Below, piece by piece: positions 1 to 64,000 of a stretch of 64,000 nucleotides of DNA. Location: NCBI RefSeq assembly GCF_004010195.1, contig NC_057758.1, positions 5,765,997-5,829,996 on the forward strand. The letters run 5' to 3'. The notes under the pieces are model-generated. The model ran no database searches. It worked only from the letters and a program-made list of their open reading frames with translations, and had not been told where the DNA came from. A program made the position numbers and the translations under genes. The DNA is from Chiloscyllium plagiosum (lineage: Eukaryota). The stretch's first letter is position 1; the number at the start of each line of letters is the position of its first letter.

Positions 1-199
1 CATCTAACACCACCACCTCTCTCCAACTTTCAAGCCAAGTTTGTATCCATTTGTAACCTTACTAACCAGTGTCGCCTGGAAAACCCTGTCCAAGCCCTTG
101 CTGAATTAACTATAGAGAGCGTCTTCTGCTCTGCCATCATCAATCTTCTTGTTGAGCTCATCAACAGACTCAATCATGTTTATGAGATAGTGCTTTGTA

Positions 200-1015
200 T
201 CCACCGACACCTACAAATGGACCCACGACAGGAATACATTTCCCTCCCCAACCTTATCCACTTTCCGCAAAGACGGTTCTCTCCTTGCCCCCTAACAAGC
301 CACCCTCAACTCCTGGTACTTTCCCCTGCCACCGCAGGAATTGTAAAAACTGCCCACACACCTCCCCTCAGCATCCGTCCAAGGCCAGAAAAGAACCTTC
401 CACATCTATAAAAGTTTCACCTGCACTTCCAGATATGTCCTTGATTGTATTCGATGCAATCACCTTCACATTGTGCAGACTGGACGCCTTCTCGCAGAGT
501 AGTTTACAGAACATCTCCAATACACCTGCAAAAATAACCCCACTGCCCCCGTCTAAATATTTCAACTCCCCCTCCCATTCTTCCGAGGAAATGCAGGTCC
601 TGGACCTCCTCTATCGTCACTCCCTCACCACCCGACGCCTGGAGGAAGAATGCCTTATCTTCTGGCTTGGAACTGTCCAGCTCGAGGGTATCAATGTGGA
701 CTTAAACATTTTCCTCCTTTCCTTTACCCCAGCTCCAACCATGCAGCTCAACATCGCCCTTATGACTTGTCCCACTTGTCAATTTTCTTTCCCACCTCTA
801 TACTCCACCCTCCTCTCCGATCTATTACTTTACACCCGCCTCCATCGACCTATTGCACTCTCAGCTACTTTCTCCCCAGCGCCGCCGCCTCCCTTCTATC
901 TCTCCACCCCGCGGCTCCCGGCCTCATTCCTGATGAAGTGCTCTGGGCCGAAATGTCAATTTCCCTGCTCCTGGGATGCTGCCTGACTTGCTTTGCTTTT
1001 CTAACAACACACTCT
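200..1015 (+). mobile_element. Penelope-like element 3' fragment (GIY-YIG region, pyrimidine-rich tail, terminal hammerhead-like motif)
   Basis: Translations PGTFPCHRRNCKNCPHT and TRRLEEECLIFWLGTVQLEGINVD match Penelope-type endonuclease C-terminus; ends with CTGATGA..GAAATGTC..GGATGCTGCCTGAC terminus shared with other copies in the window. Confidence 0.75.
930..957 (+). ncRNA. Degenerate minimal hammerhead ribozyme motif
   Basis: CTGATGA-AGTGCTCTGGGCC-GAAATGTC; core boxes intact, stem II disrupted. Confidence 0.45.
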
Positions 1016-1049
1016 CAATCCAAGCACAAAGTTGTGCCGACTACCGCTT

Positions 1050-2350
1050 AACAATGCTTGCCTTTCCAAATATACGTGATTCCTGTCCCGCAGAATCGCT
1101 TCCAACAAAGCACGCACAACTGACATCAAGATAATTGGTGTTTGGGTCTCTGGCTTTCACTTGCAGGGTTTGTTTTCAAATAAATTGCTGGCATAACATT
1201 AGCCAACCTCTAGGCTTACCTGTGGCGGTCAGTAGAAATATCTCTAAGGGGCTCCGATATTTCTTCCTGAGCTTTCCATAATGATCCGGGATGTACTTGA
1301 TTAATTCCCAGGGATTTGGCTATCTTTATACGTTTCAAAAACTCAAGTACGTCCTGTTCTGTAATGTAGACTCTTTTGAAGACATCCTTCTTTATTTCCC
1401 TGACTTCCCCAGGTTTGCTCCCCAATGTCGTGAAATTTTCGATTAGGTTATCACCCATTTCATGTGGTTCCACGCATTGATGACCCCATTGATTTTTAAG
1501 GGACAACATGCTGTCAAAAGTTCATGTTTAGTTATTAATATGCTTGTAGTTTCTCTTTGGATTTTCATGTACCCGATCCGCCAACGCTTTCTCAGGCCCC
1601 TGTTTGCCCTCCTGAGTTCCATGTTAACTGCACTACCACACCTGAAATGTTTTTCAAGTGATTCTATTCATCCTGCTGACTATATATATTGTGTGTCCCT
1701 TTTTCTTGACCAGAGCCTCAATATGCACAGTCATCCAGTATTTCCTCCCTGTGTCAGCATTATCCTTCATATTAACAGGAATATGCTTGCCCTGAACTCT
1801 CGTTGTTTCTCTCTTTTGAAAGTTTCCCAATTGCCACACGTCCTTTTAACTGCAAATTACGTCCAATAATTAACGTTTGAAAGGTCTTGACTAATAATTT
1901 CTGGATTGCGGCAAAGCCAATTTTTTACTCTTTAACTTGTGGAACAGGCCTGTTCAATTCCATAACTATTATCAATCTAATAGAATTGTGGTCTCTTTGA
2001 CAAAATGCTTGCGCACTCATACCTCAGTCCCATTTCCCTAATTGTTTCCGAAGGGGAGGCCAAGCTTTGGCCCTTTCTCCAGTCCGCCTATTTACATATT
2101 GACTGAGGCAATTTTCCTGACCATAATTAACAAATTCCTCCCATCCAAGCTCTGAACACTACCGCATTCCCAGTCTCGATTTGGAAAGTTACAACGCTCT
2201 CATTCTTACAGATATCTGATATCTCCTGACATGTTTACTGCTCAAATTCCCGCTGACTGTTGGGGGCCTGTCGTACAGTCATGTGAAAGAGATCATCCAT
2301 TCTCATTTCTCAGTTCCACTAAATGGTTTCACTGGGCGATCCCCAGGATT
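1050..2350 (-). mobile_element. CR1-type LINE ORF2 fragment (late endonuclease to start of RT), decayed
   Basis: Minus-strand translation ..LKRIKIAKSLGINQVHPGSLWKAQEEISEPL.. resembles the CR1 KSPGPDxxxPRxLxExxEEI motif. Confidence 0.8.
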
Positions 2351-2399
2351 ATCCACAAGTGTGTGTCGGGTTGTACTTGACCCAGAGAGGCACGAGTAT

Positions 2400-3000
2400 C
2401 CGTGGGGCAACATTTGCTATTGTTAACTAGGAAGCATTAAAAGAGTTTGGCAGAGGGTTGGGACTTTGAAGAAGAGAGGGTCTATCGACCTGTGAGGGGA
2501 AAATACATCAGCCATCGAGAGGAGTTTGACTGTTCAGGAGATCCAGGGTTACTGCAAAGGGAGGAAAAAGACGTCTGGTTTAAAGTGCATTTATTTCACC
2601 ACACACAGCCTGATTGATAAGGCATTCAATTTCAGAGGATGGATTGGCTCTGGGATGAAGATACTATAACCATAACCAAAAGATGTCTGAGAGAAAGGTA
2701 GGACTGGGAGATCCGTTTTCCAAGATGCAGAAGCTGCAGGCGTGACAGAAATACAAGCAAGTGAGGAGGGGATGTTGCCTTTTTGATAAGGGAGTAAATC
2801 ACATCAGTGCTAAGAGATGATACACTTAAGGGATCATTTAATGAGGCCATGTGTTTAGAATTTAGGAACAAAACGAGAATATTCACTCTGTTTCGACTGT
2901 ATTATAGACCACTACATAGCAAACAAGTACTAGAGGAGCAGATGTGTCACGAAATTGCAGATACCTATAAGAATATGATAGAAGCATTCGTTGGAGATTT
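2400..3000 (+). mobile_element. CR1-type LINE fragment (APE endonuclease N-terminus)
   Basis: LYYRPL..LEEQMC..VGDF motif in ORF 2807-3013. Confidence 0.75.
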
Positions 3001-3019
3001 TAGATTAGATTAGATTAGA

Positions 3020-3280
3020 TTTTGACAGATCAGCAAGGAGAGAAGGTGGAGTGAAGCAAGGGCTGCTGGGAGGGTAAGTTTTCCCACTTAAAAAGGGTCT
3101 TATCTCGGGAGTTGGGTCTCTATTTTGACAGAGCGGTGAGGAAAGAAGGTGCAGTGAGAGAGTGCTGCCGGGAAGGGAAAGATTTCACACTTAAAAAGGG
3201 ACTAACCTCGGGAGTCGGGCCTCTATTTTGACAGAGCGGTGAGGAGAGAAGGTTGATTGAAGCGATGGCTGCCGGGAAGC
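3020..3280 (+). repeat. ~2.5 copies of a 103-bp unit in the CR1 5' UTR
   Basis: TTTTGACAG recurs at 3020, 3123 and 3226. Confidence 0.85.
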
Positions 3281-3469
3281 AATGGGCTTAATGTATATTT
3301 GGGCAGTGGCTAAACACGAGGTACTTCAAGTTTAGTGTCTCCCTTCCATCCCGGTCCTCTGGCTAGAAGTAAAACACTCTGTAAGGTAAGGCTTTTATTT
3401 TTTCTTTATTTTTCTTTTCATATATTTAAGTGCTTTGTTTGGTTTTGCTTCTTGTAAAGCCAAGCTTAC

Positions 3470-4430
3470 AGTGGTAGGGGACCTCAGACCCGTGGCATGT
3501 ACCTCTTGCCTGACGTGGGAGCTTAGGAACGTGTCTGACGTTCCTGACTCTTTTAATTGCTGGAAATGTGTCCAGCTGCAGCTCTTTTTTGACCGCATAA
3601 CGGCTCTGGAGCTGCGGCTGGACTCACTGTGGAGCATCCGTGATGCTGAGGAGATCGTGGATAGCACGTTTAGTGATGTGGTCACACTGCCAGTGAGATT
3701 TGCTGAGGGAGACAGAGAATGGGTGACCAATAGACAGAAAATGAGTAGGAAAGCAGTTCAGTGCCGGTGTCCCCTGTGGTCATCTCCCTCCAAAACAGGT
3801 ATACTGTTCTGGATACTGTTGGGGGAGATGGCACATCAGGAGGGGGCAGCAGTTGCCAGGATCATGGCACGGTGGTGGGCACTGCTGTTCAGAAGGGCGG
3901 GAAAAAGCGTCGTCGGACCGTAGTCACAGTGGATTCTATTGTGCGGGGAGTAGATCGGCGGTTCTGTGGCCGAAAACGGGACTCCCGGATGGTATGATGC
4001 CTCCCTTGTGCTCGGGTCAGGGATGTCACCGATCGGCTGCAGAGCTTTCTAACAGGGGAGGATGAACAGCTAGTTGTCTTGGTGCATATAGGCACCAACG
4101 ATACGAGTATAAAACGAGATGAGGCCCTGAAAGAAGAATTCAGGAAGCACGGAGAGTGGTTAAAGAGGAGGACCTCAAAGGTAGTGCTAGCTTGCGCAGA
4201 AATAACAAAATACGCAGGATGAACGCGTGGCTTAAGATATAGTGGAGGAGGGAAGGATTCAGATTTATTGGACATTGGGACCTGTCCTGGGGAAGGTGGG
4301 GCTATTACAAAATGGATGGTCTACATCTGAACCAGACTGGAACCAATGTCCTTGGGGGAGTGTTTGCTACTCCTCTTGGGGAGGTTTTAAACTCATGTGG
4401 CAGGGGGCTGGGAACCAGAATAGAAAACAT
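3470..4430 (+). pseudogene. CR1 ORF1 remnant (CxxC..CxxC zinc finger, coiled coil, SGNH/GDSL-like esterase)
   Basis: CTSCLTWE..FNCWKCVQLQ..LELRLDSLWSIR; VTVDSIVRGVDRRFCG; VHIGTND; DGLHLN; frameshifted. Confidence 0.85.
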
Positions 4431-4519
4431 GTAGGCAGTGAGGTGAAGACTGGAGACTGTAAGATTTATGAAGGTAGCATTAATAAATGAAGAATATGCA
4501 GAGAGCAGATGAGTACAAA

Positions 4520-7500
4520 AAACAAACTGAAATGCAGCTACATAATTCAAGGAATATAGTGTGCAAGGCAAATGAACTTAGGGCTTGGATTGATGCCTGG
4601 TAGTATGATATTGCAATCACAGAGTCTTGGTTGAAGGAACAGCATGATAATTGGTAATTAAATGTTCCAGGATACAGACGCTTCAGACAGGACAGGGAGC
4701 AGAAGAGAAAACATGTAGGCAGTGAGGTGAAGACTGGAGACTGTAAGATTTATGAAGATAGCATTAATAAAGGAAGAATATGCAGAGAGCAGATGAGTAC
4801 AAAAAAAAACTGAAATACAGCTACATAATGCAAGGAATATAGTGTGTAAGGCAAATGAACTTAGGGCTTGGATTGATGCCTGGTAGTATGATATTGCAAT
4901 CACAGAGTCTTGGTTGAAGGAACAGCATGATAATTGGTAATTAAATGTTCCAGGATACAGACGCTTCAGACAGGAAAGGGAGGGAAGTAAAAGGGTGGGG
5001 GGGAGTGGAGTTGTAGTGCTGTTCAAGGACGACATCATGGCTGTGCTAAGGGAGTACACTATGGAGGTCTTCGGTATTAAGGCATTATGGGTGGACCGGA
5101 TAAATACAAAGGGTGCAGTCATACTGGCGCTGCATTACAGGCCTCCGATCAGTGAGCGTGAGGTGGAAGAACAAACGGTTAAAGAGATTGTGGAAAGATA
5201 CAGAGGCAATGCGTTAGTGGTGATGGTAGATATTAATTTTCCAAACTGACTGGGATACACTTAACGTCAGATATCTGGATGGGATCGACTTTGTAAGAAG
5301 CGTTCAGGAGAACTGGGATACACTTAACGTCAGATATCTGGATGGAATCGACTTTGTAAGAAGCGTTCAGGAGAGTGTCTAGAACAGTATGTCAATAGTC
5401 CGACGAGGGAAGGGATCATGTTGGACCTGGTACTGGGGAACGAGCCAGTACAGGTTGTAGAAGTTGCAGTGGGGGATTTCTTTGGTAACAGTGACCACAA
5501 TTCTGCATGTTTTCGAATACAAGATAAAGAACAGATTGTCCCTAAGGGTTCTTAGGGAAGAGTACTAAACGGGGCCAAGGCCAATTATATCAAAATTAGG
5601 GAGGAGCTCGGAAATTTGGATTGGACACAGCTATTTTAAGGGAAGGCCACATTTGAGATGTGGGAGCCCATCAAAGATAGGTTAAAGTACAGGATGGGCA
5701 TGTCCTGTTGAAGGCAAAGGATTGGAAGGGCAAGTTTCGTAAACCGTGGCTGACAGGAGAAATTGTACGATTAGCCAAGAGGAAAATGGAAGCATGCATA
5801 TGGTCGAGGGAGCTAAGAACTGAACGGGCCCTGGAAAAATATCGGACGAGTAGGACAAGTCTTAAACGAGGAAGGAATTCTGTAAAATGCGTCATGGAAT
5901 AGATTTTGCGAGCAGAGTTAAGGGGAATTCCAAAGCATTTTATTCTTATATAAGAAGGAAGCGGGTGACTAGAGAAAGGATGAACCCGAGAGAATGGGTG
6001 AGATTCTGAATGATTACGTTCCATCAGTGTTCACTGAGGAGAGGAACATGATGAATGTTGAGATTAGAGATAGAGGTTTAATTAGTCTGGATCACGTTGC
6101 CGTAAGTAGGGAAGATGTGTTGGGTAGGCTAGAAGTTGTTATGGTGGACAAATCCGCAGGACCAGATGAGATCTATCCAAGGTTCTGAGGGAGCCAAGTG
6201 AGGAAATAGCTGGGGCCCCGACAGATATCTTTGTGGCATCTTTAAATACAGGTGAGGTGCCGGAGGACTGAAGGGTTGCTCAAGTTGTCCCCTTGCACAA
6301 GAAGGGTAGTAGGGCTATTCCGAGTAACTGCAAACCCGCAAGTCTGACGTCGGAGGTAGGAAAGTTGCTGGAGAAGGTACTGAGGGATAGGATCTATTTA
6401 TATTTAGAAAAAATGGGCTTATCAGTGATAGGCAACATGGTATTGTGCGGGGGAGATCGTGCCTTACCAACTTAATAGAGTTCTTCGAGGAAGTGACGAA
6501 GTTCAGGGATGAAGGAAGGGCTGTACATGGACTTTAGGAAGCCGTTTGATAAGGTTCCCCATGGTAGACTAATGGAGAAAGTGAAGTCATATGGTGTGCA
6601 GGGTGTTCTAGCGAGGTGGATAAATTACTGGTTGAGCAATAGGAGACAGAGAGTAGTACTTGAAGAGAGTTTCTCGAAATGGAGAAAGGTGACCACTTGT
6701 GTGCCACAGGGGTCAGTAATGTGGCCCCGTTGTTTGCAATATACCTAAATTATCTGGAAGAGCGCACTGTTGGTAAGATCAGCAAGTTTGCAGATGACAC
6801 GAAGATTGGTGGAGTAGCAGAAAACATAAGGGACTGTCAGCGAATACTGGATGATATAGATAATTGGAGAGTTGGGCTGAAAGGTGACAGATGGTTTTCA
6901 ATCCAGACAAATGTAAGGTGATGCATTTAGGCAAGACTAATTCGAGAGCGAATTATACAATGAACAGAAGAGTCTTGGGCAAAGTTGATGGGCAGTGAGA
7001 TGTTGGAGGGCAGGTCCATTGTACCCTGAAGGTTTCTGCACAGGTGGATAGAGTGGTCAAGAAGGCGGATAGTATGCTTGCCTTCATTGGACGGGGTATT
7101 GAGTATAAGAGCTACAAGTCATGTTAAAATTGTACAAGGCATTGGTTCGGCCGCATTTAGAATGCTGTGTACAGATCTGGTCGGCACATTACAAAAAGGA
7201 AGTGGACGCTTTGTAGAGGGCGCAGAGAAGGTTTACGAGATTCGGTTCATTTTCATTAGAAAAAAGGACATTGAGGCGGGACCTGTTTGAGGTTTACAAA
7301 ATCATGAAAGGTAGAGACAGAGTGGTTCGAGACAAGATTTTTCACAGGATGAAGGATTCAATAACGAGAGGTCACACTTTCAAGGTGAGAGGTGGAAAGT
7401 TTGAGGGAGATGCACGCGGCAAGTACTTCATACATATGGTGGTGGGCGTTTGGATTGCGTTGCCAGCAGAGGTGGGAGAGGCAGGCACGGTCGATTCATT

Positions 7501-7558
7501 TAAGATGCGTCTGGATAAATGCATGAGTAGGAGGGGAGTAGAGGATACAGATGCTTAG
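4520..7558 (+). pseudogene. CR1 ORF2 remnant (APE endonuclease and reverse transcriptase)
   Basis: AITESWL, HYRPP, SDH, YMDF..FDKVPH, PQGS and FADDTK motifs spread over many short ORFs. Confidence 0.9.
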
Positions 7559-7633
7559 GAATTAACCAACAAGTTTCGACATTACATTTTAATCGGCTCA
7601 CGTTTGGAGGGCCAAAGGGCCTGTTCCTGGGCT

Positions 7634-7810
7634 GTAGATTAGATTCTGCACTGTGTAAAAACAGGCCCTTTGTCCCAACACGTCCACACTGCTCAACCGA
7701 AGAGAAACCCAAAAAACCCATTCCTCTATCCTATATTTACCCTGACTAACGCACCGAACACTGTGGTCAATTTCGCGCAGTGGGAGGAAACCCACGCAAA
7801 TTTGGGGAGC
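7634..7810 (-). mobile_element. tRNA-derived SINE (HE1-like), 3' part with (AATCT)n tail
   Basis: Reverse complement matches the 3' halves of SINEs at 56475 and 59010; tail reads TAGATTAGATT on +. Confidence 0.7.
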
Positions 7811-8659
7811 ATTGCGGTGGAAAGAAAAGCTGTCAAGTCCGGGCCAAATCCAGAGGCATGAACAGCTTCAGAATCTGGAGGGTCGTACAAATGTAGGAAG
7901 GGGCGTGGATCTTGCAGGCGGTTAGAGGTAGCAGGTTTCACAGAACCTGCAGGATAGGACCGATAATCGTTTGTGGATCCTGAAGGATATTACAATTTGA
8001 CCCACAGATCTTGTTTGATCGGATCATTGGGCCGATCTTAATGATCTAATTCTGGATGTGCTTACCAGAATGGGCGAGCACAGCGTCAGATTCCCAGACT
8101 GGGAAATATAATTTCAGATGTGAATCTATTTAACCATTCGGTCTGTGTATCTGACACCTGGCGTTCGTCTGATAGAAAGCATTCTCTGCTCATCTGGTGA
8201 CTTCCATATCTATAAGACTGACCAGAGCTCACCTCGTCAAGCCTTTGTTTGGAATGTTCTTCATTTTTAATATTTTAAAATGTCAATTTCGTGAGATGCA
8301 GAAATTCAGGAGTTCCATTTTGAGAGAATGAAACGTTTATTATTGACACTGACCCATACTGTGTCATTTCGTTAATTCTGTTGTTTTCTGCAGATTATCA
8401 CACCGAGGATTGTATAACCAAGGAGTCTGAGTGCAGATATTCTTTGCTTGGTAGAGGGGGCCCTGAGCACCAGGAGCTGGGAAACTACATGCTGCTTGTA
8501 GGTGGGGCTTGGCACCAGACTGGGTGAGAGCAGCTCCCTGAGTAAATAACTGGTACGGAGCTTGGGATCTTCCTGCGGTATTTCGCCTTGTGCCATATAT
8601 TTATCTCCCTCTTAAGAGTGAGAGTATCATGTTCTCCAGTCCTGACATTCCACACTCAC

Positions 8660-8790
8660 TGCAAACCCATCCACCTGTTGAACATCTCCCTTCACTCTAA
8701 CTACCTCCAGCCCTTACAACCTGGCTTTCGTCTCGTCTCTACTGCAGTCCCTACCGACCTGGTTCTTTGTTATCACAATGCATTGCTCTG
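8660..8790 (+). mobile_element. Highly decayed L2-type LINE RT fragment
   Basis: PLQPGFR....DLV...NALL resembles L2 RT PLQSGFR.HSTETAL.KV.NDIL. Confidence 0.4.
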
Positions 8791-9329
8791 AGCTGCGTGG
8801 AAGCATGTTTGGGCCAGTGAAAACAAGATAACTCTCTCATTCTCCATGTTAGTCTTACAAAATCTCCTTATTTATCTCTCATCCATAAGGGGAAGGAAGC
8901 ATCGTTTCGCATCCACCCTGTCCATTCTCCTGAGAATCTCTACATTTTACAGAGAACAACGGTCCACCTGATGACCATCAGCAGTATAACACCGAAGTGA
9001 CATGTTGATATTAGTCTATTTTCTGCAAACACTCATTTTTGCTCCATCCTTCCCTAATTCTGAAACCTTCCCCTGAGTGAGCAGTACTCCAACCCACTAA
9101 TTACTGGGAATGCCCAAAACATCCTTACCCCTGAAATTTCCTCATATTCCGATATCCATCCTTGTCTGTGGGGACCGCTCCAGCTTCTACAGTCGTCCCA
9201 ATTCATTGCATATCCTACAACTCACACCACCTCTGCATTCTCTAGTCGTTATATTTCTCCCTGTCTACTCTGTCCCTTCAAGCCTCCTACCTGTGGCAGA
9301 TCCTATAGTTACGAAAACAATCCCACTCA

Positions 9330-10720
9330 CAGGAATTTCGACTTGAGACGACAACACTCTGTGATTCCTTTCGGTTCTCTCCATCTCTGTTCCCACCTTA
9401 CTTCCCAACAGCCCTACTTGCATGTACAACATCATCAAGTCTCTACAACTCTCCTGATCTGTGGAACGTCCAGCAGACCTTACAACTCTTTGCTATCTCT
9501 GTAACTGCCTGCAGAGTTTTGATACCTCCCCAATTCTATAACATCTCCAGTCGCTGTGCCCCTCCCTACCATGGTGAGCCGCTTCAATCTCCACAATCTT
9601 CACTGCTTGTGTACGTCATCAGGATTGGTATAACTCTGCTTTTTCTGTAGTGCCCTGCAACCCCCAGAATCCTCCATGGCTGTCCCAATTTTTCCTTTCA
9701 CTCGTACTCGCCCTATCTATGTAAAGTCTGTATAAGTACAATCCCCATTACCATGTTGCCACCCCCAAACCCGAGAGCCATCGCCATTTGTATAACCTGC
9801 CACAGACCCACATACTCCCAAATGCTGAAAAGTGCTCTCAGCAATGCAACCCTCCCTACCTTTTTAACACTGTTCAGTTTTTAAAACCGTCCCTATCAGT
9901 GTAATCTCCTCCAGTCCCTGCAGCATTCTCGAGCTGCATATCCTTTTAAATCCCAACAACACTCCCTATCTGTGTAAACTCCTGCAGTTACTGCATACCT
10001 CGCTATAGGTGTAACTGCTTTCAGGGCACTATATCTTCCATTTGTCTGGAAACAGCTCCCTGTAGCCCATCCTTCGTTAGTAAATGAATAGTCTGCCACA
10101 ACCCCCTCATGACTGTATCCTCCTCCACATTCAACAAGCCTTCCCATCCCTATCACATCTTCCAGCATGCATAATACTCACTCTCTTTTAAATATCTTCC
10201 AGTGTATAAATAATTTCTCTCCACTGGACTTTCTCCAGTCCATACCATACATCCTAGTCCGTACAATCCACGTTGTCCCACGTTCTCACAGTCCATATCA
10301 CCATCCCTATCGTTATAATGATCTCCAGTCTTTACCACCCTCCCTATACTTGTAACATTACCCAGTCAATGCCACACTCCCTATCCCTGTAACATTCTCC
10401 AGTACATACCACGCTCGCTATCACGATGATATTCTCCAGACACCACAACTCCTGTTATAATATACCACATCCGAGCTGCCTCCGAATATTTCGACACCTT
10501 GATCAATATCGTCCCTGTAACGATCCACAGCTCTGTACTCATCCCAATGTCTGGAGTGTAATCCAGGACGCTCTATCTGTGGAACTTCCTCCAGTGTCTC
10601 AAACCCTTTCTCCCACTACCATTCTTTCGTATCCTTAACCTTGCAACATCCTCGAGCCCGTGAACAACTCTCTAACTCTGTAACCACTGCCTTCTCCTTT
10701 ATCCCCGACTCTCACTAAGA
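9330..10720 (+). repeat. Degenerate C/T-rich minisatellite, ~36-37 bp unit (approx. CTCCCTATCTCTGTAACCTCCTCCAGTCCCTACAAC)
   Basis: CTCCAGT/CCCTAT/TGTAAC motifs recur, e.g. 10323, 10361, 10397, 10434. Confidence 0.75.
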
Positions 10721-10729
10721 CACTCTGTG

Positions 10730-13700
10730 CATTTACAAGAAGTCAGTTGGAATGACAACCTTAACTGAAGTGATCAGACATGATTGAAATGTCATTATGG
10801 AGTTATGGGTCAGAATGACAATGGCTGGGAGGTGAACATTCAAGGGTTGTCAGGATTTCGAGTCATTTTTGGGTCGAACTAAGAAGCCGCAAGGGGCAGC
10901 AACCATGAGCAAGAATTCGTTTCTGCACACCAGAGCGTGATAGTAATGTAAATATGGTTACAGTCAGGAAACTGAATGTGCTTGCAACAAGGGGAGTACA
11001 GTTACTGTGTGTGACAGTAGTCTCCGTCTAGACTGGATAAATATTGAATATCGGGAGTTCATGGATAGAAACCTGGATGGTGGAAGAGATGGTTTTCTGC
11101 AATAACATGTCAAGGAACAATCAAGGGAGTGGCCTATTCATGATGAAATGTTGTGTAATGAGAAATATCAAATTGTCTGATTGCAATGCTGCTTTGTGAG
11201 CCGAAAAATCACAATATTATGTCATTGTTTGAGTTAAAAAGTGATTTAGTTCAGCCAAAGAGATGGAGAAGTGGAATTACACCATTTGGCCCATCGAGTA
11301 TGTTCCGCCATTCAACGAGATCATGGCTGATCTGGTAATCCCAAATGTAATTTCCTGCCTCCATGTTCCAGATTCGCACACAACGGAAACTAAACGAAGT
11401 GGCAAAGATAAATATTGAGGGTAAGGTTATGTATGTTGCAGACATGGACTTTACTAAAGAATTTGCTAATATTAGCTTGGCCTAGAAAATCAAATCACAA
11501 TCCATGCTATCCACGAGGATTGGCAAATTGGAGGCAATATTTTCCTGTTAATAGCATACAGAGGGATCTGAAGGATTTCTGATTGGAGCTCTGTGGCCAG
11601 TGGTGCTTCAGAAGGATCAATTCTGCGAATTCCGTTTGACATTTACGTCAATAATAAAGATGTATATGTCAGCGGCCTGATTAGTAATCTTACAGACCAC
11701 GTTTCGAAAGGTATATAGTGATTAGGAATAGTTAGGGGAATTGTGAATAATAGGGAAGAATGTTAAAAGGTTCAGCAGAATATCGATCAACTGGATAGAC
11801 TTAATAGAGACATGCAAGGTAATCAGAGGATTAGACAGTTTTGACAGTGAGAAGCTTTTTCCTCGGATGGTGATGGCGAGCACAAGCTTTAATTTGCGGA
11901 GTGATACATACAGCACAGATGTCAGAGGTAGTTTCTNNNNNNNNNNNNNNNNNNNNNNNNNNNNNNNNNNNNNNNNNNNNNNNNNNNNNNNNNNNNNNNN
12001 NNNNNNNNNNNNNNNNNNNNNNNNNNNNNNNNNNNNNNNNNNNNNNNNNNNNNNNNNNNNNNNNNNNNNNNNNNNNNNNNNNNNNNNNNNNNNNNNGTGC
12101 AAATGTCAAATACGAGGTTGCCTCGGTTTCAGATGAGAGTGAGAATTTCAAGTGAGATTAATGAGGCAAGATTTATATTTCCAGTATGGGTAGAATCTGC
12201 TCAGAAGGTGGTCGAAGCGGAAATGTGAGAAACGTTTTGAAGTGGCATTTAGACATAAACATGAACAGGCAGAGCATAGAGGGGTATGGACCATGTAGAG
12301 ACAGATGGTGTTATTTAGAATAACATCATGGTCAGCACAGGCATGGTATGCTGAAAGGCCTGTTGCTATGCTGTGCTGTTCTGTTTTCTAACTTCCCAGC
12401 CTCCACCCTATCAAAGCTCCTCAGATTCTTGAACGTTTCATAAAATTTCTCCCCCATTTTGCAAACATACGGTGGGTTCGAGTTCAGTCTACTTCACCTC
12501 TTCACATTATAAAAGAATTCCATTCCCAACATTAGCTGCATGAGGCTTCTTTGGCCTGCCTCCAATTCAAGGATACCTTTCCTTCGGGCATTCCGACTGT
12601 TCATAATATTCGAAGTGCGATCTGACTCGCACATCGCATAGTTTTAGCATGACGTCTCAATATTAGACTGCATTCTCTTTTTCATAAATGCAAACATTTG
12701 ATGTATCATCTCTAATACCTGCTGACAGTGTAAACTACCATTTTCAGATTGATACACAAGAAATCCCACAACACTTTGTGCAATCAGTCTGAAAGCAAAC
12801 GGTGTCAGCCTGGGTGTATGTTGGGAACATGCTGGAAGGCATTGTAAAGGAGTTGGCAATAAACAATAACTGGACACTGGCAAACAACGGAAGATGCATG
12901 ATTTTATAATAGGCGAATATTTTTAAATCTGTTTGATTTTATATTTTCGTGCGAGGATAAATTTCAGAACAGATAAGGGTGGGGGAGGAGAGTGGTGGTA
13001 GGGAGATATTTGAAGGTACAGAAGCATTTTGACATATTTCAACAAGGCAGGGTCCGTGAAACAGGAGAAGCAGGGCTTTTGCCTTAAACGTCTATTTTTC
13101 TGTTCCTCGGTTACTGCCGGACCTGCTGTGTTTTTCCAGCACTACTCTCACCTTAACTCTAATCTCCAGAATCTGCAGTACCCACTTCTGTGATGTTTAA
13201 ACAAGGGACTAATGATTATCGAGGGAGGGAATAATAACTGCGACTAATACTGAGTGAACAATTCACTCAGTGGAATAATGCAGGAGTTTCTGGGAGTTAT
13301 TTAGTACACACAGAAGAGATTCATCCCCAGGCAAAAGAAGCCTGGTACAAGGAGTAACAGGCAACCAAATCTGACTTGGGAAAATAGGGATAACATAAAA
13401 CGAAAGACAAAGCATATAAAATAGCGAACAACAGTGGAAAACGAGAGGATTGGGAAGTTTAGCAAGACCAACAGAGGGCAACATAAAAAGAACTAAGGAG
13501 AGTAAGATAGCAAGTAATATCAAGGAAGACTGTAAGAATTTCTTTAGCTGTATAAAATACAAAAGAGAGACAAAGGGAGAAATAGGGCCTTTGGAAAATG
13601 ACGCTGGTGATATAGTAGTGGGGAACAAGCAAATGGCTGATGAACTGAATAATTACTTTGCAAAAGTCTCCACGGTAAAAGACACTAGTAATTTCGCAAA

Positions 13701-14970
13701 AAGTTCAAGATTGTGAGATACAGCGCTGAGTATCATCAAGATGAAGTTGCTGGAAAAGCTGATTCGCCTGAAGTTGGAAAATTCTCCGAGACCAGATGGA
13801 CTACACACCGACTGCTCAGGGAGACAGCTGAGATGATAGTGGAGGCGTTAGTGATAATCTTTCAGGAATCAATAGAATCATGGACGATCCCAGAGAACAA
13901 GGAAACATCTAACATAACACCACTGTTTAAAAGGAGTGTACAGCAGTAGGCGGAAAATAACAGTCATGGGTAAGACGCTGGAATCCATCATGAAGTATCA
14001 GATTTCTGAACACTTGGAAGTATATGGTAAAATAGGACAGAGTAAGCATCGTTTGACCAATATATGCCATGCCTGAAATATCTGTAGGAATTTATTGAGG
14101 AAGTGATGAGCAAACTAGACGAAAGAGAACCAATGGATTTGAGTATGATAAAGGCCTGTGATGTTAGAGGAAAGGTTACAGCATGGGTGGACGTTTGGCT
14201 GTCTGGCAGAAAACAAAGTGTGAGGATTAAAGGGTCCTTCTTGGACTGGAAGCTGGTGAAAAGCATTGTTCCTCAAGGCTCAGTGTTGGGGCCACAAGAT
14301 TTCATTAACGATCTAGACGAAGGAACTGAGGTTTCTTTAGCGAAGATTACATATAACATGAATGTTGGTAGAGGTACAACTGGTATTGAGGATTGCGGAA
14401 CTGGCAGAAGTGTTTGGACAGGATAGGAGATTGGGCAATGAAGTGGCACATGACGTATATTAAGGGAAAGAGTGAGGTCATGTATCTTGGTGGAAGAATC
14501 GAGGCATAGACTTTATGTAATTGAGGAGGAATTTCAGAAGTCTGAAGTGCAAAGACTTTGGAGATCTGTTCCAGACGCTCTAAAGTTAAACTTGCAGGTT
14601 GAGTCAGGAGTTAGGAAGGTAAATGCAATAATGGCATTTATTTCAGAAGGACTTGAACACAAAACAGGGATATACTTCTGAGGCTCTGTCGGGCAAGGCA
14701 GGCCACATTTGGAGTATCAAGTCCAGTTTTGGGCACCACATCTCTGGAAAGTCATATTCGCCTTGAACTGTGTTCAGACGAGATGCACAATACTGATCCC
14801 AGAATTGAACAGCTTAACTTGTGTGGAACATTTGAGGACTCTGCGTCGAACTCGATGGAGTTGAGAAGGATGAGGAGTGATCCAGTTGAAACTTACCGAA
14901 TGCTGAATAGCATGAACAGACGTTGGGAAGATGTCTCCATTGTTTGGAGACACTTGGACCGGAGGGTACA
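10730..14970. mobile_element. Patchwork of decayed CR1 fragments (mostly +; - strand pieces near 11250-11360 and 12390-12780) with a Penelope terminus at ~13070-13190
   Basis: ORFs 13450-14426 give CR1 RT motifs ([20 protein letters not shown]); CR1 3' UTR near 12250-12390. Confidence 0.75.
11937..12096. other. Assembly gap (160 N)
   Basis: Run of n. Confidence 1.
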
Positions 14971-15470
14971 NNNNNNNNNNNNNNNNNNNNNNNNNNNNNN
15001 NNNNNNNNNNNNNNNNNNNNNNNNNNNNNNNNNNNNNNNNNNNNNNNNNNNNNNNNNNNNNNNNNNNNNNNNNNNNNNNNNNNNNNNNNNNNNNNNNNNN
15101 NNNNNNNNNNNNNNNNNNNNNNNNNNNNNNNNNNNNNNNNNNNNNNNNNNNNNNNNNNNNNNNNNNNNNNNNNNNNNNNNNNNNNNNNNNNNNNNNNNNN
15201 NNNNNNNNNNNNNNNNNNNNNNNNNNNNNNNNNNNNNNNNNNNNNNNNNNNNNNNNNNNNNNNNNNNNNNNNNNNNNNNNNNNNNNNNNNNNNNNNNNNN
15301 NNNNNNNNNNNNNNNNNNNNNNNNNNNNNNNNNNNNNNNNNNNNNNNNNNNNNNNNNNNNNNNNNNNNNNNNNNNNNNNNNNNNNNNNNNNNNNNNNNNN
15401 NNNNNNNNNNNNNNNNNNNNNNNNNNNNNNNNNNNNNNNNNNNNNNNNNNNNNNNNNNNNNNNNNNNNNN
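14971..15470. other. Assembly gap (exactly 500 N; probably a placeholder size)
   Basis: Run of n. Confidence 1.
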
Positions 15471-15769
15471 ACTAAATATCTGAAGGAATGGGAGCTCTGA
15501 AAGCTTGCGGTTTCACATAAAGCTGTTGTGCGAGAACAGGTTTCTTTTGATTTTTGACTTTCCCCTGAATAAGCAACAAAGGCTGTGTTGCCGAAAATTA
15601 AATAAGTGTTGGAATGTGAGGCAGCCAATAAAAGGAGTAAAATTGATTTTTTTAAACTGATCCATTAATGTTATTAGAAGATTATCCACATTTCAAGTAT
15701 TGCATTGGAAGCCTTTGTTCGGCAGGAGAAACATTTTTCATTTTCTGGAAATGATTGATGTGCTTCGTC

Positions 15770-18590
15770 AAACGCACTGAAAACTTCCTCTCAGCATCAC
15801 AATATTTTTAAAAATCCTACAGATATTAGGGCAAGGCACAGGATTATTTGTATTGTATAGTATTTTATGTCAATAAAGCTGCGACTATTACATTATATGA
15901 AGTGCAATCGATTGGTCAAAATTTGGTGGCAGAGTTTGAGATTTGAGCAAGGGTTTGGGAAGTCCAAACGGATAAAATGAGTCAGATGATTGCAGTTGCT
16001 CTCGCTCAAACAACTCAGTCCCAGGTTCTGACAACAGGAAGTCCTCGGGATAATGAGACAAAATGCATTTCACGCTTTATGAACGAACGTCACTCCGCCA
16101 AAGTGGGGATCGTTCCATCTCGCTTCACAACGGGATAGCCAAAGCAGATTAGTTTATGATGAAAAAGTTAATAATAAAGAACAATACTGGTCGAGGGGAG
16201 GCCCTTCGCTCCATCTATTCCGAACTCATATTTCCCCTCATAATATTTCTTTTTTTTTCCCCTTTAGTCTCTGGGTGGCTCTCAGCCTGGCCTCCTCGTG
16301 TCTCATGGCGTATCCCAGCCGGGTTTCCCGCGGTTCATGGCTGTTCCCAGCTTTGTCTCTCAGCAGCTCATGGCGTGTCCCACTCTTTTCTCCCAGCAGG
16401 TCATGACCTGCCCAAACCTGGTCTCTCAGCACTCATGGCGGTCCCACATTGTACTTTGAGCAGCTCATGACGGGTCCCAACCTGTTCTTTCAGCAGCTCA
16501 TGCCGACCCCAGCCTGGTCTCTCAGCAGCTCATGGCGGGTCCCACCCGGTTCTTTCAGCAGCTCATGGCGGTCCAACTCTGTTCTCTCAGCAGTTGATGG
16601 TGGGTCCCAACCTCTTCTCTCTGCAGCTCATGGTGGTCCAAGCCAGTTCTCTCAGCAGCTCATTACAGCCCCGCCCTATTCTCTCTGTAGCTCATGGCGT
16701 GTCCCACTTTGGTCTCTCAGCAGCTCATAGCAATGCCAGCCCGATCTCACTGCAACTCACGGCTAGTCCTGATCTAGTCTCTGAGGAGCTAAAGGCCATC
16801 CCAGCCTGTTCGCACAGCAGGTCATGGCTGTCCCTGCCCGGTTACTCAGCGGTTCATTGGGATCATAGATTGGTCTCTCAGCTGCTCATCACGTACCCAG
16901 CCTGATCTCTCACCAGTTCATGGATGACGCGGCCTGTTCTTGCAGCATCTCATGTTTGCTCAGAACTTGTTCCCTCGACGGCTAATTGTGGCTCACGTGC
17001 TGGTCTACAGTGGCTCATGGTGTGTTTCAGCCTGATCTTTCAGGGGTTTAAATCAGGAGCTCAGCTGCAGTTTCGGCACCAGCAATGGTATGTGTTGGGG
17101 CGTAGTCGAGAACACACAGCAGAGCAAGGTGAGTGGAGGAGTCATCAAAGACGGTGATACTTTTAACTCATTCCTTGATCATCCTAGTTCAAAATACTAA
17201 ATTTTGAAGGCAAACTATTCACGATTTATTCATTTTTCGAATATTCTATGAAGTTATTCTGAATTTTTTAACTCTTGCTTCGGTCACTACTTTGTCCTTA
17301 AGGTTTTAATTGTGTAATCGTACTTGGTGCCTAAGATGGCGTAAAGTTAGTCAATTTTTACTCTTCTCCGAACTGCTATACATAACTAATCAGCACCAAT
17401 AAGATACATTTCAACAATAAATGTGACATGACCGTGCAAGATTGAACAAGTGGCTTAAATTTTGACAGCGTTACAGCGTTGAAAATTAGTGCAGCACACA
17501 CAGATCACGATCGTCCTGTTCCAAAAGCTTTTGTAAAGAAACCGAATACAGACCTGATGTCATGGAGCCAAAGGGCATCGAGGCAAGCACGAAAGTGGAT
17601 TTGTCACACCAGCCAGATCATCCATGGTCTTATCAAATTATGGAACTGCTGTGGTGAGCTGGACAACTTATATCGGATGTTTCCCTCAATCAGTTGCACT
17701 TTAGAATGAGTAGTTTCACAATGTCAAGAGATACTTTTAACCTAATATTTCCCGGTTAGTTATTGTGAAAATCAAGCACTCTTCATTCCAAATATCCAAC
17801 TATACACACGCTATGGAGTGAGAGGTTGTTGAGGTCGCTGGAACTGTGGCTTTGAGATTATAATTCGATCAGCTATGATTTTGTGGAATGAAAGTGCAAA
17901 TTGGAATTACATAGTTTTCACATTTCTCAACTCCATTTGTTTGCAAAGGATTTTATCTTATTTCATTCTTACACTGGTCTAGTTCTTTTCAATTTTTTAA
18001 TGAATTCAATGCTCCCGTCTTTTCACACGAAACTTTCACCATTTGTGACCAAGTTATGTTTTCCCTCATCTCCCTGCTAATATTTGTTTTTTTTTTAAAC
18101 TATAGTGCATTTTCTGACGACAGTAAGCACGGAGTCACTCCTCTACACGAAGTGCAATCGAATTTCCTGGTTTCAGCTGTGTAGTCGCTTGGCCAGGGCA
18201 CCATTTTAAAGCCAAGTTCAGTAGTGACAATGCCTATGTGAAAGAAAGAAAGTTGTGAGATCAAATCAAAATCGAATTGGAGCGAAAAATAAAGCAGTGC
18301 TCATCCCGCTGTGTTTACCTCTCCTAAAAGGCATTGTTGAACAATGCATCCTACCTGTTAAAAGACAATTTCTCCCGACCTTTATCAATGACTTAAAAAA
18401 AAGGCTTGACTGCTGTCATTCGGAGACAATTATTCGCTATTTAACTGGTTTAAAGTTCGGATGATTTTTAACCTCTCATTATGGGGTCTGGGAATATGGA
18501 TATTCATGTTACAGAAACCTTATATTCTGAAACAACAACAGTAATTAATGCATGCCGAACACAAATAAGATGCAGAGCAAAACACTGAGA
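15770..18590 (+). repeat. Paralogous block copy 1 (old, divergent)
   Basis: Collinear shared words with 28530-31100: GCACTGA, CAAAGTGGGGA, AATAAATGTGACATG, CCATG..TTAT..GGAACTG..GGACAAC, AAAGTTCGGATGA, CAAATAAGATGCAGAGCAAA. Confidence 0.8.
16270..17080 (+). repeat. 33-bp GC-rich minisatellite (~24 degenerate copies; approx. TGGTCTCTCAGCAGCTCATGGCGGGTCCCAGCC)
   Basis: CAGCAGCTCA-like core at 16361, 16394, 16427, 16458, 16491, 16523 and 16556. Confidence 0.92.
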
Positions 18591-18609
18591 GTTAGCATCT
18601 GTTATCACC

Positions 18610-20230
18610 CTGCCCATATGCCTCCAAATATTTCTTGATCATATGCCCATTCAGATGCGGCTAAAATGTTACGATTTTACTAGCCTCCACCACTCCCTCT
18701 GGCAGCCCATTCTACAAATGCTCCAACATCTGTGTGAAAAGATTACCCCGAAGGTCTCTATTATACCTTTTCCCTCTCACCCTAAATCTATGCCCACTAG
18801 TTCCTGGAACGGACCACGCCAGGGAAAAGACGTCTATAATGTCACCGCCAGCCTCTGACACTTCTGGGAAAACACCCACAGCCTATTCAATGTCTCCCTA
18901 TTGCTCAAATCCTCCAATCCTGGCAACATCATTGTCAATATTTTTTGAAACATTTCAAGTTTCTCAACATCCTTCCGATAGAAAGGAGACCGGAATTGCA
19001 CTCAATATTGCAAAAGTAGCCGAACCAATGTCCTGTGTAGCCGCAACATGACCTTCCAACCCTTCTACTCAACTGTCTGACCAAAAAAGTCATACGTACC
19101 AAATACCATCTTCACAGTCCTATCTCTGTGCGACTTTAATTTGAATGAGGTATGAACCTGCACTCCAAGGTCTCTTTCTCCAGAAACACTCCCTCAGACC
19201 TTCCCATTACGAGTAAAAGTCCCGCTCAGATTTGCTTTCCCAAAATGCAGCACCTCACTTTTATCGAAATTGAAATTCATCTTCCACTCCTCAGCCCAAT
19301 GGCTCATCTGATTAAAATCTCGTTGAAGTCCAAGGTAACCTTCTTCGGTGTTCACTTCACCTCCATTTCTCGTGTTATCTGAAAACCTACTAACTAAACC
19401 TCTTAAGCTCACACACAAATTATTTATATGAATGACGAAAAGTAATGGACCGAGCATTAATCTTTGTGGCACTCCACTGGTCACAGGCCTCCATTCTGAA
19501 AACCCACCGGCCGTCACCACACTCGATCCTCTACTTTTGAACCAGTTCTGTGTAAAAATGGCAAGTTCGCACTGTATTTCATTTTATATAACTTGCTAAC
19601 CAGTCTCCCATGGGAAACCTTGTCGAATGCCTTACTGAAGTCCATATAGATCACGTCTACCGCTCTGCTCTTATTAATCATCTTTGTTACCTCTTCAAAT
19701 AACTCAATCAATTTTGTGAAATATGATTTCCCACGCATCCTACCCATGTTGACTATCCGTATTCAGTTTTTGCCTTTCGAAATGCATGTATATCCTGTCC
19801 CTCAGGATTCTCTTCAACACATTGCGGACCAGTGACGTCAGGCTCACTAGTCTATAGTTCAATGGCTGGTCCGAACAAGCTTTCTGAAAAATGGCCCCAC
19901 GTCAGCCAACCTCCAGTTTTCCATCAACTAACCTGTGACTATCGATGATACAAATTACTCAGTAAGAGTCCAACCAATAACTTTTCTAACTTCCCACCGA
20001 GTTCCGGGGTGCACCTCATCAGCTCCGGGGGATTTATAGTCTGTTATGCTTTTCAAGGCGTCCATATTTGTCAACATGTCAACATCAATTGCCCCATATT
20101 CCATATGTTCAATGTCTTTCTTCGCCGTAAAACGTGATGCAAAATACTCATTTATTTTCTCCCCATCTATTGCAGCTCCACACAAAGGCCACCTTGCTGA
20201 TCTTCGAGGTGTCCTGTTCTTGCACTCGGT
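18610..20230 (-). mobile_element. CR1 LINE 3' half (RT), decayed
   Basis: ORFs 19194-20185: KSPGADEVHP, YMDFSKAFDKV, VTSGVPQ..LGPLLF. Confidence 0.9.
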
Positions 20231-21415
20231 ACCCTTTTGTCCCTTCCTTTTGTACGTTTGTCCTTGTCAAATGTTCCAATCAAATCAAACACACCCAGAA
20301 ACTATTGAAACAAATTAACTTCACAGAAAATGTTCCTCTTCTTTATTCCCATTCGAACTTTTATGGCTGGCACAGCTCAGCATGTCGTATGAAGAAAAGT
20401 TTCTGACAATCTGTCCAAAACCGAAATTCTCCAAATCCAAATGCAGAGCTTGATGACATAAAGTGTAAAACCATGTATACACTGTCCATCAAAAACTCTT
20501 GGCTTTTTTTTCAGAACTGAAAATAAAAACGACAACTGCATAGAGTTATACAGTATGGAAGGGGATCAAATAAACACTCATGTCTATCCAGGCTTCCCAA
20601 TTACCTATCCAGCTAATCCCAATATTCAGTCTTATCTCCATATCCCTGCAGCGTCAATGTGCTGATTACAAATTAAGATCAGTTAATCGAATAATTGCAA
20701 AGGCACATTAGAAACGGGAGGTCTTGGGAGTCAAGTCGGTAAGAGTGGGAAGAAAGGATGAGATTCAGGAAATGTGTCGGAAACATTTGCGATTTCACGC
20801 TGTGTTATAATTAGACTTAATATTGATAAATTCTAAGTGCAGATAGCAAATTTTCTGTAACTGCAAATTGAGAAAAGGTTGTTTGCGAGTAATCTTTTTT
20901 TTATATTTGCATGTGTATCTCTATAAATGCTACAAGGTTTACAGGTAAATGTTTGATTTCTTTATAGCATTCAATTGTCTAATCTAGAACTTCTCCTTGT
21001 GGATACATTTTCACATATGCCTGATTGGATTCCAGTGAAGGGTAGAAGTAACAACAGCAGAAAAACAGTTTGAGTTCAATTTGAAGCAAGGATTATTGTA
21101 CTAATATTGACCGTTGTTACAAATAACAAGACGGATGTGGAACATATCTTGCAAGAGATATTACAATAGTTTCTAAATTAAAATTTCTGTTTTAAGTCTA
21201 CCGTTTCTATTATCAATGAAGCATCTCAAAGGATGTCATTATTCAAATTAATGGCAATTTGATTAAACTTTTAATGGACTGAAGCTAAAGAGATGTCATA
21301 ATTTTGAATGGATCAAAATGTAATTTTGATGGTATGAATGTTTTCAAGCAGTTGGATTTGTATAACGCTTCTAAGATCTTGAAACATCTTAAAATGTGTT
21401 AACATGATTGATGTG

Positions 21416-22018
21416 TGTGATTTTGCTGCACCTTTTACAAGTTTATGTTGTCTTTGTTTATTTTTCCAGGAGGTCTGAAAGAAAGTTTCCGAAATGCCTG
21501 CAGAAATGAACTTGAATAAGCTTTCATATTTAAAGAAAAAAGCGTGTACAACCAAAAGGGAGTCGGCAGTCCCTCCAGCTCAGCTTTACGCTGTTCTGGT
21601 TTGGTTTGATGTCCGCAAGCATTCAGTTGGGCAGCAGCTGGATTCGAAGAAGTAAGTCCATGCTGATCCTTCCTCTCTCTGACATCTCTCCTGTCAGCCC
21701 CTGTGTTTTATTTTACTCTTTACCAAGCGTTGTTCATGCACATTGTTGCAAGTAGTTGGAAATACATCATTAAGTTTGGATAATCTGTTGAGTTTTTGAA
21801 TAGGTTTAGTTATTCTGTATTCTGTTCTCTTTCGTTTGTGTTTCATTCTGTAATCTTGCAAATACATTCCGTTTTGTTTAAGACAGACTGGTTGCACCAA
21901 TTGCATCATCCCTGGAATGTCAACAACTCACCTGCTTACCAGAAGCAAGACAGTTACAATCGGGGTTAATATTTTTGAAATATCTTTTGGGCGGGGGTGT
22001 ATGTCCTCGTTCAAAACA
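21416..22018 (+). mobile_element. Probable solo LTR
   Basis: Begins TGTGA, ends AAAACA; flanks TGTG/CGTG (4-bp TSD with CpG change); homologous in reverse orientation to 26531-27151. Confidence 0.6.
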
Positions 22019-22199
22019 CGTGCCTACATTGCATTCTAATCACCTCCACTAACGTCAGCGGTGCGTCAGGTAAAGTCCACAAAGCAATGTTCCACAACCA
22101 CATATGACCAAATATTAAATAAGATTATTATTTTGATTAATTAATAAATACTTAAGTATTGGATAGAACTGACTTTTTTCAGAACATGATCTTTGGGAG

Positions 22200-23240
22200 A
22201 ATTCTCGTCCATTCACTGATTAAAAAAGAACTACATCTGACCTTCTCTCGACAAACACAGACCCATATGTTGAGTATGATTTGCACAATATTTCAGGATT
22301 ATTCACCACTATTTCAGACAGCTTCAACGGGATGCCACCACCAGAAACATGTTTCCTTCTCTCTTGCCAGCCTTCCGCAGGGAACTTTTCCCTCTGGGAT
22401 ATCCTGGGTCTCTTCCTATCCACCGTCGATCCCACACCCGACAGCGTCATGGCACATTCCCATGTAAACACAGATGGTGTATCACCTGCTGGATTACTTC
22501 GCCCCTCCTCAGTACCTGTGGGCCCGAAAAGAACTTTCCAGATGAAGCACGGATTTATCTGCAATTCACTCAGTATAATTGTATACTTGTTGCTCAATGT
22601 AGTGTGCTCTATATTTCCGAAACTCAGCACAGACTGAGTGACTACTTTGTGAAACCCAAACATTTCTTCCATAGAGCTAAATTCCATAGTTTCCCTTTAC
22701 CTGCCACTTCAAGATTAAGACAGACTTCCCGAGTCAACAGGCTTGCTGCCATGCTTCAGCGAAGTTCAGCGCAAGCTTGAAGAATATGACTTGATTTCCT
22801 GCTTCAGAAATATACAGCATTCTGGGCTCAATATTGAGTTCAACAATTTTAGCCCAAAGGCTTTACCCAAGTTTTCCTCCGCTTGAACAGACCTGCCCTT
22901 ACTATCACACAGTCTACAATTTAGCACAACTCCTTGTTAGACACTATTAGACGCAGTGAGATTTATAAACGTGATTGCTGTTCCCTTTTGTGTCGAGCCA
23001 ACAGGTTTGCTTTCTTCTGGGTTCCATATCTCTGCCTATCGTTTACTCCTAACCTCCTCTCGCTTCTCTGCATTCTACATTTATTTTAAGAAAAATCATT
23101 TTTAAAGATACCATCAGTTCTTTCGAAGGATCACTGGACTCAAAACGTTCAATGAATTCTCTCCGCAGATACTGCCAGACAGGCTGATTCTTTCCAGCAA
23201 CTTCTGTTGTTGTTTCTGCTTTCCAGCTTCAGCAATTCTT
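22200..23240 (+). mobile_element. Penelope-like element 3' fragment, decayed
   Basis: GTFPCKHRWCITC, GPKRTFQMK..FICNS..IVY..C; degenerate terminus ..GGATCACTGGACTCAAAACGTT..CAGATACTGCCAGAC. Confidence 0.7.
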
Positions 23241-23849
23241 TATCGTTGTTTTTCGTTTCCCGAATCGCCCAAATTCTGTACGGTTTTGAATCATTATTGT
23301 GATGTGAGTGTTGCTAACCAAGACACCACTAATTGACTGTCCAGAAAAAAAAAGAATGATTTCAAGCACCACTTTGAAGTCTTTACTCTCAGTAAATTTG
23401 GATTCGAGTATCTGTTCCTGTTGCAGCATTTGTGGAAGTGAAATGCTTATTCAGCAATCCCAGAGGCCCTGCCCTGAGAAGTGTATTACTTGGAAATGAA
23501 GTGGCTTGTGTTTCAGAGTTGATAATGTGATGAGATTCATTCTTTCCAAAGATTTAATGAGCTATGTGCTGTTGTATATAAAAGCTTAATAAGTTAGTAC
23601 AATTACATTCTTGTTTAATGACATGTGTACTGAAAAAGACAGATTAAATATTTGATGCCAGGCCAATGTACTCGCTTAGATCTTCCTGTAACTCGGCATC
23701 GTACTTCTTCCTTCACGTTCACTGCTGCTGGAGAGAGATTGCAGGGAATCCCTGCAGTGTGTTTGTATGGCATTCAGCCAACAGATTGCACATTGACACT
23801 CTGAAGTGCGTCCCATTCAGAGCCGTAGTTAATAGATCGAGGCGGCACA

Positions 23850-24042
23850 CTTCTGAACATTATAGGCAATTGAGCATGGCCAAACCACCGAAGCTGCACA
23901 TCTGGTAGAAACCCAGAGCACCAAGAGGGACCCTTCATAGGCACAGGGGAAATGTTCAAACTCCACACAGACTTTAACACGAGGCTGGAATCAAACCCAG
24001 TTTCTAGCTGCGGTTAGGCAGCAGTGCTAATCACTGAGCCAC
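23850..24042 (-). mobile_element. tRNA-derived SINE (HE1-like)
   Basis: Reverse complement starts GTGGCTCAGTGATTAGCACTGCTGCC (A box) then GGTTTGATTCC (B box). Confidence 0.8.
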
Positions 24043-25839
24043 ATCTCCACCCCGTAGAATCTGCATTAATTAGTTTTCGCCTTTGTATTTAACCCTGTAA
24101 AGTTACTGACAGCCTGTCTTGATATGTCTGGCTGTTTTGTGCTGATATTCTGTTTACTATCTCATTTATGGACCATTGTTCATTACCTTATGCCTTTCAA
24201 ATTGCTCTCAATCCTGATAAATATTTTCTGCCTTCCTTCCAAGTGACTTGCTTCGGCATAATGCAATCTTAAAATTAATTTGGTAGACCGTGTCGATTCA
24301 CATTTTCCACTGAGATGTTCAAGGCATGTGTGTCTGGTGTAGACTGCGTTGAACTATTTAAATGTCACCCATTTCCCATTCATAGTTAAGTCGGTTGGCA
24401 CATTTTCGTAATTTAGCGTCATCAATTTTCACAGTCATACCTAGATGCCACACACTTATCAGATTTATGCACCAAGACTTAACAATAAAGTTTGCACATT
24501 CATACATGCTGTAGAACACTAATACGCTAACGTCAATATATCCTAAATTTTAACTACATCGAAGTTAATTAATTTACTTTGTTCTTGCGTATTGTTTAAT
24601 CAAACATAGAAAAAAACCGAACTAGAATATGAAATTGATGTAACAATTACAGGTATCATTCAAAGTAAAACAAGGTATTACTTTTATTTCTACAATTCTG
24701 AAAGATTTCTCTTCTTTTCTCCACAACGACCAATGATATCGAGTAAATTCAATGTAAGGATACAAATAAGTATATCGGTGTTACAAGCTTCAGTTATGGA
24801 GAGCAGGAAATGGAAAATACCATGTCGCCCTGCCAGGCAAAGGAAACAGAAAGTAAACTAACATTTTTTGATACGTTTTTACGGGATTTTCGGCCCAAAC
24901 AACAGGTTCGCATTCATGGGGTCTTCTTGAGTCTGCTGAGTACATTTTGAGTCATGGCAGAGAGCAGATGAATTTGGTTGTTGGAAGACCCACTATTCGA
25001 ATGTAACACAGATAGAAGTAAAAAGAAGAAAATGGCAGGAAATTGTACGAGGTCCAAGAACAACTTTATTGTATTTTCGATATAGGTATTCAATCTGCTT
25101 CTCCAAAAACGTTTTGTAAACATTACAAAACCTAGTCTTCAGCAAAAATTGTGCAGATTAGATATCATCAATGAAAATATAAATTGTAGTCTTCCTTTTT
25201 TAACAGCATTAGCTAAGATACATGCTTGGCTATTTTTTCGTTTTAAAGTGTGGTCAATTGCCTTTTTATTGCCATTCCTCAAAGTTGCGAAAATGGATAT
25301 ATTATATATTCTTCAGTTGGTAGATCCCGTCGAACGACAGTCCGTTTCCAATTTTTAGTAAATGTAAGTCGGTGTCATTTTGCTTGGGGTTTTGCAGTAA
25401 ATGTTACATTCATTCTGTTTGTTGCCACGAATGCATTTGTATTATTCTTTTCAATCAGATGGTCAAAACGTAATTTAAAAAGAGGCATCCGTACATATTT
25501 TCCACCGAGTTATGTGATTTCTTTTACCAGTCGAATAGATCTCTACAGTGATGACCATTTGCATTATTAGCTTACTGTTTTATGTCCAGAGATATTCGTG
25601 AAATATGCCGTTGTGTTTATGTTTGACTTTAAAACAGATCATTGATGGTGTCAGCAGAAAGTTAAATCGTGTTCATTTTGGTGGATCAGTTGACTTTTCT
25701 GATTGGATTTATAATCCAATATTCGACTCTTTCTCGAGGCATGATATTGAGACAGTCTGTGTCTTCAGCAGATCACTCGCATCCTCCTGGGGCCTTAATG
25801 TGAATTTGTTCATAGTCGTAAAATTATACAGAATTTAAC

Positions 25840-27610
25840 ACAGACCCTTTGATACAACTGGCAAGTGCCGAACAGATGTGTTGAGATGAACTAGCTCCAT
25901 TAGCCTGTGTTTGTCCATATCACTCTCAGCATTTCATAATTATGTATATGCTCAATTTCTTAAAATGCTGTCGTTCTGATCGCTGCTTCTGCTTCCTCCA
26001 CAGACTCATTCCACGTATGCACCACCAACACTTTGAAAATTTGTTATGCAAGTAATTTTAAATGAAAATTGGAAGTCCGAGTCCAGGTTTCACTTAAAGT
26101 AAACTTACAGGTTAAGTCGCTAGTTAGGATGGCAAATACAATGCTGTCATTCATCTCGAGAGGGCCGGAATGTAAAAACAACGATGAATTTCTGAGACTT
26201 CATAATGTTATGGTCATACCACATTTAGAGTAGTTAAGAAAGTCTCAGCCACATATGTCAGGAAATATATATTCACCCTGGAACAGGTTCAGAGAAGGTT
26301 CACGAGAATAATCCCAGGAATAAAAAGTTTAACATATGATGATCGCTTCATAGAGCTAGGACTATCCGTACGGGGTATTGAAAGATGAGCGGGGGATTCG
26401 ATTGAAATTTACAGACTACTGAATGGCCTGTACAAAGCGGAAAGAAGTTTCTATTGTTAGGAGAAACTAGGATCGAGGGAAGAGCCTCATATTAAAGGGA
26501 AGAGACTTTAGGCATAGATAAAGGGAATCGTGTTATGGACCAAAACAAGCACACCCAAACATATATTGCGAAGGCAGTCCAGACTGTAACATCTTGCTTA
26601 TTTTAACGCTAGGTGTAAGATGCATTGTTACAGATGAAATTCGATTGGGCAAACTGTTGGTTGTTAAACAAAACACTTTTTCCATACACTGTATTTAAAA
26701 TGCATTAAAAAGTAACAATTCGAGAAGAAAAATCTGATTTTACTGAAACTCTATTGAAATCGCAAATAAAATAATATATTAACGACGACAAATTAACTGT
26801 TGCAATACAGTAACATCACATAAACACACACTTGGCAAAGGCAGATTCAGCAAGGTCAATTTTCTGACATGCCATTTTAGTAGCTGAGACAGAATCCCAG
26901 CCTTTGCTTCTAACAGAGACAGGAATTAGAGCTCCCAGATCCAGTTTAAAGATACCAGCAAAGGATATTGAAGGCAACAACTTGGAAAAAAACAGGTCCT
27001 GGGCAGGTTGTACCAACCAGTTCAGGCCATTTCTACTGTTCCAAATTCAAAATAAATCAAGGCCTCACAAGCTGTTTACTTTACAGATTTTGGAACAGAA
27101 CATTCAGCAGCTTTCTTCATTTCCAAAACTTAAAGCCGTAGTATCATCACGTTTGCCATGTCCTTCTTTCAAGTTTACGAGAGTCCAATACCAGAGGAAA
27201 TAAGCCTTTGGTGAGAGAGGACAGGAGATAAGGAGAAACTTCTCAACCACAGAGAGGTTAATCTGTGGGATTTATTACCACACAAGGCTGTGGAGGACAG
27301 GTCATTCAGAATATTTAAAACAAAAATAAACACGTTCTTGATTGCCAACGTGATCAAAGGTTGTGTGGAAAAGCAGTACGACGGGGTTGAAAACAAAATC
27401 TTTTGTTCAGGATGAAATGGAAGAGCAGGCTCGATGGGCCGATTGGCCTAACTTCTGCTGCTGCTTTGTGGTCTTAAGATCTTACAGTACATGTTGGTTT
27501 ACAGGGGTGGGGGAGAGGGGCTGGTCAGTGTGGGATGTTCTTTGATGGTTAGTGCAGCGATAATTGGCCGAATGGCTTTCTCTCACACTGTCAGCACTCT
27601 CTGGATTACA
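25840..27610. mobile_element. Nested CR1 3' fragments (- then +) with a SINE 3' end at ~27490-27610
   Basis: RT C-terminal motifs (LEQVQRRFTRIIPGIK) and CR1 3' UTR GATGGGCCGATTGGCCT. Confidence 0.7.
26531..27151 (-). mobile_element. Probable solo LTR related to 21416-22018
   Basis: Starts TGTTATGGAC on +; collinear similarity to the reverse complement of 21416-22018; no convincing TSD. Confidence 0.5.
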
Positions 27611-27660
27611 ACTATGTCCTGTCTCACCAAAGGCTTATTTTCTCTGGTATTGGACTCTCA

Positions 27661-28092
27661 TAAACCCCATGTCTTCCGATGCTTCTTATTTTGCTTCTTC
27701 ATGTCGTGACTGTCAGACATATTAAGGTTCCCACAGGAGACCGCAGGAGACGCCGATATCAGAACAATAAAACTAATAAATGCGACACATAAATGAAGAG
27801 CATGAGGAACTCCATTGCTTTGGACTTTGCCATTTTAGGCAGTTTTGTCCTGTTTTGTCTGACATATATTGCACATTTTCTACTTGTGCGAATTTCAGGT
27901 GACAGCTATTCGGTCGGTTCAAATCCCAATGACCCAAAATTTATTCTGCAGTAAATCGGATACATGCTGCAACTCTTGCATTCATGCTCGAATACGGGCA
28001 TTTATGCAATGGCACAGACAAAGTTGACAGGTGATTTCAAAGATTCTTTCAGATACTTCACCAAGAGTATTACGACATGTCCCATACAGTGA
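27661..28092 (+). pseudogene. GPR139-like class A GPCR pseudogene fragment (TM5-TM7 and C-tail)
   Basis: Single frame from 27661 reads *TPCLPMLLILLLHVVTVRHI..RRRRR..CDT*MKSMRNSIAL.FAILGSFVLF..DPKFILQ*IGYMLQLLHSCSNTGIYAMAQTK, aligning with the intact receptor at 45279-46183; TAA stops at 27661, 27790 and 27952. Confidence 0.92.
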
Positions 28093-28529
28093 GACCGGCT
28101 GAATAACTAGAAGTGACTTCCACACTTCACTAAAGCAACACACATTCTTATGAATCTGCAGCTCATAAATTCTGGCACGTGTAAAGGCAATGATCGACAA
28201 ACTAACCCACAGATCTCTTTATATATTTGTGGTAGCCACCTATGACATAGATATTGTTTCTCAAGTTATCGCCTCTTCTGCCAGGCGCAAAAGCTCACAA
28301 TAAGAAGATTTCCGTTTGGAATTGATTTGATTGATCCATGTGTAAAATCTGGAGGGGAGGATATCCATCGTCTCTGTTAAAATCTTTAAGATAACTTTGT
28401 TTTGCAATTTTACAAAAAAATGTACTCAAGCACGCTAAGATTGCCCCTTCTCCTAAACGTCAGAGAAAAAAATTTGGCCAACAGAAGATTTTCTTTCTCG
28501 TGATCATGACAGGAAAGATCTACTCCTTC

Positions 28530-31410
28530 GAATGCACTGACAATTTTCTCTCCCCGTATTAAATTGTGAAAAGATAAGTCCCTGGAGATCTTAAAACGAA
28601 ACACAGAACCGTTTGCATTGCACAATATTCTTTGTGACATAAGCTGTAGCATTTGCACTTCAGGGACTGCAACAGATTGCAGCAGTGTATTTGTCCAATT
28701 TTGTTCCCAGAGGTTTTGATTCGAGGAGACGGTTGGAGTTTCGGTCGGAGCAAATGCACTGACAATTTTCTCTCCCCGTATTAAATTGTGAAAAGATAAG
28801 TCCCTGGAGAATTTAAAACGAAACACAGAACCGTTTGCATTGCACAATATTCTTTGTGACATAAGCTGTAGCATTTGCACTTCAGGGACTGCAACAGATT
28901 GCAGCAGTGTATTTGTCCAATTTTGCTCCCAGAGGTTTTGATTCGAGGAGACGGTTGGAGTTTCGGTCGGAGCAAAAATAAATCAGACGTTTGTACATAC
29001 TGGAGGGCAAGCAACGCAATCCCAGTAAATCAAAACAGAAAATCATCAGGGTGGTGTCATGAGACCAAAGATATTTCGCTCATATCAACGATCGTCCCTC
29101 CATCAAAGTGGGGATTTGATGATTTCACCATGTGACACAAGCAGGAGTCTCATTTGGTATGGAAAATGTAATTCCTCGTATAAAAGCGAGGAATTGGACA
29201 CCCCAACAGAAGTTTCTCCACTCTCTATGTATCCTTCTCATTTTCTCCGAGGTTCTTCTGCTTTTTTATCATTTTGTTTTCCCGTTGCTCTCAGTCTAGC
29301 CTCCATGCGCCTCCAGACAGATCGCGTCCTGGTCTCTCGGTGGCTCTCAGTATGGTCTCTCCGCGGCTCGTGACGTGTCCTGAACTGATATCTCGGCAGC
29401 TGTCAGCCCGATCTCTCGGCAGGATGTCAGTTGGTCTCTCGAAATTTCGTGGCAGTATTTTGGCTCGGCATAAGAGTGTATCCTGCAGAAGTATGTACCC
29501 TGAGGCACAGGGAGTTATCGATGAGGCTGCAATTTCAAAAGCACTGATTCTGTGTGTAGTGGTGGCGTCGAAGGCAGACAGCAGAGCGAGATGCACGGAG
29601 GAATCATCAGTTGAATGGTTAACATATTCCTTTAATACCTCGTTTAATCCGTGAGAAACGTTATTGTAAACTGTTGCCAAATTCTTTAATTTTCTAATGT
29701 TCTATGAAGGAATACTTCGCTTTGTAACTCATGTTTCTCCTCGTACTTTGTACCGGAACTCTTTTGTGCCGAGGTAACTTGCATCTGAGATGGAATCATG
29801 TATGCCAACATTATCCAACTTTCACTTTACACCTTCACTTCAATACATAACCTCACGTCGCAAATAAAATCTGAAAAGCGAGTTCACCAGTAACTAGAAC
29901 AACAGTTATTTTGCAGCAATAAATATGACATGGCCATGCAAAATTGAAATAGTGGCCAAGGTATAAAGGGAACACGGCGCTTAAAATAAGTGTAGCACAA
30001 ACATAGCAAAGCTCTATCGCTCTGAAAGTTGTTGCATTTTAAGAAAAGAGAGTGCAGACCTTCAAGCGCACAGTCAAAGGGGATTGACGCAGGCAGGAAA
30101 TTGAAGTTGTCAAAACAATCAGATTATCCATGATGTTATTACATTTTGGAACTGGTGTGTCAGCCGGACAACTGCCATTGGTTTTAACTCATTAGTTGCA
30201 CTCTAGTACACAGTTTAACAATATCAAAACATAATTTTGCCAAATATGACCGAGTGTGTTATTGGAAAAAAAAGCTTTTTTTCCACATTGCCACCTGTGT
30301 GCAAGCAACGGAGTGAACAGTTTTAGAGATGGATGGAGGTTTGGGTGTTAGGTGACAATTAGATCAGCAATGATTTAATCGACCGGAAGTGGAAGTTGAA
30401 TTTACTTCATGTTCAACTCCTTGAACTCCACGTTTTGTAAAACATTTATCTTACATTACCCTAAAATAAATATTGATTTCAAAATCCATATCTTTTCATG
30501 AGGCCTCTGAACCATTTCTGAACAAGGTGTTTGTTCCCTCATCGGCGGCCTTTCATTTTTTTTGTTTCTACATTCCACTCGCTGTAGCGAGCCCGCTCGG
30601 AGGCTGTCTTCTGAAATGAGCCGATTCTAATCTTCGTGGAGCATCTTATTAAACATTCCCACATTATTGTGACATCGCTATCTCTCCAGGGAGCCGGTGT
30701 CCAGCAGAGCCAAGTAGGGGCGATGCCTCCGTGAAATTCTAAGTGGGCTATCGGGATAAAATGAAAATAGATTTGAAGTGGTGAATGAAGGAGTCCACCT
30801 TCCACGATGAGCCACACTTCCTAAAGGGATTTATGAAACGCATCCTTCCACTTCAATTACTCTCTCTCCAGGCTTCCATATATATATTTTTTTTAAATTG
30901 ACTGATGGAATTCCAATATAAATATGCACTATCTACTCCATCGAAAGTTCGGATGAATTTTTAAACCTGGTTATGGGCAACTGGGAGTTTTGGTGTTCAT
31001 GTTAACAACTTCTTCTCCTCTAAAACAACAACCGCAAAATACTCAATGAAAGTCAAACGCAAATAAAATATAGAGCAAATCACTTCGCACCTTACACAGT
31101 TAAAAAAAAAACACTCCCACAGTTAAAAAAAAACACTCCCACAGCATATCTGCACAAATATAAATCAGAGTAAAGTTTATTCTTCTTTGTTCTGGTTGAA
31201 CCTCTAGGGCCAGTACAGTTCGGTGTTTGGTGCTAAGAAAACATTCGGCGTATTCGCCTAAAATCGCGATTCCCTGAATGCAGATACAGGACTTGATTAC
31301 ATTCAAAGTAAAAGAATCCCTGACACGGTTCCACTGTTCCATCAAACAGCCCCATCCCTTGTTCAGAAGTAAAACAGAAGAAATAATGAAATGCAGAATG
31401 ATACAGTATA
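28530..31410 (+). repeat. Paralogous block copy 2 (3' flank of the + strand GPCR pseudogene)
   Basis: Roughly 90% identical by eye to 60334-62730; more distantly related to 15770-18590 and 35033-36150. Confidence 0.92.
28531..28974 (+). repeat. Near-perfect 222-bp tandem duplication
   Basis: AATGCACTGACAATTTTCTC at 28531 and 28753; only a few mismatches seen. Confidence 0.95.
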
Positions 31411-34400
31411 TACAACATTGAACATTACAGCGCAGTGCAGGCAATTTGGCCCTCGAAGTTGCGCCGACATGTCATATCAATCTGAAGCCAATCTAACCGG
31501 CACTATTCTGTGTACGTCCATACGCTTGTCCAATGACGATTTAAATGTACTTAAAGTTGGCGAAAGTACTACCGTTGCAGGCAAAGCATTCCATACCCTT
31601 ACTACACTCTGAATAAAGACACTACCTCTAACATCTGTCCTATATCTATCACCCCTCAATTTAAAGCTATGCCCCATCGTGCTCGCCGTCACCATACTTC
31701 GAAAAAGGCTCTCCCTGTCCACCCTATCTAACCGTCAGGTCATCTTATATGTCTCTATTAAGTAACCTCTCAACCTTCTTCTCTCCAACGAAGACAGCAT
31801 CAAGTCCCTCAGCCTTTCATCGTAAGACATTCCCCCCATACCAGACAATATCCTAGTAAATCTCTTCTGCATCATTTCAAAAGCTTCCACATCCTTCTTA
31901 TAATACGGTGACCAGAACTGTCCACAATACTCCAAGTGCAGCCGCACCAGAGTTTTGTACAGCTGAAGCATAACCTCATGGTTCCGGAACTCGATCCCTC
32001 TATCAATAAAAGCCATAGCACTGTATGCCCTCTCAACAATCCTGTCAAACTGGGTGGCAACTTTTAAGGATCTGTGTACCTGGACGACGAGATCTCTTTG
32101 CTCATCTACACAACGAAGAATCTTACCATTATCCCAGGACTTTGCATTCCAGTTACTCCGACCAAAGTGAATCACCTCACACTTGTCCGCATTGAATTCC
32201 AATTGCCAGCTCTCAGCCCAGCTCTGCAACTTATCTATGTCTGTCTGTATCCACAACTCCACCAACCTTAGTGTCGTCTGCAAATTTACAAACCTACCCC
32301 TCTACTCCCTCATGCAGGTCGTTTGTAAAACTGACGAACAGCAGTGGGCCGAAAACCGATCCTTGCGGTACACCACTAGTAACTGGACTCCAGGATGAGC
32401 ATTTTCCATCAACAAGCATCCTCTGTCATCTTTCAGCAATCCAATTACTGAACCAAACTGCTGTATCTCCTACAGTCCCATTCCTCCGCATTTTGTACAA
32501 TAGACTATTTTGGTGAACCTTATCGAAAGCCTTGCTGAAATCCATATACACCACAGCATACGGTTTACTCTCATGTAAATGTTTGGTCACCTTCTCAAAG
32601 AACTCAATGAGGTTTGTGAGGCACGACCTATCTTTCACAAAACTGTGTTGACTATACCGAATCAAATTATTATTTTCTTGATGATTATAAATCCTATGTC
32701 TTATAACCGTTTCCAACACTTTATCAACATTTGAAGTAAGGCTCACTGGTCTATAATTACCAGGATTATCTCGACTCCCGTTGTTCAGGGGAACCACGTT
32801 TGCTAACCTCCAGTGTTCTGGCACTGTTTCTGCAGACAATGGCGATTTAAATATCAATACCAAAGGCTCAGCAATCTCCTCCCTGGCTTCCCAGAGGATC
32901 CTAGAATAAATCCCGTCCACCACAGGGGACCTATCTATTTTTACACTCTGCAGGATTTCTAATATCTCTTCCTTGTGAACCACAATCCCACCGAGTCGAG
33001 TAGCCTGTATCTCCGCATTCTGCTTGACAACATTGTCGCTTTCTGGAGTGAATACTGTCTAAAAGTATTCATGTAGTGCTTCCCTTATCTCCTCTGACTC
33101 CACACACAACTTCCCACTACTATCCTTGATTGGCCCTAATCTAACTCTCGTCATTCTTTTATTCCTTATATACTTATAGAAAGCCTGAAGGTTCACCCTG
33201 ATCCTATCTGCCAACAACTTCTCATGTGTCCTCCTGGCTCTTCTGAACTCTCTCTTTAGGTCTTTCCTGGCTACCTTGTAACCCTCACGTGCCCTAACTG
33301 AACCTTCACAACTCATCCTAACATAAGACTTATTCTTCCTCTTGACCAGAGATTCCACTTCCTTCATAAACCACGGCACCCGCGATTTCCAGCTTCCTCC
33401 CTGCCTGACAGGTACGTACTTATCTAGGACACTCAGGAGCTTTTCCTTGAATAACCTCCATAGTTCTAATGCGCCCACCCCCTGCAGTTTCCATACCCAT
33501 CCTATGCTTCCTAAATCTTGCCTAATCGCATTTTAATTGCCTTTCTCCCAGCTATAATTTTGCCCACTAGTATACACATACCCCTTTCTATCACTAAAGT
33601 AAACATAACAGAATTGTGATCGTTATCACCAAAGCGCTCACCGACTTCCAAGTCTAAAACCTGGCCGGGCACATTACACAGTACGAAATCTAATGTGGCT
33701 ACTCCCCTTGCTGGCCTGTCGACATACTGTGTCAGGAAGCGCTCATGCACACATTGGACAAAATCTGACCCATCGATAGCACTTGTACTATAGTGTTCCC
33801 AGTCAATATTTGGAAAGTTGAAATCCCCAATGACAACTACCCTGTCTCTCTCACTCCCATCGACAATCATCTTTGCTGTCCTTTCCTCTACATCTTTGGA
33901 ACTATTCGGAAACTCCCAACAGGGTGACCTCTCTTTTCCTGTTTCTATCATCAGCGCATACTACCTCAGTTGACGAGTCCTTTTGCAACTGTAATAGTCC
34001 TTGAACAAAATTCAACACCTCCCCCTCTTTTACCATCTTCTCTGTTCTTAATGAAACATATAAATTCTGGAACATGCAACAACCATGCCTGTCTCTGCTC
34101 TACCCATGTCTCTTAAATGGCCACAACTTCGAAGTCCCATGTACCAACCCATGCTGCAAGTTCACCCACCTTATTCCGGATTCTCCTGGCGTTGAAGCAG
34201 ACACACTTCAAACCAACATCTTGCTTTCTGGTGCCATTGTGCGTCCATGAAACTTTATTTCGAACCTCCGTACTCTCAAAATTTTCTTTACTCGAACTAC
34301 AATTTTGGTTCCCCTCCACCTGCTGGATTAGTTTAAACCTACCAGAATAGCCTTGGCAAATCCACCCCCACCCCCCCCCCCCCCGCATCACATTGGTACC

Positions 34401-34705
34401 CCTCTGTTTTAGATTAAGACCATCCTGCTTGTAGTGGTCCCACCTACCCCAGAAAGAGCCCCAATTATCCAAAAATCAAAAACCCTCCCTCCAGCACGAT
34501 CCCTGGAACCACGTGCCTATGTGGACTACGACATGTGGCTGCTCCCCATCCCCCTTAAGTATCCCCAAAACACGATCAGCGACATCAGGAACCCTGCCAC
34601 CTGGGTGCCAACACACCAACCTTGAGTCTCTCTCGTCCCCACAGAACCTCCTGTCTGTCTCCCTAACTTTGGAGTCCCCAATGACTACTGCTCTGTTCCT
34701 CTTCT
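31410..34705 (-). mobile_element. CR1 LINE, 5'-truncated (ORF1 C-terminus, whole ORF2 span, 3' UTR), decayed
   Basis: ORFs 31477-34472: KCVCFNARRIRNK, VIGDFNFP, NYRPVSLTS, YMDFSKAFDKV, LEYCGQFWSP. Confidence 0.95.
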
Positions 34706-35032
34706 GAGAGGAAAATCTACCAAGAAGAATGGATAACTGGCTGGATTTTGAAACTTCAGAGTTAATTTTCCTAAATCATAATCGGCTTATTTTTAGCGAA
34801 CCAATACCTTGGAATGGCACTTAAAGAAAGAGCTAAAAGTAAGAATTTGGAAGCAGGTTGTGGTTTTACTTTTCGCTGTTGGACTGAAAGAATACAAGTG
34901 TTAATTTTTACTTTAAAAAGTGAAATCTGGGATAGTTCTTTGCCTCTCGAAATTTAAAAGATTGTGCTGCAAGATGAGTTTCTCTGTGTATCTGGTTTAA
35001 ATTAGCAGAGGAGCTTTCCCCTTGTCGTAACA
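34706..35032 (+). mobile_element. Possible LTR 3' fragment
   Basis: Ends ..CCCCTTGTCGTAACA exactly where homology to the paralogous block begins. Confidence 0.4.
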
Positions 35033-36150
35033 TAATAAATGTGACTTGGCCATGCAAATTCAAGATAATGGTTTATGGTATGACTGTGATATGGTACTTC
35101 AAATTAGTGTATCATAAAGACAAACAAGGATCTCGCACTCCAATTTTTTAAAGAGAGTGTTTTCAGCCTTTCATTTATAGAGGCAAAAGAAATCCGGGCA
35201 GGCAGGAAGTGAAGTTGACACCACAGACAGATCATCCGTGACCTTATCAAATTTTTGAACTGTTATGTGAGCCGGAGAACCTACATTAGAAATAAGTCAA
35301 GCAGTCAAGCATTAATAAGCATACCAAAAGGTAATTTTGCAGAATGATCCCCAGCTAGGTATTCGAAATTTCAAAACCTTCATTCCAGATTGAACATAAG
35401 TAGCGAAGGTTTGGTACATTGGATGGAAGTGTAGGTTTAAGGTGACAAATCGATAAACGACGATTTTAACGATGGAAAGTCCATGCTAGAGTTACATAGT
35501 GATCACCCCGTCAACGACATATGGTTATTAAACAGTTTATTGCACTTCCCTCTCAAGCGTGGTCTATCAATTTTCACGTTATTAACAGATTCAATGTCTC
35601 AAACTTTTCTCCATTTCTGTACAAGTTTTTTCACTCATCTTCCGACTTTTCTTTGTTTACTTTCCCACAACACACTAGCTGTGACGAGCCAGCTCGGAGT
35701 AAGTCGTCTGAAATAAGGAGATTCTATTCTTTTGCCTATGTATTCTTAAAATTATCCCCGCCCTACTGAGAAGAACTAAAACACCCCAGCTCCCCCAAAC
35801 ACAAGTATCCTCAAGGCATTCATAAAAATCGCGTCTTCCCTCTCGAAGGACCCCATCTCCTGACTTATATCTTTTTTTAATAGCTGCTGGGATTAGAATA
35901 TAGTTATTCACCATGTACTCTGTTGGAAGTTCGAATGATTATTAAAATCTGGATATGAGTATCGGAGAATGTGGGTATTTTTGCCAAGTGTTTGTACTCT
36001 GAATAGCAACTGCAGCAAGATACTCGTTTCATGTCGAAAACAAATAAGATACAGATCAGAGCACTTTCCAAATTGTTCAATCATAAATTCCCAGAATATA
36101 TCGGCACAAATTACATTCCGAGTAATGCTTTGTCTTCTTTGTTCCCATCG
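35033..36150 (+). repeat. Paralogous block copy 3 (partial, divergent)
   Basis: AATAAATGTGACTTGGCCATGCAAA, GCAGGCAGGAA, AAGTTCGAATGA, CAAATAAGATACAGA and GCACAAAT..GAGTAA..TCTTCTTTGTTC, collinear with 29920-31200. Confidence 0.8.
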
Positions 36151-36199
36151 GACGTTCTCGATATGTTCTGATGGGATGTTCAAAATTCAAAGTTTATGA

Positions 36200-38060
36200 T
36201 AGATTTAATTAAAAATGGACAAGGACTAAAGCATTGGGGAAACTATGGCAACACACAAGCAAAATGACAATGCTATTAAACATGCCACAGAATCCAGACT
36301 GGCTGCAGCGACCAACAGAAAGTTTGCAATCAGCATGGCAATTGAAGACCTAAAATATTAATCTGAATTTGGGGTTGAAATGAATCAATTCGATCGCAAA
36401 CATCGAGGTGAATCCCAGTCAAAGGGACGCCTTATAGTGTTATTTGGAAGAGGCTACGTGCACCGAGCACCTGCAGTGATGGATATCGAAGGATCATCCT
36501 GCAATCAACATGGATACCAATGCCTCGTTTGGTCCAATCGATCAGCCTGTATCTTCGCCCACCGTGTTCTGTTACATTCACGCGCAGATATATGTTCGGA
36601 CTGCACGGAAATTTGCAAAAGCTTGACTGAATACTTACCAGTTTGGGAAGTTCGATGTTTTGTTTCGGCTGATGTGAAATAACTATCATCACCCCCCTCA
36701 CTGAACAACTGCAGGTTCACAGTAGGTTAAGTTCAGCATAATCAAAAATGGAACTAACCACAGGTGATCCCCATAATGTAAACGCAGAGCAGACAAATGC
36801 GCCAAAAGACGGGCTCATGTAGGAGTTTCCTGGTGGGCACCCATAGTTAAGCAGCCAATGCTGTCAGTCTAAGTCAGTAAAACATAGAGGACATTAGACA
36901 AGCACAACGCCGTGATGATTCCTTAAAAGCAAATTATGGGAAGAGTTTACCCAGATGCCCCTGCCAGGTGGAAGCGTTCCCTGCACGTTGGTGACTGGTT
37001 ATTTCTAAAATCATGATTGTGTGTCCCCTCTATTGAAGACATGAACCAAATTATACATAGATATCATTATAGGCACGTGCACCAGGGAAGAAAGGCCACT
37101 ACAAAATGATTAAAATCAGTGTGTTGGTGACCCGAGTTGCATAGAGATGCAGCACATAATAAAGGGAACCGTTTTGTCTCCACCTAAAACAATACAGACA
37201 ATTACACGCGAAGGGGAGAACTTAGAAGTGGAAGGGCACCGGACAATACTTGAAATTCACTTCACAGGTCCCCTGCCAACTTTTGGCAATGGACATATCT
37301 GCATTCTGATCATCATAGGTACTGTGACAAAATGGTTCGATGCTTTCCTTGTTATTTAAATACAACCAAAGCAACAGCATATATCATAACAGAGCAGGAT
37401 GGGGTCATCCCCGCAGTAACAAGTCAGATCGATGAATCCATTTCAAAGGCTGAGTCATGCAAATTGTGATAACGAAATTCCACATTGTATACTAAACAAT
37501 TCAGTGGGATCGTGGAAAGCATGAAGCACAACCAAAAATGGATGATAAGGAAGACGGTGCAGCAGAATAAGAAAAGCAGGGAGACAATAATTCCGTTTGG
37601 CCTCATGGTGGTATGCATCACCATCGTCTGATTTCTAGAATAAACCTCGCACATTGTCATGACAGGCCGACACCTGAAGGGAGACGAATACCTGTATGGC
37701 CTCGACCTCACAGAACCAGAATTCACTGTCAGGGTTCACAGATAAGCAGTGCAGGCTCACACTTAGCACATCAAGACCACTCAGCTAAATGCGCCTGTCA
37801 AGTTAAGGACGAGAAGGAACGTGAGCAAGGCGTACTTCGATAGCAAAGTTTACCTTTTTTTGTATTTGATCAATCTCTAGAAAGTGCCGTTTTCTCATCT
37901 GCTATATGCGTCAGTTTCGTTGCTCCAGTATATGTTGGGCTTAGCTTGAATCAGCATGGTCCTGCAGTCACTGCCTTTCATGTTGTGATCCATCACAACA
38001 GGACCAAAAGGAGGTCCTTGGCCTGGAAGGACTGTCAAAAACATGATGGATTTCAAGAAA
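36200..38060 (+). mobile_element. Decayed LTR-retroelement/endogenous retrovirus-like pol (RNase H and integrase)
   Basis: IEGSS; ICSDC..ICKSLTEYLPVWEVRCFVSADVK; RADKCAK; HQG..W.ELHRD; LEIHFTGPLP..ILIIIGTVTKWFDAF; FSGIVESMK; VMTGR; AYFDSKV; APVYVG. Confidence 0.8.
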
Positions 38061-38614
38061 AATGGACAAATAGGAAAGAAGTCTGGATACCTAAGGTGAG
38101 CCTTAACAAAAATAACAGTGCTATGACGCATGCTGCATCATCCAGACAGGCTGCAACTACCAACAGCCAGTTAGCAATGAACCCGGCAGTTGAAAATCTA
38201 TCACATACACCCGAATTTGGTTGGAATGTCATCGTCAGGGCGAACGGAAACGTTGAGATGTGTAACAGATACATGATCGCATTACACTCTGAAATGGAGG
38301 GTTCTACATGCTCCCAGCACCTGCAGTCATGGACATCTAAGGACCGCCCTGCAATCAAAATGTCAATGCCTTTTTCGGCCCGATTACTCAGCGTGATCTG
38401 GCCTGATTGACCCATTGGTGAATGGTGGAAATTCATTCAGATGGGCATGAATACCCTTGAGTAAAAGAATTGAGACCAATCCACACTCTAGGCGGTCAAT
38501 AAAGAATAAACACACAGAAGAAATTGCATCGGAATTCTTCGGGAGAACATCAAATGAAAAGGCGAAATGGAGCAAGGCCAAGTTCAAATGTGGTGGTAAG
38601 TGATTATCAAATAA

Positions 38615-38925
38615 TTGCAGTGTGGAAACAGGTCATTCTGCCTTACAGGTCCACACTGACCCTCTGAAGCGTATCCCACCCAGACCCACTTCCATACCCA
38701 TGGGTGTACATTTCCCGTGACTAATGCACTTTAGCTAAACACCGCAGATCACTACAGGCACTTTCGCAAGGCCAATTCACTTAAACAGCATATCTTTGGC
38801 CTGTTGGACGAAACTGGGAGCACCCGGAAAAGACCCATGCAGAAATGGGACAATGTGCCAACGCCAGGCAGATCGTCGGCCGAGACTGTTATCAAATCTC
38901 GGTCCATGGCACTGGGATAGTTCGC
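38615..38925 (-). mobile_element. tRNA-derived SINE (HE1-like), decayed
   Basis: Reverse complement matches SINE body and 3' end of 56475-56805. Confidence 0.75.
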
Positions 38926-39189
38926 TCCGTTTTCAGTTCCATTGCATTCTGTTCAAGTGTACTATTACGGATGCACTCGACAAACCTGTCCACAAGACTG
39001 CCCGGACAGCGCCGTTTGAACAGTCAATCTGAGATTAAAATCCCCCGATAATTGCCATGCACTTTGTACAGGCATTATTCATTTATATATTTATTGCCAC
39101 GCCAATGTGATGCTATTATTTGGTGTCGTTTTGACTATGCGGACAAGTGAAATTTTATGTCTTTGAATTTTTAATTTCCACTCAAATGG

Positions 39190-39760
39190 ATTCCAATTAA
39201 TTAAGATGTCCTTCTTGAATATCAGAGCTACGCCACTTCCCTGAACTTCCTGTGTGTCCTTTCGAATACTCTGAACACCTGGAGATGCAACTCTCCATCG
39301 TGACCATCCTGTAACCATGTCTCCGTAATGGCAACTAAATTATTTTCATTCGCCATGAGTTGTGCTGTTAACTCATTATTCTTATTACGAATTCAGATAA
39401 AGTGCCTAATGGTAGTATTCATACCCTCATGATTTCCAACATATCTCATAATATTTCCTGAGTTATCCATCCCTTTTTACTTCTTTCGTAGTCTGAATTG
39501 TACTTGAACCCTCTTGCATATATGCAAATCGGCTGCTTATCTTTTTTTACTGTCATACTTCCTGTCGTTTTCCCTTTCCCTCGCCCCTCCCCATAGTCCC
39601 TATTTTAAAGTACGCGTGAGCACTCTATTTATACTTCCGTGTGAATGCAGGTTCCAGATCGGTTCAGATGTAGACTGTCCAATCAGTACAGATCTCCCCT
39701 GGTTCCAAAACTGATGCCAATGCCTATGAAATGGAATTCTTGACATTTGACACCAGGACA
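39190..39760 (-). mobile_element. CR1 fragment (ORF1 end to endonuclease start)
   Basis: Minus strand reads VAITETWLQ..RKD..GSGVALIFK. Confidence 0.65.
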
Positions 39761-39884
39761 TGATATGCCGTTGGTCAGTTTTTTGTAATATCGAACATGG
39801 TTTATTTATTTGACTGTATTTGTGTCATCAGGTTGGAAGTCTCCTTTTTTTGCACAAACATAACTCGGATTAATTCCCAATTGG

Positions 39885-40070
39885 TAAAAACAATGACTGC
39901 AGATGCTGGAAACCAGATTCTGGATCAGTGGTGCTGGAAGCGCACAGCAATTCAGGCAGCACCCGACGAACAGCAAAATCGATGTTTCGGGCAAAAGCCC
40001 TTCATCAGGAATAAAGGCAGAGAGCCTGAAGCGTGGAGAGATAACCTCGAGGAGGGTGGGGGTGGGGAGA
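39885..40070 (-). mobile_element. Short Penelope-terminus insertion carrying a hammerhead motif, with 13-bp target-site duplication
   Basis: Flanked by AATTCCCAATTGG (39872-39884) and AATTCCCACTTGG (40071-40083). Confidence 0.8.
39981..40008 (-). ncRNA. Minimal hammerhead ribozyme motif (best preserved copy)
   Basis: Reverse complement CTGATGA-A-GGGC-TTTT-GCCC-GAAA-C-ATC: both core boxes, perfect 4-bp stem II, NUH triplet. Confidence 0.7.
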
Positions 40071-40734
40071 AATTCCCACTTGGAGTACGGTGGTCAGATG
40101 TAATCAGCACACCTTGGGAAACATATATTGAACTTGGGCAAAGTACGATGTTCTCTTCTGTGTATGTCAACAACACCCAAAGAACTGTTCAAATCATTAA
40201 TTCCATGAGTTGGTGCATACCTTTGTCAACCTGAACATTGCAAAGGTACACCTGAATCATTTTGTTTAACGCTAGAAGCATCCAAAGCGTTGGGAAGGAA
40301 TGTAGCATAACTTAACGACACTATTTCTTGGATTTCAGGACTGATGTTATTCAGAAGACTACAGAAAGTATGTCCTGCTTTGTGGAGAACTTCAAAAGCT
40401 GTGGTGTCATCTGATCGAAATCATTAATCAAATAGAATATTTAAAGAGATGGCATATCCACACATTGGGGTCTCCAGAACTGAGGGCATGATCTGTGATA
40501 TATGAGGAGACTGTTCAGGCGAAATGTTCGGCAGAGCTGCTACACGCAAGGCGTGCAATATGTTTGGAACACTCTGGCACAAATGGCAGACGTTGCTGCA
40601 TCAATGCTCATTTCAAATCTGTGCGAATGATTTTTGTATCACGCTAAGTTTTTTTTAGGGGTATGAGGTATAGAAATTTGCCTATAAACTATTAATTTTG
40701 GCCAAAATGCGGCAGAAATGTTTTATGTATAGGA

Positions 40735-42800
40735 ACTTAGAGTCATAGAGATGTCCAGCATGAAAACAGACCCTTCCATCAAACCCATCTATGCAGACCA
40801 GCGATCCCTAGCCAATCTGGTTCCACCTGCCAGCAATAGACCCACATTCCTCCAAGCCCCTCCTCTTGATAAGAACATCCAAATGCCTCTTAAATGTTTC
40901 AATTCTGCCAGCCTCCACCACTTCATCTGGCGGCTCATTCCATAGAAGTACTATATTCTGTGTGAAAACGTCGCCCCTTAAGTCTCTTCTATATCGTGTC
41001 CCTCTCACCCTAAACCTACGCTGTCTCTGGACTACCCAACGCCGTAGGAAAATAATTTGCTTATTTATCCTATCCATGCCCCTAATAATTTTGTGAACCT
41101 GAAGAAGGTCACCCGTCAGCCTCCGATGCTCCAGGGAAAACACCACCAGCCTATTCAGCTTCGCCCATTAGCTCAAATCCTCCAACACTGGGAAAATCCT
41201 TGTAAATCTTCTCTGAACCCTCTTATACAGCCCCAACATGACATCCTTATTCCTGTATTCAATAATCTGACCATGAAACGAAAGCATACCAAACGACTTC
41301 TTCACTATCCTATCTACCTCCGACTCCACTTTCAAGGAGCTACGAACCTGCATTCCAAATCTCTTTGTCCAGCAACGCTCCCTAGGACCTTACTTTTAAG
41401 TGTATAAGCCCTGCTAAGATTTGCTATCCCAAAATGCAGCATTTATCTGAATTAAACTCCATCTGCCACTTCTATGCCCATTGGCCATCTGGTCAAGAAC
41501 CTGTTGTAATCTGAGGTAACTATCTTTGCTGTCCATTACACCTCCAATTTTGGTATCATCTACAAACTTACTAATTGTATCTCTTATGATCGCATCCAAA
41601 TCATTTATGTAATTGACAAAAAAAAGTAGAGGGCCCAGCATCGATCCTTGTGGCACTCCGCTGTTCACAGGCCTCCAGTCCCGATAAACTACCCTCCACC
41701 ACCACCATCTATCTTCCTCCTTTTAGCCAGTTCTGTATCCAAATGGCTAGTTCTCGCTGCAGTCCGTCAGATCGAACCTTGCTAATCACTCTCCCATGAG
41801 GAACCTTGTCGAACGCCTCACTGAAATCCATATAGATCACGTCTACCACTCGACCCTCATTATCCTTCTTTGTGACTTCCTCAAAAAAAGCTCAATCAAG
41901 TTTGTGAGACATGATGTCCCACACACAAAGCCATGTTGACTCTCCCTAAGTAGTCCTTACCTTGCCAAATACATGTACATCCTGTCCCTTAGGATTCCCT
42001 CCAACAACTTGCCCACTACCGGCGTCAGGTTCACTTGTCTATATTTCCCTGGCTTGTCCTTACCACCCTTCTTAAACAGTGGCAACAGATTAGCAAACCT
42101 CCAGTCTTCCAGCACCTGAATTGTGACTATCGCTTATATAAACATCTCAGCAATGGCCCAGCAATCCCTTATCTAACATGCCACAGAGTTCTCGTGTACA
42201 CCTGATCAGGTCCTGGGGAACTATACACCGTTATGCGTTTCAAGACATCCAGCACTTCTTCCTCTGTAATCTGGACATTTTGCACGGTGTCACCATCTAT
42301 GTCCCTACAGTCTATATCTTCCATATCCTTTTCTTCAGTAAACACTGATGCATAATACTCGTTTAATAGCTCCCCCATTTTCTGCGGTTCCACATAGAAT
42401 CCGCCTTGCTGATCTTTGTAGGACCATATTTTCTCCCTACTTATCCTTTTGTCTTTAACATATTTGTAAAAACACTTTCGATTTTCCTTACCTCTATTTG
42501 CCAAAGCTAAATCATGCCTCCTTTTGGCCGTCCTGATATCCATCCTCAGTATACTCCTCATTCCTTTATACTCTTCTAACGATTCACTCGTTCTAAACTG
42601 TCTTTAACTTACACATGCTTCTTTCTTTTTTCTGAACCCAACCCTCAATTTCTCTAGTCATACACCATTCCTTATCCCTACCAGCCTTTCCTTTCATCCT
42701 AAGAGAAAAATACTTCCTCTGGATTCTCGTTATCTAATTATTGAAGGCTTCCCATTTTCCAGCCGTCCCTTTACCTGCGAAGATCTGCCCCAAATCAGCT
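40735..42800 (-). mobile_element. CR1 LINE 3' portion, decayed
   Basis: ORFs 40808-42561: SPGPDQVY, SGVPQGSMLGPLL, KFVDDTKIGG, RRLTGDL. Confidence 0.92.
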
Positions 42801-43630
42801 TGTCATCTCTGATGACAAGAACTTCATTTTAACTTGACGATCCGAAATCCCTATGTTTAATTTCGAGACAGGAGGAGACCACTAGTGTGCAGACTGAGGG
42901 GAACGACATTTTTGAAAAGTTCTAAGAGGTCAATCATGCACCATTGCGGACTGGCAGGAGTGTTAACGAGATGGGGAGACTGCTGAAGGACGAGGGAAGA
43001 CGGAAAGAGTGGACAATGAAGTGACTAATCGAGCACAAGGACATACAATTTGAGGTTAGGAACGTTCATAGGATGTTTACATGCGCAAAGTATATTCTAA
43101 ATTTGGAAGGTTTCGAAAGGAGGGCGAGTTGATTGGAAAGGTCGTGGCTGCAGACAATATTATTAATCGTTTTGTCTAATGATTGTCTAAAAATCAACAT
43201 ATTTTATTTACATATCTACATTTAATTGTTGTGTCCATCAACATTTAATAACCGAATTACTGTCCAAGCTTTCCCAACAAGACAGCCGACTGCAATGTTA
43301 AAATGGAAAACAATGTGGAAAAATAGGATGGCATGCAATTTGATTGGAGGAACAGGCGCATAGACCAAGTTCTAAATTAGAAAGAACGTCGGAGTTTTTT
43401 ACGCGTTGATAGTCTTTGAGCCCTGGTTCGGGATTTTCATCAGGTTGGTTTGCAATTTCACTTGGAGGATAGGAAGAAAAATGAAATGTCAACATTCATT
43501 TTGAGCGTGCTATAATGAAAATCTGTGGATTTCCTGCTAATGCTGTTTAAGGCTCCAGTCCGACCAGATTTGGAATATCGTGTGTCAATTAATCTAAATC
43601 ATCGTTGGGAGTCAGGGTATACAATGGGAA

Positions 43631-44539
43631 CTAGAAGCTGCTGCTATTTTGCCTTTTGATTATATGAGTGATCAGACTGAAGGGAAATATCACAAATTTT
43701 TTGAATTGTCCTCTGAACCTATTCTGTGTCACGACGTAGATTCCAGTGTTTGTGCAGCAACTCAGGAGCTGTAGAATAAATCCTAATTCTTGGACATACA
43801 CAGGCACATAAATCAAATAGCCCAGATTACCATTCGTTCAAGCATTGCGTACACGACAAACACTGCCCACAGCAGGATGAAGTTGTCTGAAATCAGAAAC
43901 AGAAGAACAATTGATTTTCTTCGGTTCTCCATCTCCGTGTCTCTGGGACACTCCCCATTGTTGTGAGCCAGGAGTCTCCTGCGGGCTCTGCTGCTTACTA
44001 CAATGTGTCTGACGGTGAAAATGTTGAGCTGCAGAATCAGAACGAATGGGAGACAGGGTGAGAGAATGTAGTGAACAATTTCAATTATGGCCCATAACTC
44101 TAAGTTGTCAAGTATATACCACAAAAAATAGGATGATTAGATAAATCATAATTACTGTTATACATAAAATACCAGCTGATATTATTTAAAAAGCTCAGTC
44201 CAGTCACTGTTCCGAGAACCACCGCCGCTGTTTTCTCATTACAATATTTAGTTTTGAACGTGTGACAACGAATGGCTACCAAGCGGTCGAAGGTGAATGT
44301 GACGGTGAACAAGACAGAGCAATCGGATGCTGCATAAAGCAGGACAGCATGAATGTTGCACGCATCTATATCCTCCATGAAAGTGAAGACTTCTGGATAA
44401 ACAATTGGAATATGTCTCAATATCAGGTCAAGGATGACCACCAATAAATCTGCGACTGCCATGGCCATCAGATAGAGAGTGACACATCTGGAGAGTCCAC
44501 ACTTCCCACGGAATAGAATCACAATCGTCACTGTATTAA
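43631..44539 (-). pseudogene. Frameshifted duplicate of GPCR exon 2 with intact splice acceptor
   Basis: TTTTCCACAG acceptor retained at 44540; net 7-nt deletion near 44110 and 1-nt deletion near 43830 split the frame into ORFs 44100-44531, 43813-44124 and 43631-43816. Confidence 0.93.
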
Positions 44540-44807
44540 CTGTGGAAAAGGAAACTACGATATAACACTAAACGATTGATGAGGGGAAAAACTGCAATAT
44601 TCAATTTTCATTTCATCCATAAGTGGTGCACAGTCATGACTGTGTTGTCCATTCAGAAGGCATAATCCTCAAAGAGTACCTTCCAAATTCGCATTCTCTA
44701 CTTTGACGTAGCTAATTATTGTATACATAGTTGCAGGAGAAAGTGATGGAACGTGTGGTGTTGGACATGCACAGCCAGTCTGGAAGCATCCGAGGAGCAA
44801 GAGAGTC

Positions 44808-44835
44808 GATATTTCGAGCATAAACTCTTCATCAG
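44808..44835 (-). ncRNA. Minimal hammerhead-like motif (duplicate copy)
   Basis: CTGATGA-A-GAGT-TTAT-GCTC-GAAA-T-ATC. Confidence 0.5.
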
Positions 44836-45278
44836 CAATGAGGGAATATCCCAATGGGCTGAGAGATCAGTGGAAGGGGATGGACTGTGGGGAAGGTAGC
44901 GGGGGATGGGAGAGGTAGATGGATATGAGGTATTATGGTGATATGTCAGAAAGGAGGTTGACCGGAATTGGTAGGAAGCAAGATGGACAGTTTGGACAGT
45001 TCAGAGTTTGGTGTCGAGTCAGAATGTTGGCTCTGGAATAAATTGGAAAGAGGGATGATGGCGATTAATGAAACGCGTGAAATATACATTTATCCTGTAT
45101 GGTTGCAGGGACCAAAGGTGGACGATGCGGCAGTATTCGCCCACATGTTGGGTGGGTCCGTGGATATACTGCTAATGTTGTTTAAGGCTCCAATCCGACC
45201 AGATTTGGAATATCGTATGTCAATTAATCGAAACCATCGTTGGGAGTCAGGGTATACAATGGGAACTAGAAGCTGGTG

Positions 45279-46183
45279 CTAATTTTGCCTTTTGATTATA
45301 TGAGTGATCAGACTGAAGGGATATATCACCAATTTTTTGAATTGTCCTCTGAACCTATTCTGTGTCACGACGTAGATTCCAGTGTTTGTGCAGCAACTCA
45401 GGAGCTGTAGAATAAATCCTAATTCTTGGACATACACAGGCACATAAATCAAATAGCCCAGATTATCCATTCGTTCAAGCATTGCATACACGGCAAACAC
45501 TGCCCACAGCAGGATGAAGTTGCCTGAAATCATAAACAGAAGAACAATTGATTTTCTTCGGTTCTCCATCTCCGTGTCTCTGGTACACTCCCCATTGTTG
45601 TGAGTCCGGAGTCTCCTGCGGGCTCTGCTGCTCACTACAATATGTCTGACAGTGAAAATGTTGAGCTGCAGAATCAGAACGAATGGGAGACAGGGTGTGA
45701 GAATGTAGTGAACAATTTCAATTATGGCCCATAACTCTAAGTTGTCATCACTCAATTCTATACCACAAAACATTGGATGATTAGATAAACCATAATTACT
45801 GTTATACATGAAATACCAGCTAATATTATTTAAACAGCTCATTCCAGTCACTGTTCCGAGAACAATCGCCGCTGTTTTCTCATTACAATATTTAGTTTTG
45901 AACGTGTGACAACGAATGACTACCAAGCGGTCGAAGGTGAATGTGACTGTGAACCAGACAGAGCAATCGGATGCTGCATAAAGCAGGACAGCATGCATGT
46001 TGCATACATCTATATCCTCCATGAAAGTGAATACTTCTGGATAAACAATTGGAATATGTCTCAATATCAGGTCAAGGATGACCACCAATAAATCTGCGAC
46101 TGCCATGGCCATCAGATAGAGAGTGACACATCTGGAGAGTCCACACTTCCCACGGAACAGGATCACAATCGTCACTGTATTAA
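45279..46183 (-). CDS. GPR139/GPR142-like class A orphan GPCR, exon 2 (TM1 end to C-terminus)
   Basis: Open frame with AVADLL (TM2), C at top of TM3, FTFDRL (DRY variant), ECL2 Cys, PCLPF (TM5) and CCTNTGIY (NPxxY variant); acceptor TTCCTTTTCCACAG at 46184 in phase 1. Confidence 0.95.
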
Positions 46184-46384
46184 CTGTGGAAAAGGAAACT
46201 ACGATATAACACTTAACGATTGATGAGGGAAAAAGTGCAATATTCAATTTTCACTTCATCCATAAGTGGTGGACAGTCATGACTGTGTTTTCCATTTAGA
46301 AGCCATAATCCTCAAAGAGTACCTTCCAAATTCGCATTTTCTACTCTGACGTAGCTAATTATTGCATACATAGTTGCAGGAGAA

Positions 46385-47720
46385 AGTGATGGAACGTGTG
46401 GTGTTGGAGATGCACAGCCAGACTGGAAGCATCTGAGGAGCAGGAGAGTCGACATTTCGAGCATAAACTCTTCATCAGCAATGAGGGAATAGCCCAATGG
46501 GCTGAGAGATCAATGGAAGGAGATGGACTGTGGGGAAGGTAGCGGGGATGGGATAGGTAGGTGGATATGAGGTATTATGGTGATATGTCAGAAAGGAGGT
46601 TGAACGGAATTGGTCGGAAGCAAGATGGACAGTTTGGACAGTTCAGAGTTTGGTGTCGAGTCAGAATGTTGGCTCTGGAATAAATTGGAAAGGGGGATGA
46701 TGGCGATTAATTAAACGCGTGAAATATACATTTATCCTGAATGGTTGCAGGGAACAAAGGTGGACGATGCGGCAGTATTCGTCCACGTGTTGAGTGGTTA
46801 GATGTTTGGTGTGGAGCAGGCCCACGATGTGCATGACCTCGGCGGGGTTGGAGTGGGATTTAAAGTGTTTGGCTACAGGGCAATAGGGTATTTAGTGCAT
46901 GTGTCTCAGAGATGATCTCTGAAACATTCTGCAAGTAAGTGTTCTGTCTGCTTCAGTTGGAGGAGAGCACATCGACAGCAACGGACACAGTATATGATGT
47001 ATGTGGAAGTCAAGTTAAATCTCTGTTGGTTGTGGAAGGATCCTTCGGGGCCTTGGACTGTGGTGAGTATGGAGGTGTGGGAGGATGTTTTGTACTTTGT
47101 CCGCTGGCAAGGCATGATACTGGAAGAGTATGGTCGGTTGGTGGGGGTCTTCGACCGAACGAAGGAATCCTGGAGTGAATGGCCCCTGTGGCGCGCAAGT
47201 CAGGGTGGGGCGAGAAATATATTTCTGGTGATGGGGTCTGTTTGAAGGTAGTCGAAATGGTCGAGGATGACGCGTTGTAATTGCTGGTTGTTGGGACAGA
47301 AGGTGAGGACCAGGGGGGCTCTGTGCATGCTGTGATTGGATGGGTGCACAGATGCACAAAAGAGGAAGAGAGGAACTGGAGGGACACTTCGAAAAATGGT
47401 GCGGGAAATTGCTTTGTGTTGAGTCTGTCAACGGAAATGAAGACGGAGAGCTACAGAAAAGAGAGAGATGTGGGCGAGATGATCCAGTTGAATTTGAGGT
47501 CAGGGAATAAACTGTTATTAAAATTCATGAACTTTTAAAACTCCTGGTGGGAGCACGATGTGGCGTTGATACAGAGGAAATGGCTGGAAATGGTGCCGGT
47601 GCAGCTGTGGAAAACACACTGTTCCCTGTATTTGAGGAGGAGGCAGGCACTGTCGAGAACGATACTGTTGCCTTTGGCTACCAATCAAGCCAGCAGACAA
47701 AAAGGCCACAATGATAAATT
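46385..47720 (-). mobile_element. Penelope-like element 3' portion in the GPCR intron
   Basis: Minus-strand RT end and GIY-YIG remnants (VQGPEGSF..FNLTSTYIIYCVRCCRC); terminus with hammerhead motif. Confidence 0.8.
46451..46478 (-). ncRNA. Minimal hammerhead-like motif in the GPCR intron (sense strand)
   Basis: CTGATGA-A-GAGT-TTAT-GCTC-GAAA-T-GTC; stem I poorly paired. Confidence 0.55.
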
Positions 47721-49680
47721 GGCGCACTAATCTCCACATAGCTGAAAACAGACACCAGCTCACAGACACCTTTTCCGACGGCCCACTCAATCACGAGCTC
47801 ACCTGCCACAACCAACCTCTCATGTCGCAGCCTCAAAACTCATAGTCTGGAGACAACGCACTGCCCGGTTCTATCTCCGACCAAAATTCACAAACCTGCT
47901 GCCCTGGTTGTCCTAATGTCTCTCCCAGCTCGTTCCCCAAAGAACATACCCCAGCATACCTTGGCATCCTTCTGTCCAGCTTGATCTAGGATCTCCCCAC
48001 ATATGTTCGGGATGCCTCCGCCTCCATGACTTCCGGTTCTCTGGCTCGCAAACTTCATCTTAAGACATTCTTCTCTCAAGTCGAAGGCCTCCAAGCCCAC
48101 CGTTTCGTCGTCATACGATGACCCAAATCGCATACTTCCACTGAAACGTTCGTCTGATTGTTTGAAATGGACCTCATCCTCAAAAAAAATCTCCTTTCAA
48201 TTCTCCCACTTCCTCTAGGGAAAAGGAGTAACCATGGACATCCGCATAGGCCTCAGCTGTACATGCAACGTTCTCTGGTACGTGGAACAGTCCATCTTCC
48301 GCAGCTAAACTGACACCAATCCCCTCCATTTACTGCGCTTCATCAATGACTCGTTCGGCGCCAGCCCATGCTCCTGCGAGCAGCACGAACAGTTCATCAA
48401 TTTCACCAGTACCTTGTACCCTGATTTCAAATTCACCTGGACCGTCTCCGGCACCTCTCTCCCCTTGCTGGACCTCTCCATCTTCATTTCCGTTGACAGA
48501 CGCAAAACATACATCGACGTCAAGCTCACTGCCTCCCACAGCTACCTGGACGACACGTCGTCACATCTTGGCATTTGTAAAAACGCTATCCATTCCTTCC
48601 AATTCATCTACCGCACATTGTCCCAGGAGGACTAATTCCACCAAAGAAAATCCCGGATGGCCTCCTTCTTCAATGACTGCGAATTCCCTCCCGCTGGTGG
48701 ATGCTGCTCTCAAGTTCATCTCCTCCATTTCGCTCACCTCTGCCCTTGAACCCTACCTCTTCAATCGGATCAAGGACAGAACTCCACGCTCCTCAACTTG
48801 CATTGTATCAATCTCCACATTCAACGAAACATCTTCAGCCATGTCCGCCACCTGGGATGCATTTCACTTTCCACCGCTACCAGCATTCCACAGAGATGAT
48901 AACCACAGAGACTCCATTGTGAGGGCCACATCATCCACCACCGCATCGCCCACACCTGGCACCTTTCCTGAAACCACAGAGACGAAAACTTGCGCGTACA
49001 CCTTCAAACTCACCGCCGTCCATGGTGCTAACTGATCCTTTCGCATTTGTACAGAGATTTAGCTTTGCTTCCACACACATCATCTGTTGTGTCCGTTGGT
49101 TTTGGTGTAGCATACTCGACATTGAGGCGACAGGAGGGCTACTTGTGGAACGTTTCTGCGAACATCTGGAGGAAACATGGACTAAGTAATCCCATCTCCC
49201 TGTTGCAGAACACTTTAACTCCCCCTCCCAACCGTCAAAAACATGCATGTCCTGGATCTCCTTCACCGGCAGACTCTAGACACCCGATGCCTGGAGGAAG
49301 AATGCCTCAACTTCCGCCCATGGCACCCTCCAACCACACGGGATCGATGCAGATTTCACAAGTTCCTTCATTTTCCCCCATCCCATTCGGCACCCCATTC
49401 CAGAGCCAACCTTACAACTCAGCTCCGCCCTATTGAACTGTCCTAACTTTCCATTTTTATTCCCACCAATTAGCTCCAACCTTCTTTCCGAACAATCTCC
49501 ATCATCGCCCACCTCCATCTGAAAATGGCATTCTCAGTTACCTTCCCCAGTATCACCCATTTATCTCTCAGGCCCCTTGAGCCACCCCTCATTCGTGATG
49601 AGCGGCTGATGCTCAAAACTTCAACTCTCCTCCAATTCGCATGCTGCCAGAACTCCTGTGTTTTCCAGCACCACATATTA
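47720..49680 (+). mobile_element. Penelope-like element (RT and GIY-YIG), decayed, inverted relative to its neighbour
   Basis: RTARFY..KIHKP, GVTM..IGLS, RFIND, YPDFKFTW..LPLLDL, HSYLD, TRCLEEECL; degenerate hammerhead terminus ~49590-49625. Confidence 0.85.
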
Positions 49681-49749
49681 CGACACGGGGTACATTCTAA
49701 CAGTGTCTCTGCGTGAGATTATCTGAATATATGAGTGTTTGCCAGTAAT

Positions 49750-49833
49750 TGTGTGTGTGTGTGTGTGTGTCTGTGTGTGTGTGTGTGTGAGCGTGCGTGC
49801 GTGTGAGCGTGTGTGTGTGTATGTGTGCCTGTT

Positions 49834-49865
<32 letters not shown>
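49750..49865 (+). repeat. Interrupted (GT)n microsatellite
   Basis: Direct inspection. Confidence 0.98.
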
Positions 49866-49866
<1 letters not shown>

Positions 49867-50389
49867 TAATGAGTTCGAAAAAGAGAGAGAGAATTTCTCT
49901 GTCCATTTGGGAAAGAATCTGAAAGGTTTTATGTGAGTGATAGTGGGTGTATGCTCTTTTGCAAGAGCGAGAATCTGTGAGAGAGTGTGTGCGTGTGTCT
50001 ATTTGCCTGATAAGCTGCCCTCTTATATTAAATACCTTGAATCTACTGATGCAGAATTCTGATTCAAATATCATGGTCTATCAAACAAATATAGCAAACT
50101 ACTGCAGAGGATTTCAGGTGATCCTTCCAAATTTGCTCGTAGATAATTAAATCCATAGCCACGAGGATAAGAAGGAGAGAAACAATCCAATTCGTCTCCA
50201 GTTATGACTATGTCGACAATGTAATGTAGTCTGGTCCAACATAGCTTTACACTTCACCATATATACCAAGGGGAGTAAGGACGAATCAACAATCCATCTA
50301 CGAGCAAACGTGCATCAGGAAGCAGTTCAGGACAATAAGTGAAGTGTACAACACAATTTAGAAATTTGATAAGGACACTTTGCACTTAC

Positions 50390-50534
50390 GGGGGACACTG
50401 ACAGCAGCAAGTATTGGGTAGTATATCCTCTCAAAATCCTGAATTATACTTTTGATGTAGAAGTCCCCATTCATCCATAAAAAAGCGACGTAGTATATTT
50501 CAAGAATGTATGGATAGAAATCATTGAAATCCAT
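50390..50534 (-). CDS. GPR139/GPR142-like GPCR, exon 1 (N-terminus and start of TM1)
   Basis: MDFNDFYPYILE..FERIYYPILAAVSVP then C|GTAAG donor at 50389; phase 1 joins exon 2 as ..VSVP-L-NTVTIVILFRGKCGLS, giving a 349-aa protein. The choice of ATG is inferred. Confidence 0.88.
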
Positions 50535-50589
50535 GACGCATTTTCTTCCAATGGATGGAGGGTTATTCTGAGCAGTTAAGCCAGGAATC

Positions 50590-50597
50590 CTTTTATG
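50590..50597 (-). promoter_or_regulatory. Candidate TATA-like box (CATAAAAG) of the GPCR gene
   Basis: ~56 nt upstream of the proposed ATG at 50534. Confidence 0.4.
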
Positions 50598-50959
50598 CAG
50601 CAAGGAGAGAAGTCCCTGAGAGACTTTACTCATTAATTGTGGAGTTGACATTAATTCATCATCAACACCTGGGTTCCGTTAATAGGATTGTTTATTCCAT
50701 GTACAGTCACTAAGCAGATGACTTCAGTTATCCCTAGGAATCCAGATGTCTTTTTTTGTTAAACTGAAATGAGCTTGTCAATCTAAACTCAGAAAATTAC
50801 AGAGTGTATGAATCTCTCTTTTTAGCTGGCTGGACCGAGAGCAATAATCTTGGTCTTTTGGAATACAATGTAATTTACAATAAATATTTCTTTTGTTTTA
50901 CGCTGTGTATTGAAATGGGATAAAATGATTATTTTTAAAAACTATGCATGGTTCAAACG

Positions 50960-53900
50960 ATTCTTGCAGGTTTGGTAAGTAAGTCACCTCACGCTCATTG
51001 CTGACTCCATGCGTGAGAATTGCACCCAACTCCAGTGCCTCGAGAACCAAGTTAGGGAACAGCAGGTGGAGCTGTATGAACGTTGGGTCATTTAGAAGGT
51101 GGAGGCAGTTATTGTGAAGAGTTACAGGGAGTTAGTGACTCCACAGCAACGCGACGATGGAAGATAGGTTAACGTCAGGAGTAAGGCAGTGACAATTAGG
51201 CATTGCAGGGATCTTTTGTGGGGATTCTCCGCAACAAGTATACCATTTTAGATACTATTGGAGGAAATATTAACCAGCGTAAGTAATGGGGAAGAGGTCG
51301 CTGGTGCAGTGTCTATCCCTGCTGCTCACTGCGGAATGGGAAGAAGAGCAGAGCTTTCGTCATTGGTGAGTCCATAGTAAGGAGAAGAGATAGGAGCTTG
51401 TGTGGGAAAGAGGGTAACACACGATTGGTTTGTGGCCTCCCAGGTGTCAACGTTCGTGATGTTGCAAGGCTTAGAAAGTGTGAACGCTGGGAATTCGTTT
51501 CTATTAGATCTCCCCTCAACCTGCGCAACTTCGATGAATACGATCCCAGCATCCTCAGCCATTCATCATATATGAGGCCTAACATTCCAGGGATCATCCG
51601 TGTGAAACCCCGCTGGAAATGCTCCAGTGCAAGTACGCCCTTCCTGAGGTATGGGGCCCAAAACTCGACATAGTATTCTAAACGCATCCTAACCAGAGCT
51701 TTATAAAGTCTCAATAGCACATCTCTCCTTTTACATTCCAACTCTCTTGAGAAAAATAACAACATTAAATTTGCTTTCTTAACCACTGCAGGTGGAGCTG
51801 GATGAACGTCGGGTCATTCACAAGGCGGAGGCAGTTATTGGGAGGAGTTACAGGGAGTTAGTTACTCCAAAGCCACGCGAAGAAGGTGGATGGTCTATCG
51901 TCAGGCGTTGGGGAGGGAACCATTAAGCAGTACAGTGATCTTCTGTGGTGATTCGCCGCAAAAAATAATGCTATTTTGGATACTGTTGGGGGAACGACTA
52001 ACCAGGCGTAAGTAATGGGAAGAGGTCGCTGGGACAGAGTCTATCCCTGCTGCTCAGTGAGGAAGGGGAAGAGAAGCAGAGGTTTGTCATTGGGGAGTCA
52101 TAGTCAGGAGAAGAGAGAGGAGGTTTTGTGGAAACGAGAGTAAGTCACGATTGGATTGTCGCTTCCCAGGTGCCAAGTTCGCAATGTCGCTGATGGTGTT
52201 TTGGGATCCTTGACGGGGAATGGAAGCAGACCCAAGTCGTTGTCCACATCGGCACCGACGACAGAAGTAGGAAGATAGGTGGTGACCGAAGGCAAAAGTT
52301 CAGGCAGCTAGTTTGGAAGCTTACAGCTAGAACAAACAGAGTTGTTATCTCTGGTTTGTTGCCCGTGGCACATACTAGTGAAGCGAGGTATAGTGAGCGA
52401 GCAGAGCTGAATGGATAGCTGCAAAAATGGTGCAGGAGGCAGGGTTTTTGATTCTTTGATAATTGGATCTCTTTCTGGGGAAGGTGGGTTCTCTACAAAC
52501 AGGAAGTTCTTCATCTATACTAGAGCGATATCAATATTTTCGGTGGGAAATTTGCTTCTGCTCCTTGGGAGGCTGGGGAAGGTAAAACAATGCAAGGGTG
52601 TTACGTGAACCTGAATTGTCGTTCCAGCAGACAGACGGTTGAGGGTAGTAAGGTCTGGGATAGTTTTGCAAGTTCGTGAGAGGTTATTGGCAACTAGGAT
52701 GTTGGTTTGAAATGTGTGTACTTCAATGCCAGGAGCATCCATGAGACCAAAGGACATAGGAATGGAAGTAAGGCCATTCGTCCCATCGAGTCCATTCCTT
52801 GATTCCAACATGTCTGATGGGCATTCCAACGCCACTTACCTGCACTCTCCCCCATCCCTGCGAGATTAAGAATTTATCATGCTCTGCCTTGAAGACATTT
52901 TACGTCTCGGTCTCACTACCCTCTGTAGTAATAAATTTCACAACTCCACCACTCTCTGGTTGAAGAAATGTCTCCTCATTTCCGTTTTAAATTGAACTCC
53001 ACTAATTCTCAGGCTGTGCCCCCGGCTCCTTGTATTCCTGTCTGACTTTATATTAGATCTTCTCTCAACCTTCTAAACGGCAATGAATACGATCCCAGGA
53101 TCCTCAGCCTTCCATTTTATGTTAGGCCTAACATTCCAGGAATTATCCGTGTGAAACTCTGCTAGAAATGCTCCAGTCCCAGTACGTTTTTCCTGCGTTG
53201 TGGGGCCCAAAACTAGACATAGTATTCTAAATAGCTTCTAACCAGAGTTTTGTAAAGTCTCAGTAGCGCATCTTTCGTTTTACATTCAAACTCTCTTAAG
53301 AAAAATTACAAAGTTACATTTGCTTTCTGAACCACAGACTCAACTTGCAAGTCAACCTTCAGAAAACCTGGAGTAGCACTCGCTGTTAGGTTTGTACTTT
53401 GGCTATAGAAATGTTCTCACCGTTAGAAAATCAACAGTCCCTTTATCACTTTTTTCCGAAGTGCAAGACCTCGCTTTTGCTCTGGCATAAGATGGATGAT
53501 CTTGCATCATGGGTTGGTCCCCAGGACATCGACCTTGTGATCATTTAAGAGACATGATTCGAGGAAGGACAAGAATGGCTTTCGTAGATTCCGGGATTTA
53601 GATGTGTCAGTAAGATGAGAGAAGATGGTAAAGGTAAGTGTGGCATTGTTAATTAAGGATAGCATTACAGCAGTTGAGAGATCGGTTGAGGACTCAGCTA
53701 CTGAGGCAATTTGGGATGATGTTGGAAACAAGAAAGGAGAGGTCACCTATTTGCCGGTTTCTATAGACCTCCAAATTGTTCCAGCAATATAGAAAGGATA
53801 GAAAAGACCATTCTCAATAGCAGCGAGAGTAATATGTTTTTGTTGGTGGATGGTGGGCTAGAAATGTTTAAGTTAGCCAGAATAGATCTAAAGAGATAAG

Positions 53901-55700
53901 AACAAGAAGAATCAGAAGGGGACAAGAGGGGTCGTTGGCGGATAGAATCAAGGAAAGCCACAAATAATTCAACGGGTATATCAGGAATAAAAGAATGATT
54001 CGGGTAAGATTCAGGCCAATCGAAGGTAATAGTGGAAATTTCATTTTAGAATCTGAGGAATAAGGGAAGCATTCACATTGGAAAAGGGCAATGTTGTTGA
54101 GAATACAGAGACACAGGCAACAATATTGTATGGGACTGAGGTTGACAAAGATGGGTCTTTCGCAATTTTGGAAAATCTGAAAATAGGAAAGACTCTGGGC
54201 CAGATGGGATTTATCCACAGATTCTCTTGCAAACCAGGGAGGAGTTTGCAGAGACTTTGAGTTCTATATTTATGTCATGATTATTGACAGGAGGAGTGCC
54301 AAAAGTCTGGAGGATAGTAAATGTTGTTCCCCTGTTTAAGAATGGGATTCGGGACAACCGTGGTAATTCTAGGTCATTGAGCTTTACTTTCATTGACGGT
54401 AAGATGTTGGAAAAATTAATTTTTCCATAGATAGAATTTATAATCACCTGGAAAAGAATAATTTATTTATGCCTCGTCAACACGGTTCTGTGAAGGTTGG
54501 GTCATGCTTCATTTACATTACAAATTTTCTCGAGAAGGTGAAAATACAGGTGGACGAAGGTAAACCGTTGCTATGGTGTACATGGAATCAGTAAGGCGTT
54601 TAATAAGGTTCCACACGATAGTATATTGCACAAAATATGGCGTTTCGGGATTGAAGCTGATTAAGCGGTTTGAAGCAGAAATTGGCTAGCTGAAAGAAGA
54701 CAAAGCGTGGTGATTGATGGGAAATGTTCATCCTGAAGTTCAGTTACCAGTGGCGTGCCATCAGGATCTGTTCTGAGCACACTGCGGTTTGTCATTTTTA
54801 CAAATGATCCAGATGTGGGTTTGGAAATAAGGGTTAATACATTTGTGGATCACACTAAGGTAGGTACAGTTGCAGATAGTGACGAAGGATGTTGTGGTTT
54901 GCAGTGGGTCACAAGTACTTTGCAGAGCTGGGCTGAAAAATGGCAAATGGAGGTTAATGCGGAAAATTGTGAGGTCGTTCACTTCAGAAGAAATAACAGG
55001 AATGCAGAGTACTGGGCTATTGATAAAATTCTTAGCAACAGAGAGATTTTCGTGTCCTGATACATAAATCCATGCAAGTGGTTGGTAGGGTTGTCGACAA
55101 TGCAACTGGTGTGTTGGCGTTTATTGGTAGAGGGATTGAGTTTAGGAGCCACGTGGTCATCCGTAAGCTCGACAAGACAATAGTAAGGATGCTCCTGGAA
55201 ATTGTGTGCAGTACTGGTCACAGCATTGTTAGAAAAACGTGGACATTTTGGAATAGGGTTCAGAGGAGATTTACTGGGATACTGCCTGGTAAGAAAGGAA
55301 TTTCTTACGAGGGCACTGAGGCTTGGAGAGAAGAGGATTGGGAGGTGACTTTATCGAGACGTATAAGAAAATCTGAACGTTCGATAGAGTGGACAGTGAG
55401 AGCCATTTTACTCTAACGGTGAAGGCTAATACAAGGAGGCAAATTTTTCAATTAAGCGGTGATAGATTTAGGACTGTTATTCCGGATATTTTCTTCAAAG
55501 AGAGAGTAGTAGTGCAGTGGAATGGCCTGCCTGCAACAATAATGGACTTGCCAACATTAAGGACATTTAAATGGGCACTGGACATACAGTTGGATAATAA
55601 TGGAATAGTGTAGGTTAGGTGGGCATCAGATTATTTTCACAGGTCGGCCCAGCATCGAGTGCTGCAGGGATTGGATTGTGCTGTAACGTTCGACATTCTA
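50960..55700 (+). mobile_element. Long decayed CR1 LINE (ORF1 partly duplicated, ORF2, 3' UTR) with nested minus-strand CR1 3' fragments at ~51497-51787 and ~52742-53485
   Basis: VIGESIVR, KCVYFNARSI, VPSGSVL and FVDHTKVG on +; RLEYYVEFWAPYL on -. Confidence 0.88.
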
Positions 55701-55829
55701 CGTTCTGTGATCATTGTAAGCACTGTTTACACAGCTTTTGTCTCAACAATCGGGTGGGGAGTGACAGACGAGCCTCAGATCGGGCTAACGTGAAATATGC
55801 TAAGCTGTGTCAAGTGAGTAGACGTAAAG

Positions 55830-58800
55830 ATCTATAGGACAGGTGCAGGCCAATGCGCCAATCCTTTCAGCACTGGTAACCCATCCAATGAACATTTTGA
55901 ATCACATTTTGCTGCACTCACATTTAACCGCGCATGGCTTGGCATTACACATGCTCATGTAAATACTTCTTTCATGCTATGAAGGTTTCCCCCTTGAGCA
56001 ACATTCCAATAGTGAGTTCCCTATTGTCACTACTCTCTGTGTGAAAAAGGCTCCATATCGCTTGATCCTGACTTTAAATCTATGCCACCTGTCCATTGTT
56101 GCCTCCCTGAAAGAATAAAATTTCGTCCTGTCCACTCTGTTCATGCAGCTGATAACTTTATATATCTCAATCACATCCCCTCTCTGTCTGCTCTCCTGTC
56201 ATGCAAGCAACCCCAGTTTGTGTAATCTCTCTTCATAACTGAACCTTTCCTGATAAATCCCCACTTCACCCACCAAATCATTATTTCACCCTTGGTAGTG
56301 GAATGACATAACTCTGTAATGTGCATTCTGGAACGTGTGCAGTGCTCTAGTTGTGGCCAACCCAACGTTGAATGCTGTTCCAGGACGCAAACACTATATT
56401 TCGATGAACAAATGCATGTACACCATATGCCTTCTTAATCATTTTATCCAGGAATCCTGACATACTATAGAACAGGTGGCACGGTGGTTCAATTGTTACC
56501 ACAGCTGCAAGTATTATCAGGGACCTGGGCTTGATTGAAAACCTCAGACGACTGTCTGTGAGGAGTTTGCACGTTATCCACGTTTATGAATGGGTTTCTG
56601 CCTGCTGGTCCTGTTTCCATCCACAGTCAAAAGATGTGTGGATTATGAAAAATTGTCCATAGTTTTCAAGGATGTGTATTTTGTGTGCGGTTGCCAGGGA
56701 AATGAAGGATTACAGGAATAAGGGGTGGATCTGGGTGGGATGCTCTTTTAGGGTTGGTGTGGGCTTGTTGGGCCGAATGGCCTGTTTACACACTGTCGGG
56801 ATTCCCTGGTGACAAACACTTTAAGGTTCCTCTGTTCCTCGGTGCGAGTCAGAGTTTGATTGTTCACCATGCATGCTATATTCTCATTTGTCCAGACAAA
56901 GCGCATCATCTGGCATATCTCCAGGTTGAAATCCATTTGCCTCTGATCATCCTATCTGCGTCTTCCTGCAAGCTACGATTATCCTCCTCACAATTTATCA
57001 CGACAACATTTTATTTCTGTGTGAAGTTATTAATCACACATCTGATTGCCTTCCAAGAACGCTTTATTTGGCTCTTAGGTCGCTAAATAGCTTGGGGAGA
57101 AGGCTGTTGGACCGTAAACATCACAAATCTACAAGATCCAAACTTTCCTTTAGTTGATGGATGTATAAAACATGGATACAGACATTTCCCATAACCATTT
57201 GCTCTGAGGCTTTTAATGAGAATGGCCTTTCCAATTTCGAACTTGGCAATATATATCATCTGCAAATAATTCAAAGAAGCCAAAAAATGAAGGTCGAGAA
57301 ACAATACAATAAGGAAAAAAAATGTCCTTGCCAGTAATGCTTATGGCGCGGGGTCGGTTAATTATCTTTCGATCTTTCCCTACGCCTATGACATCAATAC
57401 TTTTAACCGTGCCTGTATCTCTGTATTGCGGGAAATATATCAGTGACTTAGTCCTTTCATTGTTAGACTTTTTTATCAACAGTTCATGACTAAGTACTTG
57501 TGTCGAGAGACCCTCCTTTTGAACATTTTCTATCCATATAGATGAACGAGTGCCTTTTACATGTTCTTAATGTACTCACATTAAACACTTTCTCTGGAAG
57601 ATCATTCTATTTGTGCACCACCTTCTAAGCAAAAAATACTGCCCCTCATGTTCGCTCTTATTTTTTTCCCTCTAAACTTAAACTGATGCCATACTTTCCC
57701 TGATTCCACAATCCTGGGAAAAAGACACAGTGAATCAATACTTTTCATTATCTTATATAATTCTTTGAGCTCCCCTCTCAGTCTCGGAAGCTCTATTATC
57801 AGGAGTCCACGCTTGTCCAAACTCTGCCGATATCTCAAACCGCTGAGTCCTGGAAACATCCTTTCTAATTTGTTAAACACTCTTTCCAGTTAACTAACAG
57901 CTTTCCTTTAACGATTTGGCCAAAACTGAACACAATGTGCGGCCTCACCAAAATCCTGTACAACTACACTATTACTTTGCAACGTCGATTCTCAGTGGAT
58001 TAACCAATGAGGGTGCCAAAAACTTTCTTCACTGTCATATCTAGCTTTGGCTCCACTTGCAGAGAACTGTTCACCAGATCTCCAAGGTCCCTCTGTTCCA
58101 CTACGCTCTTTACAGCCCTACAATTCAGCATGATTTGATTTTGAAAAATGCAAGACCTCACACTTATTTACATTACACTCCGATTTGCCCGCGTCCCAAG
58201 CTGACCAAGTTTCTGAAGCAAGTTCTGATAATCTTATCAACGTGAAGGATATCTTCTATTTTGCAACATCTACACAATTACTAATCATGCCTTGTACATT
58301 CTCTTTCAAATCATTGACATAAATAACAAATAGAAATGAGCATATTCACATGTTTCCCGTCCAACAAGCATCTTTTCACTATTAACGTCTTCTCCCTACC
58401 ATTAAGAAAAAGTGCATATAGTTTGCCGGATGTATGCAATCTTACTTTCCAGAGCAGCCTCCCACGTAGAAGATGACCAAAGGCCTTTACTTGCAAACAG
58501 ACTGCTCCAATCAACCTCTACATTCTTTGGTCTATTTCCATCAAAATTCGCCTTGCTCTAATTTCGCACTTGAACCTTAGGAACAGTTTTCTCCCTGTCC
58601 AGAATGATATTACAGGTATTAGAACTATGGCCACTGGTTTCAAACTGCTCTGCCACTGTCATCTCCGTCATCTGTTTTGCACTATATCCCAAGTTTAGGT
58701 CGAGATTATGAATATGGGCTGTTAGTACCAGCCCATATTCATAAAATTAAAATCCCCAAGCAAGACAACCCAAATGCTCGAGCAAGCTCTGAAAACTCCA

Positions 58801-58900
58801 TGCATATTTACCCCACTAATTCCCGTTGTTTATTTCTTTGTTGTTCCGTAAAAATTGCAACTTTAATTTTCAGAGAACCCTTGTAAATTTTAAATGACAG
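55830..58900 (-). mobile_element. Series of old minus-strand CR1 fragments (with some unassigned sequence at ~57050-57500)
   Basis: ORFs 55977-56936 and 57602-57880 give CR1 RT C-terminal motifs (RLRGELKELYKIMK). Confidence 0.7.
56475..56805 (+). mobile_element. tRNA-derived SINE (HE1-like) inserted in a CR1 fragment
   Basis: GGTGGCACGGTGG head, GGAGTTTGCAC body, TTGGGCCGAATGGCCTGTTT..GGGATTC 3' end. Confidence 0.8.
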
Positions 58901-59009
58901 AGCGGAAGGAAGGCGTGTATTCAGACATTGGAATGGATAGCCTGGATAGTCTTCTTTCCCAATACACAAAATGTTCTTTCATATCCCCTTAGAGTTCTCT
59001 GATAAGATT

Positions 59010-59312
59010 GGCGTGTCTCGGTGGCTCAGTGGTTAGCACTGCCGCCTCCCAGCGCCACGTGACCTGGTTTGATTTCAGCTTCGGGCGACATTCTGAGTGG
59101 AGTTTGCACATTCAACCCATATCTGCAATCGGTTCCTCCTGGAATTCTGGTTACATCCTACAATCAAAGGATTTGTCCATGTTAAATTGCGCATAGTGTT
59201 CAGGGATGTGCATGTTAGGTGCACTAGTCAGAGGCAAATTTAGACGAGTGGGAATGGGTTTGCTGGATACGTGTCAGGTCTCAAGGCCTGCGTCCACGCA
59301 GTCGGGATTCTA
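59010..59312 (+). mobile_element. tRNA-derived SINE (HE1-like)
   Basis: A box TGGCTCAGTGG at 59022, B-box-like GGTTTGATTTC, GGGATTCT 3' end. Confidence 0.85.
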
Positions 59313-59833
59313 AGATCAGAAAAGCATATGTAAGGAAGGATATGTTGACATTGGAAGAAGTGCAATTTAGTTTTACGTCAATGATGTCTGGACGTCACGG
59401 ATAGAGGTTTTGAGAGTAGATTATACAACGAAGACACTTTTGTCAATAATTTTGAAGTGATTCGTGAGATCTGGAGTGTATCTCAGAAAAACAATTCGAA
59501 AAACGACAGACAGGTGAAGATGAATTATTTTATTCAAGAATTAGCAGGCACAGACTGAAAATTATGTTCACGGACTTTAAACTTGATGTTAGCAAATACT
59601 TCTATACACAAAGGATGGGTGGTAGATGTTTTAAAATGTCTTCCACAAACGGCATTGGATATTGAACTAGTTGTTGATCAGAAATCTAAGAGAGACATAT
59701 TTTTGCTCATCCAAAAGTAAGCAGGCGTTTTTGCTGTGCAATAAGGGAACTCAATGTTGAATCCTGAAGTCTGCAGGGAACTCCAAGTAGAACCCAGGCA
59801 CTCCAGAAAATGAGTTTTGAAAGGTCACAGGTG

Positions 59834-60333
59834 NNNNNNNNNNNNNNNNNNNNNNNNNNNNNNNNNNNNNNNNNNNNNNNNNNNNNNNNNNNNNNNNNNN
59901 NNNNNNNNNNNNNNNNNNNNNNNNNNNNNNNNNNNNNNNNNNNNNNNNNNNNNNNNNNNNNNNNNNNNNNNNNNNNNNNNNNNNNNNNNNNNNNNNNNNN
60001 NNNNNNNNNNNNNNNNNNNNNNNNNNNNNNNNNNNNNNNNNNNNNNNNNNNNNNNNNNNNNNNNNNNNNNNNNNNNNNNNNNNNNNNNNNNNNNNNNNNN
60101 NNNNNNNNNNNNNNNNNNNNNNNNNNNNNNNNNNNNNNNNNNNNNNNNNNNNNNNNNNNNNNNNNNNNNNNNNNNNNNNNNNNNNNNNNNNNNNNNNNNN
60201 NNNNNNNNNNNNNNNNNNNNNNNNNNNNNNNNNNNNNNNNNNNNNNNNNNNNNNNNNNNNNNNNNNNNNNNNNNNNNNNNNNNNNNNNNNNNNNNNNNNN
60301 NNNNNNNNNNNNNNNNNNNNNNNNNNNNNNNNN
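59834..60333. other. Assembly gap (exactly 500 N; probably a placeholder size)
   Basis: Run of n. Confidence 1.
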
Positions 60334-62730
60334 ACGTTTGTACTTACTGGAGGTCAAGCAACGCAATCCCAGTAAATCAAAACAGAAAATCATCAGGGTA
60401 GTGTCATGAGACCAAAAATATTTCGCTGTTATCAACGATCGTCCCTCCATCAAAGTGGGGATTTGATGATTTCACGATGCGACACAAGCAGGAGTCTCAT
60501 TTGGTATGGAAAAGGAAATTCATCGTATAAAAGCGACGGAATTGGACACCCCAACGGGAGTTCTTCCACTCTTCATGTTTCCTTCTCATTTTCTCCGAGG
60601 TTTTTCTGCTTTTTTATCATTTTGTTTTCCCGCTGCTCTCAGTCTAGCCACCATGCACCTCCAGACAGATCCAATCCTGGTCTCTCGGTGGCTCTCAGTC
60701 TGGTCTCTCCGCGGAACGTGATCTGTCCTGAACTGATATCTCGGCAGCTGTCAGCCTGATCTCTCGACAGGATGTCAGTGGTCTCTGGAAGTTTCGTGGC
60801 AGTATTTTGGCTCGGCATTGGAGTGTACCCTGCCGAAGTATGTACCCTGAGGCACGGGGAGTTATCGATGAGGCTGCAATTTCAACAGCACCGATTCTGT
60901 GTGATTCTGGTGGCATCGAAGGCAGACAGCAGAGCGAGATGGGCGGAGGAATCATCAGTTAAATGGTTAACATATTCCTTTAATACCTAGTTTAATCCGT
61001 GAGAAACGTTAGTGTAAACTGTTGCGAAATTCTTTAATTTTCTAATATTCTATGAAAGAATACTTAGCTTTGTAACTCATGTTTCTCTTCGTACTTTGTA
61101 CTTTAACCCTTTTGTGCCGAGGTAACTTGCATCTGAGATGGAATCATGTATGCCAACATTATACAACTTTCGCTTTACACCTTCACTTCAATACGTAATT
61201 TACGTCGCAAATATAATCTGAAAAGCGAGTTCACCAGTAACGAGAACAGCAGTCATTTTGCAGCAATAAATATGACATGGCCATGCAAAATTGAAATCGT
61301 GGCCAAGTTATAAAGGTAACACGGCGCTTAAAATAAGTGCAGCACAAACATAGCAAAGCTCTATCGCTCTGAAAGTTGTTTCAATTCAAGAAAAGAGAGT
61401 GCAGACCTTCTAGCGCACAGTCAAAGGGTATTGGCGCAGGCAGGAAATTGGAGTTGTCAAAACAACCAGATTATCCATGATGTTATTACATTTTGGAACT
61501 GGTGTGTCAGCCGGACAACTGCCATTGGTTTTAACTCATGTCTTTGCGCTCTAGTACACAATATCAAAACATAATTTTGCCAAATGTGACCGAGCCTGTT
61601 ATTGGAAAAACAAAGCTTTTATTCCACATTGCCACCTGTGCACAAGCAACGGAGTGAACAGTTTTAGAGATGGATGGAGGGTTGGGTGTGAGGTGACAAT
61701 TAGATCAGCAATGATTTAATCGACCGGAAGTGGAAGTTGAATTTACTTCATGTTCAACTCCTTGAACTCCACATTTTGTAAAACATTTATCTTACATTAC
61801 CCTAAAATAAATAATGAATTCAAAATCCATAACTTTTCACGAGGCCTCTGAACCATTTCTGAACAAGGTGTTTGTTCCCTCATCATCGGCCTTTCATTTT
61901 TTTTTGTTCTACATTCCACTCGCTGTAGCGAGCCCGCTCGGAGACTGTCTTCTGAAATGAGCCGATTCTAATCTTCGCGTTGCATTTTTTTAAACATTCC
62001 CACATTATTTTGATATCGCCATCTCTCCAGGGAGACGGTGTCCAGCAGAGCCCAGTAGGGGCCATGCCTCCGTGAAATTCTAAGTGGGCTGTCGGGGTAA
62101 AATGAAAATAGATTTGAAGTGTGAATGAAGGAGTCCACCTCCCGCGATGAGCCACTCTTCCGAAAGGGATTTCTGAACCGCATCCTTCCTCTTCAATTAT
62201 TGCCTCTCCAGGCTTCCATGAATACTTGCTTTTTTAAATTGACTGATGGAATTCCAATATAAGTATGCATTATCTACTCCATCGAAAGTTCGGATGAATT
62301 TTTAAACCTGGTTTATGGGTAACTGGGAGTTTTGGTGTTCATGCCAACAACTTCTCCTCTAAAAGAACAAACGCAAAATACTCAATGAAAGTCACACGCA
62401 AATAAGATATAGAGCAAATCACTTCGCACCTTACACAGTTAAAAAAAAACACTCCCACAGCATATCAGCACAAATGTAAATCAGAGTAAAGTTTATTCTT
62501 CTTTGTTCTGGTTAAACCTCTAGGGTCAGTACAGCTCGGTGTTTGGTACTAAGAAAGCATTCGGCGTATTCGCCAAAAATCGAGATTCCCTGAATGCAGA
62601 TACAGGACTTGATTACATTCCAAGTAAAAGAATCCCGACACGGTTCCACTGTTCCATCAAACAGCCCCATCCCTTGCTCAGAAGTAAAACAGAATAAATA
62701 ATGAAATGCAGAATGATACAGTATATACAA
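60334..62730 (+). repeat. Paralogous block copy 4
   Basis: Matches 28987 onward at offset ~31,347. Confidence 0.95.
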
Positions 62731-64000
62731 CATTGAACATTCCAGCGCAGTACAGGCCCTTCGGCCTCAATGTAGCGCCGACATGTCATACCAATCTGAA
62801 GCTCATCTAACCGGCACTATTCTGTGTACGTCCATACGTTTGTTCAATGACGATTTAAATGTACTTAAAGTTGGTGAAAGTACTACCGTTGCAGGCAAAG
62901 CATTCCATACCCTTACTACTCTCTGAATAAAGAAACTACCTCAAACATCTGTCCTAGATCTATCCCCTCAATTTAAAGCTATGCCCCATCGTGCTCGCCG
63001 TCACCATACTTCGAAAAAGGCTCTCCCTGTCCACCCTATCTAACCGTCAGGTCATCTTATATGTCTCTGTTAAGTAACCTCTCAACCTTCTTCTCCCCAA
63101 CGAAGACAGCATCAAGTCGCTCAGCCTTTCATCCTAAGACCTTCCCTCCATACCAGGCAATATCCGAGTAAATCTCTTCTGCATCATTTCCAAAGCTTCC
63201 ACATCCTTCTTGTAATACGGTGACCAGAACTGTCCACAATACTCCACGTGCAGCCGCACCAGAGTTTTGTACAGTTGTAGCATAACCTCATGGTTCCGGA
63301 ACTCGATCCCACTATCAATAAAAGCTAAAACACTGTATGCCTTCTCAAGAATCCTGTCAAACCGGGTGGCAACCTTTAAGGTTCTGTGTACCTGGACGTC
63401 GAGATCTCTTTGTTCAGCGACACAACGAAGAATCTCACCATTAGCCTAGTAATTTGCATTCCAGTTACTCCGACCAAAGTGAATCACCTCACACTTGTCC
63501 GCATTGAACTCCAATTGCCAGTTCTCAGCCCAGCTCTGCAGCTTATCTATGTCTGTCTGTAACCTACAACATCCTTCGTCACCATCCACAACTCCACCAA
63601 ACTTCGTGTCGTCTGCAAATTTACGAACGCATCCCTCTCCTCACTCATGCAGGTCGTTTTTAAAAATGACGAACAGCAGTGGACCCAACACCGATCCTTG
63701 CGGTACACCACTAGTAACTGGACTCCAGGATGAGCATTTCCCATCAACAACCACCCTCTGTCATCTTTCAGCAATCCAATTACTGATCCAAACTGCTATA
63801 TCTCCAACAAGACCATTCCTCCGCATTTTGTACAACAGCCTACTGTGGTGAACCTTATCGAACGCCTTGCTGAAATCCATATACACCACATCAACCAGTT
63901 TACTCTCATCTACCTGTTTGGTCACCTTCTCAAAGAACTCAATGAGGTTTGTGAAGCACGACCGATCCTTCACAAAACTGTGCTGACTATACCGAATCAA
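62730..64000 (-). mobile_element. CR1 LINE 3' portion at the same insertion site as 31410-34705 (runs off window)
   Basis: Same junction TATACAACATTGAACATT..AGCGCAGT; YMDFSKAFDKV in ORF 63761-64000. Confidence 0.95.

Follow-up and report, generated by a model that had tools for sequence, protein, structure and literature searches.

Among receptors of solved structure, the closest relative of the family described here is human GPR139 (PDB 7VUG and 9M42), of the GPR139/GPR142 pair. As far as the available text of PMC7318219 goes, GPR139 has two coding exons, as does the gene analyzed below, and its human and zebrafish orthologues are 70% identical; the available parts of PMC5430874 and PMC8807744 state that its activation requires R244(6x51), N271(7x38), and H187(5x43). 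Beside GPR139/GPR142, the orphan subtypes GPR210A and GPR210B have been described in coelacanth, gar, and fishes, in a study that mentions neither sharks nor cartilaginous fishes (PMC6504862). The chemosensory repertoires (OR, TAAR, V1R/ORA, V2R/OlfC, and T2R) are like the shark family in the way it appears to work, with many genes, tandem clusters on multiple chromosomes, pseudogenes, a variable pocket, and a conserved cytoplasmic half. The shark family differs in not belonging to any of them by sequence and in carrying an intron in TM1; descent from OR, TAAR, V1R, V2R, or T2R was considered and rejected, with Pfam giving 7tm_1 only and GPR139 as the top solved relative.

The window (the whole 64-kb stretch of DNA analyzed) carries an intact, spliced family member on its minus strand, as the first-pass annotation had proposed. 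Its two exons join into a frame of 349 amino acids with a single stop at the end. Exon 1 (50390..50534, minus strand; 145 nt, 48 codons plus 1 nt) begins with an ATG at 50534, encodes the N-terminus and the outer half of TM1, and ends at a GTAAGT donor. A phase-1 intron of 4206 nt (46184..50389, minus strand), containing dispersed repeats and a (TG)n tract, leads to exon 2 (45279..46183, minus strand; 905 nt), whose acceptor ends ...TTTTCCACAG and whose open frame runs from the inner half of TM1 to the stop. The start codon is supported because exon 1 matches the N-termini of homologues P0004-P0007 (E 3e-6 to 4e-5). Exon 2 scores 63.2 bits against Pfam 7tm_1, compared with a curated cut-off of 30.5, and the class A motifs D2.50, C3.25-ECL2 Cys, D-R3.50, W6.48, and N7.49/Y7.53 are present. 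The predicted structure (pLDDT 92.1, pTM 0.88) is that of an intact class A seven-helix fold with helix 8 and a β-hairpin in ECL2; an earlier model (pLDDT 59) was set aside together with its fold search. We also considered that this gene might be decaying, but it departs from consensus at 18 of 151 conserved columns compared with 8-20 in its own subgroup, and since the count resembles that of the subgroup, decay is unsupported. A motif scan places a candidate polyadenylation signal, AATAAA, at 43203..43208 (minus strand), 3' of both the gene and the copy described next; there were no RNA reads at this site.

The recent frameshifted exon duplicate of the first reading was likewise found. A tandem duplicate (43522..45155, minus strand) of positions 45157-46797 is 95.0% identical to it over 1643 nt and extends from the end of the intron, with its acceptor intact, through exon 2 into the 3' flank; exon 1 is missing. 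Its copy of exon 2 (43644..44539, minus strand) has coding deletions of 7 nt near 44110 and 1 nt near 43829 and has lost the invariant W3.41; exon 1 spliced onto it would terminate after 194 amino acids. Contigs from a second organism (organism A) have only the undeleted state at 43829, at all depth and in both runs, and the 44110 end retains the 7 nt; 0 of the 16 contig pieces shown (of 1422) bridge the junction at 45155. Of the 27 substitutions checked, however, 15 agree with neither copy in the window; organism A is thus probably a different species or is represented by other paralogues, and its contigs neither confirm nor refute the duplicate. When contig depth is summed, the conserved TM5-ICL3 stretch stands ∼100-fold above the intron bins, which fits many paralogues and is not to be taken as a copy number.

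On the plus strand lies a 3' fragment (27664..28092) that runs from TM5 to the stop, only the C-terminal 40% of a gene, with internal stops at 27790-27792 and 27952-27954. It had been described as an old divergent pseudogene, and the ECL3 sequences were quoted correctly. Over 131 amino acids the fragment matches the intact protein at 41% identity (E 3e-19). It is 39-45% identical to each of 388 proteins tried, and the tree does not group it with the subfamily of the intact gene; paralogue distance rather than decay therefore accounts for much of its divergence. The three pieces are not three stages of one lineage, the fragment belonging to a different subfamily, and its long ECL3, once taken as a special feature, has the same length in both groups of single-copy relatives and is of the ancestral type. 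Repeat-derived DNA (27173..27665) lies where the fragment is broken at its 5' end; it includes a 51-bp inverted repeat (27173-27223 and 27615-27665, 94%), is possibly a LINE tail, and in parts matches other dispersed repeats within the window. A six-frame profile search of the 64-kb window with filters off found neither the 5' part of the fragment nor a further family member. Pfam searches of 14 other open reading frames in the window gave only one reverse transcriptase above cut-off, and no other host genes were recognized from open reading frames and Pfam.

We infer that the duplicate exon and the plus-strand fragment are non-functional by-products, and taken alone, the window's three pieces are what gene birth and death ordinarily produces. 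The birth-and-death pattern originally suggested is supported, although the local cluster is small, with one intact family gene in the 64-kb window. Largely non-adaptive proliferation, driven by repeats in a genome that is large and evolves slowly and leaving a few functional genes among many that are redundant or silent, would suit a locus whose surroundings are repeat-rich, in which two of the three pieces are dead, and where the intact copy accounts for 6 of the 15 polarized amino-acid differences from the duplicate. Against it, dN/dS between gene and duplicate is 0.46 (dS 0.066, dN 0.030; p 0.049), and further evidence on both sides comes from the family at large.

Protein searches gave 1893 matches at E≤0.001 among 3146 candidates, and among the matches listed 120 of 120 were from sharks. 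Counted as distinct at <97% core identity, the listed entries comprised 47 of 50 in Heptranchias, 29 of 32 in Heterodontus, and 19 of 20 in Pristiophorus; these counts cover only the top band of matches, so that Heptranchias alone has a minimum of 47 distinct genes; its 50 listed entries lie on 16 contigs with at most 12 per contig. One skate member was named among the matches, and chimaeras were absent among those named. Clustering at 50% identity gave 105 clusters scoring E≤1e-30. Members carry the automatic label "probable GPR139," and everything that a search of the ESM Atlas gave was either a cluster called probable GPR139 or an unnamed invertebrate receptor. This locus is a single outlying site of a class A GPCR family that is large and spread over multiple chromosomes. 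The family arose in elasmobranchs by expansion from the GPR139/GPR142/GPR210 clade, grows by local duplication, and loses members by frameshift and breakage in repeat-rich DNA. The intact gene almost certainly belongs to it, and the proposal of a lineage-expanded repertoire is borne out. We found no description of this expansion in the literature searched, which took in few subscription papers; the term "GPR139" is missing from the main texts of PMC11979771, PMC8455134, PMC10620051, and PMC10116579, and in their available portions, surveys of shark receptor repertoires leave the family uncounted (PMC6368271 and PMC10116579).

When the family profile was searched against solved structures, GPR139 came out best at 53.5 bits (E 1.7e-13), compared with 40.4 for the next receptor, and in this sense the family is GPR139-like, as first described. 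GPR139 and the window gene both lack the proline at 7.50, which is Phe in GPR139 and Thr in the window gene. In contrast to GPR139, the window gene has a TM3-ECL2 cysteine pair and belongs to a multi-copy family, its search as a single sequence returned no GPR139 match at E≤0.001, and, as detailed below, residues of the GPR139 pocket are replaced. These features indicate that it is not a GPR139 orthologue, and a 1:1 orthologue of GPR139 or GPR142, which would have refuted the first-pass annotation, is likewise unsupported.

The two nearest outside groups, with 131 (type A) and 25 (type B) matches, have about one gene per species, and GPR139 is the nearest solved relative of both (E 7.5e-17 and 1.1e-25). 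Type A occurs in teleosts, sturgeon, bowfin, bichir, coelacanth, amphibians, and turtles, with a separate copy in two sharks, and type B in amphibians (20) and sturgeon (1); both are 21-29% identical to the window protein. These roughly single-copy relatives had been overlooked in the first reading, and a name for them, GPR210, probably exists. Both types fit the description of GPR210 by Rinne in 2019, as does the taxon pattern of type A, and these two orphans, the nearest bony-vertebrate kin of the expansion, are probably GPR210 (PMC6504862). In trees that include no GPR139 or GPR142 and are rooted on long unnamed outgroups, the expansion is monophyletic (96/91*), both outside groups are recovered (100/100*), and the window gene groups with sequences from Rhincodon, Stegostoma, and Heterodontus (100/98*). 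Type B is tentatively the sister of the expansion, with 97 SH-aLRT in one tree and 88/74, unstarred, under a mixture model.

To compare ligand pockets we took 25 generic class A positions and used proteins only. The 58 diverse members compared include 54 without a name, which we assumed to be chondrichthyan, and the database models include mis-annotations. In ∼28 disjoint pairs of these members, identity was 0.47 overall, 0.23 in the pocket, 0.40 at other outer transmembrane positions, and 0.67 in the cytoplasmic half, with the pocket less conserved than the outer positions in 26 of 28 pairs. A control of type A orthologue pairs gave 0.56 overall, 0.66 in the pocket, 0.61 at outer positions, and 0.72 in the cytoplasmic half, with the pocket below the outer positions in 8.5 of 28.6. 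The pattern was unchanged without TM5, and entropy in the pocket comparison was 2.83 versus 1.98 bits (p 7e-5). As judged from these alignments, subfamilies share the cytoplasmic half that would face the G protein and differ strongly in the predicted ligand pocket, a divergence that has the signature of a receptor repertoire.

Pocket divergence is also a mark of immune receptors and of relaxed selection. In the subfamily to which the window gene belongs (the top 120 members) the pocket is no more variable than other outer positions (0.95 versus 0.92 bits, p 0.70), and many of the copies may therefore have ligands in common or be redundant; this lack of a pocket excess again suits non-adaptive proliferation. 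On the other hand, such proliferation accords poorly with a cytoplasmic half at 0.67 when overall identity is 0.47, with 151 columns at least 90% conserved among the 120 members, and with the retention of the window subgroup across bullhead and carpet sharks (three genera) with a near-identical pocket, and we consider it distinctly unlikely as the main explanation. Immune sensors, or sensors of microbial metabolites, carried by leukocytes or barrier epithelia and multiplying in the manner of FPR-, MRGPR-, or CMKLR-like families, would leave the same genomic signature of tandem clusters, pseudogenes, and divergent pockets. The predicted ECL2 β-hairpin would suit such a role, as would the structural neighbors of the model, among them the NPY Y4R (Z 25.2, rmsd 2.7, 260 aligned), although the best 50 structural rows, from which GPR139 is absent, are ties at Z 24-25 among peptide receptors and also chemokine receptors. 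By sequence, however, the kin of the family are GPR139-type neural and enteroendocrine receptors rather than chemoattractant receptors, and an immune role seems unlikely.

The pocket of the window subgroup is polar, with D2.57, R2.61, D3.37, E5.42, H5.45, W6.48, E/D7.36, and Q7.42. At the GPR139 pocket positions R6x51, N7x38, H5x43, F3x33, and W6x48, the exon-2 protein has F229, F256, E155, Y68, and W226. Sensing of aromatic amino acids by the window gene, as in GPR139, would agree with the rank of GPR139 in the profile search and with the retained W6.48 and aromatic residue at 3.33, and the acidic and basic pocket residues could hold some zwitterion; but the residues for activation of GPR139, R244, N271, and H187, are here Phe, Phe, and Glu. 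A basic residue at 6.51 is kept in 122 of 122 single-copy relatives, type B also keeping F3.33, W6.48, and N7.39, in contrast to the expansion, where R/K6.51 occurs in 6 and N7.39 in 2 of 178 members. With basic 6.51 in so few members, Trp/Phe sensing by the expansion is unsupported, and with R6.51, N7.39, and H5.42 replaced, the amino-acid sensing by a GPR139-like pocket that had been proposed for this locus is highly improbable for the window gene.

The kinship of the clade with the sex-peptide/MIP receptor might lead one to expect receptors for peptides that are endogenous or come from conspecifics, whether neuropeptides, seminal peptides, or pheromones; the available portions of PMC12208981 relate the clade to AST-B/MIP, sex peptide, and proctolin receptors, and those of PMC8807744 report that GPR139 responds to α-MSH too. 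The TM3-ECL2 cysteines and the predicted ECL2 hairpin would also suit a peptide receptor. It is rare, however, for an endogenous peptide system to require receptors in their dozens or hundreds whose pockets are unrelated. We know of no ligand family that matches such a role, which counts further against it, and we regard it as very unlikely.

The reading we prefer, which we judge evenly poised, is that the family is a repertoire of chemosensory type. Each subfamily would recognize its own charged, water-soluble small molecules or short peptides of external origin (from water, food, or gut contents), and all would signal through a common G-protein pathway in epithelial cells of sensory or enteroendocrine type. 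A bolder form of this chemosensory reading, which we hold tentatively and think rather doubtful, is that sharks and rays have in this family their main class A chemoreceptors, overlooked so far, with dozens to hundreds of genes derived from a GPR139-type nutrient or neuropeptide receptor and one or a few expressed in each sensory neuron of the olfactory organ (or of the taste buds), in the role that ORs and TAARs have in bony vertebrates. If true, it would be an additional, independently evolved family of vertebrate olfactory receptors. Sharks have large olfactory organs. They show a relative paucity of GPCRs (PMC8455134), and the known olfactory families of the catshark are small, with 34 V2R and 4-9 each of OR, TAAR, and ORA in the available text of PMC10116579. 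With no fewer than 47 distinct members in a single species, the family outnumbers these known shark olfactory families, and the old question of how sharks cover odor space with few receptors can be put to a direct test by RNA-seq and in situ methods that already exist. The single-copy amphibian and sturgeon relative with its GPR139-like pocket offers a reference for tracing the path from orphan receptor to repertoire.

The top 50 genes of a catshark olfactory library, as given in the available part of PMC11979771, contain no GPCR, a ranking in which sparse receptors would be missed. In samples of ∼2% and ∼6% of two RNA runs, no reads matched the window gene itself, which non-adaptive proliferation would also accommodate. 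In one single-cell run from a related organism, there were seven paralogue-like RNA reads, 90-95% alike and three of them with a poly-T end, against 0 in the other run, a weak indication that some family member is transcribed in that organism.

Six-frame translation and tblastn found three receptor-like pieces between 27661 and 50534 and no further one in that interval. The first-pass annotation had described them as an intact gene, a frameshifted exon duplicate and a divergent pseudogene, and all three pieces were confirmed. The intact gene lies on the minus strand, with canonical splice sites at exon 1 (50534-50390) and exon 2 (46183-45279) and a phase-1 intron of 4206 nt between them, and the spliced product is a 349-aa reading frame; its exon 1 part matches the N-terminal ends of the nearest shark homologues. 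Exon 1 holds 48 codons 5' of the intron, against 37 in the closest relatives; the N-terminus, extended by these 11 residues, includes a hydrophobic insert as well as another ATG in the same frame (50478-50510, minus strand). Pfam (7tm_1) places the exon-2 protein among the class A GPCRs. Its structure model (pLDDT 92) has seven helices, an ECL2 hairpin and helix 8, and in fold comparison it reaches Z ~25 to many peptide receptors.

A 1.64-kb unit (45157-46797) is repeated immediately downstream at 43522-45155 with 95.0% identity, and this copy carries the acceptor and exon 2 without exon 1, together with two deletions of 7 nt and 1 nt. Between gene and copy, dS is 0.066 and dN 0.030 (Fisher p 0.049), and the 19 amino-acid differences divide into nine on the copy, six on the intact gene and four that are not polarised; Trp-3.41, invariant in 120/120 relatives, is changed on the copy side. 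Judged by sequence, genuine divergence explains the pattern of differences better than errors in the reads would. The copy was not seen in independent read data, where the organism is probably another species or the reads derive from other paralogues. The third piece (27664-28092, plus strand) runs only from TM5 to the stop, contains two internal stops, and starts against DNA of repeat origin that holds a 51-bp inverted repeat; in a quick tree of 86 rows it falls outside the 30-row subfamily, closest to unnamed representatives. Genes of this family are born by local duplication and die by frameshift and breakage.

In a homologue search, 1893 of 3146 candidate proteins reached E<=0.001, and among the 50%-identity representatives searched 105 clusters score E<=1e-30. 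The best 120 of the 1893, on which species and identities were tallied, are all shark (Heptranchias 50, Heterodontus 32, Pristiophorus 20, Scyliorhinus 8, Rhincodon 4, Stegostoma 4, Carcharodon 1, Chiloscyllium 1); identity is 60-69% in all but one of them, which stands at 49%. Within these 120, Heptranchias, Heterodontus and Pristiophorus have 47, 29 and 19 distinct cores at a 97% cut and 30, 26 and 11 at a 90% cut, all being counts in relatives of the window's species; the 50 Heptranchias entries occupy 16 contigs, with up to 12 per contig. One skate family member is named among the matches. The proposed lineage expansion is borne out, with at least 47 distinct cores in Heptranchias alone. 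RefSeq already lists these genes, 119 of the best 120 with the automatic label 'probable G-protein coupled receptor 139'; P0004, a whale shark protein and the closest homologue among the matches listed, is called 'compound eye opsin BCRH1-like'. Terminal extensions of six database proteins (P0132, P0014, P0134, P0026, P0168 and P0251) match transposon DNA of the window and are probably first or last exons annotated in error.

Outside the expansion, two conserved groups, types A and B, stand at 21-29% identity to the window protein. Type A (131 matches, roughly one for each species, with a few species represented twice) occurs in teleosts, sturgeon, bowfin, bichir, coelacanth, amphibians and turtles, and also in catshark and zebra shark, apart from the expansion; type B comprises 20 amphibian entries and one from sturgeon. 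Searched as profiles, all three groups have human GPR139 as their best solved relative: the shark subfamily scores 53.5 bits against it and 40.4 against the next receptor, type B 64.7 and 53.2, and type A 93.9 and 56.8; a single-sequence search with the window protein did not reach GPR139 at E<=0.001. A mixture-model tree of 46 rows recovers the expansion as one clade (support 96/91, starred), types A and B as a clade each (100/100, starred), and type B with the expansion (88/74, unstarred). In it the window gene joins proteins of whale shark and zebra shark first and those of horn shark next (100/98, starred); the quick tree agrees. The deep branching order is provisional, since neither tree includes GPR139 or GPR142 and both are rooted on long, unnamed outgroups. 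Rinne et al. 2019 (PMC6504862) gave the name GPR210A/B to an orphan receptor of three subtypes that coelacanth, gar and fishes have in addition to GPR139/GPR142; the accessible text leaves sharks unmentioned. Types A and B are probably these receptors, and the clade probably has a proposed name (GPR210) in bony fishes already. The zebra shark type A receptor P0357 is annotated as an isoform of TMEM183A, a gene that may be its neighbour. We found no description of the elasmobranch expansion in the literature, on which subscription papers and the catshark supplement may bear; 'GPR139' is absent from the accessible portions of the catshark (PMC11979771), whale shark (PMC8455134) and zebra shark (PMC10620051) genome papers and of a shark olfaction paper (PMC10116579), and the whale shark text describes GPCRs as scarce among cartilaginous fishes (PMC8455134).

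The first-pass annotation had also singled out the longer ECL3 of the fragment. Compared as the span W6.48-N7.49, it is indeed longer, at 46 residues versus 41 in the intact gene (41-42 in 116/120 closest relatives), but it is no special feature, since the span is 44-46 in type A (101/101) and 45-46 in type B (21/21). The long loop is the ancestral state, and the short one is a hallmark of the subfamily to which the intact gene belongs. The fragment's loop resembles those of skate protein P0410 and of P0152, another collected protein.

According to the available text of two studies, activation of GPR139 by agonists and L-Trp/L-Phe needs F109(3x33), H187(5x43), W241(6x48) and N271(7x38) (PMC5430874), and also a basic 6x51, unique to GPR139/GPR142 among the receptors compared (PMC8807744). 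Mapped by profile alignment and motifs, these positions are Y, E, W, F and F in the window protein. With 6x51, 7x38 and 5x43 replaced, amino-acid sensing through a pocket of the GPR139 kind finds no support, and Trp/Phe sensing as in GPR139 is very improbable. Among the 304/412 collected proteins passing a length filter, full-length members of the expansion have R/K6.51 in 6/178 and N7.39 in 2/178; type A keeps R6.51 in 101/101, and type B keeps F3.33, K6.51 and N7.39 in 21/21 and W6.48 in 20/21. The window subfamily conserves a polar set of its own: D2.57 and R2.61 (119/120 each), D3.37 (120/120), E5.42 (116/120), H5.45 and Q7.42 (115/120 each). In type B (P0246, P0389-P0408), an orphan of amphibians and sturgeon, the pocket is nearly invariant (entropy 0.15 bits), and type B is a candidate for a third receptor of aromatic amino acids or aromatic peptides, one that mammals would have lost.

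Variation was scored at 25 pocket positions, which we take to be the generic class A ones. Across 58 diverse members (54 without a taxon name), entropy is 2.83 bits in the pocket versus 1.98 at 45 other outer TM positions (p 7e-5), and 1.0 at 74 inner TM positions. Disjoint pairs of these at 42-58% identity, which share ancestry through the tree, are 0.23 identical in the pocket, 0.40 in the outer and 0.67 in the inner part, and the values are the same without TM5; type A orthologue pairs, as a control, give 0.66, 0.61 and 0.72. Within the 120 closest members there is no pocket excess (0.95 versus 0.92 bits, p 0.70). A mostly neutral proliferation is, on the whole, a doubtful account, immune sensing is unlikely too, if slightly less so, and a role as receptors for endogenous or conspecific peptides is improbable. 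The receptor fold is intact, the cytoplasmic half is common and the pockets are subfamily-specific. Different subfamilies would bind many different ligands and share one signalling route, and would therefore form a sensory repertoire; we give about an even chance to one in which chemosensory cells (olfactory, taste, skin or gut) detect charged, water-soluble molecules. One single-cell RNA run from a related organism yielded seven family-like reads among 12.96 million (~2% of the run), three with a poly-T end, which we assign to paralogues because they are 90-95% alike and only partly aligned; a second run of the same sample yielded none in the portion searched (~6% of the run).

A 3.7-kb block occurs twice in the window (28987-32665 and 60334-64000, 91.7% identity), the second copy beginning directly after an N gap (59834-60333). 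The block is LINE-like in its distal part, and its 136-aa ORF (29294-29701, minus strand) has no Pfam match. A minus-strand LINE with reverse transcriptase remnants spans 31738-33960 (PF00078, 51.3 bits at 32429-33058), and many similar decayed copies lie across the window. Two tandem copies of a 222-bp unit (28531-28976, 98%) sit within a 190-aa stop-free minus-strand frame that has no Pfam match above cut-off. The repeat scan also found a degenerate array of 33/65-bp units at 16335-16728 and two tandem copies of a 283-bp unit at 4416-4982 (97%).
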